The notes under the pieces were generated by a model. That model was not told the origin of the DNA. It saw nothing but the letters and a program-made list of their open reading frames with translations, and ran no database searches. A stretch of DNA of 64,000 bases, taken from NCBI GenBank assembly GCA_041856205.1, contig JBHAFS010000003.1, forward strand, positions 9,637 to 73,636. Direction: 5' to 3'. The translations under genes were made by a program, and so were the position numbers. Source of the DNA: Prevotella sp. (GTDB taxonomy: Bacteria; Bacteroidota; Bacteroidia; Bacteroidales; Bacteroidaceae). Shown here piece by piece: positions 1-64,000 of the stretch; the first letter of the stretch is position 1, and every line of letters starts with the position of its first letter.

Positions 1-1
1 G

Positions 2-1678
2 AGGGTGTCGCACGAGAGCATCGCGCCCACCTTCGTGGCCGACGGCATGACCCATTACAAATATGCCGACCGACCGATGGGTGAGTACTGGTTGGAGTCG
101 CCCACCCACGACAAGCCTTCCGACATGCTCGATGCCGTGAGCGGGGCCCACGTCTATGGCAAGCCCCTGGTGCAGGCCGAGGCCCTGACCGAGGTGCGCG
201 GCGTGTGGAACGAGACACCGGCGATGGTGAAGCCCCTCGTCGACCTCCACTTCGCGCTGGGGGTCAACAAGCTCTTCTTCCATGTCACGGCCCATAACCC
301 CTGGACCGGCCGCCGTCCCGGCATGACGCTCGACGGCATAGGCCTCTTCTTCCAGCGCGACAACACCTGGTATGCCGAGGCCGGGGGGCTCACCCAGTAT
401 ATACGGCGCTGTCAGCAGTGGCTGCAGCGCGGACGGCCGGTGGTAGACATCGCCGTATTTACCGGCGAGGAGATGCCCCGCCGTGCCCTTACCCCCGACC
501 GCCTCGTGCCCATGCTTCCCGGCCTCTTCGGCAGGGAGCGGGTGGACGGCGAGGCGGCAAGACTGGCCAACAGCGGACAGCTCATGGTGGAGCGTCCGGT
601 GGGCGTGAGCCATGCGGCGGGCATCCTCGAGATGCGGCAGTGGGTCAACGCCCTCGGCGGCTATCAGTACGACTCGGTGAACCCCGATGGCCTGCTCGGT
701 GCCGACAGCGTGGCCGACGGTCGTATCGTCATGCCCGGCGGCTGTGCCTACCGTGTGCTGGTGCTGCCCGGCAAGACCAAGATGGACCCACGTTTCGACG
801 GCTATTCGGATGAAGTGCGGCAGAAGATTGCGGCATGCAGGCAGGCCGGCGTGACGGTGGTGGATGAGCCTTGGCACGAGGCCGACTTCGGCGACAGGGG
901 TCTGCGCCCCGACGTGGTGTTGCCACCACAGGTGGCGTGGTGTCACCGCACTACCGATGCCGAAGAAATCTATTTTTTGTCGAACCAAAGCGGCGAGGCC
1001 CGGCGGTTCGAGGCCACCTTCCGCGACCACAGGCCCTATGCCTATCTCTACGACCCGCTCAGCGACCGGTGGCGCCGTCTGGCGGTGGCAGCATCGGCGG
1101 CAGGGGCCACGGCCACGCTGCAGATGGACGAGGACGGATCGCTGTTTGTCATCTTCGCCCAGCGGCCCTTGCCCCAGACGCCCGACGCACCGGTGGAGAA
1201 GACCGGTGAACAGGTGGTGGCGGGGCCCTGGCAGCTGCGCTTTGAGCAGAGCGGCCTGACGATGACCACCGACAGTCTGTTCGACTGGTCGCTGTCGCCG
1301 CACCCCCGCATCAGGTATTACAGCGGCACGGCACATTATTCCACACGGTGGACATGGAAAGGCGGGAAGTGTGAAAAGATTTTGCTATCTTTGCGCCACC
1401 TGCACGACGTGGCACATGTCTATGTCAACGGCATCGACTGCGGCATCGCCTGGACGGCACCCTACCAGGTGGACGTGACCAAGGCCGTGAGGCGCGGCAC
1501 CAACGACCTGCGCATCGTGGTGGTGAACACCTGGGCCAACGCCCTGCGTGGTGCCGACGAGGGCACGCCGCCTTTCGACGGGATATGGACCAATGCCAAA
1601 TACAGAATGAAACAACCCTACCTGCTGCCGGCCGGACTACTCGGACCGGTGGTGATTGAAAGATATGAGAAGCAATAG
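2..1678 (+). CDS. Glycoside hydrolase family 106-like alpha-L-rhamnosidase (5'-truncated by window edge)
   Basis: Frame open from window start; PMGEYW..THDKPSDMLDAVSGAHVYGK..QAEA motif; C-terminal beta-sandwich ending VYVNG..GIAWTAPY..NTWAN..LLPAGLLGPV, typical of Bacteroidetes GH106. Confidence 0.8.
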   Translation, partial: RVSHESIAPTFVADGMTHYKYADRPMGEYWLESPTHDKPSDMLDAVSGAHVYGKPLVQAEALTEVRGVWNETPAMVKPLVDLHFALGVNKLFFHVTAHNPWTGRRPGMTLDGIGLFFQRDNTWYAEAGGLTQYIRRCQQWLQRGRPVVDIAVFTGEEMPRRALTPDRLVPMLPGLFGRERVDGEAARLANSGQLMVERPVGVSHAAGILEMRQWVNALGGYQYDSVNPDGLLGADSVADGRIVMPGGCAYRVLVLPGKTKMDPRFDGYSDEVRQKIAACRQAGVTVVDEPWHEADFGDRGLRPDVVLPPQVAWCHRTTDAEEIYFLSNQSGEARRFEATFRDHRPYAYLYDPLSDRWRRLAVAASAAGATATLQMDEDGSLFVIFAQRPLPQTPDAPVEKTGEQVVAGPWQLRFEQSGLTMTTDSLFDWSLSPHPRIRYYSGTAHYSTRWTWKGGKCEKILLSLRHLHDVAHVYVNGIDCGIAWTAPYQVDVTKAVRRGTNDLRIVVVNTWANALRGADEGTPPFDGIWTNAKYRMKQPYLLPAGLLGPVVIERYEKQ

Positions 1679-3080
1679 ACGATTATTGGTGCTGACCCTG
1701 CTGGCCATGACCCTGGCAGGCAGGGCGGCGGTGAGGCTGCCGGCCCTCTTTGCCGACGGCATGGTGTTGCAGCAGCAGAGCAGCTGCCGCATGTGGGGCA
1801 CGGCCACGGCCGGTAGACTGGTGAAGGTGACCACCTCGTGGAACGGAAAGACCACCGCCACGCGTGCCGACAGCGAGGGAAGGTGGCAGCTGCGGGTGGC
1901 CACGCCGGGGGCCGGAGGGCCTTACACCATCACGCTCGACGACGGTGAGAAGACCCGTCTGCGCGACGTGCTGGTGGGCGAGGTGTGGATATGCAGCGGA
2001 CAGAGCAATATGGAGATGCCCATGAAGGGGTTCAAGGGGCAGCCCGTGGAGGGCGCCACCGAAGAGCTGATGCTCGGCAGCGATGCGCAGCTGCGCCTCT
2101 TCACCGTGAAGCGCAACCCACAGCTGCAGGCGGTAGACACCGTGTCGGGCAGGTGGGAGGCCACGCAGACAGCCACGTTGCGGCAGTTTAGTGCCACGGC
2201 TTACTACTTTGGCAAGATGCTGCGCGCCACGTTGCACGTGCCTGTGGGGCTGGTGGTGACGGCCTACGGGGGCAGTGCCTGCGAGGCCTGGATGGCTGTC
2301 GACTGGCTGAAGGCGTTTCCCGAGGTGGAGCTGCCCACGTCGCAGGCCGACGTCGACCGGCGTGCGCAGCGCTGTCCCACGGCTTTGTATCACGGCATGC
2401 TGCGCCCACTGGTGGGCTATGCCATGCGTGGCGTGATATGGTATCAGGGCGAAGACAACGTGCCGCGCTACGGCAACTATGCCCACCTCTTTGCCACGAT
2501 GGTGCGAGGATGGCGCAACGACTGGCAGCAGGGCGACTTTCCGTTCTACTATTGTCAGATTGCGCCCTACGACTATAGTCTGTTGGGATGGAGCCACAAC
2601 AGCGCCTTGCTGCGCGAGCAGCAGTTGCGGGCCGAAAAAATGATTCCCAACAGCCGCATGGCCGTGCTGCTCGATGCCGGTATGGCCTATGGCATACACC
2701 CCCGACAGAAGCGTGTGGCTGGGGAGCGGCTGGCGCTGCTGGCCCTCGCCAACACCTATGGGCGGCAGGGACTGCCCGACTTTGCCACCTATGGTGGGGT
2801 GGCCTTCGAGGGCGACACGGCTGTGGTGAGCTTTGAGCGGAGCAAGGAGTGGGTCTACTTTGACAAGGGAACGACGAGCAACCTCTTTGAGGTGGCGGGC
2901 GACGACCACGTGTTCCATCCCGCCAAGGCATGGACGGCACGCAACAAGGTATATGTCAGGAGCGACAGCGTGAAGGTGCCGCGAGCAGTGCGCTATGCCT
3001 TCCACAACTGGGTGGAGGGCGACCTCTTTCACGACGGACTGCCTGTGAGTTCGTTTAGGACTGATGACTGGAACCAATAA
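1665..3080 (+). CDS. Sialate O-acetylesterase family (SGNH) carbohydrate esterase, secreted
   Basis: Signal peptide; LPALFADGMVLQQ, GEVWICSGQSNMEM, GVIWYQGE, IHPRQK motifs; ATG 1665 overlaps the upstream gene's 3' end. Confidence 0.85.
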   Translation: MRSNRRLLVLTLLAMTLAGRAAVRLPALFADGMVLQQQSSCRMWGTATAGRLVKVTTSWNGKTTATRADSEGRWQLRVATPGAGGPYTITLDDGEKTRLRDVLVGEVWICSGQSNMEMPMKGFKGQPVEGATEELMLGSDAQLRLFTVKRNPQLQAVDTVSGRWEATQTATLRQFSATAYYFGKMLRATLHVPVGLVVTAYGGSACEAWMAVDWLKAFPEVELPTSQADVDRRAQRCPTALYHGMLRPLVGYAMRGVIWYQGEDNVPRYGNYAHLFATMVRGWRNDWQQGDFPFYYCQIAPYDYSLLGWSHNSALLREQQLRAEKMIPNSRMAVLLDAGMAYGIHPRQKRVAGERLALLALANTYGRQGLPDFATYGGVAFEGDTAVVSFERSKEWVYFDKGTTSNLFEVAGDDHVFHPAKAWTARNKVYVRSDSVKVPRAVRYAFHNWVEGDLFHDGLPVSSFRTDDWNQ

Positions 3081-3087
3081 GATAAGC

Positions 3088-5673
3088 ATGAGAAAGATAG
3101 CAACAATCATGATAGCCACGCTGTTGGGCTGGTGTGTAGACGGTTGGGCCGACACCTCGGTGGCCGGACTCTTCCCCATTGCCGACCAGGGCCGACAGGT
3201 GTGGAACTTCAACCCTGAGTGGCGTTTCCACCTGGGCGATGTGAGGAACGCCGAGCAGGCAGACTATGACGACTCGCAATGGGAGGTGGTGTCGACACCC
3301 CACTGCGTGAAGCTGGAGCCGGCAGAGGCATCAGGAGGTCGCAACTACCAGGGCATCGCGTGGTATCGCAAGCACTTTGTGGCACCGGCCTCACGACTGG
3401 AACTCCACTTCGAGGCCATCATGGGCAAACAGAAGGTCTATGTCAACGGACAGCTGGCCTGTGAGCATCTGGGTGGCTATCTGCCCGTGATGGTAGACCT
3501 CAGCAAATGGGGAGTGAGGAAAGGCGACAGCTGCGTGGTGGCCGTCATGGCCGACAACAGCAACGACAAGACCTATCCGCCGGGCAAGCCGCAGTATCAG
3601 CTCGACTTTGCCTACCATGGCGGTATCTATCGCGACGTGTGGCTCATCGCCCGCAACGACGTATATATCACCGATCCCATTGCAGCCAACTGGCCGGCCG
3701 GGGGTGGTATCTTCGTGCATTATGGCAACATCGACGACAAGAAGGCCGAAGTGTGGGTCGACACCGAGCTGCACAATGCGGGTACGACGACAAAAAACGT
3801 AATTCTGGAGACGACGATCCTCGATGACAAGGGCAGACGCGTGGCGCGCAAGACCTCGAGCATTGCACTTGCTCCGGGCAGCACGACGAGCGTCAGCCAG
3901 CAAGCCACGGTGACGGACCCCATGCTATGGTCGCCCGAGAGGCCAGTGCTCTACCGCGTGGAGAGTCGTGTGAAGGCGGGCGGCAAGACGCTCGACGGTG
4001 GCATGACACGCATCGGCATACGTAGCTTCGAGTTTCGTGGGCGGGAGGGGTTCTGGCTCAACGGAAGGCGCTACCGACAGTTTGTGGGGGCTAACCGCCA
4101 TCAAGACTTTGCCTATGTGGGCAATGCCGTGCCCAACAGCCAGCAATGGCGCGACGTGCTAAGGCTCAAGGAGGCAGGCTTCAACCTCATCCGCACGGCC
4201 CATTATCCGCAGGACCCGGCCTTCATGGATGCCTGCGACGAACTGGGAATCTTTGTCATCGTGGCCACGCCGGGCTGGCAATACTGGGGCAAGGATCCCA
4301 TGTTTGAGCCCCGCGTGATGCAGAACACGCGCGACATGATACGGCGCGACCGCAACCATCCCTCGGTGCTGATGTGGGAGCCTATCCTCAACGAGACCCC
4401 CTTCCCCGAAGATTTTGCCTTGCAATCACTGCGGATTACCAAGGACGAATATCCTTATCCCTACCGTCCGCTGGCTGCCGCCGACCTCCACTCGGCAGGC
4501 GTGCGCGACAACTATGACCTGGTGTATGGCTGGCCGGGCGATGACGCACGGGCCGACGCACCGAGGCAGAACATCCTTACGCGCGAGTTTGGCGAGTATG
4601 TAGACGACTGGTATGCCCATAATGCCATCAACAGAGCGTGTCGTGCCTGGGGCGAGCAGCCCATGCTCACGCAGGCCTTGTCGCTGGCCCAGACTACTGC
4701 CACCATGCACCAGACCACCGGACTGTTTCTGGGGGGCTGCCTGTGGCACCCCTTCGACCATCAGCGCGGGTACCATCCCGATGCCTATTTCGGTGGGATA
4801 TACGACGCTTTCAGGCAGAAGAAGACGGCATTCGAGATGTTTGCCGCCCAACGCCGGGTGGGCGACCCGGGGGTGGAGCCGATGGTCTATATCGCCAACG
4901 AGATGACGCAGTTCTCTGACAGCAACGTGGTGGTGTTCTCCAACTGCGACAGCGTGCGCCTGACCACCTTCGACGGGGCACACAGCTATACGCTCGCCGT
5001 GCCGCATCCGGTGTCTGAGGCGTTTCATGGTCCGGTCATCTTCAAGAAGGCATGGGACTTCTGGGAGGCGCGCGAGCTGAGCTATAAGCGCAAGAAACCT
5101 GACATGGTGAACATGGTGGCCGAGGGAATAGTCGGTGGTAAGGTGGTGTGCAGCACCAAGCGCATGCCCTCGCGCAGGAGCACCAAGCTGCGGCTGTATG
5201 CCGACACGATGGGCAAGCCACTGGTGGCCGATGGCAGCGACTTTATCGTTGTGGTGGCCGAGGTGACCGACGACAGCGGGCATGTGCGTCGCCTGGCACG
5301 AGAGCAAGTGCGCTTCGTGGTGGAGGGCGAGGGCAACATCATCGACGACGGTGACATCAATGCCAATCCCCGCGAGGTGGAATGGGGATCAGCACCCATC
5401 CTCCTGCGGTCTACCCGCAAGGCTGGCCGCATACATATCCATGCCGAGGTGCAGTATCCAGGCACCCATGCGCCCACGCCGGCCGACCTCTACATCGAGT
5501 CGGTGCCCTATGATGGTGAGTTCTGTATGATTCCCCAACTGTCGCCTGCCCATACGCTGGGCATGAGCCAGGCCGACAAGTGCCAACAGGGCATCACGCT
5601 GACCGAGGAACAGAAACAGCAGATTCTCCAGGAGGTGGAGCAGCAGCAGGCTGACTTCGGAATCAAGAAGTAG
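3088..5673 (+). CDS. Glycoside hydrolase family 2 protein, secreted
   Basis: WNFNPEWRF, GANRHQD, RTAHYPQDPAFMDACDELG, RDRNHPSVLMWEPILNE (acid/base) motifs; signal peptide from ATG 3088. Confidence 0.9.
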   Translation: MRKIATIMIATLLGWCVDGWADTSVAGLFPIADQGRQVWNFNPEWRFHLGDVRNAEQADYDDSQWEVVSTPHCVKLEPAEASGGRNYQGIAWYRKHFVAPASRLELHFEAIMGKQKVYVNGQLACEHLGGYLPVMVDLSKWGVRKGDSCVVAVMADNSNDKTYPPGKPQYQLDFAYHGGIYRDVWLIARNDVYITDPIAANWPAGGGIFVHYGNIDDKKAEVWVDTELHNAGTTTKNVILETTILDDKGRRVARKTSSIALAPGSTTSVSQQATVTDPMLWSPERPVLYRVESRVKAGGKTLDGGMTRIGIRSFEFRGREGFWLNGRRYRQFVGANRHQDFAYVGNAVPNSQQWRDVLRLKEAGFNLIRTAHYPQDPAFMDACDELGIFVIVATPGWQYWGKDPMFEPRVMQNTRDMIRRDRNHPSVLMWEPILNETPFPEDFALQSLRITKDEYPYPYRPLAAADLHSAGVRDNYDLVYGWPGDDARADAPRQNILTREFGEYVDDWYAHNAINRACRAWGEQPMLTQALSLAQTTATMHQTTGLFLGGCLWHPFDHQRGYHPDAYFGGIYDAFRQKKTAFEMFAAQRRVGDPGVEPMVYIANEMTQFSDSNVVVFSNCDSVRLTTFDGAHSYTLAVPHPVSEAFHGPVIFKKAWDFWEARELSYKRKKPDMVNMVAEGIVGGKVVCSTKRMPSRRSTKLRLYADTMGKPLVADGSDFIVVVAEVTDDSGHVRRLAREQVRFVVEGEGNIIDDGDINANPREVEWGSAPILLRSTRKAGRIHIHAEVQYPGTHAPTPADLYIESVPYDGEFCMIPQLSPAHTLGMSQADKCQQGITLTEEQKQQILQEVEQQQADFGIKK

Positions 5674-5716
5674 GTGGCTGGGTTTGCAGGGAGACTGTAT
5701 GATATAAGCGAAATAG

Positions 5717-8641
5717 ATGAGGAAACGTTGTTTGGCGTCTGCCCATGCCATAATAAGAAATTGGGTTTGTCTATTGGCTGTCGGCTTGACAAGTGTCATG
5801 GCCTTCGGACAGTCACGGCTGAACGCCCTGGTCAACCATTATACGGTGGATCAGGGGCTGCCACATCATATCGTCAACTGTTCGCTTGAGACCAAGGATG
5901 GCTTTGAGTGGTTTGGCACCTGGTATGGGCTGGCACGCTTTGACGGATTCACCTTTCGCACCATCTCTGCGCCCTATCTCTTTGCTTCCGACCCCGCCCC
6001 GCGCAAGGTGGAGACCTTGGTGGAAGACTCCTGTGGCAATATCTGGGTCAAGACGCTCGACTGGAAACTGTCGGTATTGTTCAAGCAACAGGTGAGGTAC
6101 AAGAGCGTGTTCGACGAACTCAAACGTTTTTCGCGCAACCTGCAGGTCATCAAGATTCAGGGCGACGGAAAGGGCGGGGTGTTGTTGCTTACCAAGGACA
6201 AGAATCTTCTGCTGGCGTCTACCGACCACAGCGGTGCAGTACATATCAGGCTGTTGGTAGATGCCCGCGCCTATGTCAACCGTTACAACTATCGTCTCTC
6301 CAGACCTGTTGTGCAGCTGCGTAACGGGCGGGCCAGCTATGTGGGTACCGACTACCAGATTTACTCAGAACCGCTCAAGGGCGGAGTGGCACGCTCGGTG
6401 GCGGCCTGGCAACGTTATTTCGCTGAGAAAGCAGCCCGGGCCAATGTCTTCACAGATGGTTTGGGTTGTGAATGGACGGCCAGCAACGATGCAAGGCTTG
6501 GGTACTACAATCCCAAGACGGGACAGCGCAAGACAATACCGCTCACCTTCAAAGGCAAGATCGTGGAGCCGTCGTTCTATGATATAGGTGTCAATGGTAT
6601 CTATTACCTCTCACCGGCCGGTGAAGCGGTTCACATCGACAGGAGCAGCCTGACGGCCGAGAACATCGGAAGGCAGCCACAGCTGGCCGATGCACATCCC
6701 GATACGCGCTACCTCAGTATGCGGCAGAGCAGCGACGGCTCACTCTGGCTAACCTCGGCCAGCAGTGGTGTCTACCGGTTGAGCTTCCTGCCCCGCCAGT
6801 TCAAGGTGATTCCCCTGCCCGTGATGGGGGGCGACGGCATCAGGGGCATGTACCAGTTTGACAATGGTGACGTATGGGTGGGCTCACGCAACAAGACGCT
6901 GTATGTGCTCTCGGCAGACGGCAAGGTGAAGGGTACCTACCCCTACGACCGTTACGGCATTGGCAGTGTGTATCATATCATGGTAGACCACAAGGGTCGC
7001 ATTTGGCTATCGACCAAGGGCGACGGGTTGGTCATGGCCGTACGCGAGGCCAAGGCGGCAGGCGGTTATCGGTTTGTCCATTTCCGGCACGATGCTGCCG
7101 ACCTCTCCTCGATCAGCGGTAACGATGTCTATATGACCTATGAAGACAGCCGGCATCGCATCTGGGTGTGTACCATGGACGGCGGACTCAACCTCATGGA
7201 AGAGCGGGGTGGGCACACCGTCTTCTGGCATAAGTATCACGGCATGACCCATTATCCTGCCTTTGGTCTCTACATGGAGGTGCGCAACATGGTGGAAGAC
7301 AACCGCGGGCGCATCTGGGTGGGGACGATAGACGGCCTGATGTCGTTTCCCAGCCGTTTCAACAAGGCTTCGGACATCACCTTTGAGACCTATAAGAAGA
7401 CCGACGTGCTGACACTGGCCAACAGCGACATCTATGGACTGCACAAAGACCGCAAGGGACACATCTGGGTGTGCGCCTTCGGTGGAGGCGTCAATCGCAT
7501 CATCGGCTATGATGCACAAAGCCATCGTCCGCTGTTTCGTGAGCTCGGCGATAGCCGCACCCTGCGGGGCAAGGTCATCACCATCTTGCAGGAGGATGCC
7601 AGAGGCACCCTGTGGATGGGCAATGACCAAGGAGTGTCGGCTTGTCGGGCCGACGGTCAGATGGCGACCTTCGACCATTACGACGGATTTCCCGATGTAG
7701 AGATGGAGGAGGCATCGTCGATCAGCAATCGCAATGGTGAGCTGTGGATGGGCTGTCGGCAAGGCATCCTGGCTTTCAGGCCCAATCGTCTCAAATCGTC
7801 AGACACCAACAGTCCGGTATATATCGTTAGCGCCACGGTCAACAACCAGAGCATCAACAGTTTCAAGCATCCCATCATCAGCAAGTCGATCACCTATGCC
7901 GACACGCTGGTGCTGCGCCACAACCAGTCGATGTTCACACTTGAATTTGCGGCACCCGGCTGTCGCAACCAGAGCCATGTGGTCTATCGTTACCGGCTCG
8001 AGGGTTACGATGCCGACTGGCATTACAGCAGCACCAATCGCATTGCATCATATACGCAGGTGCCGCCCGGCAAATATTTGTTTGTGGTCGAGGCGGGCAG
8101 TGCCTCGAATCCCCTTGTTGCAAGCAGTCGCAAGGTAACTGTCATCATTCTGCCACCATGGTGGGCCACGTGGTGGGCACGCACCATCTATGTCCTGCTG
8201 TTTGGTCTGGCCTTGTATTTGGCAGTGCGATATGCCCGTTATCAGCTCAAACTGAAGAACGATATCTATATCCAGAGCCGCATTGCCGCCTTCAAGAAAT
8301 CGTTTTACATGGAGCAACAGGACCAGCAGTTTATGGAACGCGCCAAGCAGGTGGTGGAGCGCAATCTCACCAATGCCGACTTCGATATCGACCTCTTTGC
8401 CGAGCAGATGGGCATGAGTCACAGTGCCTTCTTCAAGCGCATCAAGCAGCTCACTGGTGGCTCTCCCTCAGATTTTATCAAAGAGTTCAAACTCAGCCAT
8501 GCCCTCGAACTGCTCAAGAGCACCGGCTTGAGTGTGGGTGATGTGGCCTATAAGTCGGGTTTCAGCGATGCCGGCTATTTTGGCAAGTGCTTCCGCAAGA
8601 AGTATGGCATGAGTCCTCGTGAGTACCAGCGGAACCAGTGA
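5717..8641 (+). CDS. Membrane-spanning AraC regulator: HTCS-type beta-propeller/Y_Y_Y sensor fused directly to an AraC HTH (no kinase or receiver domain)
   Basis: Repeated D..G.IW.GT propeller motifs, YRYRLEGYD Y_Y_Y motif, PPWWATWW plus TM helix, then AraC (VAYKSGFSDAGYFGKCFRKKYGMSP); no SHELRTPL, HATPase or REC motifs. Confidence 0.85.
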   Translation: MRKRCLASAHAIIRNWVCLLAVGLTSVMAFGQSRLNALVNHYTVDQGLPHHIVNCSLETKDGFEWFGTWYGLARFDGFTFRTISAPYLFASDPAPRKVETLVEDSCGNIWVKTLDWKLSVLFKQQVRYKSVFDELKRFSRNLQVIKIQGDGKGGVLLLTKDKNLLLASTDHSGAVHIRLLVDARAYVNRYNYRLSRPVVQLRNGRASYVGTDYQIYSEPLKGGVARSVAAWQRYFAEKAARANVFTDGLGCEWTASNDARLGYYNPKTGQRKTIPLTFKGKIVEPSFYDIGVNGIYYLSPAGEAVHIDRSSLTAENIGRQPQLADAHPDTRYLSMRQSSDGSLWLTSASSGVYRLSFLPRQFKVIPLPVMGGDGIRGMYQFDNGDVWVGSRNKTLYVLSADGKVKGTYPYDRYGIGSVYHIMVDHKGRIWLSTKGDGLVMAVREAKAAGGYRFVHFRHDAADLSSISGNDVYMTYEDSRHRIWVCTMDGGLNLMEERGGHTVFWHKYHGMTHYPAFGLYMEVRNMVEDNRGRIWVGTIDGLMSFPSRFNKASDITFETYKKTDVLTLANSDIYGLHKDRKGHIWVCAFGGGVNRIIGYDAQSHRPLFRELGDSRTLRGKVITILQEDARGTLWMGNDQGVSACRADGQMATFDHYDGFPDVEMEEASSISNRNGELWMGCRQGILAFRPNRLKSSDTNSPVYIVSATVNNQSINSFKHPIISKSITYADTLVLRHNQSMFTLEFAAPGCRNQSHVVYRYRLEGYDADWHYSSTNRIASYTQVPPGKYLFVVEAGSASNPLVASSRKVTVIILPPWWATWWARTIYVLLFGLALYLAVRYARYQLKLKNDIYIQSRIAAFKKSFYMEQQDQQFMERAKQVVERNLTNADFDIDLFAEQMGMSHSAFFKRIKQLTGGSPSDFIKEFKLSHALELLKSTGLSVGDVAYKSGFSDAGYFGKCFRKKYGMSPREYQRNQ

Positions 8642-8714
8642 GTTGGTTTGTTGGGGGGTAAGGAATGTTGTGAGGATACGATTTATATTTTTTTTATTTA
8701 TTTTTCATTTAAGT

Positions 8715-8742
8715 GGGTACACCGATAGTGTTTCTTCGTCTT
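8715..8742 (+). promoter_or_regulatory. Putative ECF sigma promoter GGGTAC-N16-CGTCTT
   Basis: Same bipartite motif and 16-nt spacing found at three other pectin-gene 5' ends. Confidence 0.6.
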
Positions 8743-8788
8743 ATGGGTAGCTTAATCTACAAAAGAGTCCCCAAACGATGTACCTCAA

Positions 8789-9667
8789 ATGAAAGAAAAC
8801 CTAACGTTGACATTGTTTCTGGCCTTATTGCTCTTACCTTGGCTGCCTGTGCAGTCGAAGGGCCGTCAGCAGTACCGGGTGGCTGCCTGCGACTGGATGA
8901 TGCTCAAGCGGCAGAAGTTGGGTGAATTTGCTCTTGCACGGCAGATCGGTGCCGATGGCGTGGAGCTTGACATGGGTCCCCTAGGCAGGCGGGAACTGTT
9001 TGACAACAACCTTCGTAACCAGAACGTAGCACGACAATTTCGCCAAACAGCAGACAGTCTCGCTGTTGCAGTGCCGTCGGTGGCCATGTCGGGTTTCTTT
9101 GCCCAGAATCTTTTCAGACGCTCCAACTACAAGGACTTGGTGCTCGACTGTCTGGCCACCATGCAGGTCTTTGGCAGCAGCGTTGCCTTTCTGCCCTTGG
9201 GGGGCAGTGGCCAGGAGTGGCTTCGAAAGGGAGCACAGCGCGACAGCATGGTGGCGGTGCTGCACGAATTGGGAGAGCTTGCGCGGGTCCATGGTGTGCG
9301 GATCGGTATTCGAACAGGGCAGGATGCGCGGTTTGACAAGCGTCTGCTTAAAGACATTGGTTCCTCTGGAGTGGGAATCTACTATAACTTCCAGGATGCG
9401 GCCGACGCAGGTCGTGATATTTGCAAGGAACTGAAGCGTCTTGGCAAGAACCGCATCGTACAGATCCATGCCAGCAATACCGACAGCGTGAACCTTCCCG
9501 AGGACAAGGAGATAGACCTGCCCGCCATCAAGCGCACGCTCGACGGCATGGGATGGAGCGGGTGGCTCGTTGTGGAACGGTCGCGAGATGCCAGTAGGGT
9601 GAGAGACGTCTCTTACAACTTCGGACGAAATGTGGCCTATTTGAAAAAGATATTTCAAAACCAATAA
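8789..9667 (+). CDS. Sugar phosphate isomerase/epimerase family (xylose isomerase-like TIM barrel) with signal peptide
   Basis: GADGVELDMG, YYNFQD, QIHAS, GWSGWLVVER motifs; hydrophobic N-terminus. Confidence 0.75.
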   Translation: MKENLTLTLFLALLLLPWLPVQSKGRQQYRVAACDWMMLKRQKLGEFALARQIGADGVELDMGPLGRRELFDNNLRNQNVARQFRQTADSLAVAVPSVAMSGFFAQNLFRRSNYKDLVLDCLATMQVFGSSVAFLPLGGSGQEWLRKGAQRDSMVAVLHELGELARVHGVRIGIRTGQDARFDKRLLKDIGSSGVGIYYNFQDAADAGRDICKELKRLGKNRIVQIHASNTDSVNLPEDKEIDLPAIKRTLDGMGWSGWLVVERSRDASRVRDVSYNFGRNVAYLKKIFQNQ

Positions 9668-9734
9668 GCCAATAAATCAATAAAACAATAAAAGAAAGAA
9701 ACAAATATTAAGTCAAACGAAAAAACTAGGAACT

Positions 9735-11234
9735 ATGAAACAAACTTATCTGACGATGCTACGCTCTTGGACCAAGGTGGTCCTGGCAGTGGCGGTAGCG
9801 ACGATGATGGGAGCGTGTGCCGTCGATGGTTTCGATGCCGACGAGCGGTTCACCTCGGATGTCACCGGTCAGACACTGGCTTCTCCTGTTGCCGATTCCA
9901 TTACCTTCACAGCCAATGCCGATGGTAGCAAGACTATCATCAAATGGCCGTTGGTCTACGGAGGGTGGGGATTCCTGTGCTCAGTGTATGATGTCTCTGA
10001 TGAGGCTAATCCTGTGGCCATCGTGGCAGACAGCATCATTGACGGTTACTCCATGGTGGTGAGTCGTACCGAGGACACCAACTACGAGTTGCATATCAAG
10101 ACTTTGGGCAATGCGAAGCTCAACAACACCGATGCTACAGAGACGACGGTGGTAGCCTTCAACTCCTTTACTCCGGCATGGAAGACTGTGCCCGACGGCA
10201 CCGACCTGTATGCCTGGCTGCAGGAGAATCCTGTTCCAGAAACCTCAGACGACATTGCCATCGACCTTGTGGAGGGCGGTCACTACACCCTCTCGTCGAG
10301 TGTCGACTTCTTGGGTACGCCCGTCACCCTGCGTACAGCCAGCAAGAAAAACCGGGCCACCATCACCATGGGTGCCAATGCCAGCTTACAGACCTACAAT
10401 GGTCTCACCCTTAAAAACCTGGTGTTCGACTGTTCACAGAGCACCGACCCGCTTATCCTGTTGAGCGCCACACCCTCTGAGAGCATCAAGAACCTGAAGG
10501 CTACGGCCGGATACTACTATATCACCAAGTCGATGGTCATCACCAACTGTCTCATCGACAACCTGGGTGACGAGGTGCTCGACAACAACAAGGTGCAATA
10601 TTGCATCGAGAACTTCCTGGTCGACAACAGCGTGTTCCATTTCAATACGGCTTCAACCATGTCGAGCTCCACCTATTTCAACATGTATAACAGCGGCGGA
10701 TGTATCAACAGTTTCACGGCACGCAGTTCGACGTTCTACAACACCAGTGCGTCGCAGATGAAATATTTCATCCGCTACAACAACAGCGGTAGTCCTAAGC
10801 GTACAGGTTACTCGGATGCCTCGGTCAATCTACAGCAGTGCACCTTCTGGAATATCGTGCCAGGCAACCAGATCTGCAACTACGATGGCTTGAGGAACTC
10901 AAATATGGTGACCTTTACCCTCGACCGCAACATCATCGCCAACACGGGCAGCAAGCAGTTTGTGCGTCGCTACATTGCCGGTGGTACATGGAGCGGGGCT
11001 GGCATCAAGAATTTCAGCCAGAACACCTATGTGTTTGATGGTGCCGATGCCTGGACCATGCCCGACTTGGCCACCCCCACCACCTGGACTGGTGAGGCCT
11101 CCTACGATCAGTCGGGAACCATCCTCAGCGGTGATCCTGGCTTCAAGGACGCTGCCAATGGCGATTTCACCGTGACTGGATCAGCACAGCTGAATGCACG
11201 TAGCGGCGACCCCAGGTGGTTGCCTGAACAATAA
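9735..11234 (+). CDS. Surface lipoprotein, putative glycan-binding protein (DUF4992/DUF4957/DUF5123-like)
   Basis: Lipobox MGAC; beta-helix-like Asn-rich repeats; ends DPGFKDAANGDFT..GDPRWL; immediately upstream of susC. Confidence 0.7.
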   Translation: MKQTYLTMLRSWTKVVLAVAVATMMGACAVDGFDADERFTSDVTGQTLASPVADSITFTANADGSKTIIKWPLVYGGWGFLCSVYDVSDEANPVAIVADSIIDGYSMVVSRTEDTNYELHIKTLGNAKLNNTDATETTVVAFNSFTPAWKTVPDGTDLYAWLQENPVPETSDDIAIDLVEGGHYTLSSSVDFLGTPVTLRTASKKNRATITMGANASLQTYNGLTLKNLVFDCSQSTDPLILLSATPSESIKNLKATAGYYYITKSMVITNCLIDNLGDEVLDNNKVQYCIENFLVDNSVFHFNTASTMSSSTYFNMYNSGGCINSFTARSSTFYNTSASQMKYFIRYNNSGSPKRTGYSDASVNLQQCTFWNIVPGNQICNYDGLRNSNMVTFTLDRNIIANTGSKQFVRRYIAGGTWSGAGIKNFSQNTYVFDGADAWTMPDLATPTTWTGEASYDQSGTILSGDPGFKDAANGDFTVTGSAQLNARSGDPRWLPEQ

Positions 11235-11260
11235 TGAAGTAACCCCAAATGAATCACATC

Positions 11261-14200
11261 ATGAAGAAACAAATATTCAAGATGCTGGCCGCAGGCATGA
11301 CACTGGCTGTTGCTCTGCCGGCTATGGCACAAAATAACAAGACCGTAACCGGCACCGTCCTTGACGAGAATGGCGACCCTGTGATCGGCGCAACAGTCAG
11401 AGTGGCTGGCACCAAAGGGGGCACAGTGACCGACCTCAATGGCCATTACAGCCTCCAGGCACCGGCAGGCAGCAACCTTACGGTGTCGTACATCGGCTAT
11501 CAGGACCTGACGACAAAAGGCGGACAAGTGAAGTTCTCTCCGTCGACCTCTACCGACCTCAATGAAGTGGTGGTGGTGGGTTACGGCGCGCAGAAGAAGG
11601 CGCACCTCACCGGCTCGGTAGCCACCGTAGCCACTGACGATATCCAGGACCTCGTGTCAACGGGTCTGGCCAGTTCACTGTCGGGACTGGTCAACGGTCT
11701 GAGCGTAGCCGGCGGCGATGCCCGTCCGGGAACCAATGCCCGCCTGTATGTCCGCGACACCAACTCGCTGGGCGAGGTGGGTGTCACAGCACAGGAGCCG
11801 CTGTATGTCATCGACGGATATATCTATCCCAATGATATCAAAGTAGGCAACAGCACCCAGAACATGGGAGCCGAGGCCTTCAACAACCTCGACCCTGCCG
11901 AGGTAGAGAGCATCTCGGTGCTCAAAGATGCCAGTGCCGCCGTGTATGGTGCGCGAGCTGCCAACGGTGTGATTCTTGTCACCACCAAGCGAGGCAAACA
12001 GGGTGCGCCACGTATCAGTTATAGTGGCACCTTCGGATTCACCGATGAGGTGGCTCGCCCCAAGATGCTGAGTGCCTACGACTATGGTCGCCTGAGCAAT
12101 GCCGTGGTGGCAGCCGATCCCACCAATACCACGCTCAACCGTACGACGGCACTCTACCAGGCTGATGAACTGGAGGCCATGAAGAGCCTGAACTACGACT
12201 TGCTTGACAAATATTGGGAGACAGCCACTACACAGCGTCACAGCATCAACGTGAGTGGCGCCACAGACAAGGTGAACTATTTCGGTGGTATTGGCTATGT
12301 GGATCAGAACGGTAACCTCGGTAAACTTGACTATAACCGCTGGAACTATCGTGCAGGCTTTGACGTCAAGGTCAGCAAGTGGCTGAGTGCAAATATCAGC
12401 GTGAGTGGTGACTATGGCAAGAAAAACCAGCCGCTGCTCAAGATCGGCGGCACCAACACCGAGAAAGACTACGGCCTGCTGCTCACCCATCCGCGCTACA
12501 TCCCTGAGTCGATCGGCAACTACCCTTTGCTGAGCTATGGGCTGAGCAACCAGCAGAAGAACCAGAACCAGCTCTACTCCTTCGACGTGCTGCAGAACAA
12601 CGGCGACTATAAGCGCAACATGAACTCCAATCTCAACGTGCAGGGCTCGGTGAGCTACGACTTCGGATGGAGCAAGCTGCTCAATGGCCTGAAGCTGAGC
12701 TTCAGCTACAGCAAGAGCATCAACACCGACAAGGGCAACGAGTATGGCTCGTCTTATACCCTTTATAGCATGAACACGAGCTTCGGCAGCGGTGGTCATC
12801 TCTACACGCCTACTGCCGGGGAGAACTATGACGACTATGTATATGCCGGCAATTTCACGGCATTGAACATCAACAACGGCAACTATCTCTCGCGCACGTC
12901 TACCCGTACCGACAACTACCAGATGAACTTCACGGCGCAGTATGCCCGCAGTTTTGGATTGCACCACCTGCAGGCCCTGTTCTCTGTTGAGCGGAGCGAA
13001 GCCGAGAGCGAATACCAGACCACCCAGTGCGAGCAACCCTATGAGTTTACCACCGGTCAGTCCAACTCGGCCATGGGCGAGCTTTCGGGCGTGTTTACTC
13101 GCAGCGAGTCGGGCACGCTGTCGTATATCGGCAGGGTCAACTATGCCTACGGTGAGAAGTACCTGTTGGAGTTGCTGCTCCGCTCGGATGCCTCCACCAA
13201 GTTTGCCCCCAAGAACTATTGGGGCACCTTCCCGGCTCTGAGTGCGGGTTGGGTGATGAGCGAGGAGAAGTGGTTCCAGGAATCCCTGCCTTGGTGGAAC
13301 TTCCTGAAGCTGCGTGCCTCGTTCGGTCTGACGGGTCGCGACAACACCGCAGCCTGGCAGTGGATGCAGGTCTATGCACAGGATGCCAACAAGGGTGTGG
13401 TGTTCGGCGAAGGGTCGAGCAACGATTCCAGCAACCGTATCACCATCAACAAGAACAATTCGGCTGTCAATACCGATGTGCATTGGGATAAGGACTATAA
13501 GTTCAACTTTGGTATCGACTCCCATTTCCTCAACAGTCGTCTGTCGCTGACCTTTGATGCCTATCATGAGTGGAACCGCAACATGCTCATGAACATTGCC
13601 CAGACGGTGCCCTTCTCTGTAGGCACGCAGAGTGCTGCCGTCAACCAGGGCGAGCTCGACTCATGGGGCTATGAGCTCTCGCTCAGCTGGCGCGACAAAA
13701 TAGGTAAGGACTTCAAGTATCACGTAGGTCTCAACACCGGCTATTCGGACAATGCCGTGCTCAACATGGACTGGGAGACCGAGTATGCTTACCGCCAGAT
13801 TGTCTACAAGGGCCGTACCGACATCGGCACCTGGGGCATGCAGTGCATCGGTATGTTCCGCAGCTTCCAGGATATCGAGGAGTATTTCGATAAGTACCAC
13901 ATCACCTCTTACATGGGCCTCACCAAGGACAAGGTGCGCCCCGGTATGCTGATCTACAAGGACGTGCGCGGTGCCCAGCACACTGATGCCAACGGTAATA
14001 TTTACTACGACGGCCCCGATGGCATCGTCGACCAGGACAACGACCAGGTGGAGCTCTCGCATCGCGGCAATATCTATGGCTTCACCATCAATGGCGGTGC
14101 CGAATGGAAGGGTATTGGCCTCACGTTCCAGTTCAATGCCAACTGGGGCGGCTACACCACCCTGCCCAGCCAGGCCCTGCAGCCTTATGCTGCCGGCAAT

Positions 14201-14605
14201 GCCAACCTCGAGTATGCCAACATGCCTTCGTTCTGGAATCCCGACAACATGTTTGTCTACCAGGATATAGTCGATGGTTCGGGTAATGTAGTGATGAAGG
14301 CCAACCGCGCGGCCCTGCTGCCCAACCTTGCCTATGCCAGCATCAATAGTGTGGCCTCCAGCTTCTGGCGCATCAGCGATGCCCAGGTGACCCTCGGCCG
14401 TGTGACCCTGGCCTACACCTTGCCTAAAAACTGGCTCACCAGTCTGGGTATCGGCATACAGAGCGCGCGTGTCAACGTCACCGGTATCAACCTCATTAGC
14501 TTCTACAATCCGTATCCTGACCACTTTACCAATCCCGTGGCAGGTACCTATGGTAGCTATCCCAACCTGCGCAAGTGGACTATCGGCGTGAACCTCACCT
14601 TCTAA
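11261..14605 (+). CDS. susC: SusC/RagA TonB-dependent transporter (pectin PUL)
   Basis: VVVVGYG, plug motif LKDASAAVYGARAANGVILVTTKRG, C-terminal GVNLTF; alternative start at 11249. Confidence 0.95.
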   Translation: MKKQIFKMLAAGMTLAVALPAMAQNNKTVTGTVLDENGDPVIGATVRVAGTKGGTVTDLNGHYSLQAPAGSNLTVSYIGYQDLTTKGGQVKFSPSTSTDLNEVVVVGYGAQKKAHLTGSVATVATDDIQDLVSTGLASSLSGLVNGLSVAGGDARPGTNARLYVRDTNSLGEVGVTAQEPLYVIDGYIYPNDIKVGNSTQNMGAEAFNNLDPAEVESISVLKDASAAVYGARAANGVILVTTKRGKQGAPRISYSGTFGFTDEVARPKMLSAYDYGRLSNAVVAADPTNTTLNRTTALYQADELEAMKSLNYDLLDKYWETATTQRHSINVSGATDKVNYFGGIGYVDQNGNLGKLDYNRWNYRAGFDVKVSKWLSANISVSGDYGKKNQPLLKIGGTNTEKDYGLLLTHPRYIPESIGNYPLLSYGLSNQQKNQNQLYSFDVLQNNGDYKRNMNSNLNVQGSVSYDFGWSKLLNGLKLSFSYSKSINTDKGNEYGSSYTLYSMNTSFGSGGHLYTPTAGENYDDYVYAGNFTALNINNGNYLSRTSTRTDNYQMNFTAQYARSFGLHHLQALFSVERSEAESEYQTTQCEQPYEFTTGQSNSAMGELSGVFTRSESGTLSYIGRVNYAYGEKYLLELLLRSDASTKFAPKNYWGTFPALSAGWVMSEEKWFQESLPWWNFLKLRASFGLTGRDNTAAWQWMQVYAQDANKGVVFGEGSSNDSSNRITINKNNSAVNTDVHWDKDYKFNFGIDSHFLNSRLSLTFDAYHEWNRNMLMNIAQTVPFSVGTQSAAVNQGELDSWGYELSLSWRDKIGKDFKYHVGLNTGYSDNAVLNMDWETEYAYRQIVYKGRTDIGTWGMQCIGMFRSFQDIEEYFDKYHITSYMGLTKDKVRPGMLIYKDVRGAQHTDANGNIYYDGPDGIVDQDNDQVELSHRGNIYGFTINGGAEWKGIGLTFQFNANWGGYTTLPSQALQPYAAGNANLEYANMPSFWNPDNMFVYQDIVDGSGNVVMKANRAALLPNLAYASINSVASSFWRISDAQVTLGRVTLAYTLPKNWLTSLGIGIQSARVNVTGINLISFYNPYPDHFTNPVAGTYGSYPNLRKWTIGVNLTF

Positions 14606-14623
14606 CCTCATAACGACAAAACA

Positions 14624-16807
14624 ATGAAAACAACATTGAGATATATCAGTCTGGGCCTGGGAGCCTTGCTGACACTGGCCTCGTGCAGCGACGAGTTTCT
14701 GCAGGAGAAAAAGAACTACGATAATGTGAACTCCGATATATACAACTATTATAGCGGATGCAACGGTCGTCTGAATGATATCTACAGCTGGTGTCTGCCC
14801 ACGACCAACGATATGACCTGGAAGTATCCTTCCATGGGTAACAATGACCTGGCAGGTGGCTCGACCGAAGAGTACAGCGGCTTCAGCAACTTTGTCAACC
14901 CCGACATCGAACTGTCGTCGACCGGTTCCACCAATGCTGTGCCCGACTTCATCATGGGCACCCAGACCAACATCCAGGAGGCTGTCTATGGCCGCATCCG
15001 TAACATCAATGATGTCATTGCCGGCATCAGCGGTGGTACCTTGTCGGACGAGGAGAAAAACACCCTGTTGGGACAGGTCTACTTCTTCCGCGCCTGGTGT
15101 TACTACAACCTGCTGAAGTGGTATGGGGGCGTGCCCATCGTCACCGAGACCAAGGACCCTGTTTCGGGTAATTCCACACCGCGCTCTTCTGCACGCGAGG
15201 TCAAGGACTTCATTCTCTCTGACCTCGACCGTGCCTCTTCGATGCTGGCCTCCAAGACCATGAACGGTGGCTGGAGTGGCACCGACTACGGTCGGGTGAC
15301 CAGTGGCACGGCTGTGGCCCTCAAGGGCCGTGTGCTGTTGCTGTGGGCCAGTCCGTTGTTCAACCGTGCCAACGAACAGAGCCGCTGGACCGAGGCCTAC
15401 CAGGCCATGAAGGCCGGCAAAGACACCATCGATGCCTGCGGCTACGGGCTCTATCAGTCGTCGGGTGCCAATGCTGCCGGCTTTGCCTCAATGTTCTGCC
15501 AGAACGGCAAGAACCCCGAGGCTGTGTTTGTGACCCTATACAACAACATCACTGGCGACGGTCTCGACAACCAGAAGAACAACCGCTGGGAGCGCGACAT
15601 CCGTCCGGCCAACACTGGCGGTGGAGGCAAGAACGCCTCGGCCATGCTCGTCGATATGTTCCCCATGGCCGATGGTAAGATACCGGCAGGCACAGGAACC
15701 TATACGAAGCTCCAGACTTCCGACTCTACCTATGCCAAGAGCACGCCGTTCCTGAACCGCGACCCGCGCTTCTATCGCACCTTCGCCTTCCCGGGCTTCC
15801 GCTGGGCCTACAACGGCGATGCCAGCCAGATCAACCCCAACAACCCCGGCCCCGGCAACAGCTATGTGCTGTGGAACTACGTGTGGTACACCGATGTCAA
15901 CGACCAGGGCAATGCCGAGAGCGGCAACTCGTATGGTGCCGACAACCTGCTCACCAGCAAGGCGGGTGTCTATGTGCGCAAGAAGAGTGACGATGCTGAT
16001 GTCAACAGTCCGCTCTACACCTATGTGGCAGGCGATGTGAAGGGTGCTGCCCCGTTCTATTCGGCCGCCCCGCTTATCGAGTTGCGTTATGCCGAGGTGT
16101 TGCTCAACCTGGCCGAGGTGGCCTGTGGCGCCAATCGTCTCGATGAGGCTGTGGGCTACCTGCAGCAGATCCGTGCCCGTGTGGGTTATACGGCAGCCAA
16201 CAACTACGGCTTGCAAGCCAACCTCACCGCCGACCAGGCGGCCTGCATGAGCGCCATTCTCTATGAGCGTCAGGTGGAGTTTGCCTACGAGGGCAAACGC
16301 TTCGACGACATGCGTCGCTGGTTGCTCTACGACGGTGGCACGCAGTTTGCCTCGATCTCGGGCTGTCCTGACACCTGGAAGCTCACCGGATGGGGTGGCA
16401 ACACCTGCAACTGGCTTGGCTTCACACCGTTCAACGGTCAGCGCCGTGAGAACATGGAATTCCGTGTGGCCGACAAGTACGGTGTGGGCGGCACTTCATA
16501 CGACAGTGACCCCTTGCTCAAGAATGGCGGCACGCGGACAACGACCGTCGACCTGCGCAAAGACCTCACCACCCAGCTGCCCCAGCTGGCTGCCTGGTAT
16601 GCCGACAACCTCGTGCGCAAAGACAAGAAGGGCGACGCACGCGACTCGCAGCACAACGACGAATATATCAATTTCCGACCCAACTACTATTTCCTGGGCC
16701 TGAGCTCCGGAGCCTCGGCAGCCGACAAGAGTCTGCCGCAGACCATTGGCTGGCAAGATTACAACCAGGGTGGTGCCATGGGTACGTTTGACCCTCTGGC
16801 CGAATAA
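14624..16807 (+). CDS. susD: SusD/RagB lipoprotein
   Basis: Lipobox LASC; GQVYFFRAW, RYAEVLLNLAE, ERQVEFAYEGKRFDDMRRW. Confidence 0.95.
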   Translation: MKTTLRYISLGLGALLTLASCSDEFLQEKKNYDNVNSDIYNYYSGCNGRLNDIYSWCLPTTNDMTWKYPSMGNNDLAGGSTEEYSGFSNFVNPDIELSSTGSTNAVPDFIMGTQTNIQEAVYGRIRNINDVIAGISGGTLSDEEKNTLLGQVYFFRAWCYYNLLKWYGGVPIVTETKDPVSGNSTPRSSAREVKDFILSDLDRASSMLASKTMNGGWSGTDYGRVTSGTAVALKGRVLLLWASPLFNRANEQSRWTEAYQAMKAGKDTIDACGYGLYQSSGANAAGFASMFCQNGKNPEAVFVTLYNNITGDGLDNQKNNRWERDIRPANTGGGGKNASAMLVDMFPMADGKIPAGTGTYTKLQTSDSTYAKSTPFLNRDPRFYRTFAFPGFRWAYNGDASQINPNNPGPGNSYVLWNYVWYTDVNDQGNAESGNSYGADNLLTSKAGVYVRKKSDDADVNSPLYTYVAGDVKGAAPFYSAAPLIELRYAEVLLNLAEVACGANRLDEAVGYLQQIRARVGYTAANNYGLQANLTADQAACMSAILYERQVEFAYEGKRFDDMRRWLLYDGGTQFASISGCPDTWKLTGWGGNTCNWLGFTPFNGQRRENMEFRVADKYGVGGTSYDSDPLLKNGGTRTTTVDLRKDLTTQLPQLAAWYADNLVRKDKKGDARDSQHNDEYINFRPNYYFLGLSSGASAADKSLPQTIGWQDYNQGGAMGTFDPLAE

Positions 16808-16833
16808 GCTGAAAGGGAGATATCCCACAAGTC

Positions 16834-16881
16834 TATCCATTGCAGGGCATGCCGACAGCGGGCATGTCCTGTATATGGATA
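16834..16881 (+). terminator. Intergenic stem-loop after susD (terminator or mRNA stabiliser)
   Basis: TATCCATTGCAGGGCATGCC...GGCATGTCCTGTATATGGATA imperfect inverted repeat. Confidence 0.55.
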
Positions 16882-16934
16882 AACAATCGTACAACATAAT
16901 TTTTTTCAAACAACAACTTAAAACTGATTGCTTT

Positions 16935-18020
16935 ATGAAGAAGATCTTTACGCTTACTGCTGCTGCTTTTGTTGCCTTGGGCATGCAGGCCCAGACCGAA
17001 ATCTATAAGGCCGTCACCCTCGACGCGTCTGGAAATGTCGTTGTGAATGCCGACTTCGGCACCGAGTCTGCACCTGTGAAGGAAGTCACAAGTGGCACTG
17101 CCAACGTGACCGTGCATGCCCTCACCAGCGGCGCGCCTATTCCCTTTGCAAATCCCGACAACACCTATTACGACTACAAGAACTGACCTGCCGAGGCCTA
17201 TCAGTCGGCTACTTGGAAAGGCAATAAGTTGCGCATCGACAGCATCGATGCCACGGGTGCTAACGTGGGGCCTAACTTCCCCTATCTGGTGGGCAATGGC
17301 AATCCCTTTATCGAGTTTTATGGTGCGGCCGAGACCAAGGACGGCGAGCCTACGGGCAACTGGTACGTACCCTCGAAGGAAGACGACGGCACCCACTCGG
17401 GCGGATATGTCTACTATGCACCCGACGGCAGCAAGGGACTGCCCGTCACAGGTGAGTACGTAGAACTCACCCCTAAGGTCGACGGACTCTTCAAGGTGGG
17501 CTTCTGGGCCAACAAGGGCGGCAACCGTGCTCTATATATCATCAAGAAGTCGACCGCCAAGGCCCTCGACCCCACCACCGAATATCATGCCGAGGGATGG
17601 GTGCAGGCCGTGAAGGATGCTGCCGGCAATATGCGCTACATCAACCCCATGGCCATCACCAACTATGCCTTCAGCGGCAAGGTGCCCGACCCCACACGCT
17701 TCCTTACCAATACGGCTGGCGAGACATTGCTCGACGCTGAGGGCAACCCCATCCCCGACTCGGTAGACATCGCCAACCGTCCCAAGGTGGGCTATCTGGT
17801 GTTCGAGGGCAAGGCCAATGAGACCTATATGCTCATCGGCAACAGCTGGCAGTTTGGTTTTCAGGGCTATGAGTTCATGCCCGGAGTCACCTTGGGCGTG
17901 ACTGCAGTGGAAGTGGTCGATGAGGAGAACTTGCCGACCTACAACCTCGCTGGTCAGCGTGTAGACCGTGCTTACAAAGGCGTGGTGATACGCAACGGCA
18001 AGAAATACATACGGAGGTAA
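16935..18020 (+). pseudogene. Secreted T9SS-cargo protein interrupted by one in-frame TGA (17184-17186)
   Basis: Signal peptide MKKIFTLTAAAFVALGMQA; same frame continues N*PAEAYQSATWKGNKLRID into ORF 17229-18020; C-terminus TYNLAGQRV..YKGVVIRNGKKY is a Prevotella-type CTD. Confidence 0.75.
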
Positions 18021-18046
18021 GCGGCTACGCACCACCTCTGAATAAC

Positions 18047-18090
18047 GGGAGGGATGAGAGCACGGCATGGGGCTCTTGTCCCTTTCTTTC
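18047..18090 (+). terminator. Putative intrinsic terminator
   Basis: GGGAGGGATGAGAGC / GCTCTTGTCCCTTTC stem (with G-U pairs) followed by a T-rich tract. Confidence 0.5.
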
Positions 18091-18182
18091 GCCATAGCGG
18101 CGTGTGAACAGTGGTCTGATGTCGCCGGGGAGGCCTTGTAATGCTGCCTCGACGGCATGGACGTGGGCCGTGGGGGGCGTTG

Positions 18183-18292
18183 CCACATTCTGCTTCGAGT
18201 CGAATCACAGTCTGCTTCGAGTCGAATCACAGTCTGCTTCGAGTCGAACCACATTCTGCTTCGATTCGAACCACAGTCTGCTTCGAGTCGAA
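18183..18292. repeat. 22-bp tandem array 1 (5 units, YCACAKTCTGCTTCGAKTCGAA)
   Basis: Five exact-period units read directly. Confidence 0.95.
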
Positions 18293-18350
18293 CCAGCGCG
18301 CCGCGGCGCTGCTCCGGGCATCCCGCAGGGATGGTTTCGGCTGACGGAAA

Positions 18351-18398
18351 CAATGCAATGGCTCAATCAAAGCAATGCAATGGCTCAATCATAGCAAT
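18351..18398. repeat. Second, unrelated 22-bp tandem repeat (CAATGCAATGGCTCAATCAWAG x2 plus partial)
   Basis: Units 18351-18372 and 18373-18394 differ at one base. Confidence 0.85.
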
Positions 18399-18438
18399 CA
18401 AATCATTACAGTATTATTATAGACAGATGATACATCAA

Positions 18439-20949
18439 ATGGCAGAAAAGACCAATGACACGCGTCAGCACCCATTCAGCAGGCCGCTGCTGTTGCTGGC
18501 CACCGTGAGCACCTTCGCACTAAGCGCCCAGGCCCAGCGCGTCGACCTGGATATGTCGGGCCGTAACCCAGCAGAAGTGACAGCCAAGGATTTTGTAGGC
18601 TGGATGCTACCCGAACTGCCACCGGGTGCTTCAGAGCGTCGGATGTTTGGTGCTGTGGCGGTAACGCTGACCAACACCTCGGCAACGGGCAAGGTGAGGA
18701 CGGGGTGGTATAAGGCCGGCATCACTGCCGACAGGCTCATCAACGACGGCATCCATGTGGTAGACGGTCAGGGACAACGCTCCATCACCGTATCTATCAG
18801 CGGACTGGGCAAGGGGCGTCACAGCCTGCAGGCCTGGCACAACAATGCCGACGGCACCGCCGACACAGGACCTGTGACGGTGAAGGTGAACGGCAAAACC
18901 AAGCTAAGCGTGGCACCTACTTCGAGGGCCGCCGACAGGGCTGGGGCCTCTACGTCGTATGTGACCTTCAAGGGCGACCGTGTCACCGTGACCTACACCG
19001 CACCTGCCGACTTCTACCTCAATGCGCTGGAGATTGATGTGCCCGATGTCCGCGGCCTGGCCACCACGCCCTGGCCGGCTGACAACGACCTGCATGCCGA
19101 TGCCGATGGTGGCACCATGACGCTGCGGTGGGCACTGCCGGCACTGGGTGCCGATGGCCAGGTGCTGCACTATGGCACCAGCAAGGAAGAGGTGGAGCGT
19201 GGCGCTGGCACCAGCATCCGGCTGGATGGCATGACCGACAGCTGCCGCCTGGCGGGGCTCTCGCCGCTGCAGCCCTACTACTGGCGTGTGGATGCCGTGC
19301 GCAAGGGTGCGACAAACGAGGGACATCTCTGGACGTTCCAGCCACGCCGGCTGGCTTTCCCCGGTGCCGAGGGCTACGGACGCTATGCCATCGGCGGACG
19401 CGGCGGGCAGGTGTACCATGTCACCAACCTCAAGGACGACGGCAGCTATGGGTCGTTCCGCTATGGTACCACACAGCTCAAGGGGCCGCGTACCATCGTC
19501 TTCGACGTGGCCGGTGTCATCACCCTTGGCAGCCGTCTCACCATCAGCGACCCCTATGTCACCATCGCCGGACAGACGGCACCCGGGCGAGGCATCATGT
19601 TCAGGGGCAAGGCGCTGGGTGTGGCCACCGACGGCATCACACGGTTCATACGCCTGCGCCTCGGCGGGGGCGATGGCTGGAGCGGCACGGGGGCCAACAG
19701 CGCAACCATGGATGGCATTGGCATGGCGGGCAACAATAACGCCATCATGGACCACTGCTCCATCGGATGGGCCATCGACGAGGGATTCTCGAGCCGCAAT
19801 GCCCGCAACATCACGCTGCAGCATACCCTTATCTCTGAAGAACTCAACTATGCCGGCCACAGCCATTATGTGGAGCAGAGCGGACGCTACGTAGAGCATG
19901 GCTATGCGGCTACCATTGGCGGTGGCGTGCCCGACGGCGTGGGCTCGTTCCACCACAACCTGCTGGCACACAACAACGGCCGCAACTGGAGTATGGGCGG
20001 CGGGCTGGTGGGCGGCAAGTATGCCGGCAGGCTCGACCTGTTCAACAATGTGGCGTACAACTGGGGCAGTCGCACCACCGACGGCGGTGCCCACGAGGTC
20101 AACTTCGTGAACAACTACTACAAGATGGGGCCCTCGTCGACCGAGCGCTATCTGCTCTCGGCCGACCTCGAAGGCACGGGCGGCGGCACGCAGAGCTACT
20201 ATGTGAGTGGGAACATACGCGAGAACCTCGACGGCACGAAGACCACCGACCAGCAGGCCTTGCGCCGCGAGCGGGTGAAACAAGGACAGGTTGTCGACTG
20301 GCAGGTGTTTGTCGACAAGCCGTTCTTCCCTTCGTTGGCACAGGTGGAGCGTGCCGAGGCTGCGTGGCGCAACGTGCTCTCGGACGTGGGCTGCAACCTG
20401 CCCGAGACCGACAACCACGACCTGCGCATGATCAATGAGACACTCGCAGGCACCACCTCCACCCAGGGATTCCATACCCATAAGAAAGGTCTCATCGACC
20501 GCGAGAGCGATGCCGAGGGCTTCGATGGACTGAACATCGAGACGGCGGCAAGGCCGGCCGACTGGGACACCGACGGCGACGGCATGCCCGACTGGTGGGA
20601 GACGGCCTATGGCACCGACCCGCATACGCCCGACAACAATGGTGACCTCGATGGCAATCATTACACCAACCTGGAGGAATATCTCAACTGGATGGCCGAG
20701 CCCCACTTCACCATCCAGGGCCCTGCCCAGGTAGACCTGGCCCCCTATTTCAGGGGGTACACCAGTCCGGCCTATGTCGTAGATGGCGCACCAGTAGGTG
20801 CGACGGCTGTGGTCGAGGGCTCACACCTCACCGTGACGCCTGCGGCTACACCTGCCCTCATCACCGTCAGGGTGAAGGCATGGCAGGGGGATGTCAGTTT
20901 GGTGCGGTCTTTCCATTTCTATGTGTCGCCTGGTGCTGCCAATCGATGA
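18439..20949 (+). CDS. Pectate lyase, polysaccharide lyase family 1-like, with N-terminal accessory domains
   Basis: AFPGAEGYGRYAIGGRGG, TIAGQTAPG, DHCSIGWAIDE, DTDGDGMPDWWE Ca-binding repeats; signal peptide from ATG 18439 (or 18427). Confidence 0.85.
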   Translation: MAEKTNDTRQHPFSRPLLLLATVSTFALSAQAQRVDLDMSGRNPAEVTAKDFVGWMLPELPPGASERRMFGAVAVTLTNTSATGKVRTGWYKAGITADRLINDGIHVVDGQGQRSITVSISGLGKGRHSLQAWHNNADGTADTGPVTVKVNGKTKLSVAPTSRAADRAGASTSYVTFKGDRVTVTYTAPADFYLNALEIDVPDVRGLATTPWPADNDLHADADGGTMTLRWALPALGADGQVLHYGTSKEEVERGAGTSIRLDGMTDSCRLAGLSPLQPYYWRVDAVRKGATNEGHLWTFQPRRLAFPGAEGYGRYAIGGRGGQVYHVTNLKDDGSYGSFRYGTTQLKGPRTIVFDVAGVITLGSRLTISDPYVTIAGQTAPGRGIMFRGKALGVATDGITRFIRLRLGGGDGWSGTGANSATMDGIGMAGNNNAIMDHCSIGWAIDEGFSSRNARNITLQHTLISEELNYAGHSHYVEQSGRYVEHGYAATIGGGVPDGVGSFHHNLLAHNNGRNWSMGGGLVGGKYAGRLDLFNNVAYNWGSRTTDGGAHEVNFVNNYYKMGPSSTERYLLSADLEGTGGGTQSYYVSGNIRENLDGTKTTDQQALRRERVKQGQVVDWQVFVDKPFFPSLAQVERAEAAWRNVLSDVGCNLPETDNHDLRMINETLAGTTSTQGFHTHKKGLIDRESDAEGFDGLNIETAARPADWDTDGDGMPDWWETAYGTDPHTPDNNGDLDGNHYTNLEEYLNWMAEPHFTIQGPAQVDLAPYFRGYTSPAYVVDGAPVGATAVVEGSHLTVTPAATPALITVRVKAWQGDVSLVRSFHFYVSPGAANR

Positions 20950-21039
20950 TGGTCTGTGTGTTGCACCAGCCGGCAAGATCGAGGCGTGCAGCCGCAGAAA
21001 TGAGTGTTGAAAAGGTAAATAAAGTAAGGAGTCAAAGAA

Positions 21040-21090
21040 GACAACGAAAAGGTGGATGCCCTGAATACAGGCATCCACCTTTTCGTTGTC
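21040..21090. terminator. Bidirectional terminator between convergent lyase genes
   Basis: Perfect 21-bp stem GACAACGAAAAGGTGGATGCC / GGCATCCACCTTTTCGTTGTC. Confidence 0.85.
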
Positions 21091-21102
21091 GTGGCGTCTG
21101 GT

Positions 21103-23823
21103 CTACCTCACGATCTTAAAGGTATGCACCTTTCCGTTGGCATCGGTGGCCTTGAGCAGGTAGATGCCGGTAGGCAGGGTGCCGAGGGGCAGCTCTCCGA
21201 CGGTGGCCTTGCATGTGCCGCCGCCTATCTTGGCACCATCGGCGGTGTAGATGTCATAGGCGATGAGCTCCACGGTCTCGGCATCGATGGTGGCGATGGC
21301 CGTGGCGCTGCTGCTCACGGCCACGTGGAGCGGTCGCTGCATGGTGTGTCCGTCGGCATCGGTAACGGTCAGACTGACGACGTTGAGCGAGGGCTGGCTG
21401 CCGGTAGCCTTCACGCGCAACTTGCCCTCACCGGCTGATGTCAGCTCCAGCTGCGTGCCGGTATAGGCATGGGTGTAGACCGGACTCTCTGTAAAGCCCG
21501 CGAAGAGCGAGGGCAGGTAGAGCTCTTGCGTGGCACCCGCTGCGAGGGTGATATGGGCCTCGGCCATCCAGTTGAGATAGTCTTCGAGGTCGGTATATCC
21601 GTCGCGGTCGTCGTCGGCATTGTTGTTGGCCACCAGCGGGTCGGTGCCCCTGATGCGCTCAAACCAGGTGGGTATGCCGTCGCCGTCGGCATCGAAGTCT
21701 TGGGCCACCTGTTCCTCGGGGTAGACCTCGAAGCCGCCGCAGTCGGCCTCGCTGTCGATCTGTCCTTTGATGCCAGAGAGGCTCCCGGTGTAGGTATAGC
21801 TGCGGTTGAGGGTCTCGCTGACGATGCGCTGGTCTTGACTGTCGGCCATCGGTTGGTTGGCGCCCACGTCAGAGAGCACCTTCTTGTAGGCCAGCATGGG
21901 GTCGTCGATGGTGGCCTCTGAGGGGAAGTAGGGTGCCGAGCCCCAGTAGGTCCAGTCGACGACCTGTCCGCCACTGGTCCTCATGCGTTTCATGTTGTCG
22001 GCATCGATGTCGATGCTGCCGTTGAGGTTGTCACGCACATTATTATATAGGTATGCGCTCTGTGTGCCCTTTCCCGTTCCTTCGAGGTCGAGCGAGAAGA
22101 TGGTGTGGTTGGTCACGGCCGGTCCTTCCTTGTAATAGTTGCCCACGAAGTTCACCTCATGTGCTCCGCCGTCGGTGGTGCGGCTGCCCCAGTTGTACAC
22201 CACATTGTTGAAGATGTCGAGCCTGCCGGCATAATAGCCGTCGCCGGTGAGTCCGCCACCCATGCTCCAGTTGCGCCCGTAGCAGTTGGCCAGCAGGTTG
22301 TGGTGGAACGAGCCGATGTCGCCGCCGATGGTTGCGGCATAACCGTGGTTGGTGCCGTCGGGATAGTTCTTGTGGTGGGCAATGCCCAGCGCCTCGGCAA
22401 TCATCGAGCGCTGGAAGGTGATGCTGTGGGCGCCTCGGCTGGAGAAGGTCTCGTCGGTACCCCAGCTGGCAGTGGCATGGTCGATGATGGTGTTGTTGGC
22501 ACCCGTCACGCCCATGGCGTTACCGGTGTCGTCGGGGGTGCCCAGTCCTCGCCGTGCGCGTAGAAAGCGGACGATGTTGTCGCTGCCGAAGTTGACGTTG
22601 GAGTGCATCAGGCAGATGCCTTTCCCAGGGCCGGTCTGTGCGGCCAGGGTGACGTTAGGCGTGGCGAAGACGGCCGCAAAGTTCATGTCGATGAGTCCCG
22701 ACACGTTGAAGACGATGGTGCGCGGCCCCTCCACATGCTTGAGCCCGTAGATGAGCGAGCCCGGCGTCTCGTCGTTAGTGAGGTTGGTGACATGGTAGAC
22801 CGTGCCGCCGCGTCCTCCCCGTGCATAGCGGCCGTAGCCCTCGGCACCGGGAAAGGCCACCTGCCGTGGCTGGAAGTTCCACACATCGGCCTCATACTCG
22901 TAGCCGTCGGCGTCGACCTCCCTGACCATCCAGTAGTAGGTGTTCATCGCATACAGGTTGTCGACGGTGAAGGTGGTGTCGGTGAGAAGCCCCCGGTCGG
23001 TCATGGCATCCTTGCTTTCGCCGAAGAAAAGGTGATGCTTCACCGCTTTGGAGGCTGGTGTCCATGACAGTGTAACCGTGCCGCCGTCGCAGTCGGCATG
23101 GCTGTCGTAGTTGGCCGGCGAGGGGTCGCTGGCCATGGTGGCAGGGTTGCCTTGGTCTACCACGAGGGCATTGATGAATACCGTGGAGCAGGCTTTGGGT
23201 GTGCCGTTGTAGTCGGTCGCGGGGTCGGGTGTTGCCCTGTACCAGATGCGTACGGGCTTACCCTCCGTGACGGTGAAGTGAACGTATGAGGTCGCACTCT
23301 CCGAGGCCTTCTCCTTGTTCATGGTCTGTGCCACGCCTTCTAGCACCTTCACGCCGTCGACATAGACGTCGAGTTTTGGGCCTTGGTAGCTCGTGGGGTT
23401 GTTGTGATAGGCCAGCAGCGTATGCGGTCCGGCCGACAGTCCTTCGATGATCACCTCCAGTTCGCCGGCAGGCCCTTGCAGCTTGGGGGTGTTGCCGCCG
23501 TCGTCGAGGTCGAGTGTCTCGATGCCGTCACCGATGAGTTTGTCCTTGGTCTGTACGATGGTCTTGCTCCATCCGCAGCCCAGCGTCTTTCCCTGCGAGT
23601 TCGGGCCGTTCTGCACAATGAACTTGACGCCGTCGACGGTCAGCGTGTCCGACACGATTTGTTTTGGAAATCCGGGCTGTGATGCCGTGGTGGTGTTCCA
23701 TGCCGTAAAACCGGGAGCATTGCCTTCGGCCTCGCTGCGCCCGAAGAAGTTGAAGTCGATCTTCTGCGCATGGCCTGTAAGGGCAATGGTCAGTAGTAGC
23801 GTAGTGATAGTTTGTTTCTTCAT
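21103..23823 (-). CDS. Pectate lyase PL1-like with T9SS C-terminal domain
   Basis: AFPGAEGYGRYARGGRGG, DHATASWGTDE; C-terminus IYTADG..LPTGIYLLK..KVHTFKIVR; start MKKQTITT at 23823. Confidence 0.88.
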   Translation of the reverse strand: MKKQTITTLLLTIALTGHAQKIDFNFFGRSEAEGNAPGFTAWNTTTASQPGFPKQIVSDTLTVDGVKFIVQNGPNSQGKTLGCGWSKTIVQTKDKLIGDGIETLDLDDGGNTPKLQGPAGELEVIIEGLSAGPHTLLAYHNNPTSYQGPKLDVYVDGVKVLEGVAQTMNKEKASESATSYVHFTVTEGKPVRIWYRATPDPATDYNGTPKACSTVFINALVVDQGNPATMASDPSPANYDSHADCDGGTVTLSWTPASKAVKHHLFFGESKDAMTDRGLLTDTTFTVDNLYAMNTYYWMVREVDADGYEYEADVWNFQPRQVAFPGAEGYGRYARGGRGGTVYHVTNLTNDETPGSLIYGLKHVEGPRTIVFNVSGLIDMNFAAVFATPNVTLAAQTGPGKGICLMHSNVNFGSDNIVRFLRARRGLGTPDDTGNAMGVTGANNTIIDHATASWGTDETFSSRGAHSITFQRSMIAEALGIAHHKNYPDGTNHGYAATIGGDIGSFHHNLLANCYGRNWSMGGGLTGDGYYAGRLDIFNNVVYNWGSRTTDGGAHEVNFVGNYYKEGPAVTNHTIFSLDLEGTGKGTQSAYLYNNVRDNLNGSIDIDADNMKRMRTSGGQVVDWTYWGSAPYFPSEATIDDPMLAYKKVLSDVGANQPMADSQDQRIVSETLNRSYTYTGSLSGIKGQIDSEADCGGFEVYPEEQVAQDFDADGDGIPTWFERIRGTDPLVANNNADDDRDGYTDLEDYLNWMAEAHITLAAGATQELYLPSLFAGFTESPVYTHAYTGTQLELTSAGEGKLRVKATGSQPSLNVVSLTVTDADGHTMQRPLHVAVSSSATAIATIDAETVELIAYDIYTADGAKIGGGTCKATVGELPLGTLPTGIYLLKATDANGKVHTFKIVR

Positions 23824-23941
23824 GTTTGGTATATGGGTTTTTAATCGCGAGGTAAAGTTATGACTTTTTTTGTAGAACGAGGGTGATATATTCGTCAAAA
23901 AGGTGGAAAAAAAAGTAGGCAGGCAATTTCGTCCGGCAATT

Positions 23942-23969
23942 GAGTGCAAAACGGGTCATAGGCCGTCTT
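23942..23969 (+). promoter_or_regulatory. Putative ECF sigma promoter GAGTGC-N16-CGTCTT
   Basis: Matches the shared motif; 35 nt upstream of ATG 24005. Confidence 0.55.
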
Positions 23970-24004
23970 TAAGACATAAGTAACAACAAAACGCACAACA
24001 AGCA

Positions 24005-25750
24005 ATGCTCAATTCTATTTTCCGACTGTCAATCGCCGCCACGGCTCTGCTGATGCTTCCTGGCGCGGCGCGCGCACAATACCCGCAGCTCACCGATGAG
24101 GCTGCTGCAAAGATCGATTCGTTGACAAAGGTCTGGACGGCCCATTCCGACTCGGCGTGGGCAGTGGCCTTTCCTATTGTCAAGCAAGAGGCCATGGCCG
24201 GCCGGCCCTATGTGCCTTGGGCTTTCAGGCCCTATGACCTCAGGCAGGCCAAGATTCCCGCTTTCCCCGGTGCTGAGGGAGGAGGGATGTTTACCTTTGG
24301 TGGTCGAGGCGGCAAGGTGCTGACGGTGACCAACCTCAATGATGACGGCCCCGGGTCGTTCCGCTGGGCCTGCGAACAGGGTGGTGCCCGCATCGTGGTG
24401 TTCAACGTGGCGGGTGTCATCCGTCTCAAGACACCCGTCATCGTGCGGGCTCCCTATATCACCATTGCCGGACAGACGGCACCGGGCGACGGCGTGTGCA
24501 TCGCTGGACAGTCGTTCCAGGTCAACACCCATGATGTCATCGTACGTCACATGCGGTTTCGCCGTGGTGTCACGGATGTGTGGTATCGCGAAGACAGCTT
24601 TGGCGGAAACCCGGTGGGCAACATCATGATCGACCACTGCTCGTGCGAGTGGGGCCTGGATGAGAACATCTCTTTCTATCGCCACATGTTCGACTTGGGC
24701 GACAAGTCCGGCGCACGCAAGGAGCCCACTTGCAACGTGACCATCCAGAACACCATTTCGGCCAAGGCCCTCGATACCTATAACCATGCCTTCGGCAGCA
24801 CCATAGGTGGCGAGAACGCCTCGTTCATGCGCAACCTCTGGGCCTGCAACACCGGACGCAATCCGTCGATTGGATGGGGCGGCGTGTTCAACTTCGTCAA
24901 CAACATCGTCTACAACTGGGTACACCGTACGGCCGACGGAGGTGAGTATTCGACCATGAGCAACTTCATCAACAACTACTACAAGCCCGGCCCCGCCACG
25001 CCCACAGACACCCCCGTGGGCTACCGCATCATCAAGAGCGAGAGCCGCTCGGGCAAGCTTTTCCCCTATCCTCAGTATGGTCGTATCTATGCCGCGGGCA
25101 ACGTCATGGAAGGCCGTCCGGAGATTACGGCCGACAACTGGAACGGTGGCATACAGATAGGAGACAATCATGAGACCATTCCGGCCGAAGTGCTGGCCCT
25201 GATGCGGAGCAATGAGCCTTTCGCCATGCCCCATCTCACCATCCTGCCCTCGGAGCAGACCTTCGACCATGTGCTGGCCAACGTGGGTGCTACGTTGCCC
25301 AAGCGCGACATCGTAGACCATCGTATCATCGAGGAGGTACGCACCGGACAGCCCTACTACGTGAAGAAACTCGACAAGAAGCATCCCTATGGCAATATGT
25401 GGGGACTGTCGGAGAAGTCGCAGGACCAGGAGGGCTTCTTCAAATACCGCCGCTTGGGCAAAGACTCCTATAAGCTGGGTATCATCACCGACCCCGGACA
25501 GATGGGAGGCTACCCCGACTACAAAGGCAAACCCTACACCGACAGCGACAATGACGGCATGCCCGATGCCTGGGAACTGGCCAACGGCCTTAATCCCCAC
25601 GACCCCACAGATGCCAACGGCGACGTGAACGGTGACGGCTACACCAATATCGAGAAGTATATCAACGGCATCGACACGCACAAGAAGGTCGACTGGACCA
25701 ACCTCAGCAACAACCACGACACGCTGGATGGCAAGTCGTCGCTGATGTAA
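24005..25750 (+). CDS. Pectate lyase, PL1-like
   Basis: AFPGAEGGG..GGRGG, TIAGQTAPGDG, DHCSCEWGLDE, GRNPS motifs; signal peptide. Confidence 0.9.
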   Translation: MLNSIFRLSIAATALLMLPGAARAQYPQLTDEAAAKIDSLTKVWTAHSDSAWAVAFPIVKQEAMAGRPYVPWAFRPYDLRQAKIPAFPGAEGGGMFTFGGRGGKVLTVTNLNDDGPGSFRWACEQGGARIVVFNVAGVIRLKTPVIVRAPYITIAGQTAPGDGVCIAGQSFQVNTHDVIVRHMRFRRGVTDVWYREDSFGGNPVGNIMIDHCSCEWGLDENISFYRHMFDLGDKSGARKEPTCNVTIQNTISAKALDTYNHAFGSTIGGENASFMRNLWACNTGRNPSIGWGGVFNFVNNIVYNWVHRTADGGEYSTMSNFINNYYKPGPATPTDTPVGYRIIKSESRSGKLFPYPQYGRIYAAGNVMEGRPEITADNWNGGIQIGDNHETIPAEVLALMRSNEPFAMPHLTILPSEQTFDHVLANVGATLPKRDIVDHRIIEEVRTGQPYYVKKLDKKHPYGNMWGLSEKSQDQEGFFKYRRLGKDSYKLGIITDPGQMGGYPDYKGKPYTDSDNDGMPDAWELANGLNPHDPTDANGDVNGDGYTNIEKYINGIDTHKKVDWTNLSNNHDTLDGKSSLM

Positions 25751-25790
25751 TAGGTGGTGACAGAGACAGAATAACGTTATATAGCAATAT

Positions 25791-26393
25791 ATGAGAAGAG
25801 TGATTATGGGCATGGCGGCCATGCTGTTCGCGCTCGTTGCCCAGGCGCAGGTAGCCCTCGACAGTGTGGGGCGAGATGCCGCATACGTGGCGACCATTAT
25901 CGCACGGTCGCAGAAGATAGTAGACGGTCTGCAGCTGCAAGATGCCGAGACCAAGGCGCAGGTGCTCAATATTATCGCCAACCGCTACTTCTTGCTGAGC
26001 GACTTGGAGAAGCGCAATGGCAAGGGCGATGCTCTCGATGCCAGCCTCTACAAGCATCATTTCGAACTGGTGGCCGACTTATCGAACTACCTCGACGAGC
26101 AACAGGTGGAGGCTGTCAAGGACGGACTGACCTATGGCGTGGTGCCAAAGACCTACGGCGCCTATCTGGAGATGATCCCCTCGCTCAAGGAGAACGAGAA
26201 ACTGCAGATCATGAACTGGCTCAAGGAGGCACGCGAGTTTGCCATCGATGCCGGCGACTCGAAGGGCAAGCACGGCTGGTTCAACAAGTATAAGGGGCGC
26301 ATCAACAACTGGTTGTCGAAGCGCGGCTATGACCTCACCAAGGAACGCAAGGCCTGGGGCGAGCGCATCGCGGCACAGCAGAAGAACAAATGA
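25791..26393 (+). CDS. DUF3826-like secreted protein
   Basis: QVEAVKDGLTYG, EAREFAID, KHGWFNKYKGRINNWLS motifs recalled from pectin-PUL DUF3826 proteins. Confidence 0.7.
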   Translation: MRRVIMGMAAMLFALVAQAQVALDSVGRDAAYVATIIARSQKIVDGLQLQDAETKAQVLNIIANRYFLLSDLEKRNGKGDALDASLYKHHFELVADLSNYLDEQQVEAVKDGLTYGVVPKTYGAYLEMIPSLKENEKLQIMNWLKEAREFAIDAGDSKGKHGWFNKYKGRINNWLSKRGYDLTKERKAWGERIAAQQKNK

Positions 26394-29300
26394 AACATAT
26401 CATAGCAGCACTTTGGGTGATGTTGGGCGTTGTGCGCGTTGCCGCGCAACCCTTCCCGTTGGATTACAGCGAGGTGGGCTACCATCACTCGGAGCGTCAG
26501 ATTCCTGATGCTCCGGTGAAGGTGTATGTGTCGTGGCGCATGGGCGACCAGAGCAGCCGCATACAGCAGGCTCTCGACGCCGTGGCACGTATGAGGCCCG
26601 ACAAGACAACGGGCCTGCGCGGAGCCGTGCTATTGGCGCCCGGCACCTACCATCTGAGCCGCGCATTGCACATCGCAGCCAGCGGTGTGGTGCTCAGGGG
26701 CACAGGACGCAAGGAGACAGTGCTGCTCAAGGATGGCGTCGACCGCGGTGCCGTGGTCTATGTGGAGGGGCGTGATGACCGATGCCTCACCGACACACTG
26801 TCGGTGGCGGGTGACGTGGCGCTCGGTGCCGCCACCGTCACCGTGGATGCACAGCCGGGATGGCTGCAGGCCGGAGCCGAGGTGGTGGTCAGCAGGCCGT
26901 CTACCAAGCAGTGGATTGCCCGCATGGGATGCAGCACCTTTGGTGGCGGCGACGAACTGGGCTACTGGGGCTGGCACCCGGGAGAGATCGACGTAGAGTG
27001 GACACGCACCGTGACGGCCGTCAAGGGACACCGCCTGACCCTCGACAGTCCGTTGTCGATGGCGCTGCGCGAGGCCGACGGCAAGAGCAGGGTGATGCGG
27101 TGTGTATGGCCTGGCAGGATTCATGATGCCGGTGTGGAGAACCTCACCATCGCCTCGGCCTACGACGAGCGATACCCCATGGACGAAGACCATGCCTGGG
27201 ATGGCGTGTATGTGTCCAATGCCAAGGACTGCTGGGTGCGACAGGTCAACTTCCTGCACCTGGCAGGCTCGGCCGTAGTGGTGCAGCGCAGCGCCTCACA
27301 GGTGACCGTCGAGGACTGCGTGTCGCGCCAGCCCGTGTCAGAACTCGGAGGCTACCGCCGCCGCACGTTCCTTACCTATGGTGAGCGCTGCCTGTTCCAG
27401 CGGCTATGGTCAGAAGAGGGCATCAACGACTTTGCGGCGGGCATGGTGGCGGCAGGCCCCAACGCCTTTGTGCAGTGCGAGAGCCATCGGTCGCATGGCT
27501 TCAGCGGTGCCGTTGGCCCCTGGGCCACCGGGCTGCTCTTTGACTGTGTGACGGTCGATGGCCACGACATCAGACTTGGCTACATTGGCCTGGAGAAATA
27601 TGGCACGGGCTGGAACACCGCCAACAGCACGGCCTACCAGTGTTCGGCGGCAGGCATACAGGCCGACAGTTTGCCCGACGGCTCGGCGAACTATGCCTAC
27701 GGTTGCTGGGCGCAGTTTACGGGCAATGGCCGCTTTGCCGAGGCCAACAACCATGTGCGGCCGTGGAGCCTTTTTGCCAAGCAGCTCTCCGAGCGCCTGG
27801 GTCGCGATGTGTCGGCCCTCACCCGCACGCTGGAGCGTGGGTCGGATGCCGCTACAAGTCCCACCATCGAACAGGCCCGACAGCTGACGCTGGAGGCCCA
27901 CCGCCCCCGGGTAACGATGGCGATGTGGGTCGACAGTGCGCGCTTCACCGCCTCGGTGTCGCCCCGTGGGGCCATCGATGTCGACCGGTTCTACCGTGAG
28001 CCCCCTGTCGCTCCACCGCTGCCGGAGATTGGCCTGGAGCGGGGCAAGCTGGTGATGGACCATGCCCTGCTCACCGGCCGACGCCACAACGCGCCCTGGT
28101 GGAACGGACGGGTGAGATATTCCGACTTTGACAAGCGCGGCTATGCCCTCACGCGCTTTGTGCCGGGCATGGAGCAGAATGCCACTACCGATCGTGTCGA
28201 CTCGGTGGTGAGCTGGATGGTGCGTACCCACCAGTTGCTTTTCTCGCAGAACTATGGCCTCTGGTACGACCGTCGTCGTGACGACCACGAGCGGGTGCGG
28301 CGCCGCGACGGCGATGTGTGGCCGCCGTTCTATGAGCAGGCCTTCGCCCGCAGCGGACAAGGCACGGCATGGGACGGTCTCAGCCTTTACGACCTGGAGC
28401 GTCTCAACCCGTGGTATTTCGATCGCTTGCGCGCCTTTGCCCGGGCCGGAGCGCCTCATGGCCTGCTCCTCATGAACCAGCACTATTTCCAGCACAACAT
28501 CCTCGAGGCCGGTGCCCACTGGGTCGACTGTCCCTGGCGCTCGGCCAACAACACCAACGACACCGACTTTCCAGAGCCGGTGCCCTTCACCGGCGACAAG
28601 CGCATCTTTATGGCCGACCGCTTCTATGACGTGGCGCACTCCGTGCGACGTGCCCTCTACAAGCAGTATATCATGAAGGTGCTCGATGCCTTTGCCGACT
28701 GTCCCAACGTCATCCAGTCGATTGGCGAGGAATTCACCGGCCCGCTGGCGTTCGTACAGTTCTGGCTCGACACCATCAAGGAATGGGAGCAGACGCGCGG
28801 CCATCATGTGCTGGTGGCACTGGGTGTGAACAAAGACGTGCAGGATGCCATCCTTGCCGACCCTCAGCGTCGCGACGTGGTGGACATCATCAACATCGAG
28901 CAGTGGTTTTACAACGACAAGGGCCAGTATGCGCCTCCCGGTGGAGTCAACATGGCCCCTCGCCAGTATCAGCGCCAGATAAAGACCGGTTCGGCCACCT
29001 TTGCCGATGTCTACAAAGCAGTGCTCGAATATCGTGCGGGCTATCCCGACAAGGCCGTGGTCTACTATGCCCAGAAATACCCTGAGCTGGCCTGGGCCGT
29101 CTTCATGGCTGGCGGGTCGTGCCCCGCCATCCCGGTGACCGACACGGCGTTTCTGCAAAGTGCTGCCACGATGCTGCCCACATGGCACCAGGATGGCTGT
29201 TATGTCATGCAGGGAGACAATGGCGATGCCGTAGTGTGGCATGAAGGCGGCAGTCTGACCGGCGCTCTACAGCTTGGCGCAGCCAGCTATGCCCTCTTCA

Positions 29301-29413
29301 AGGTCGATGCCAAGACGGGCGCCGTCACACGAATTGCCTCGAAACTGTCTCCTGCCCGGGTCATGACGGCTCTGACAGACCACGGCATCTATTGGCTGAG
29401 GGCACAAAACTAA
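26390..29413 (+). CDS. Beta-helix plus DUF6298-like secreted protein (putative pectin-active enzyme)
   Basis: IQQALD..GAVLLAPGTY..SGVVLRG beta-helix start; QNYGLWYDRRRDDH and HYFQHNILEAGAHW motifs. Confidence 0.65.
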   Translation: MKHIIAALWVMLGVVRVAAQPFPLDYSEVGYHHSERQIPDAPVKVYVSWRMGDQSSRIQQALDAVARMRPDKTTGLRGAVLLAPGTYHLSRALHIAASGVVLRGTGRKETVLLKDGVDRGAVVYVEGRDDRCLTDTLSVAGDVALGAATVTVDAQPGWLQAGAEVVVSRPSTKQWIARMGCSTFGGGDELGYWGWHPGEIDVEWTRTVTAVKGHRLTLDSPLSMALREADGKSRVMRCVWPGRIHDAGVENLTIASAYDERYPMDEDHAWDGVYVSNAKDCWVRQVNFLHLAGSAVVVQRSASQVTVEDCVSRQPVSELGGYRRRTFLTYGERCLFQRLWSEEGINDFAAGMVAAGPNAFVQCESHRSHGFSGAVGPWATGLLFDCVTVDGHDIRLGYIGLEKYGTGWNTANSTAYQCSAAGIQADSLPDGSANYAYGCWAQFTGNGRFAEANNHVRPWSLFAKQLSERLGRDVSALTRTLERGSDAATSPTIEQARQLTLEAHRPRVTMAMWVDSARFTASVSPRGAIDVDRFYREPPVAPPLPEIGLERGKLVMDHALLTGRRHNAPWWNGRVRYSDFDKRGYALTRFVPGMEQNATTDRVDSVVSWMVRTHQLLFSQNYGLWYDRRRDDHERVRRRDGDVWPPFYEQAFARSGQGTAWDGLSLYDLERLNPWYFDRLRAFARAGAPHGLLLMNQHYFQHNILEAGAHWVDCPWRSANNTNDTDFPEPVPFTGDKRIFMADRFYDVAHSVRRALYKQYIMKVLDAFADCPNVIQSIGEEFTGPLAFVQFWLDTIKEWEQTRGHHVLVALGVNKDVQDAILADPQRRDVVDIINIEQWFYNDKGQYAPPGGVNMAPRQYQRQIKTGSATFADVYKAVLEYRAGYPDKAVVYYAQKYPELAWAVFMAGGSCPAIPVTDTAFLQSAATMLPTWHQDGCYVMQGDNGDAVVWHEGGSLTGALQLGAASYALFKVDAKTGAVTRIASKLSPARVMTALTDHGIYWLRAQN

Positions 29414-29431
29414 AAAAAGTCCGGGCAGGGA

Positions 29432-29459
29432 GAGGACTGCATCCCTGTCTGTTCGTCTT
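29432..29459 (+). promoter_or_regulatory. Putative ECF sigma promoter GAGGAC-N16-CGTCTT
   Basis: Shares TTCGTCTTATGG 12-mer with the site at 8735-8746; upstream of the mini anti-sigma/sigma pair. Confidence 0.6.
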
Positions 29460-29519
29460 ATGGAAAATATAAAATCTTTATCAGGTCGCAAGGCCTAGGT
29501 ACCAAACAGAGTGATTGCC

Positions 29520-29771
29520 ATGACCCCCAATGTGATAGATCTCCTGAAAGACCCCGTATTTCTCAGAAGCGTCTTGGATGCCATGCCAGGGCAGACGTCG
29601 CTGTGTTTTTCTTCGGATATCCATCCGTCTTCGCAGGAAATCGTCGAGGCCGAGCACATTTTGCTCACTTTGAGCGATGCGTCATGCCAGATACCCAAAG
29701 AAGAGATAGAAGAGTTGAAAAACCGTATAAAAAGCCTTGTGATGGCCGAAAATGGGATAAAAAACAACTGA
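29520..29771 (+). CDS. Small soluble protein resembling the cytoplasmic N-terminal domain of Bacteroidetes FecR-type anti-sigma factors
   Basis: DLLKDPVFLRSVL..HP...EIVEAEHIL..L...IPKEEIEELKNRI pattern; stop codon where the TM helix would be; adjacent to ECF sigma. Confidence 0.6.
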   Translation: MTPNVIDLLKDPVFLRSVLDAMPGQTSLCFSSDIHPSSQEIVEAEHILLTLSDASCQIPKEEIEELKNRIKSLVMAENGIKNN

Positions 29772-29830
29772 TTTACCTATTTTTACCAGTTTTATATCTA
29801 TTATTACAGAAGAATTGAGTGTCATTTGGG

Positions 29831-29838
29831 TATCTTTG
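29831..29838 (+). promoter_or_regulatory. Bacteroidetes primary-sigma -7 element TATCTTTG for the ECF sigma gene
   Basis: TAnnTTTG consensus about 30 nt upstream of ATG 29870. Confidence 0.6.
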
Positions 29839-29869
29839 CACGGTCTATCTGACCAAAGAACCTGCTTAT

Positions 29870-30430
29870 ATGACAAACTCTACTTTTGACAAGGACGACC
29901 AAGCCCTCCAGCTTTTGGATGCTTATGCCCAAGGTGATGCCTCTGCATTATCCACCCTTTATGATATGTATATTCAGCTGATGTTGAATTACGGTTGTTG
30001 TCTCACATCAGACGTCGAACTGGTCAAGGATTGTGTCCAGGATGTATTCGTGCGGCTGATGGACAAGGACCATGCGCCTCAGGTGAAGCGTATGAGTGCC
30101 TACCTGGTCATATCGTTGCGCAACCGACTGGTTGACGAGTTCCGCAAGGGCACCTATTTCACCGATACACCTATTGCCAATGCGGCGCGAAATCAGCTGA
30201 CAGAAGACGCGGAAAGCACCTACCTGGATGCTGAGAAGACACAGTACCAGTCGCACCTCGTGAGTCGGCTGATGGGCTGTCTCACTCCCCGCCAGCGCCA
30301 GGCCTTCCAGTTGTATTACATCGAAGAGAAGAAATACGACGAGATATGTAAGATCATGGACATGAACTACCACTCTGTGCGCAACCTGGTTCATCGCGGC
30401 ATGCTCAAGTTGCGGGCGGCTGCCCTGTAG
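29870..30430 (+). CDS. ECF (sigma-70 family) RNA polymerase sigma factor
   Basis: Region 2 LYDMY..LMLNYG..VKDCVQDVFVRL; region 4 LTPRQRQAFQLYY..YDEICKIM..SVRNLVHRG. Confidence 0.92.
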   Translation: MTNSTFDKDDQALQLLDAYAQGDASALSTLYDMYIQLMLNYGCCLTSDVELVKDCVQDVFVRLMDKDHAPQVKRMSAYLVISLRNRLVDEFRKGTYFTDTPIANAARNQLTEDAESTYLDAEKTQYQSHLVSRLMGCLTPRQRQAFQLYYIEEKKYDEICKIMDMNYHSVRNLVHRGMLKLRAAAL

Positions 30431-30483
30431 GGGGAGGTGGCTAAGTAGGTCTTTATTGTTGCTTCACCATTGTCTGTCATACG

Positions 30484-32751
30484 ATGAAACATCTGTTGTC
30501 ATTGTTCCTCCTCATTGGCTGCGCCCTGTCGGTTTGTGGCTCTCCTGCCGATGTGGTGTGGCATGAGCAGAGCGGCAATTCCTCTGGGTCGATGCCTTGC
30601 GGTGGCGGGAGCATCGGGATGAACGTGTGGGTGGAGGATGGCGACATCCTGTTCTACCTGGCGCGCAGTGGCTGCTTCGACGAGAACAACACCTTGCTCA
30701 AGGCCGGGCGGTTTCGCATCAGCCTCACGCCCAAGTTGCGCTCGGGCAAGGACTTCAGCCAGCGACTCGTTGTCAAAGACGGTCACTGCGTCATCAGCGA
30801 TGGCACGAGGCAGGTGGTGATCTGGGCCGATGTCTACAAGCCTGTGGTGCATGTCGATGTCAGTATGGACCATGCAGAGCCCTTGACCTGCATCTATGAG
30901 AACTGGCGCTACCGCGACCGTGCCATTGCCCGGCAGGAGAGTTTCCAGACCTCGTATAAGTTCAGGATTCCGCGGGGTTGTGTCACCCATCGCGACCGTT
31001 TTTCCGCCACCGACGGCGAGATGCTCTTCTACCATCACAATGCCGACAGCACGGTCTTCGACGCCACGGCCCACCAGCAAGGGCTGGGCAGCTATATCCC
31101 GCAGATGTACAATCCGCTGGGTGGCCTGGTCTTTGGCGGCCGCCTCGTCGTCCCTGGCTTCACCTACGACGGCACTGTCGATAGCACCTACCAACATACC
31201 GACTACCGAGGCTGGCGTTTCCGCTCGGCCAAGTCGTCACGCCGCTACAGCCTCTCCATCGTTCTGGCCAACCACCAGGGCACGGTAGACGAGTGGCGCG
31301 CCGTGGTAGACCGCACCTGGGCACAGGTGCGTCCTGCCGCCGATCGCAGGGCCACCCTGAAGTGGTGGCACTCCTGGTGGGAGCGCAGCTTCATCGAGGC
31401 CACAGGCGAAGGCTCGATGATGGCCCGCAACTACACGCTCTTCAGATATATGATGGGGTGCAACGCCCTCAGCCAGTGGCCCACGAAGTTTAATGGCGGC
31501 CTGTTTACCTTTGACCCTGTGACGGTCGATGCCCGCTACCCCTTCACGCCCGACTTCAGGCGGTGGGGTGGAGGCACCCACACGGCACAAAACCAGCGAC
31601 TGCTTTACTGGCCGCTGCTCAAGAGCGGCGACTACGATGCCCTGAAGAGCCAGCTCGACTTCTATGTGCGTATCCTCGGCAATGCCGAGTTGCGCAGCAG
31701 GGTCTATTGGAACCATGAGGGTGCGGCGTTCACCGAGCAACTCGAGAACTTCGGGTTGCCCGAGCATGACGAATACGGACTGAAGCGCCCCGAGGGCTTC
31801 GATCCCGGACTGGAATATAATGCCTGGCTTGAATATACCTGGGACACCGTGCTGGAGTTTTGCCAGATGGCGCTGGCGGCCGAACACTACGGCGGCATCG
31901 ACATCTCGGCCTACATCCCCTGGATACGGTCGTCGCTCGACTTCTTCGACGCCCACTACCGTATGCTGGCCCGGCAGCGCGGTGCCCGTCAGCTGGACGG
32001 CAACGGCAGGCTGGTGATCTATCCCGGCTCGGGGGCCGAGACATTCAAGATGGCCTACAACCCCACCTCCACGGCGGCCGGCCTGAGGGTCGTCACATCG
32101 GGTCTCATAGCACATCTCACCGCCCACGGTGCCGATACGGCCGTCATCGGCCGGTATCAGGCCATGCTGCGAACGTGGCCCGACCTCAGCTACCGCGAGG
32201 TGGACGGACACCACGTGCTGTCGCCTGCCGTGACGTGGGAGCGTGTCAACAATACCGAGCTGCCGATGCTCTATCCCATCTTTCCCTGGCGACTTTATGG
32301 CGTGGGGCGCGACAGCCTCGACGTGGCCCTCGATACCTGGCGTCACGACCCCTATGTGCAGCGTTTCAACGGCATCGTGAGCTGGGAGCAGGCGGGCATA
32401 TGGGCCGCCTGCCTCGGACTGACCGAGGAGGCTGTGGCGTGGAACAGCAAGAAGCTGGCCGACGGTCCCTACCGCTTTCCTGCCTTCTGGGGGCCGGGAC
32501 ACGACTGGACACCCGACCACAACTGGGGTGGGAGTGGGATGATTGGTCTGCAAGAGATGCTCATGCAGGAGGCTGGCGACAGCATACTGCTCTTTCCGGC
32601 GTGGCCCAGGCAATGGGACGTACACTTCAGGCTGCACGGTGCCAACGGGAAGGTCATCGAGGCCCGGCTCAAGGGTGGAAAGGCCGAAATCGTAGCCGGC
32701 GAGCGATGCCGGCTGGCGTGGGAGCCGAAAGGTGGGGTCAGGCGGGATTGA
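30484..32751 (+). CDS. DUF5703 / GH95-like (alpha/alpha)6 glycosidase-fold secreted protein
   Basis: SMPCGGGSIGMNVWVE, LFRYM..PTKFNGGLFT, PDHNWGG..LQEMLMQ..LLFPAWP motifs. Confidence 0.65.
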   Translation: MKHLLSLFLLIGCALSVCGSPADVVWHEQSGNSSGSMPCGGGSIGMNVWVEDGDILFYLARSGCFDENNTLLKAGRFRISLTPKLRSGKDFSQRLVVKDGHCVISDGTRQVVIWADVYKPVVHVDVSMDHAEPLTCIYENWRYRDRAIARQESFQTSYKFRIPRGCVTHRDRFSATDGEMLFYHHNADSTVFDATAHQQGLGSYIPQMYNPLGGLVFGGRLVVPGFTYDGTVDSTYQHTDYRGWRFRSAKSSRRYSLSIVLANHQGTVDEWRAVVDRTWAQVRPAADRRATLKWWHSWWERSFIEATGEGSMMARNYTLFRYMMGCNALSQWPTKFNGGLFTFDPVTVDARYPFTPDFRRWGGGTHTAQNQRLLYWPLLKSGDYDALKSQLDFYVRILGNAELRSRVYWNHEGAAFTEQLENFGLPEHDEYGLKRPEGFDPGLEYNAWLEYTWDTVLEFCQMALAAEHYGGIDISAYIPWIRSSLDFFDAHYRMLARQRGARQLDGNGRLVIYPGSGAETFKMAYNPTSTAAGLRVVTSGLIAHLTAHGADTAVIGRYQAMLRTWPDLSYREVDGHHVLSPAVTWERVNNTELPMLYPIFPWRLYGVGRDSLDVALDTWRHDPYVQRFNGIVSWEQAGIWAACLGLTEEAVAWNSKKLADGPYRFPAFWGPGHDWTPDHNWGGSGMIGLQEMLMQEAGDSILLFPAWPRQWDVHFRLHGANGKVIEARLKGGKAEIVAGERCRLAWEPKGGVRRD

Positions 32752-33754
32752 GCCGCTCGAAATAGGTGATGACCTCTTCCCAGGTCTTAAACTCGTCGCT
32801 GCCCAGGGCGATGGTGGTGCCCATAAAGTCGGCGTCGGGCTGCATGTCGATATAGAAGTCGCCGTAGAGCAGCGGCTTGCGGTTGGTGTAGATCACGTGG
32901 TCGTGGGCCGGGGTGGAGAGATACTGCTCTATCCATCGGGCGTCGGCATCGAGTGCGGCGTGGTCGTTGGTAGGGGCAGGCATCACGATATACACCTGAT
33001 AGGTCTCGATGAGCATCTGGAAGGCCTTGGCAAGGCTCGACCTGGGCTTGTCGTAGCTGTCACGCAGCGTCGAGGCATCGATGTAGACAATCTGCCGCTC
33101 GCGCCCCTCCTGCCGGTCGTCGATCCATCGGATGACGGGCACCACGCCGTTCATGAACGACCGGTCGTCCATGCGATGCTCGCCGTGGAAGTGTGCAGCC
33201 TGCGGATAGTGGCAGCGGTAGAGGTCGAAGGTATGCACCACCGGGTCGGCATCGCCGAAGAGTCCCCACACGCGTCGCTGCTCCTCGGCCTTCTCCTCGG
33301 CATCCATCGCCTCCAGCTGCAAGAAGTTTTGTTCGGTCATCTCGTGGTATTCCTTCACGAGTGCCTTGGTCACCATAAACTCCGTCTCGCCGTCCTGGCG
33401 CGGGTTTTGCCACACCTGCTTGCCCGTCATGCCGTGTTCTTTCATCGTCTGGCCCATCTCAAAGGCCGGGTTCACGCAGATACGGTCCACGCCGTAGAGC
33501 ATCTCGGTGTACATGCCGCCCATCGACGTGCCGATGATGAGGTCGGGCTTCTCTTGCGCCACCTTCTCCTTGAGAAAGGCCATGCCCTCTGTCGGGTGTA
33601 CGGGAATGTCGAAGGCCACCACGCGGCTGTTGGGAAAGGTCTGGGCAATGAGTTTCACGGTGCCCGACGAGGCTGCCGACCCGAAGCCGTGGCAATACAT
33701 GATGGTCTTGCCCTTCATCAGTTCGGGAAACTGCTTGATATATGGATTCTCCAT
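32738..33754 (-). CDS. YqiA/YcfP-type alpha/beta hydrolase fused to a 5'(3')-deoxyribonucleotidase-like HAD domain
   Basis: YCHGFGS, GTSMGG nucleophile, NPA, GEH; C-terminal IVYID..K.LL.GDFYID..W. Confidence 0.75.
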   Translation of the reverse strand: MENPYIKQFPELMKGKTIMYCHGFGSAASSGTVKLIAQTFPNSRVVAFDIPVHPTEGMAFLKEKVAQEKPDLIIGTSMGGMYTEMLYGVDRICVNPAFEMGQTMKEHGMTGKQVWQNPRQDGETEFMVTKALVKEYHEMTEQNFLQLEAMDAEEKAEEQRRVWGLFGDADPVVHTFDLYRCHYPQAAHFHGEHRMDDRSFMNGVVPVIRWIDDRQEGRERQIVYIDASTLRDSYDKPRSSLAKAFQMLIETYQVYIVMPAPTNDHAALDADARWIEQYLSTPAHDHVIYTNRKPLLYGDFYIDMQPDADFMGTTIALGSDEFKTWEEVITYFERLNPA

Positions 33755-33770
33755 TGTCATTGTGTTGTAA

Positions 33771-37448
<3,678 letters not shown>

Positions 37449-37465
37449 TCAAGGTATAACGATAG

Positions 37466-38935
37466 ATGAGAAGATTGTTTTTTATGGCCGCAGGGCTGCT
37501 GCTCTTATCCGGGCAGCTCTCTGCGGCAGAGGGTGACACCATCTCGCTGAACGAGAAATGGCTGTTCAAACTGTCGCGCAACGAGGCTTCGCTGCCCAAA
37601 GACTTCGCCGCACTGAGGTTCGACGATACACAGTGGCGTTTCATGTCGGTGCCCGGCGTGTGGAAGGTGCCGGCAGCATGGCAGGGCGCCGACTATGTGG
37701 GCGTGTACCGCGGCTGGATTAAGATGCATCCCTACATGCAGGGCAAGCGCATCTTCCTGCATCTGGGACTGACCACAGCAGTCGCCGATGTGTATGTCAA
37801 CGGACGGATGATTGGGCAGACCAGCGGCGACCGTGCCCAGACCGAGTTTGAAATCACCGGCAAGGTGACCATCGGCGAGCGCAATCTCTTTGTGCTGCGC
37901 ATGAACCACTACGACCGGGGCGAAGATGCCACCAACACCAGGGGCAGCAGTGGCATTACCTCCGACTGCTATATCTATGTGCTGCCCGAGGGCACCGCCC
38001 CGGCGCCGCAGCCCCACATAGGCAAGGCACGAAATGGGGTGAAGGTGGCCGACAGGTTCAGCTTCGAGCCCGAAGAGGGGTTCTTCGACAGCGAGAAACG
38101 CATCGCCGAGGATCTTGAGCTCATGCGTAAGGCGGGCTTCGGGGCGGTGACCTACAACAAGCTCTCGTCTGACCCGAGGTTCGTAGACCTTGCACGCAAG
38201 AACGGCATTGACGTGGTGCTCGATGCCCCCGTCACCTCGGTGCCCTTGGTGGATGCCAGCCGGCAGCTCAATGATGCAGTCTATGCCTACCTGCCCGACT
38301 ATCCCTACGACTTCAAGAAGGTGATACGGGCCGGCGAGGCACGTGCCAATGCCGCCGTGGCCAAGCCCAAGCCCAGGAAGAAGGAGTCGGATGAGCTGCT
38401 CACCATCTGGGACACACCCTACAGCATCTCGTTCGACAAACACACGGGATTGATTTCCAGTTATGTGCAGAATGGTGTCACGGTCTTCTCGGGTAACAGC
38501 ACGCTAAGGCCCGATGGTCAGAGCAAACTGGTAAGTTTTACGGCTACCAAGCCCAGCAAGGCCTCGGGCACTAAGGTGACGGTGGTGTACGATGTGGAGC
38601 ACGAAGGCCAGTCGACCTGGAGTTACGAGATAACGAGCAATGGTGTGCTTAAGGTTACGGTAGACGCCATCAGCGTTGTCAACATCAACTTCAACAGCCG
38701 ACTGTCGCAGAGCCAATATTGCGCGCAGGGTATCGACGGCCCTGTGGAGCTCTCGCAACTTGCCGCCGACCGTGCGCGTGTGTTCTGGTGGCGGCAGAAG
38801 GGAGCCGACGGCAAGGGCGTGGAGGTTGTTGCCAACACCGCCTTCACAGCCCTGAAGCCGGTCTACAAGTCGCAGTTGCTGTTGCGCAATCCGGCAAAGG
38901 GTATCGAACTCAACTTCCTTCCGGCAGCCAACTGA
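37466..38935 (+). CDS. Internally deleted LacZ paralogue (GH2 N-domain, barrel remnants, partial small chain), predicted non-catalytic
   Basis: Colinear segment similarity to the upstream LacZ; WSLGNE and CEY motifs absent; signal peptide intact. Confidence 0.7.
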   Translation: MRRLFFMAAGLLLLSGQLSAAEGDTISLNEKWLFKLSRNEASLPKDFAALRFDDTQWRFMSVPGVWKVPAAWQGADYVGVYRGWIKMHPYMQGKRIFLHLGLTTAVADVYVNGRMIGQTSGDRAQTEFEITGKVTIGERNLFVLRMNHYDRGEDATNTRGSSGITSDCYIYVLPEGTAPAPQPHIGKARNGVKVADRFSFEPEEGFFDSEKRIAEDLELMRKAGFGAVTYNKLSSDPRFVDLARKNGIDVVLDAPVTSVPLVDASRQLNDAVYAYLPDYPYDFKKVIRAGEARANAAVAKPKPRKKESDELLTIWDTPYSISFDKHTGLISSYVQNGVTVFSGNSTLRPDGQSKLVSFTATKPSKASGTKVTVVYDVEHEGQSTWSYEITSNGVLKVTVDAISVVNINFNSRLSQSQYCAQGIDGPVELSQLAADRARVFWWRQKGADGKGVEVVANTAFTALKPVYKSQLLLRNPAKGIELNFLPAAN

Positions 38936-38973
38936 TGCGGTGGGCCGCAGAGACCCTGCCCAGTAAGCACAAC

Positions 38974-39031
38974 GACAAAAGCCTCCCGGCACCTGCATAC
39001 GCGGCAGCCGGGAGGCTTTTGTCATTTTTTT
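38974..39031. terminator. Intrinsic terminator, probably bidirectional
   Basis: GACAAAAGCCTCCCGGC / GCCGGGAGGCTTTTGTC stem plus T-tract. Confidence 0.85.
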
Positions 39032-39075
39032 GAGCGTGGGGGATAGGGGCTGCGCCGGCATGAGGCGGCTGCAAC

Positions 39076-40642
39076 TCACGGCGCAGCCTGGGGCAGCACG
39101 TTGAGCCATCGTCCCAGTTCGGGTGGTTGGTTGTAGGCTACGTTCTCGGCGGCCACGCCGGCACGGTAGGGCGGGTCTTGCATGAGGCAGGTGGCGCGGT
39201 AGGGCGTGGGGAGGACGGTGACATAGATGCGCAGCTCGGTGCTCTCCTCGTTGCGTATGATTACCTCCTCGCGCCAGTCGCCCAGGATGTCGGCCGAGAG
39301 ACAGGGATTCGACTTGGAACCGCTGTTGAAGCGGCCCTCGAACTGTTGCACGAGGTCGATGTTGCCCGTCGTCCAGTTGTACTTGGTCACGGCCTCGTGG
39401 TCGAGCAGTTCGCGTAGCGTGTCGCCGTCCCACCAGATGGCGAAGTTGCAGCTCAGCCGCTGTCTGCCCCGGTGCGTGTCGCTATAGTCGGTATAGGGGG
39501 AGGGCAGGTTGTCTTCGCCTTCTCCTTGTTTTGTCGTCGCCTCGGGCCTGAGCCCGTTGCCTTGGCTGTCGAGCAGTCTGCCGGTGTTGGCGCTCCATAG
39601 CTCAAAGCCCTCGTGGGTGGGGTCGATGTCGGCGGCCAGGGCACGTCCCACGTCGTAGTCGGCCTTCTTCTGCAACACCAGCGCACCGGTGGCGGCGTCG
39701 CGCAGCGTGGAGCCGTCGCGGCGGTTCTCGTGGCAGTCCCAGACGAGCAGTCGTCCGGTGTGCGGCTCCACCCCGAGGTGGAGGGCGTCGCCGTGGCCGA
39801 ACCCGGTGTTGTGGAGCCCGCTGCCGTCGTGGTCGACACACATCGCGCCATAGACGATCTCATCGCATCCGTCGCCGTCGACATCGGCCACGCGCAGGTT
39901 GTGGTTGCCTTGCCCGGCATAGTCGGGCTGGGCACGGTTGCTCAGTCCCAGCTGCTGCATGAGCCGTGTTTGCTCGGGCTGAGGGTGGGTATCGAAATAC
40001 CAGTGCAACTTCAGGTCTTTGCCATCCCAGTCCCATGCCGCCAGCGTGGTGCGGGTGTAGTAGCCCCGGCAGAACACGGCGCTGGGATGCCGACCGTCGA
40101 GATAGGCCAGGGCCGCCAGATAGCGCTCCGAGCGGTTGGCATGGTCGTCGCCCCAGCAGTTCTGCGGACCGCGGTCGGGCACATAGTCGACCGTCTTCAG
40201 GGCGCGTCCTGTGCGGCCTTCAAACACGGTGAGGTATTCGGGACCGTCCATGATACGCCCCTGCCGGGCACCTTCGGTTTGTATGCGCCAGTCGCGTGTG
40301 GCATCGCTGATGGCCCGTCCCGTGCCGTCGATGGTGCCGTCGGCCGTCTTCATCATGAGTTCGGCACGTCCGTCGCCGTCAAAGTCGTAGACGAGGAACT
40401 GCGTGTAATGGGCCCCGGCCCTGATGTTGCGCCCCATGTCGATGTGCCAGAGCCGGGTGCCGTCGAGATCTTTGCCGTAGCATACGCCACGACACCACCA
40501 CCCGGTGGCCAGACCTGATGGCCACCACGCCGCGGTCGAGCCGTTCGGTCTGCATCACGCTGAAGTCGTATTTGGGCTGCGCGCTCGCCACATGGGGCAT
40601 GGCCAGGAGCAACAACAGCAGTTTGAAAGGTCTGAGTTTCAT
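39076..40642 (-). pseudogene. Rhamnogalacturonan lyase (PL11, YesW/YesX-like) with internal deletion and frameshift near 40470-40480
   Basis: N-terminus ERLDRGVVA..VSWRML in one frame; LDGTRLWHIDMGRNIRAGAHY, RGYYTR, GQGNH, GHGDALH, YNQPP in another. Confidence 0.8.
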
Positions 40643-40678
40643 GTTTTAGTTGAAATAGTTACACCTTGTTTGATATAT

Positions 40679-40706
40679 AGGACGGGCAAGGTTTTAATCT
40701 GTCCGC
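40679..40706 (-). promoter_or_regulatory. Putative ECF sigma promoter GCGGAC-N16-CGTCCT
   Basis: Minus-strand match 36 nt upstream of the PL11 start. Confidence 0.55.
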
Positions 40707-40762
40707 ACCGATGGGGCAATAAAAGCATACCGACTTATAACCGCATGCCCGTGGAAGGAAAA

Positions 40763-40804
40763 CAAGAAGAGGATGTGCATGGTGTATGCCACATCCTCTT
40801 CTTG
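40763..40804 (-). terminator. Terminator of glutamine synthetase gene
   Basis: CAAGAAGAGGATGTG / CACATCCTCTTCTTG stem, T-tract on minus strand. Confidence 0.75.
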
Positions 40805-40852
40805 GTGCTGTGTCTGTCGTATTGTGGCCGACGAATGTCGCGGCGGGAGGGC

Positions 40853-43042
40853 TTACCTGATGAACAAGAGTTCGCGGTATTTGGGCAGGGTCCAGAGCTC
40901 GTCGCTGACAATGAGCTCGAGCTTGTCGATCTGGTAGCGTATCTCTCTCATCAGCGGTTCCACGGTGTCGTGGTAGGCGATGGCTTTCTCGCGCTCACAC
41001 TCAATCTTGTTGGCCACCTTGCGGGCGTTGACGAGTTTCTCGACGCCCGTCTCGATGGTCTGCGTGCGCTCGGCAATCTCGCGGATGATCTTCTTGTTGC
41101 GCGCCGTGAGCGACGTGGCCTCCTCGCGATCGAAGATGGCATACATGTTCTCCACGTTGCGGGCCAGCCGGCTCTGGTAATGGGTGGCCACAGGGATGAT
41201 GTGGTTCATGGTGAGGTCGCCCATGACGCGTGCCTCAATCTGCAATTTCTTGGTATAGGTCTCCCATTTCACCTCGTTGCGTGCCACCAGCTCGCTCTTG
41301 CTCATGACGTTCATGTGCTCGAACATGCTGATGCTGGCCTCGTCGAGGTAGCGGTCAAAGGTTTTGGGGCACGAGTTCTCGGTGTCGAGACCGCGACGGG
41401 CAGCCTCGTCGAGCCACTCCTGCGAATATCCGTTGCCCTCGAAGAGGATGGGCGAGCAGGTCTTGATATCCTCGCGCAGGATGTCGATGATGGTGCTGGT
41501 GAGGTCTGTGCCATTGGCCGTGAGGCGGTCTACACGCTCCTTGAAGCTGGCCAGGGCTTCGGCCACGGCCGTGTTGAGCACGATGAGGGCGCAGGCGCAG
41601 TTGGCCTCGGAGCCCACGGCACGAAACTCGAATCGGTTGCCGGTGAAGGCGAAGGGCGAGGTGCGGTTGCGGTCGGTGTTGTCGATGAGCAGTTCGGGTA
41701 TCTCTGGGATGTCGAGCGTCATGCCCTGCTTGCCTTTGAGCGAGAAGAGATTGTTCTTGTCGCTGGCTTGGATGTGCTCGAGCAGGTCGGTGAGCTGCTT
41801 GCCCAGGAATGCCGAGATGACGGCGGGCGGTGCCTCGTTGGCGCCCAGGCGGTGGGCGTTGGTGGCGCTCATGATGCTGGCCTTGAGCAGTCCGTTGTGG
41901 CGATACACGCCCATGAGCGTCTCGACGATGAAGGTGACGAAGCGGAGGTTGTCCTCGGGCGTCTTGCCCGGTGCATGCAGCAGCACGCCGTTGTCGGTGG
42001 AGAGGCTCCAGTTGTTGTGCTTGCCCGAGCCGTTGATGCCCTTGAAGGGTTTCTCGTGGAGCAACACCTGGAAGCCGTGCTTGCGTGCCACCTTCTTCAT
42101 GAGGCTCATGAGCAGCATGTTGTGGTCGACGGCCAGGTTGCACTCCTCGAAGATAGGGGCGAGCTCAAACTGTCCCGGAGCCACCTCGTTGTGGCGTGTC
42201 TTGCAGGGGATGCCCAGCTCCAGTGCCTGCACCTCCAGGTCTTTCATGAAGGCCTGCACGCGCTCGGGGATGGTGCCGAAATAGTGGTCGTCCATCTGCT
42301 GGTTCTTGGCCGAGTCGTGGCCCATGAGCGTGCGGCCGGTGAGCAGCAGGTCGGGACGTGCCGAGCAGAGACTGTCGTCGACGAGGAAATACTCCTGCTC
42401 CCAGCCCAGGTTGGTCTGCACCTTCTTCACCTTGGGGTCGAAGAGGCGGGCCACATCGGTGGCTGCCGTGTTGAGGGCATGGAGCGAGCGCAGCAGTGGA
42501 GCCTTGTAGTCGAGTGCCTCACCGGTGTATGAAATGAAGATGGTGGGTATGCAGAGCGTGTCGTCGATGATAAACACGGGCGACGTGGGGTCCCATGCCG
42601 AGTAGCCGCGGGCCTCGAAGGTGTTGCGGATGCCGCCGGAGGGGAAGCTCGAGGCATCGGGCTCCTGCTGCACCAAGAGCTTGCCCGAGAACTCTTCGAT
42701 CATGCCGCCCTTGCCATCGTGCTCCACAAAGGCATCGTGTTTCTCGGCTGTGCCGTCGGTGAGGGGCTGGAACCAGTGGGTGTAATGGGTCACCCCGCTC
42801 TCCTCGGCCCACTGGCGCATGCCCTTGGCCACGGCATCTGCGATACCCCGGTCGAGGTGCGCGCCGTTGTCGATGACATCGATGAGTTTCTCGTAGACGT
42901 CAGACGGAAGATACTTGTACATCTTCTGGCGGTTGAAAACCTTGCGTGCGAAATACTCAGAAGGACGCTCCAGTGGGGGCACCACCTCCAGCGGGCGTTT
43001 GCGGAAGGCCTCTGCCACCACATCAAATCTTAAATTGGCCAT
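40853..43042 (-). CDS. glnA: Glutamine synthetase type III
   Basis: THYTHWFQPLT, EPDASSFPSGG, LGWEQEYF, HNEVAPGQFE, HEKPFKGINGSGKH, DRNRTSPFAFTGNRFEFRAVG; -7 element TAATTTTG at 43069-43076. Confidence 0.95.
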   Translation of the reverse strand: MANLRFDVVAEAFRKRPLEVVPPLERPSEYFARKVFNRQKMYKYLPSDVYEKLIDVIDNGAHLDRGIADAVAKGMRQWAEESGVTHYTHWFQPLTDGTAEKHDAFVEHDGKGGMIEEFSGKLLVQQEPDASSFPSGGIRNTFEARGYSAWDPTSPVFIIDDTLCIPTIFISYTGEALDYKAPLLRSLHALNTAATDVARLFDPKVKKVQTNLGWEQEYFLVDDSLCSARPDLLLTGRTLMGHDSAKNQQMDDHYFGTIPERVQAFMKDLEVQALELGIPCKTRHNEVAPGQFELAPIFEECNLAVDHNMLLMSLMKKVARKHGFQVLLHEKPFKGINGSGKHNNWSLSTDNGVLLHAPGKTPEDNLRFVTFIVETLMGVYRHNGLLKASIMSATNAHRLGANEAPPAVISAFLGKQLTDLLEHIQASDKNNLFSLKGKQGMTLDIPEIPELLIDNTDRNRTSPFAFTGNRFEFRAVGSEANCACALIVLNTAVAEALASFKERVDRLTANGTDLTSTIIDILREDIKTCSPILFEGNGYSQEWLDEAARRGLDTENSCPKTFDRYLDEASISMFEHMNVMSKSELVARNEVKWETYTKKLQIEARVMGDLTMNHIIPVATHYQSRLARNVENMYAIFDREEATSLTARNKKIIREIAERTQTIETGVEKLVNARKVANKIECEREKAIAYHDTVEPLMREIRYQIDKLELIVSDELWTLPKYRELLFIR

Positions 43043-43207
43043 TACCTGTTTCTTTATTGTTTGCACTGCAAAATTAACCTAATCTGTGCAGAATGCAAAA
43101 CAAATGGCAGCTTTTTTGTAGTATTGCTGTCATATTGTGCGACTGTGACGAATGCCCGAACGGCTCCTCAAGGCCTATTCCTACGTCTTGTGCCCACTGC
43201 CATCAAC

Positions 43208-43252
43208 AAGACTGCGCCAACCCGTTGCTTAAAGCAGGGTCGGCGCAGCCTT
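43208..43252 (-). terminator. Stem-loop downstream of rseP
   Basis: AAGACTGCGCCAACCC...GGGTCGGCGCAGCCTT, pairs with G-U on the minus strand. Confidence 0.55.
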
Positions 43253-43277
43253 CTGTATATGTATCAAAAAGGTGGCG

Positions 43278-44711
43278 TCACATCACGCCCAGCCACCGCA
43301 GGATATCGTTGAGGTTGGCCACCACCATGAGCAGGATGAGTATGCTGATGCCCGCATACTCGGCGCGGATCATGAAGGTCTCTGAGGGCTTGCGACGCGT
43401 GACAATCTCGTAGAGCAGGAAGAGCACGTGGCCGCCGTCGAGGGCAGGGATGGGCAGGATGTTCATGAAGGCCAGGATGATGCTCAGGAAGGCCGTCATC
43501 TTCCAGAACATATACCAGTCCCAGCTTGAGGGGAAGAGGTTTCCGATGGACCCGAATCCACCGAGGCTCTTGGCGCCCTCGGGCGAGAAGAGGTACTGCA
43601 TGTCGCTGACATAGCCCTTCAGCACGTTCCATCCGAACTTCACGCCGGCGGGGAAGCTCTCCCAGAAGCCGTAGCTCACGTGGGTGATGCTTTGCCCATA
43701 GAGCTTGCCCAGGGCGAGTGGGGAGAAGCCCAGCTTCACGTCGGGGGTGAGCTGTGTGTGCAGCGTGTCGGTGGCTGTGCCTCCGGCCTTGGCCACGGTC
43801 AGTGTGACCTTCAGCAGCTGCACGCTGTCGCGGTGGGTGGTGACGGCCGACAGCTGGTCTTCTATGCGTCTGATCTCCTCGCTGAAGGCGTTATACGAGT
43901 CGACGGGCCGTCCGTTGAGTGCAACGATGCGGTCGCCCTTCTGCAGTCCGATCTTCGATGCCGGCGTGGCGATTGAGTCTTTGCTGCCTTGGGCCACCGG
44001 CATCTTCTCGACCACAGAGTCGACCACGGCGGGGATGAAGGGCGCTGTAAACTGCGGTGTCGACTTCAGCATGTCGAGCAGGTTGAGGTCGCCCGGCAGG
44101 TCGATACGCACCTTCTTGCCCTGACGCACCACCTCGGCATATCGGGCCTCGGCCAGGTCGCGGTACACGTCGACGTTGAAGTCGTTGAACGGGCGGATAT
44201 TGGTACCCACGAGGATGTCATGGTCTTGGAATCCCAGTTTCTTGGCCTCGGTGTTGAATTTCATTCCCTGCGACATGTCGGCCATCTTGATATAGCTCTC
44301 GCCCCAGTAGAACATCACCATCGAATAGATGAACAAGGCCACCACAAAGTTGACCGCCACGCCGGCCACCATGATGATGAGGCGCTGCCAGGCCGGCTTG
44401 GTACGAAACTCCCACGGCTGCGGGTCGCGTTTCATCTGCTCGGTGTCCATGCTCTCGTCGATCATGCCGGCAATCTTGCAATAGCCGCCCAGGGGCAGCC
44501 AGCCCATGCCGTAGGTGGTCTCGCCGTTCTTGGGCTTGAAGCCGAAGAGCCTGCCGCTCCACTTGCCGATGCCTACGTCGAAGAATACAAAAAACTTCTC
44601 CACCCGCACGCCGAAGAGCTTGGAGGCCAGCATGTGACCCCCTTCGTGGAGCAGCACGAGCAGAGATATTGACAGGATAAACTGTAACAGTTTGATCAAA
44701 AAGATTTCCAT
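43278..44711 (-). CDS. rseP: RIP metalloprotease RseP (site-2 protease)
   Basis: HEGGH, LPLGGY, PDZ region, NILPIPALDGGH; follows dxr. Confidence 0.95.
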   Translation of the reverse strand: MEIFLIKLLQFILSISLLVLLHEGGHMLASKLFGVRVEKFFVFFDVGIGKWSGRLFGFKPKNGETTYGMGWLPLGGYCKIAGMIDESMDTEQMKRDPQPWEFRTKPAWQRLIIMVAGVAVNFVVALFIYSMVMFYWGESYIKMADMSQGMKFNTEAKKLGFQDHDILVGTNIRPFNDFNVDVYRDLAEARYAEVVRQGKKVRIDLPGDLNLLDMLKSTPQFTAPFIPAVVDSVVEKMPVAQGSKDSIATPASKIGLQKGDRIVALNGRPVDSYNAFSEEIRRIEDQLSAVTTHRDSVQLLKVTLTVAKAGGTATDTLHTQLTPDVKLGFSPLALGKLYGQSITHVSYGFWESFPAGVKFGWNVLKGYVSDMQYLFSPEGAKSLGGFGSIGNLFPSSWDWYMFWKMTAFLSIILAFMNILPIPALDGGHVLFLLYEIVTRRKPSETFMIRAEYAGISILILLMVVANLNDILRWLGVM

Positions 44712-44793
44712 TGACGATTCTTGATGTTTGTTTACCCAGCCCTGGAGGGCGTGGGGATGCGGTGTTAACGATTGATGATGCTCGCCGGTCGGC

Positions 44794-45954
44794 CTATCGG
44801 CTCACCAGTGCGGCGGCAATGCGCCTTGCCTCCCGGTCGGTCTGCAGGTAAGTGTCGAGGTCGGGTGCCTTGTCGAAGGTGGCTTGCTGCATGGTCTTCT
44901 CGATGATGTCGGCCATGCCGTGGAACGTACACTCGCCGCGGCGGAAGGCTGCGTTGGCCACCTCGTTGGCCGCGTTGAGTATGCAGGGCATGTTGCCGCC
45001 CTTGCCGATGGCCTCGTAGGCCAGAGCCAGGCATCTGAACTTGTTGACGTCGGGCTCCATAAACTCCAGGCTGCGCGCCTTGAACAGGTCGAGCCGCTCA
45101 CCGTCGAGGGGCAGCCGCTCGGGGTAGGAGAAGGCATACTGGATGGGCAGCCGCATGTCGGGCACGCCCAGCTGTGCCTTCACCGCGCCGTCTTTGAACT
45201 GCACGCCGCTGTGTACGATGCTCTGTGGATGGATGAGCACCTGGATTTGCTCGGCCGGTACGCCGAAGAGCCACCTGGCCTCCATGACCTCGAAGCCTTT
45301 GTTCATGAGCGTGGCCGAGTCGATGGTGATCTTCGCGCCCATGTCCCAGGTGGGATGGCGCAGGGCGTCGGCGGCAGTCACATGATCGAGCTGCTCGTCG
45401 CTGAAGAGGCGGAAGGGTCCGCCCGAGCAGGTGAGCAGAATCTTGTCGACCTCGTTCATATCCTCGCCCACGAGGCTCTGGAAGATGGCGCTGTGTTCCG
45501 AGTCGACGGGCAGCAGGTCTACATGATACTGCTGCACGAGGTTGAGCATGAGCTCACCGGCCACCACCAGCGTCTCCTTGTTGGCCAGGGCAATCTTCTT
45601 GCGGGCCTTGATGGCGTGGATGGTGGGCACCAAGCCCGCGAAGCCCACCATCGAGGCCAGCACGATGTCTACCGGTTCGGCCTCCACCACTTGGCAGAGC
45701 GCCTCTTCGCCGGCATACACCTTGATGTCCGGCCTGTCGGCAAGCAGGCTGGTGAGCCTGTCGTAATGGGCCTCGTTGGCAATCACCACGGCTGCTGGGT
45801 TGAACGTGCGGGCCTGTTGGGCCAGCAGCTCCACCTGGTTGTTCGCCGTGAGGCAGTAGGCCTCGTAGCGGTCGGGGTGCTGACGGATGACGTCGAGCGC
45901 CTGCGATCCGATGGAACCCGTACTGCCCAGGATACATATCTGTTGTTTCTTCAT
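44794..45954 (-). CDS. dxr: 1-deoxy-D-xylulose-5-phosphate reductoisomerase
   Basis: LGSTGSIG, LANKETLV, PVDSEHSA, HPTWDMGAKITIDSATLMNKG. Confidence 0.97.
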   Translation of the reverse strand: MKKQQICILGSTGSIGSQALDVIRQHPDRYEAYCLTANNQVELLAQQARTFNPAAVVIANEAHYDRLTSLLADRPDIKVYAGEEALCQVVEAEPVDIVLASMVGFAGLVPTIHAIKARKKIALANKETLVVAGELMLNLVQQYHVDLLPVDSEHSAIFQSLVGEDMNEVDKILLTCSGGPFRLFSDEQLDHVTAADALRHPTWDMGAKITIDSATLMNKGFEVMEARWLFGVPAEQIQVLIHPQSIVHSGVQFKDGAVKAQLGVPDMRLPIQYAFSYPERLPLDGERLDLFKARSLEFMEPDVNKFRCLALAYEAIGKGGNMPCILNAANEVANAAFRRGECTFHGMADIIEKTMQQATFDKAPDLDTYLQTDREARRIAAALVSR

Positions 45955-45994
45955 CTTTGCTTATCTGTTTTTTTCGCCACCATGCACCGGGAGC

Positions 45995-46516
45995 CTACAG
46001 GTCGAGCAGTCCTTCGGGAATGGTCATAGTGATGGTGCGTGCCTCCTTGTCTACGTCGGCAATGAGGTCCTCGTCGGCGGGGATGAGCAGGTCTTGTCCC
46101 TCCTTTGTCGTCACCTCGAAGAGCGTGTTGATGGTGCTGTCGTCCACGGCGGCGATGGTTCCCACCGTCTGCAGGCTGTCAGCGTCGACGATGTGGTAGC
46201 CGATGATCTCGGCCCACGACATGCTGTCGGCATCGCCATCGGCATGTTCACGGTTGAAGAACACGCTGCAGCCCGTGAGCTCGCGGGCCTGTTCGGCGGT
46301 GTCGATATCGGCAAACTTCATCAGGGCGAGTTCGTCGGAGCGAAACCTGTACTCCTCGATGAAAAACGGAACAAGGATGCCGTCGATCTCCAGAATGAGA
46401 TAGTCGGCATCCACCCGGTCGAAGACGTCGTCGTCGAACTGGAACGACACCTCGCCTTTCACGCCGTGGGGCTTGCCCAGACGTCCGATCTTGTAAACAT
46501 CCTCCTGCCTAATCAT
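45995..46516 (-). CDS. rimM: Ribosome maturation factor RimM
   Basis: IGRLGKPHGVKGE, LLIP, PEGLLDL. Confidence 0.93.
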   Translation of the reverse strand: MIRQEDVYKIGRLGKPHGVKGEVSFQFDDDVFDRVDADYLILEIDGILVPFFIEEYRFRSDELALMKFADIDTAEQARELTGCSVFFNREHADGDADSMSWAEIIGYHIVDADSLQTVGTIAAVDDSTINTLFEVTTKEGQDLLIPADEDLIADVDKEARTITMTIPEGLLDL

Positions 46517-47819
46517 TCACGCGTCGGATGTTGGCACCCAGTTGGTTGAGGCGCAGTTCGATATCCTCATAGCCCCTGTCGATCTGCGCGATGTTGGCAA
46601 TGCGGCTCGTGCCCTTGGCGCTGAGCGCGGCGATGAGCAGCGCGATGCCCGCGCGGATGTCGGGGCTCGTCATGCGTCCGGCCCTGAGGGTGATGCGCCG
46701 GTCTTGTCCGATGACCACCGCGCGGTGTGGGTCGCAGAGGATGATCTGCGCGCCCATGTCGATGAGCTTGTCTACAAAGAAGAGTCGGCTCTCAAACATC
46801 TTCTGGTGGATGAGCACCGAGCCGCGGGCCTGCGTGGCCGTGACGAGGAGCACCGACAGCAGGTCGGGCGTGAGGCCCGGCCACGGCGCGTCGGCGAAAG
46901 TCATGATGGTGCCGTCGATGAACGACTCCACCTGGTAATGCTTCTGGTGCGGAATATAGAGGTCGTCGCCCTCCACCTTGATCTTGATGCCCAGTTGTTT
47001 GAAGACGTTGGGTATGATACCCAGGTCTTTGAGCGACACATCCTTGATGCGCACGCCGTTGCCCACCATGGCAGCCATGCCGATGAACGACCCCACCTCG
47101 ATCATGTCGGGCAGGATGCGGTGCGTGGCGCCGTGCAGCTTCTCCACGCCCACGATGGTGATCAGGTTGCTGGCGATGCCGCTGATGTTGGCGCCCATGG
47201 CGTTGAGCAGGTGGCACAGCTGCTGGATATAGGGCTCGCAGGCCGCATGATAGATGGTGGTGGTGCCCTTAGCCAGCACGGCAGCCATGATGATGTTGGC
47301 CGTACCGGTCACCGAGGCCTCGTCGAGGAGCATATAGGTGCCCTTGAGCTGTCGGGCCTGTATGAGGTATACGTCGCGCTCCTCGTCGTGTACGAAGCGT
47401 GCGCCGAGGTTCTTGAATCCCAGGAAGTGGGTGTCGAGGCGTCGCCTGCCGATCTTGTCGCCGCCGGGCTTGGCCACGGTGGCCTTGCCGAAACGTCCGA
47501 GCAGCGGACCGATCATCAGCACCGAGCCACGCAGCGACGAGCATTTCTGCACAAACTCAAGACTGTCGAGGTAGTCGAGGTTGAGCTCGTCGGCCAGGAA
47601 CGTATAGTCGTTGCGGCTGTGCCGAGTGACCTTCACGCCGATGTCCTGCAGCAGTTTGATGAGGTTGTTCACGTCGAGGATGTCAGGGATATTGTTTATC
47701 CTTACCGGCTCGTGTGTAAGCAGTGCGGCACAGATCACCTCGAGCGCCTCGTTCTTGGCACCCTGTGGTACGATGGTTCCGCTGAGCTGATGCCCGCCTT
47801 CAATGATGAACGACTCCAT
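46509..47819 (-). CDS. murA: UDP-N-acetylglucosamine 1-carboxyvinyltransferase
   Basis: GAKNEAL, PGGDKIGRR (Asp-type variant), SVTGTAN, DIRAG, IDRGYE. Confidence 0.95.
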   Translation of the reverse strand: MESFIIEGGHQLSGTIVPQGAKNEALEVICAALLTHEPVRINNIPDILDVNNLIKLLQDIGVKVTRHSRNDYTFLADELNLDYLDSLEFVQKCSSLRGSVLMIGPLLGRFGKATVAKPGGDKIGRRRLDTHFLGFKNLGARFVHDEERDVYLIQARQLKGTYMLLDEASVTGTANIIMAAVLAKGTTTIYHAACEPYIQQLCHLLNAMGANISGIASNLITIVGVEKLHGATHRILPDMIEVGSFIGMAAMVGNGVRIKDVSLKDLGIIPNVFKQLGIKIKVEGDDLYIPHQKHYQVESFIDGTIMTFADAPWPGLTPDLLSVLLVTATQARGSVLIHQKMFESRLFFVDKLIDMGAQIILCDPHRAVVIGQDRRITLRAGRMTSPDIRAGIALLIAALSAKGTSRIANIAQIDRGYEDIELRLNQLGANIRRVND

Positions 47820-47822
47820 GTG

Positions 47823-48416
47823 CTATTTCTTTTTGCGTTTCTTCTCCACCTCCCTGAGGTCGATCTTGTCGAACTTGAATGTGCTGAGGTCCAGCTGTAT
47901 CTTGCCGTCGGTGAAGCGTGCCAGGTCGTCGGCCACCTTCTCCTCGCTGCTGAATCCGTGGCTCCACTGCATGATGTCGCGCTTCATCTGGTTGGCCGTG
48001 AGCCTGGTGAGCACGTCGCGCTCCTTGCCCGGCTCCATGGCCTTGAGTTTCTCGAAGAGTCCGAAGACAATCTTGCCGTAGTGGCGCACGGGAATATCGT
48101 TGGTGGGATAGTCAACCTTGGCGGGCTTGGTGTTGATGGCCTTGGCCTGCGGCACGTCGTAGGGCCAGTCGATATCGAGCTTGAAGTCGCTCATCAGTGC
48201 CAGATAGTCCCAGAGCTTCTGTTTGTAGTCGGCATTCTCCCTGACCTGCGGCGCCATGCGCTCCATGGTGGCCACGATGGCCTCTGCACAGCTCTGGCGC
48301 TCGGCCTTGCTCTCCAGGGTCATGGCATAAGCCACCATGTTCTGCACCTCGCGTCCGTATTCTGATAATACGAGTTTCTCACGTTGGGTGTTGTAGTCCA
48401 GTCCTTCGATGTTCAT
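47823..48416 (-). CDS. DUF4290 domain protein
   Basis: LDYNTQREKL..EYGR, KLWDYL, RHYGK; characteristic position upstream of murA in Bacteroidetes. Confidence 0.8.
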   Translation of the reverse strand: MNIEGLDYNTQREKLVLSEYGREVQNMVAYAMTLESKAERQSCAEAIVATMERMAPQVRENADYKQKLWDYLALMSDFKLDIDWPYDVPQAKAINTKPAKVDYPTNDIPVRHYGKIVFGLFEKLKAMEPGKERDVLTRLTANQMKRDIMQWSHGFSSEEKVADDLARFTDGKIQLDLSTFKFDKIDLREVEKKRKKK

Positions 48417-48548
48417 TCTTAATTGTTGATGTTGTTAAATGGTAGAGCGGGCCTTCGTCGTCCTCGCTGCTGCCGTGGCAGGCGGGATGGGGCGGAGGCT
48501 TCTCCGTGGTTTTGAATGGTTGTAGCTGAGCCTGTGGCGTGCGGCGGC

Positions 48549-49241
48549 TCAGAGCAGCTTGCGCGGCAGCTTGGCTACGAAGTCTTTGAGATAGAAGGGC
48601 ACAAAGTAGGCCACGTCTTCAAACTGCTCCCTGGCCAAGCGTTTCTCGGCCAGCGGAAACATATACTTGGCCAGCGCCTCGATGCCCTCGATGAAGTGGG
48701 CGTTGGGATGGCTGATGCTCTCCTTACACTTCATGGCTCCGTTGCCGAAGAAGTAGACGGGGTGCTCGTCGAGCCAGGCCCTGTAGGTCTCGGCATCCAC
48801 CACATCGGCGTGGATGGGGCGCACCTCGTGCAGCGAGCGGTCGAAGATCTGTGCATAGACCTCCATGCGGCGGGCGTCGAGCATGGGGCAGAGCAGGGCG
48901 TCGTCCTCGGCCACCAGCTCGCGCAGCAGCACGGGCACGCAGAGCAGCTCGAGCGTGGGCACGGCCAGCAGCTTCACGTCGCGGCCGAAACAGATGCCCT
49001 TGGCCATCGACACACCGATGCGCAGGCCGGTGTACGACCCCGGGCCGCAACTCACGGCCACGGCATCCAGGGGGATGGCATGGTTGTCGACAAACGACAG
49101 GGCTTCGTCTACAAAGGTTCCCAGCTTCTCAGCGTGGTTGGGACCGGTGTGGTCCTCTTGCTCAAAGATACATGTGCCGTCTTCGCTGACGGCTACCGAG
49201 CACACATCTGTGCTCGTGTCGATATTTAAAATGCAAGACAT
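48549..49241 (-). CDS. tsaB: tRNA threonylcarbamoyladenosine biosynthesis protein TsaB
   Basis: ILNIDTST, GPGSYTGLRIG, DARRMEVY, PFYLK. Confidence 0.95.
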   Translation of the reverse strand: MSCILNIDTSTDVCSVAVSEDGTCIFEQEDHTGPNHAEKLGTFVDEALSFVDNHAIPLDAVAVSCGPGSYTGLRIGVSMAKGICFGRDVKLLAVPTLELLCVPVLLRELVAEDDALLCPMLDARRMEVYAQIFDRSLHEVRPIHADVVDAETYRAWLDEHPVYFFGNGAMKCKESISHPNAHFIEGIEALAKYMFPLAEKRLAREQFEDVAYFVPFYLKDFVAKLPRKLL

Positions 49242-49269
49242 AACTTCAGATTATAATCTTAATAATGTG

Positions 49270-49308
49270 CAAATTTACTCTTTTTTCCGTCAATTCTTTG
49301 TACTTTTG
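49270..49308. promoter_or_regulatory. Divergent -7 elements for tsaB (49270-49277, minus) and yicC (49301-49308, plus)
   Basis: TAAATTTG (minus) and TACTTTTG (plus). Confidence 0.6.
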
Positions 49309-49332
49309 CAGAAATTTAACTTCCATGCAGCC

Positions 49333-50208
49333 ATGATACAATCGATGACAGGTTACGGCAAATCGGTAGTAACCTACAAAGACAAAAAGATTAATGTTGA
49401 GATAAAATCACTGAACAGCAAGTCTCTCGACCTGTCGGCGCGCATCGCTCCGCTCTACCGCGAGAAAGAGATGGAGATACGCCAGGTAGTGGCCGAGGCA
49501 CTGGTCAGGGGCAAGGTCGACTTCTCGATCTGGATCGAGAAAGACACCGTGGTCGACGCCACACCCATCAACGGTCCGCTTGTTGAGAATTATTACAACC
49601 AGATCAAGGCCATCTCGGCCAAGGCCGGCATACCCGAGCCCGCCGACTGGTATGTCACCCTGCTGCGCATGCCTGACGTGCTGACCAAGACCGACACCGA
49701 GGTGCTCGATCCCGAGGAGTGGGCTGCCGCCCGTCAGGCCATCGACGCGGCCATCGCCGAGATCACGGCGTTCCGTCGTCAGGAGGGTGCCGCCCTGGAG
49801 AAGAAGTTCCACGAGAAGATCGACAACATTGCCACGCTGCTGCGCGACATCGAGCCCTACGAACAGAGCAGGGTGGCCAAGATACGCGAGCAGATCACCA
49901 AGGGACTGGAACAGATACCCAACGTAGACTACGACAAGAACCGGCTGGAGCAGGAACTCATCTATTACATCGAGAAGCTCGACATCAGCGAGGAGAAGCA
50001 GCGTCTGTCCAACCACCTCAACTACTTCAGACAGACCATGGCCGAGGCACTGCCCAACGGCAAGAAACTGGGCTTCATCGCCCAGGAGATGGGACGCGAG
50101 ATCAACACCACAGGCTCGAAGAGCAACCAGGCCGAGATGCAGAACATCGTGGTGAAGATGAAAGACGAACTCGAGCAGATCAAGGAGCAGGTGCTCAACG
50201 CCCTGTAA
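49333..50208 (+). CDS. yicC: YicC/YloC family endoribonuclease
   Basis: MIQSMTGYG, RGKVD, GKKLGFIAQEMGREINTTGSK; upstream of gmk. Confidence 0.93.
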   Translation: MIQSMTGYGKSVVTYKDKKINVEIKSLNSKSLDLSARIAPLYREKEMEIRQVVAEALVRGKVDFSIWIEKDTVVDATPINGPLVENYYNQIKAISAKAGIPEPADWYVTLLRMPDVLTKTDTEVLDPEEWAAARQAIDAAIAEITAFRRQEGAALEKKFHEKIDNIATLLRDIEPYEQSRVAKIREQITKGLEQIPNVDYDKNRLEQELIYYIEKLDISEEKQRLSNHLNYFRQTMAEALPNGKKLGFIAQEMGREINTTGSKSNQAEMQNIVVKMKDELEQIKEQVLNAL

Positions 50209-50228
50209 CCATCACCGATAGGCTATGG

Positions 50229-50257
50229 GCAGGCCGTCTGTCGGCCTGCTTTTTTTA
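50229..50257 (+). terminator. Intrinsic terminator after yicC
   Basis: GCAGGCCG-tctgt-CGGCCTGC followed by a T-run. Confidence 0.7.
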
Positions 50258-50285
50258 TTTTCCCAACACACAGAACCCCATATTC

Positions 50286-50903
50286 ATGACAACAGAGCAT
50301 ACCCCCCAATCCACCTCGACGCAGTACGGTGGCAAGTCGCGTCTCGTCATCTTCAGTGCCCCCAGCGGCAGCGGCAAGAGCACCATCGTCAATTATCTCA
50401 TGACCCACCATCCTGAGTTGCGGTTGGCCTTCTCCATCTCCTGCACCAGCCGGGCACCACGTGGCACCGAGCAAGACGGGGTGGAATATTTCTTTCTCAC
50501 GCCCGAGGCCTTCAGAGAGAAGATTGCCCACGGCGATTTTCTGGAGTACGAGGAGGTCTATCCCGGCCGCTTCTACGGCACCCTCAAGCAGCAGGTGGAG
50601 AGTCAGAGTGCGGCCGGCCAGAACGTGGTGTTCGACGTCGACGTGGTGGGCGGCTGCAACATCAAGGAGTATTATGGCGACCGCGCCCTGAGCGTGTTCA
50701 TCCAGCCGCCCTCGGTCGACGAGCTGCGCCGCCGTCTCGAAGGGCGCGCCACCGACAGTGCCGAGGTCATCGAGCAGCGGCTGGCCAAGGCCTCCTACGA
50801 GCTGACCTTTGCCGACCGGTTCGACAAGGTGATCATCAACGACGACCTGCAGGCGGCCTGCGCCGAGGCCTACCGGGTGGTGAGCGCGTTTCTGGGTCGC
50901 TGA
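50286..50903 (+). CDS. gmk: Guanylate kinase
   Basis: SAPSGSGKST, SCTSRAPRGTE, YYFL-like YFFL, FLEYEEVY, YGT. Confidence 0.96.
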   Translation: MTTEHTPQSTSTQYGGKSRLVIFSAPSGSGKSTIVNYLMTHHPELRLAFSISCTSRAPRGTEQDGVEYFFLTPEAFREKIAHGDFLEYEEVYPGRFYGTLKQQVESQSAAGQNVVFDVDVVGGCNIKEYYGDRALSVFIQPPSVDELRRRLEGRATDSAEVIEQRLAKASYELTFADRFDKVIINDDLQAACAEAYRVVSAFLGR

Positions 50904-50924
50904 CCTGTCACCCCCTGTCTGCCC

Positions 50925-51578
50925 ATGACCGTCGAAGCCCTTACACACACCGCCGCCGAGACCACTGCCAGTGGGCCGTCGGGCGGTGACGTGCAGCCTC
51001 TGGAGCCGCTGCGCACGGGCATCTTCGGCGGCAGCTTCAACCCCATACACAATGGCCACATCGCCTTGGCGCGACAGCTGCTGCAGTTGGCCGCGCTGCG
51101 CGAGATATGGTTTGTGGTGTCGCCCCTCAACCCCTTCAAGCAGGGTGCCGGCGACCTGCTTGCCGATGACCTGCGCCTCGACTTGGCGCGACAAGCCCTG
51201 CGCCACGAGCCCGGGCTGACGGCCAGCGACTGCGAGTTCCGCCTCCCGCGACCGTCGTATATGTGGAACACGCTGCAGCACCTTGCTACCCAGCATCCCG
51301 ACCGCCGCTTCGTGCTCATCATCGGTGCCGACAACTGGCTGTCGTTCGACCGCTGGGCCCATGCCGGCGACATCCTGGCCCACCACGAGGTGGTGGTCTA
51401 TCCGCGTGAAGGCTTCCCCATTGTCGAAGCCACCTTGCCCCCCAACGTACACCTCATGCACACCGACCTCTACCCCCTGAGCAGCACCGACATCCGCCGC
51501 CGTGTCAGGGCGGGCGAGTCCATCGACGGACTCGTGCCCGAGGTCATCCGCCGCCGCGTGCTCGAATACTACCGCTGA
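50925..51578 (+). CDS. nadD: Nicotinate-nucleotide adenylyltransferase
   Basis: GIFGGSFNPIHNGH, IIGADNW, LSSTDIR. Confidence 0.95.
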   Translation: MTVEALTHTAAETTASGPSGGDVQPLEPLRTGIFGGSFNPIHNGHIALARQLLQLAALREIWFVVSPLNPFKQGAGDLLADDLRLDLARQALRHEPGLTASDCEFRLPRPSYMWNTLQHLATQHPDRRFVLIIGADNWLSFDRWAHAGDILAHHEVVVYPREGFPIVEATLPPNVHLMHTDLYPLSSTDIRRRVRAGESIDGLVPEVIRRRVLEYYR

Positions 51579-51907
51579 CGGGCATGCGGAGGGGGGGGAA
51601 AGCCTCCCCCGGCCCCTCCGGTAGGAGGGGAGAAAGCAGCGTGAGAGACATCTCCCTCGTGCTCGACTCACTCTGCTGCCACTCCGCGCCGAGCGGCGTG
51701 TCTGTGTGATCGGCGAGCGGATGAACAGTTGACCTTGCATCTTAACGGATCAACAAAAGCCTTTCGGCAACTCTTCGACCAGCCAACCCCTGCCGTCTCA
51801 CATTTCTGTTTTTCTCTTGGGCACCTCTCCTTGGTGTGCTTTCACGATGCCCATGCAGCCTCCACGCAGTGCCTTGGCGGCGCTGTCGTGTCACGGCTGC
51901 ATGGCCG

Positions 51908-51995
51908 GGCAATCCTGCTTCGACTCGAAGTAGACGCTGCTTCGACTCGAATCACGCGCTGCTTCGACTCGAAGCACACGCTGTTTCGACTCGAA
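51908..51995. repeat. 22-bp tandem array 3 (4 units plus partial)
   Basis: CTGYTTCGACTCGAA cores at exact 22-nt period. Confidence 0.92.
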
Positions 51996-52120
51996 CCACA
52001 CGCCGCTCAGGCCCGCAGCATGCAGCCGGATGGTAGCGCAAGCCCTTGCGTTACAGTGCTTTGGCTCATCGTGAAGACCGTTTACGCGGTGTCCCGAGCC
52101 GTCCTCTCACTGAAAGTTAA

Positions 52121-52405
52121 TCCTCCGCCCGCCTTCGGCGAATCTGAGAATATCCATAGAATATATTTTTTTGGCTGTGGCTCATCGCAGAATATAGCCT
52201 GGGGTCTCGCGTGCGAGGCCTATCTCAGAATATGCAAACGGCGGGTTGGACAGATGACGTGAACCAAAAGGAAGCGACCGATACACTACTTGATATTCTC
52301 GCATCGGCCCTGACAGCGGGGCCAAGGAGATATTCTGCGATGAGCGATAGCCCCCAAAAATATATTCTATGGATATTCTCAGATTCGCCGAAGGCGAGCG
52401 GAGGA
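52121..52405. mobile_element. 285-bp long inverted-repeat element (MITE-like)
   Basis: Outer 50 nt of the arms 49/50 complementary; homology extends about 110 nt; no transposase or clear TSD. Confidence 0.55.
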
Positions 52406-52528
52406 GAGAAAAAAGATAGGTAGGAAAAGTAGGAACAATGATATAACCGTGGCGACAAAAATACCGGAAGTGGGGGCACTATCAACTTTTTTTTTCTTAT
52501 CTTTGCAAGGCTACGCAATACGTTTATC

Positions 52529-55261
<2,733 letters not shown>

Positions 55262-55361
55262 TTTTTAGCGAATAATCGTTCATCGACTTGCAACCATGTT
55301 ACATGAAACATTTTTTGCATCAGATGGACAATTATTTAGATATGTTTCATCGGTCAGTCGC

Positions 55362-55369
55362 TATCTTTG
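55362..55369 (+). promoter_or_regulatory. -7 element TATCTTTG of fructan susC
   Basis: TAnnTTTG consensus upstream of ATG 55409. Confidence 0.65.
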
Positions 55370-55408
55370 CGGCGGGAAACCCAAATTCTAACATAAACAA
55401 TTTTATCG

Positions 55409-58400
55409 ATGGAACACCTAAGAAGAATTTTAATGAGTGTGTTACTCAGCATGATCTGCCTCGCCATGAGCGCACAGAGCATCGATGCCAGTGGCACTAT
55501 TGTCGATGAGACCGGAATGGGCGTTATCGGCGCAACGGTCATGGAGAAAAGTACGGCGCATGGCACCGTGACCGACATGGACGGCAACTTCAGCCTCAGT
55601 GTCAGCCGGGGGGCTACCCTGGTCATCTCTTACATTGGTTATCAGACCATTGAACTTCCTGCTGCCGAAGGCATGAAGGTGACGCTCCGGCAGACGGCCA
55701 ACGACCTCAACGAGGTGATTGTCACGGGCTATACCACCCAGCGCAAGGCCGACCTCACGGGTGCGGTGTCGGTGGTCTCTACCGCCGACATGAAAACCTC
55801 ACCTGATGCCGACCCCTTGAAATCGTTGCAAGGCAAGGTGGCGGGAATGACCATCACCACCACGGGGTCGCCAAGCGGTACGGCTACGGTACGCATACGC
55901 GGTGTGGGTTCGTTCAACTCTTCGCAAGACCCGCTCTATATCGTTGACGGAGTGCCCATGACCACCTCGCTCAATACGCTCAATACCAATGATATTGAGA
56001 GTATGCAGGTGCTGAAAGACGCGGCCTCGGCATCTATCTACGGTAGTCGTGCTGCCAATGGTGTCATCATCATCACGACCAAACAAGGTAAGAAAGGTGA
56101 CAAGGTAAAGGTAGACTTCTCGGCCAATCTCACTGCACAGTTTTATACGTCACAGTCGAAAATGAAGCTCCTCGACACCAAAGGCTATGCCACAGCTATG
56201 GCACAGGCAGCACTCAACGACGGTCTGGACCCCGTGGCCTATGCGCGCAATTACGGTCTCAACCTCAATGCTGCCAGCGGTGACAATATCAGGGTATGGA
56301 ACCCGACTACCAGCCAATATGTAAACTACACCGTGAACGGACTGTATGACGGATTTATCAACAGCAAACGCACGATGCAATACTCGGACACCGATTGGGT
56401 GGATGAGATTTCGCGCACAGGTTTTTCTCGCAACTATAATGTGTCGCTCTCGAATGCCAACGATCGTGCCACTACGATGTTTTCACTCGGCTACAAGAAG
56501 AACGACGGTATTTTGCGATATACCGACTTTCAGAGCTATTCAGCACGAATGAACAGTTCGTACAAGGTGAACAACATGATCAGTGTGGGCGAGAACTTCA
56601 CACTCTCTTATACAAGGCAGGTAGACAGTGCGCCTATGGAGAATGCACTGAAGATGGCACCCACGGTGCCGGTGTACGAAATAGACGGAGTGACTTTTGC
56701 CGGCCCGGTGGGTGGCATGAGCGACCGTCAGAACCCCATGCGCGAGCTGTATCACAACAAAGACAACCATCTTGATTATTGGCGTCTCTTTGGTAACGCG
56801 TATGTAGAGGTAAAGCCTTTGAAGGGCCTCGCGTTCAAGTCTAATTTCGGTATTGACTTCACCACCTCATTCATCAATGCCCTCACGCACACATACGCGT
56901 CGGATATCGTAAACAACAATATAGCCAAGACCGATCTGGGACAGACCAACAACACCAACTATACTTGGTCGAACACACTCAACTATGGTTTTGAACTCAA
57001 GGATGCCCATAAGTTCAATGTGCTGCTGGGCTCTGAGATCAACAAGCAAAATTACATCGACTTCCATGCCTTGTCTGAGGAATATGCGCTAGAGACCACC
57101 GACTACATGTGGCCTAACGCTGCCACGGGTACCATGCGTGCCACTGGTGCCATGGTTGGCTATCGCTTGGCATCATTCTTCGGTAAAGCCGATTACAACT
57201 ACAACGACCTCATTCTGGCTTCGTTTACGCTACGTCATGACGGTTCGTCGCGGTTTGGTAAGAAACATCGCTGGGGTAACTTCCCTGCTGCCTCTCTCGG
57301 TTTCCGTATTTCTCAGTTGCTCGGCAAGAAATGGATTGACGACCTGAAGTTGCGTCTCTCGTGGGGTAAGACCGGAAACCAAGGTATTGACAACAACGCC
57401 CAGTTTGGTCTGTATGTGGCCGACTATGGACTTGACCGCGTGACCTCTACGGCATACGACCTGTATCTTCAGGGTTCGGGTACGTTCCCTTCAGGCTACC
57501 GCGCCACCCAGACCGGCAATGAGAACTTGAAGTGGGAGTCAACGACGCAGTACAATGTGGGTCTCGACTATACCCTTTTCGGCAATACACTCTATGGCAC
57601 TATTGACGCCTATATCAAGAATATCAGTGATATGCTCATCAATCCGGCTTATCTGGCCGTCATGGGAGAAGGTGGTGCTTCATGGTCAAATGGTCCGTCA
57701 CTGCGCGATTGGGGTATGGAGTTCACCATGGGGTATCGTAAGACGCTCGCCAACGGACTAGGTATCGACATCAACGGAAATCTCGATTTCTTCCGCAACC
57801 GCGTGACAAGTCTGCCTGAGTCGACCACGGGTTCGTATGCGCATACCACCAAGGAAAACCTGGTGCAGGCCCGTAAGTCCTATGGCTCGGTAGTGGGCTA
57901 TGTGGCAGATGGTATTTTCCAGTCACAGGAAGAGGTACTCGCCTCGGGACAGACCAATGCCCGCGTGGGTGGACTGAAATATGCCGACCTGGATGATGAC
58001 AAGGTTATCGATGCCGACGACCAGACTTGGATTATGGATCCGGTGCCAGCCTTCTCATACGGTCTGAACGTGTCGCTAACCTACAAGGGCTTTGATTTCA
58101 ATATGTTCTGGCAAGGCGTGGCCGACCAGGATGTATATAACAATCAGAAGTTCCAGACCGATTTCTGGAGCATTACCGATGCCGGATCCAACAAAGGCAG
58201 CCGTATGCTCGATGCTTGGACTACGGACAATACCGGTTCGACGATACCTGCACTGACCACCAACAACACCGCTGATGAGGGAAGAGTGTCTTCCTACTAC
58301 GTTGAGAACGGTTCGTACCTGAAGCTGCGTACCCTGCAACTGGGTTACTCACTGCCCACGGCTTTGATTAAAAAGGCAAGGATGTCGAGCGCAAGGCTGT

Positions 58401-58525
58401 ATCTCTCAGGACAGAACCTGCTGACCTTGAAGAGCAGCAGCCTTACCTGTGCTGATCCGGAGAATCCCAACTGGGCCTATCCGTTGGCTACTTCTGTCTC
58501 TTTTGGACTTCAAATCGGTTTCTAA
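55409..58525 (+). CDS. susC: SusC TonB-dependent transporter (fructan PUL)
   Basis: VIVTGY, LKDAASASIYGSRAANGVIIITTK, LKWE, C-terminal GLQIGF. Confidence 0.95.
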   Translation: MEHLRRILMSVLLSMICLAMSAQSIDASGTIVDETGMGVIGATVMEKSTAHGTVTDMDGNFSLSVSRGATLVISYIGYQTIELPAAEGMKVTLRQTANDLNEVIVTGYTTQRKADLTGAVSVVSTADMKTSPDADPLKSLQGKVAGMTITTTGSPSGTATVRIRGVGSFNSSQDPLYIVDGVPMTTSLNTLNTNDIESMQVLKDAASASIYGSRAANGVIIITTKQGKKGDKVKVDFSANLTAQFYTSQSKMKLLDTKGYATAMAQAALNDGLDPVAYARNYGLNLNAASGDNIRVWNPTTSQYVNYTVNGLYDGFINSKRTMQYSDTDWVDEISRTGFSRNYNVSLSNANDRATTMFSLGYKKNDGILRYTDFQSYSARMNSSYKVNNMISVGENFTLSYTRQVDSAPMENALKMAPTVPVYEIDGVTFAGPVGGMSDRQNPMRELYHNKDNHLDYWRLFGNAYVEVKPLKGLAFKSNFGIDFTTSFINALTHTYASDIVNNNIAKTDLGQTNNTNYTWSNTLNYGFELKDAHKFNVLLGSEINKQNYIDFHALSEEYALETTDYMWPNAATGTMRATGAMVGYRLASFFGKADYNYNDLILASFTLRHDGSSRFGKKHRWGNFPAASLGFRISQLLGKKWIDDLKLRLSWGKTGNQGIDNNAQFGLYVADYGLDRVTSTAYDLYLQGSGTFPSGYRATQTGNENLKWESTTQYNVGLDYTLFGNTLYGTIDAYIKNISDMLINPAYLAVMGEGGASWSNGPSLRDWGMEFTMGYRKTLANGLGIDINGNLDFFRNRVTSLPESTTGSYAHTTKENLVQARKSYGSVVGYVADGIFQSQEEVLASGQTNARVGGLKYADLDDDKVIDADDQTWIMDPVPAFSYGLNVSLTYKGFDFNMFWQGVADQDVYNNQKFQTDFWSITDAGSNKGSRMLDAWTTDNTGSTIPALTTNNTADEGRVSSYYVENGSYLKLRTLQLGYSLPTALIKKARMSSARLYLSGQNLLTLKSSSLTCADPENPNWAYPLATSVSFGLQIGF

Positions 58526-58545
58526 CAACATTAGCATTTCAATTC

Positions 58546-60279
58546 ATGAAAAAGATATTTTATTCTATCGTGTCCGTCTGCCTGATGCTTTCAATGACTG
58601 GATGCAACGATTATCTTGACTATAAGCCCTCTGCTGTCATCGACGAGGACCAAGCTTATCAAGACCCTAACGGTATGGTTACCAGTGCTTATGCCATGCT
58701 TGGTGACTGCTGGTACAATTATCCCTTCAACCTCTGGCCCTATGGCGACCTTACTTCAGACGACTGTCTGAAAGGCGGATCGGGTACCACCGATACTGAC
58801 TATCATGCTTTGGAGGTGTGGTCGTCGCTTACACCAACCCTTGGACCGCTCGACGAGCTGTGGTACCGACTCTACAGTGCCGTGTCACGTTGCAATCGTG
58901 CATTGCTCTCACTCGAGCAATATGGCAACGACAAACTGGGCGAAGACGTGGCGCGGCAGCGTGTTGCAGAAGTGAGGTTCCTTCGGGCCCATTTCTATTT
59001 TAAACTACTCAGAGTGTTCAGACAGATTCCTTGGATTGATGAAGAGGTGTACCGTAACAAGACACAGGAGCAGACTCGCAACGACGCCCTCACTTATGAT
59101 CAGCTGTGGGACAAGGTGATTGCCGACTTCCAGGATGCCTATGACAACCTGCCCGAGCAGCAAACAGATGGTGGACGTGCCAACAAGGTGGCTGCGGCAG
59201 CCTATCTGGCCAAGTGTTATCTGGAGCGTGCATGGGGCAATGGCTATGAAGATAGTACGGGAGTCAACTTTATCAATAAGGCTTACATGCAGAAGGTTGT
59301 TGACTATACCGATGTCGTGGCTAAGTCGCAATATGGCTATCTGGAAGACTACGGAGACATCTTCCTGCCCGATTACAACAACAGCAAGGAGTCTGTGTTT
59401 GCCGTGCAATGCTCTGACTATCAGGATGACCACACCACCTATGGACGCGCCAACTGGTCGAACATGCTCAACGGAGCATGGGGTATGTGGTCTTGCGGCT
59501 GGGACTTCCATAAGCCCTCTCAGGACTTGGTCAACAGTTTCAAGACCAAGGACGGACTTCCCGAATTCGATGATTTCTCGTCGTCAAACGGTCATCCGGT
59601 CAACGGCGCACCCACCACACAAAAGTGGGACCCCAGACTCTTTCATACTGTAGGCATGCCTACATTCCCTTACAAGTACGAGGCCGACTATACGCTCACC
59701 ACCGCCAACTCGCGCACGCCTAACACCTATGGCTACTACGCCTCAATGAAAGAGGTGCCGCAACGTTCAAAGGGTGAGACCTATAACACACCGTGGCAGG
59801 CTTTTGCCATGAACGACTATGTCATTCGATACACCAGTGCCATGCTCGACCGTGCTGAGGCACTGATAGAGCTTGATCGACTGTCGGAGGCTCGTACCAT
59901 TATCAATGCCATCCGTCAGCGTGCGGCCAACTCTGTCAGCAAGCATATAGACTATGCTGCCGACCAATGCGAGATAGCTACATATCCCGAGACTTATTTC
60001 CAGGATAAGGCCACTGCACGTAAGTGCCTGCGTTGGGAGCGTCGTCTGGAGATGGGAATGGAACATGAGCGGTTCTTCGACCTGCGTCGCTGGGGTATTG
60101 CCTCTGAGACTTTGAACGCCTATTTCAAGCGAGAGGCACAAGATAGCTACGACGGACAGACCTATGCCCAATATTATAAGGACGCCAACTTCAAGCCCGG
60201 CAAGAATGAGTTCTTCCCCGTTCCTTATAATCAGATGTATTATATTCCCGGTTTGTACAAGCAGAATAAGGGATATTGA
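58546..60279 (+). CDS. susD: SusD lipoprotein (fructan PUL)
   Basis: Lipobox MTGC; EVRFLRAHFYF, ERRLEMGMEHERFFDLRRWG, QNKGY. Confidence 0.95.
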   Translation: MKKIFYSIVSVCLMLSMTGCNDYLDYKPSAVIDEDQAYQDPNGMVTSAYAMLGDCWYNYPFNLWPYGDLTSDDCLKGGSGTTDTDYHALEVWSSLTPTLGPLDELWYRLYSAVSRCNRALLSLEQYGNDKLGEDVARQRVAEVRFLRAHFYFKLLRVFRQIPWIDEEVYRNKTQEQTRNDALTYDQLWDKVIADFQDAYDNLPEQQTDGGRANKVAAAAYLAKCYLERAWGNGYEDSTGVNFINKAYMQKVVDYTDVVAKSQYGYLEDYGDIFLPDYNNSKESVFAVQCSDYQDDHTTYGRANWSNMLNGAWGMWSCGWDFHKPSQDLVNSFKTKDGLPEFDDFSSSNGHPVNGAPTTQKWDPRLFHTVGMPTFPYKYEADYTLTTANSRTPNTYGYYASMKEVPQRSKGETYNTPWQAFAMNDYVIRYTSAMLDRAEALIELDRLSEARTIINAIRQRAANSVSKHIDYAADQCEIATYPETYFQDKATARKCLRWERRLEMGMEHERFFDLRRWGIASETLNAYFKREAQDSYDGQTYAQYYKDANFKPGKNEFFPVPYNQMYYIPGLYKQNKGY

Positions 60280-60324
60280 TGCAGCATTGGAATCATGACC
60301 AAAAACGATAAACGATTAATAAAG

Positions 60325-62028
60325 ATGAAACAACTTATTATTTTAGTGATGTCGATTATCTTTGGCGCGAATCATATACAGGCACAGCAGACGCAGTTCC
60401 TCAGCGATAACCGTGTGATACAGCGGATTACGACGGAGCAAAAGTACCTGCTGCTGCCTGTGGAGGAAAGTCAGGAAAACGACCATATACGGGTTATACA
60501 GAACAATAAAGTGGTGAAGGAACTGAACTGTCGCCTTGCCATTAACAAGACCGACTATCTGGTGCCGCTCGCGCTCGACGACCTGGCTGAGGGCGAGGCT
60601 GCGCTCTACATCACCATGAACAGGGGCAATGCCACCGCGCCCTCGGGTGGACAGTTAGTCATACATGACTTCGTATGCTGGAAGCAGATGCAATATTCAG
60701 ACACATTCGATACCCGCAATCGTGAGAAATTCCGTCCGGTCTACCATCACACTCCGCTATGGGGATGGATGAACGACCCCAACGGCATGTTCTACAAAGA
60801 CGGCGTGTGGCATCTCTATTTCCAGCACAACCCCTATGGGTCGCAATGGGAGAATATGACTTGGGGGCATTCCACCTCGCGCGACCTCATCCACTGGACC
60901 TTTGAGGGTGAGGCTGTGGAGCCCGATGCGTGGGGTACCATCTTCAGCGGCTCGTCGGTAGTCGACAAGCACAATACCGCAGGATGGGGAGAAGGCACCG
61001 TGGTGGCCTTCTATACCGCTGCGGAGGCTACACAGAAGCAGTGTATGGCCTATTCGACCGACAACGGCAGGACCTTCGTGAAATATGACAAGAACCCTAT
61101 TCTGACCTCAGAGGTGGCCGACTTCCGCGACCCGCACGTCTTCTGGAACGAGGATGCCCAGTTGTGGAACATGGTGCTGGCTGAGAAGCAGCACATGAAG
61201 ATATACTCGTCGAAGAACCTCAAAGACTGGACTTTCGAGAGCGACTTTGGCGAGGGCTACGGCAACCACGACGGAGTGTGGGAGTGTCCCGACCTGATGA
61301 AGATTGGCGACAAGTGGCTGCTCATCTGTAATATCAATCCCGGAGGCCCCTTCGGTGGGTCGGCCGCACAGTATTTCGTGGGTAGCTTCGATGGTCGTCG
61401 GTTTGTCTGCGAAGATGCGCCCGAGGAGACCAAATGGATGGACTGGGGCAAGGACCACTATGCCACCGTCACTTTCGACAACGCGCCTGACGGCCGTCAT
61501 GTGGCCATGCCGTGGATGAGCAACTGGCAGTATGCTAATCAGGTGCCCACCAAGCAGTTCCGCTCGGCCAATGGGCTGCCGCGCGATCTGGGCCTGTTCA
61601 GCTATGCGGGCGAGACCTATTGCAGTGTGAAGCCCAGTCGTGAGGTGCTGGAGGCCTTCGCTGTCAAGCCGTCGGGCAAACTCACCGAGGCCTGTCGTAT
61701 CGACGTGCAGCTGCGCGCCAACACCGTCATCAAGCTGAGCAATGACAAAGGCGACGAGGTGACTATGATCTACGATGCCAAGAACGAGACATTCAGCATG
61801 GACCGCACCAAGAGTGGTGACGTGAGTTTCTCGAATGAATTTGCCGCCGTGACCAAGGCACCGACCCGTGGAAAAATCAAGACGCTTCAAATCTTCATCG
61901 ACCGCAGCAGCATCGAAGTGATGGATGTGGAGGGAAAAATGGCCATGTCTAACCTGGTATTTCCCTCGATGCCCTACAACAAGCTGACGGTCAAGGGCGG
62001 AAGCAGCAAAATATATCCGCTCAAATAA
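60325..62028 (+). CDS. GH32 beta-fructofuranosidase/levanase with N-terminal DUF4980-like domain
   Basis: WMNDPNG, FSGS, FRDP, WECPD catalytic motifs; signal peptide MKQLIILV. Confidence 0.93.
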   Translation: MKQLIILVMSIIFGANHIQAQQTQFLSDNRVIQRITTEQKYLLLPVEESQENDHIRVIQNNKVVKELNCRLAINKTDYLVPLALDDLAEGEAALYITMNRGNATAPSGGQLVIHDFVCWKQMQYSDTFDTRNREKFRPVYHHTPLWGWMNDPNGMFYKDGVWHLYFQHNPYGSQWENMTWGHSTSRDLIHWTFEGEAVEPDAWGTIFSGSSVVDKHNTAGWGEGTVVAFYTAAEATQKQCMAYSTDNGRTFVKYDKNPILTSEVADFRDPHVFWNEDAQLWNMVLAEKQHMKIYSSKNLKDWTFESDFGEGYGNHDGVWECPDLMKIGDKWLLICNINPGGPFGGSAAQYFVGSFDGRRFVCEDAPEETKWMDWGKDHYATVTFDNAPDGRHVAMPWMSNWQYANQVPTKQFRSANGLPRDLGLFSYAGETYCSVKPSREVLEAFAVKPSGKLTEACRIDVQLRANTVIKLSNDKGDEVTMIYDAKNETFSMDRTKSGDVSFSNEFAAVTKAPTRGKIKTLQIFIDRSSIEVMDVEGKMAMSNLVFPSMPYNKLTVKGGSSKIYPLK

Positions 62029-62149
62029 AACACAAAGCCCAACAGGCCAGTGCTTGCAAAAAACGTTCATTGTGACTGTAGATTTGTTGCATGTTACAAT
62101 AATGACAGCCAATGAACGTTTTGTGCGGCGCATGGTCGGAGGGAATCAC

Positions 62150-62157
62150 TACCTTTG
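62150..62157 (+). promoter_or_regulatory. -7 element TACCTTTG of the MFS/kinase operon
   Basis: TAnnTTTG consensus upstream of ATG 62198. Confidence 0.6.
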
Positions 62158-62197
62158 CCGCAGATAATCGTAACAACCCTTAAACCGTAAAACAATT

Positions 62198-63379
62198 ATG
62201 AGTAAGACAAGCAAGATCACACTGATACCGGTGATGCTCTGTTTCTTTGCCATGGGCTTCGTAGACCTCGTGGGCATTGCCTCCAACTTCGTCAAGCAAG
62301 ACCTGTCGCTGAGCGACTCGGTGGCCAACATCCTTCCGTCGCTCGTTTTCTTCTGGTTCCTGATCTTCTCGGTACCCACGGGCGTGCTGATGAACAAGAT
62401 TGGCCGCAAGAAGACGGTGCTGCTGTCGCTGGTGGTGACCGTGGTGTCGCTGTTGCTGCCCATCGTCTCAGAGAACTTCTATGTCATGCTGGTGTCGTTC
62501 TCGCTGCTCGGCATCGGCAACACGCTGATGCAGACCTCGCTCAACCCGCTGGTGTCGACCGTCATCAAGGGTAACCTGGCCTCTACGCTCACCTTCGGAC
62601 AGTTTGTCAAGGCCATCGCCTCGTTCATGGCTCCATACATCGCCATGTGGGGTGCCATGGCTACCATTCCCAGCTTCGGCCTGGGCTGGCGCATCCTCTT
62701 CCCGGTCTATATGGTGGTGGGCATCGTGGCCATCCTGCTGTTAGGCTCAACGCCCATTGAGGAGGAGCGTGCCGATGTGTACGACGACGGCGCCGATACC
62801 CTCAGCCGGCAGTTTGTCGAGGCATTCCGACTGCTGGGTAAGCCGGTGGTGCTGCTGAGCTTTTTGGGCATTATGTGTCATGTGGGCATCGACGTGGGCA
62901 CCAACACCACGGCCCCCAAGATTCTCATGGAACGGCTGGGCATGACGCTCAACGAGGCAGTCTTTGCCACAAGTCTTTACTTCATCTTCCGTACCATCGG
63001 CTGTCTCACGGGCAGCTTCTTCCTGCGCGTGATGAAGAGTCGCACCTTCTTCATCATCTCTGTGGCGATGATGGTGCTGAGCATGGTGGGTATGCTGGTC
63101 GGCACTTCCCAGGCTGTGCTTTATGTGGCCATTGCCCTGGTGGGCTACGGCAACTCCAATGTCTTCTCTATTGTCTTCTCACAAGCCCTCCTCTCGGTGC
63201 CCGAGAAGAAGAATGCCGTGAGCGGACTGATGATCATGGGCCTCTTCGGCGGCACGGTGTTCCCGTTGCTCATGGGCTTTGCCAGCGATGCTGTGGGACA
63301 GGCCGGAGCTGTGGCGGTCATGGCTGTGGGTGTGGCCTACCTCTGCACGTACATTGGGAAAGTAAAGAGTGAAGGATGA
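62198..63379 (+). CDS. MFS transporter, likely fructose permease
   Basis: About 12 hydrophobic helices; GVLMNKIGRKK motif A; context with GH32 and PfkB kinase. Confidence 0.88.
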   Translation: MSKTSKITLIPVMLCFFAMGFVDLVGIASNFVKQDLSLSDSVANILPSLVFFWFLIFSVPTGVLMNKIGRKKTVLLSLVVTVVSLLLPIVSENFYVMLVSFSLLGIGNTLMQTSLNPLVSTVIKGNLASTLTFGQFVKAIASFMAPYIAMWGAMATIPSFGLGWRILFPVYMVVGIVAILLLGSTPIEEERADVYDDGADTLSRQFVEAFRLLGKPVVLLSFLGIMCHVGIDVGTNTTAPKILMERLGMTLNEAVFATSLYFIFRTIGCLTGSFFLRVMKSRTFFIISVAMMVLSMVGMLVGTSQAVLYVAIALVGYGNSNVFSIVFSQALLSVPEKKNAVSGLMIMGLFGGTVFPLLMGFASDAVGQAGAVAVMAVGVAYLCTYIGKVKSEG

Positions 63380-63419
63380 ATAGTGAATATTTTTGTTAGA
63401 AATTAATATATTAAAAGAT

Positions 63420-64000
63420 ATGGAACAATTGATCGTTGGCCTCGGAGAGGCATTATGGGATATTCTGCCCGAGGGTGCCAAGCTGGGCGGAGCACCTGCC
63501 AACTTTGCTTATCACGCCAGCCAGTTTGGTCATCATGCCGTGGCTGTGAGTGCGCTGGGCAATGATGCGCTGGGCGACCAGACGGTAGCGGAGTTTGATA
63601 AGATGGGCTTGGACTATGTCATGCCACGTGTGGCATACCCTACCGGCACGGTGGGCGTGGAGCTCGATGCCGAGGGTATTCCTACCTATGACATCACCGC
63701 CGATGTGGCGTGGGACAACATGCCCTTTACCCCTGAGATAGAAGCTGTGGCCCGCAACAGCCGCGCCGTGTGCTTCGGCTCATTGGCGCAGCGCAGTCAG
63801 GTGTCGCGAGAGACAATTCATCAGTTTCTCGATGCAACGCCCGACGACTGCCTGAAGATCTTTGACATCAATCTGCGGCAGAACTTCTATACCAAGGAAG
63901 TTATACAAAATTCGCTGCGCCGATGCAATATCCTCAAGATCAACGACGAAGAACTGGTCACTATCGGCAGGATGTTCGGTTATCCGGGTCTCGACATCGA
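63420..64000 (+). CDS. PfkB-family carbohydrate kinase, likely fructokinase (3'-truncated by window edge)
   Basis: MEQLIVGLGEALWD..KLGGAPANFAYH..FGSLAQR..FDINLR..LKINDEE, read directly from ATG 63420. Confidence 0.9.
   Translation, partial: MEQLIVGLGEALWDILPEGAKLGGAPANFAYHASQFGHHAVAVSALGNDALGDQTVAEFDKMGLDYVMPRVAYPTGTVGVELDAEGIPTYDITADVAWDNMPFTPEIEAVARNSRAVCFGSLAQRSQVSRETIHQFLDATPDDCLKIFDINLRQNFYTKEVIQNSLRRCNILKINDEELVTIGRMFGYPGLDI

Follow-up and report, generated by a model that had tools for sequence, protein, structure and literature searches.

Gene content of the locus

The window analysed here, a 64,000-nucleotide stretch of the Prevotella sp. contig JBHAFS010000003.1, contains a forward-strand PUL operon (8789..16807) that was delimited by Pfam domains and by synteny with S. 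bryantii and with G229, the closest relative. It opens with the gene for an exported xylose-isomerase-like TIM-barrel protein (8789-9667; the TIM protein), followed by those for a DUF4992/DUF4957/DUF5123 surface protein (9735-11234), a SusC (11249-14605) and a SusD (14624-16807), all assigned with Pfam. In the SusC, CarbopepD_reg covers residues 33-109 and Plug residues 118-241; Pfam detects no STN domain and this layout leaves no space for one, which bears out the statement of an earlier note on this DNA that the protein lacks the STN signalling extension. A second forward-strand operon (24005..29413) encodes, according to Pfam, a pectate-lyase-like protein (24005-25750; PDB 9buj, 'Pectate lyase', E 1e-40), a DUF3826 protein (25791-26393) and a DUF6298 protein (26390-29413). 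Further along the same strand, directly 3' of the sigma factor gene described below, lies a gene for a DUF5703 protein (30484..32751; Pfam; PDB 9hyq, E 4e-263) that is probably co-transcribed with sigma in this organism; it also adjoins sigma in S. bryantii and G229, and does not in G036 or G007. The reverse strand carries a gene for a PL11 rhamnogalacturonan lyase (39076..40645; Pfam RGL11_C and reading frames) which this assembly shows as broken, with an internal deletion and a frame change after approximately residue 57; its orthologue in G229 is intact (668 aa). The substrate assignment is based on the GH106, SASA esterase and GH2 enzymes, PL11 and the pectate-lyase-like proteins.

Adjoining the PUL is a forward-strand gene (5717..8641) for a 974-aa HTCS derivative without kinase or receiver, characterized using Pfam, hydropathy and alignment to the full HTCS P0059. 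Pfam recognizes Reg_prop, Y_Y_Y and HTH_18/HTH_AraC domains and no HisKA, HATPase or Response_reg, and the hydropathy profile contains an N-terminal hydrophobic segment and a TM segment at about residues 815-837, giving a layout in which a periplasmic sensor, TM and juxtamembrane helix lead straight into the AraC-type DNA-binding domain (residues 895-972). In BLASTP, residues 36-864 align with 43-956 of the 1466-aa P0059 and residues 864-970 with 1354-1460, so that about 397 residues, corresponding to HisKA-HATPase-REC, are cleanly missing. The protein is thus, as had been proposed, a propeller-TM-AraC regulator devoid of phosphorelay domains, an architecture common to more than 60 clusters. 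Its gene starts 44 nt past a GH2 stop codon and closes a long operon, on its own strand, of five glycosidase and esterase genes (GH2, GH2, GH106, SASA esterase, GH2), and the GH2-AraC adjacency recurs in S. bryantii.

Two small forward-strand genes lie between those for the DUF6298 and DUF5703 proteins. The second (29870..30430) encodes a 186-aa ECF sigma factor (Pfam Sigma70_r2 and r4_2), the putative reader of four promoters; orthologues are found in 29 of 301 genomes of the genus, and tblastn detects no paralogue in its own genome. The first (29520..29771) encodes mini-FecR, a soluble protein of 83 aa that is homologous to the sigma-binding cytoplasmic head of FecR-type regulators; it was identified by alignment, hhalign and profile search and contains no TM or periplasmic domains. 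It aligns to residues 9-79 of a full FecR (hhalign, E 6.6e-6) that sits downstream of a sigma 32% identical to that of the locus. A profile search with the mini-FecR family retrieves 205 representatives, mostly of 80-90 aa; the eight long hits that were tested all prove to be FecR+FecR_C proteins, the match covering their residues 1-82, and elsewhere in Bacteroidales the profile matches the N-termini of 343-433-aa frames. Of 34 loci, 31 have the mini-FecR gene beside the sigma gene and on its strand; the other three lack it. What the earlier note had described as an anti-sigma-domain-only frame preceding the sigma is, therefore, a real and conserved protein consisting of the FecR head only, and the pairing of the two genes in relatives is confirmed. 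Mini-FecR is 46% identical to its G229 orthologue, compared with 80-95% for the neighbouring proteins, which suggests weak or shifting constraint; its AlphaFold2 model is moderate (pLDDT 75), and no structural match to that model was found. The single FecR-domain gene in the window's own genome adjoins a different sigma, for which tblastn detects no similarity to the locus sigma.

Promoters of the locus

The ECF-type promoter consensus is G[AG]T[GT]ACA-N15-CGTCTT. The pattern of the earlier note, GnGKRC-N16-CGTCYT, has exactly four matches in the window (8715, 23942 and 29432 on the forward strand, 40679-40706 on the reverse), against 0.34 expected. All four are correctly oriented and lie 35-60 nt 5' of a start codon: site 1 (GGGTAC-N16-CGTCTT, 8715..8742) 46 nt before the first PUL gene, site 2 (GAGTGC-N16-CGTCTT, 23942..23969) 35 nt before the gene at 24005, site 3 (GAGGAC-N16-CGTCTT, 29432..29459) 60 nt before the mini-FecR gene, and, on the reverse strand, site 4 (GCGGAC-N16-CGTCCT, 40679..40706) 36 nt before the PL11 start codon at 40642. 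The genome-wide count, 17 in 3.19 Mb, is at chance level; five of these matches are intergenic, four of them within this 32-kb stretch.

Since the pattern was fitted post hoc, its conservation in relatives is the real test, which it passed. The position of site 1 is occupied also in S. bryantii, G229, G036, G182, G218 and G199, and the motif precedes the TIM gene, the first of the PUL, in 22 of 23 close orthologues; sigma is present in 21 of these 23 genomes, the two exceptions being 84% and 62% complete. Site 2 has orthologues in S. bryantii (GGTTAC-N16-CGTCTT) and G229, and site 4 reads GCAGAC-N16-CGTCCT in G229. Overall, S. bryantii retains three of the four sites at orthologous positions in intergenic sequence that has otherwise diverged, and G229 retains all four, with different spacers. 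The motif stands 13-60 nt 5' of the mini-FecR gene in 19 of 31 related loci, the background being 0.005 per 160 nt, and tracks this gene in both orders (mini-FecR then sigma, sigma then mini-FecR) as well as behind an unrelated upstream neighbour (L012); in eight of the 12 loci where it is absent, the mini-FecR gene lies close behind DUF6298. Scored with a matrix built from relatives only, the window's four sites are weak matches of at most 13.5 bits, against 24-26 bits for two other genomic sites. The earlier proposal of four ECF-type promoters, one of them before the mini-FecR gene, is upheld by these comparisons. The organism has approximately 15 other ECF-like sigmas, so the motif could be read by another of them.

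The proposed promoter box of the sigma gene, TATCTTTG, is present at 29831..29838 of the forward strand, 31 nt 5' of the ATG, and is a Bacteroidota housekeeping-type -7 box; TAnnTTTG is found at the equivalent place in 33 of 34 loci, and the ECF motif 5' of sigma in none of the 34. The interval between the mini-FecR gene and this box holds an inverted repeat and T-run on the same strand (29753..29795) that would act as a terminator, and an equivalent GGGAAAAAT...ATTTTTCCC with T-run precedes sigma in most related loci. Judging from this arrangement, the sigma gene is probably not autoregulated and would be transcribed from its own housekeeping-type TAnnTTTG promoter behind the terminator-like hairpin.

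Comparison with known systems

The locus has four features in common with the trans-envelope ECF/FecR/SusC-STN signalling known from Bacteroides PULs (ECF240-type, with FecA-FecR-FecI of E. coli as the prototype): the ECF sigma is encoded within the PUL, its partner is a homologue of the N-terminal head of FecR, the target is a SusC/SusD pair, and the -35/-10 promoter is of ECF type (GAC-N16-CGTC). Unlike in those systems, the partner is devoid of a TM helix and of the FecR and FecR_C domains, STN is missing from the SusC, no periplasmic signal route is visible, and the ECF promoter precedes the partner gene rather than the sigma gene, the gene order being variable. The AraC regulator is related in a similar manner to HTCSs: its sensor (Reg_prop/Y_Y_Y), TM, juxtamembrane helix and AraC output are 41-60% identical to those of full HTCSs and its gene likewise adjoins a PUL, but the loss of HisKA, HATPase and REC implies neither phosphorelay nor REC-mediated inhibition of the DNA-binding domain. 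In function it is presumably akin to one-component regulators that are bound to the membrane, for example ToxR or CadC. With HisKA-HATPase-REC gone, STN missing from SusC and FecR reduced to its head, neither the HTCS nor the SusC-STN/FecR route is intact at the locus, as had been recognized from the start.

Mini-FecR covers the same region as isolated FecR-type fragments (PMC9249621), has the same size, is soluble and should likewise bind region 4 of the sigma. The fragments were engineered or arise by proteolysis of a membrane protein, whereas mini-FecR has its own gene, a conserved family and its own predicted sigma-dependent promoter. Soluble anti-sigma factors, which occur in 10 groups of the ECF re-classification (PMC7826278), are also cytoplasmic sigma-binding proteins encoded beside their ECF sigma, but they represent other anti-sigma-domain lineages, many of them zinc-binding; for the FecR lineage, to which mini-FecR belongs, that survey lists membrane proteins only.

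Regulatory interpretation

From domain content, homology, gene pairing and the position and conservation of the motif, we infer that the locus sigma reads the motif, that mini-FecR binds the sigma, and the probable sign of the resulting loop. The sigma would transcribe the TIM protein/surface protein/SusC/SusD operon, the pectate-lyase-like/DUF3826/DUF6298 operon and PL11 and, from the same type of promoter, its own binding partner, closing a feedback loop. Given that the four sites are conserved ECF-type promoters and that one precedes the mini-FecR gene, the sigma very probably drives both the pectin genes and its partner. That there is no system at all, the small frame being a decaying FecR remnant and the sites a motif picked out by eye in intergenic regions that have nothing to do with one another, would accord with the post hoc design, the chance-level genome-wide count and the rapid divergence of mini-FecR, but is already contradicted by the conservation data and hardly credible: the frame is retained at 76-98 aa with conserved positions in the 31 loci, clustering at 50% identity gives over 100 clusters of stand-alone 80-90-aa proteins, and the motif, besides its presence before the TIM orthologues, is enriched more than 100-fold 5' of the mini-FecR gene. 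As for the sign of the loop, the earlier label of inhibitor with negative feedback would be one of two possibilities. FecR-type partners of Bacteroides PUL sigmas reportedly behave as inhibitors, in work ascribed to Martens and colleagues (2009), and we consider titration of sigma by mini-FecR rather probable. A pro-sigma role, in which sigma activity would depend on, or be enhanced by, bound mini-FecR in a positive, switch-like loop, appears fairly unlikely. Isolated N-terminal fragments of FecR-type proteins activate or inhibit depending on the system: FecR1-85/1-59, FoxR1-93 and FiuR1-91 are pro-sigma and FpvR1-67 is anti-sigma, and FecR1-85, FoxR1-93 and FiuR1-91 need no inducer to activate their sigmas (PMC9249621). 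Mini-FecR has the size and extent of these activating fragments, matching FecR residues 1-82, and a stand-alone head is formally what the proteolytic cascade of signalling yields in the end (RseP-released fragments). However, if each protein needed the other, start-up would rely on leakage, and three loci have the sigma without a mini-FecR gene.

In the circuit originally envisaged, the membrane AraC regulator would sense a periplasmic pectin fragment and activate sigma at TATCTTTG, and sigma would run the regulon and induce a soluble inhibitor. Its sigma/mini-FecR/regulon part is well supported, the four promoters and the separate sigma promoter being conserved; the AraC-to-sigma step was not borne out, and we regard the circuit as a whole as unlikely. 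Among the proteins of the locus, only the AraC regulator is sensor-like; in S. bryantii, G229, G036, G218, G182 and G073 its gene lies 19-30 kb 5' of sigma and points the same way; sigma is present in 12 of 13 AraC-positive genomes of the genus (base rate, 29/301), and the non-ECF sigma promoter is one on which an activator could act. Physical linkage in one island would, however, give such co-occurrence anyway, and related genomes are not independent. Co-occurrence fails in the other direction, as 17 of 29 sigma-positive genomes have no AraC orthologue; G070 (99% complete) lacks it, as do G015, G176, G298 and G085, which nevertheless keep the PUL and the same ECF promoter. The region 5' of the sigma -7 box, with its hairpin and phased T-tracts, looks the same whether or not the locus has AraC, and no AraC-specific repeat or element tracking AraC presence was found there in related loci. 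AraC orthologues occur in one genus of the 35 sampled in the family, and the evidence for the step comes down to synteny, which is confined to a single subclade. It is possible, if somewhat doubtful, that the AraC regulator works apart from sigma, controlling the glycosidase/esterase operon that its gene terminates or co-activating the PUL promoter, with sigma and mini-FecR as a separate layer. HTCS-type regulators normally target adjacent genes, and PULs without AraC still have the ECF promoter, a promoter type for which AraC is therefore dispensable. Against this, no binding site for the regulator came to light, an ECF or repeat motif was sought and not found 5' of the glycosidase operon, and the regulator without REC would lose the contact with the DNA-binding domain that, according to PMC11253607, is inhibitory and keeps HTCS outputs off.

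As the SusC lacks STN and there is no periplasmic FecR domain, none of the components can relay a signal through the envelope by the classical route, and the substrate input must enter elsewhere. A constitutive sigma with a sigma-induced inhibitor does not by itself explain substrate induction; the input might act on sigma synthesis, on the stability or occupancy of mini-FecR, or through the neighbouring kinase-less HTCS-like AraC regulator. The sequence comparisons indicate that this is probably a pectin/rhamnogalacturonan utilisation locus, conserved in Prevotella (Prevotellaceae, rumen/gut), whose operons would stand on ECF-type promoters read by the locus-encoded ECF sigma, and as such it is a variant of the ECF/FecR control of PULs.

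Results

The window holds G+C-rich Prevotellaceae DNA, and the closest named relative found was Segatella bryantii DSM 11371, whose orthologous sigma factor is 69% identical. An operon of five genes on the same strand, encoding two GH2 enzymes, a GH106 alpha-L-rhamnosidase, a SASA-type esterase and a further GH2 enzyme, reaches into the window from the left (G000:C3:1507-15309 in the genome under study, corresponding to 2-5673 and the sequence upstream). It is followed after 44 nt by the gene for a 974-aa Reg_prop/Y_Y_Y/AraC protein (5717-8641, plus strand). Pfam and ORF analysis identified next to this a polysaccharide utilisation locus, or PUL (8789-16807), for an exported, xylose-isomerase-like TIM-barrel protein (8789-9667, plus strand), a DUF4992/4957/5123 protein, SusC and SusD. 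The same analysis mapped genes for DUF3826 and DUF6298 proteins, a small ORF (29520-29771), an ECF sigma factor (29870-30430) followed by a DUF5703 protein, GH2 enzymes and, on the minus strand, a PL11 rhamnogalacturonan lyase. Several proteins of the window are pectate-lyase-like, the one starting at 24005 matching PDB 9buj ('Pectate lyase') with an E-value of 1e-40. Adjacent SusC and SusD genes are thus accompanied by glycan-active enzymes (PL11, GH2, pectate-lyase-like, GH106, esterase), as in a PUL, and this enzyme set points to rhamnogalacturonan-I/pectin as the probable substrate.

Some genes of the locus have peculiarities of their own. The PL11 gene (39076-40645, minus strand), which stands behind one of the promoter sites described below, is disrupted: relative to the intact 668-aa orthologue of the closest relative, G229, its frame changes after about residue 57 and about 140 residues are missing, which reflects either a pseudogene or an assembly error. 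Three large paralogues (21103-23949, minus strand; 18157-20949 and 24005-25750, plus strand) are related to the pectate-lyase-like protein, and two of them contain bacterial TSP3 repeats; the 930-aa copy is without a separate counterpart in the S. bryantii locus. Seven orthologues of the TIM-barrel gene (in genomes G298, G114, G134, G169, G019, G173 and G115) have a single in-frame TGA inside the match.

Regulation of Bacteroidota PULs is taught as three schemes: the HTCS (hybrid two-component system), the SusR-like regulator, and the SusC-STN/anti-sigma/ECF sigma cascade. The present locus matches none of them. The AraC regulator has the periplasmic Reg_prop/Y_Y_Y sensor, the transmembrane (TM) segment and the AraC-type output of an HTCS, with a signal or anchor segment and a TM helix at about residues 815-837, and it gave no Pfam match to HisKA, HATPase or REC. 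Its alignment with a full HTCS of 1466 aa is split into two blocks (residues 36-864 against 43-956, then 864-970 against 1354-1460) and skips residues 957-1353 of the full protein; the HisKA, HATPase and REC domains are therefore cleanly excised, and the juxtamembrane helix leads without a break into the AraC domain. This layout recurs in more than 60 clusters, including a Segatella buccae protein annotated as 'AraC family transcriptional regulator'. PMC11253607 describes the REC domain of full HTCSs as keeping the DNA-binding domain off; on that account, a regulator lacking this brake would have to be gated differently. The trans-envelope route is also incomplete, in that the signal peptide of SusC is directly followed by CarbopepD_reg (33-109) and then Plug (118-241), and Pfam detected no STN signalling domain at its N-terminus. 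Pfam and, for the regulator, the two-block alignment thus uphold the earlier note, which had described a propeller-TM-AraC regulator devoid of phosphorelay domains and a SusC without the STN extension.

The sigma gene (29870-30430, plus strand) encodes 186 aa from the ATG at 29870. Its product has Sigma70_r2 (47-110) and Sigma70_r4_2/r4 (148-200, numbered in a 203-aa frame), that is, regions 2 and 4 only within about 170-200 aa, as is characteristic of group 4 (ECF) sigma-70 factors. ORF analysis also bears out the presence of an 83-aa ORF before it (29520-29771, plus strand), here called mini. Among 34 loci with an orthologue of the sigma factor (47-81% identity), mini adjoins sigma on the same strand in 31, lying upstream in 16 (the window and L009-L012 among them) and downstream in 15 (including L004, L013 and L041-L050), so that gene order is inverted between two clades. 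On the strength of this pairing, mini is predicted to bind its cognate sigma. The other three loci, L030, L031 and L040, have no mini within 1.5 kb of sigma, the DUF6298 gene being directly followed by the sigma promoter, and could serve as natural controls for mini function.

The small ORFs adjoining the sigma orthologues of relatives can be aligned with mini of the window, and positions L9, F14, A44, L48, L51 and R69 are conserved. In a more distant Bacteroidales genome, the gene after a sigma factor 32% identical to that of the window encodes a full FecR+FecR_C protein that has a TM helix, and the mini family maps onto residues 9-79 of this protein (hhalign E-value 6.6e-6). A profile search against 1.84 billion representatives yielded 205 matches, mostly stand-alone proteins of 80-90 aa; eight of eight long matches tested (333-412 aa) were FecR+FecR_C proteins in which the profile covers residues 1-82. 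In a search of 250 Bacteroidales genomes its matches fell at the N-termini of 343-433-aa frames, and stand-alone forms were present only in the window genome, in a second genus of its family and in a single genome from a different family. The matches to FecR heads, together with this distribution of the stand-alone forms, indicate that the mini gene is a derived, truncated FecR, conserved mainly in Prevotellaceae. By homology, mini corresponds to the N-terminal cytoplasmic sigma-binding head of FecR-type proteins; no TM helix follows, the ORF stopping at residue 83 with a polar tail (76-98 aa among family members), and Pfam searches with nine members at E-values up to 10 returned nothing meaningful, neither FecR (PF04773) nor FecR_C (PF16344).

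An AlphaFold2 model of mini has four helices (pLDDT 75, pTM 0.49), Foldseek of this model against the PDB gave nothing at E ≤0.001, and a PDB sequence search with a 71-sequence mini profile produced chance matches only. The fold of this moderate model therefore lends no independent support to the FecR-head reading. Between the window genome and G229 (L067/L068), mini is 46% identical and the flanking proteins 80-95%, and mini evolves much faster than its neighbours. An explanation by chance or by a pseudogene was rejected. Only one FecR-domain gene (PF04773) occurs in the window genome (89% complete); it is located on another contig and paired with a different sigma factor, in which tblastn detected no similarity to that of the window; no paralogue of the window sigma was found in its own genome. 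Elsewhere a mini-like head has been multiplied, with four tandem copies in a 609-aa FecR+FecR_C protein (P0182) and two in a protein of 173 aa (P0186).

Four candidate ECF-type promoter sites, at 8715, 23942, 29432 (plus strand) and 40679-40706 (minus strand), precede the TIM-barrel, pectate-lyase-like, mini and PL11 genes. One is thus upstream of mini, as the earlier note had reported. All four lie between genes, face the right way and are 35-60 nt away from start codons. The fitted pattern has 4 matches in the window, where 0.34 are expected; its 17 matches genome-wide are at chance level, nearly all the others lying inside coding sequence. Since the pattern had been fitted to these four sites, relatives were used as the real test. 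G[AG]T[GT]ACA-N15-CGTC[TC]T occurs 13-60 nt before the start codon of mini in 19 of the 31 loci, and a relaxed pattern elsewhere in the same loci at 0.005 per 160 nt. Whichever of sigma and mini comes first, the motif stays with mini, and it does so even with an unrelated phosphatase gene as the upstream neighbour. In eight of the 12 mini loci without it, mini closely follows the DUF6298 gene (by about 28 nt in L002 and L003), with which it is presumably co-transcribed. Synteny with S. bryantii extends over the entire locus, with the motif at the orthologous places upstream of the TIM-barrel, pectate-lyase-like and mini genes; G229 keeps all four sites, with different spacers. Of 23 close orthologues of the TIM-barrel gene, 22 have the motif upstream at a distance of 36-100 nt from the start, and sigma is present in 21 of those 23 genomes, the remaining two being 84% and 62% complete. 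Such conservation looks like the footprint of a promoter, and because the motif travels with the sigma-mini pair we infer that it is read by this sigma. Its interpretation as an operator of the AraC regulator was rejected, as it persists in genomes lacking that regulator and stands upstream of the PUL with or without a preceding AraC gene.

A matrix built from the relatives ranks the window's own sites low and other sites of the genome higher. The best matches (18-26 bits; C128:202, C72:20598 and C26:16872, designated L063-L065) lie 24-72 nt upstream of genes for an OmdA-domain protein, a DHDPS-family enzyme and a GH95 enzyme; the regulon may extend to these genes, or a different sigma factor may act on them.

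The sigma gene itself is arranged otherwise. In the classical ECF layout, sigma lies behind its own ECF promoter and is co-transcribed with the anti-sigma factor, whereas here the ECF motif is upstream of sigma in none of the 34 loci, and TAnnTTTG, taken as the promoter of sigma, is found 30-45 nt before the sigma ATG in 33. Sigma would thus not be autoregulated while the gene of its partner would be sigma-dependent, an uncommon layout among ECF systems. Immediately before the sigma promoter, in the window (29753-29795) and in about 30 related loci, there is an inverted repeat of the type GGGAAAAAT...ATTTTTCCC with a T-run, after which come T-tracts with a phasing of about 11 bp; in many loci the sequence of the repeat is conserved beyond its structure. 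The repeat may act as a terminator that shields the sigma gene, or it may be an operator. A direct repeat, 'TTTACC', upstream of sigma had been considered as a possible AraC site tracking the presence of the AraC regulator; this was dropped because, across the 34 loci, it resolves into one arm of the hairpin and the phased T-tracts, with or without AraC.

Discussion

The earlier note had proposed that the AraC regulator activates the sigma gene, and comparison of 301 genomes of the genus does not bear this out. Sigma occurs in 29 of them, the AraC orthologue in 13 and both in 12, the thirteenth AraC genome being a 50%-complete MAG; wherever the contigs permit a measurement, 19-30 kb separate the two genes, which share their orientation. 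But 17 of the 29 sigma-positive genomes are without AraC. Five of these were re-checked with all candidates scored. Neither AraC nor the PUL is present in G070 (99% complete), which keeps DUF6298-mini-sigma, and G015, G176, G298 and G085 keep the PUL and its ECF promoter without AraC. No sequence element upstream of sigma separates AraC-positive from AraC-negative loci among the 34, and AraC orthologues were found in one of the 35 genera sampled in the family. Since the co-occurrence is as expected from linkage in one island, and related genomes are not independent, we consider activation of sigma by the AraC regulator improbable. It is at least as likely that the target of this regulator is the glycosidase operon that ends next to its gene; no ECF motif was found upstream of that five-gene operon.

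In the PUL systems of Bacteroides, FecR-type partners are reported to behave as anti-sigma factors. By analogy, inhibition of sigma by mini is tentatively favoured over activation, because it fits this behaviour and avoids a start-up paradox. Isolated N-terminal fragments are of both kinds, those of FecR, FoxR and FiuR activating their sigma factors and that of FpvR inhibiting (PMC9249621), and a natural stand-alone FecR head bears on this old question of pro-sigma versus anti-sigma function. In a re-classification of ECF systems, FecR-like partners are membrane proteins, and soluble anti-sigma factors occur only in other lineages (PMC7826278). We found no published description of such a sigma/mini-FecR arrangement in a PUL in the open-access literature, which is not proof of novelty. 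What the locus presents is probably PUL control of the ECF/FecR kind, free of any trans-envelope component and working from a defined promoter, together with an HTCS derivative that lacks the receiver and is widespread.

A possible, if rather doubtful, reading of the whole is that PUL control in Prevotella was rebuilt from pieces of two broken signalling systems. A naturally 'beheaded' FecR, now a soluble microprotein that binds sigma and is induced by it, would form a self-contained feedback module replacing trans-envelope signalling, and glycan sensing would fall to the kinase-less HTCS, a one-component regulator in the membrane, or else to some cytoplasmic cue that acts on mini. If this is true, the FecR head is a regulatory unit both autonomous and portable. 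The receiver-less HTCS derivative, for its part, should bind DNA without phosphorylation. The syntenic locus in the cultured strain S. bryantii DSM 11371 makes the promoter consensus, the stand-alone FecR head and the receiver-less HTCS derivative directly testable. The locus is conserved in about one in ten of the genomes sampled from a genus that is abundant in rumen and gut, and the consensus now defined for the promoters of a PUL-linked ECF sigma factor permits prediction of the pectin-use regulon in Prevotella genomes and MAGs.
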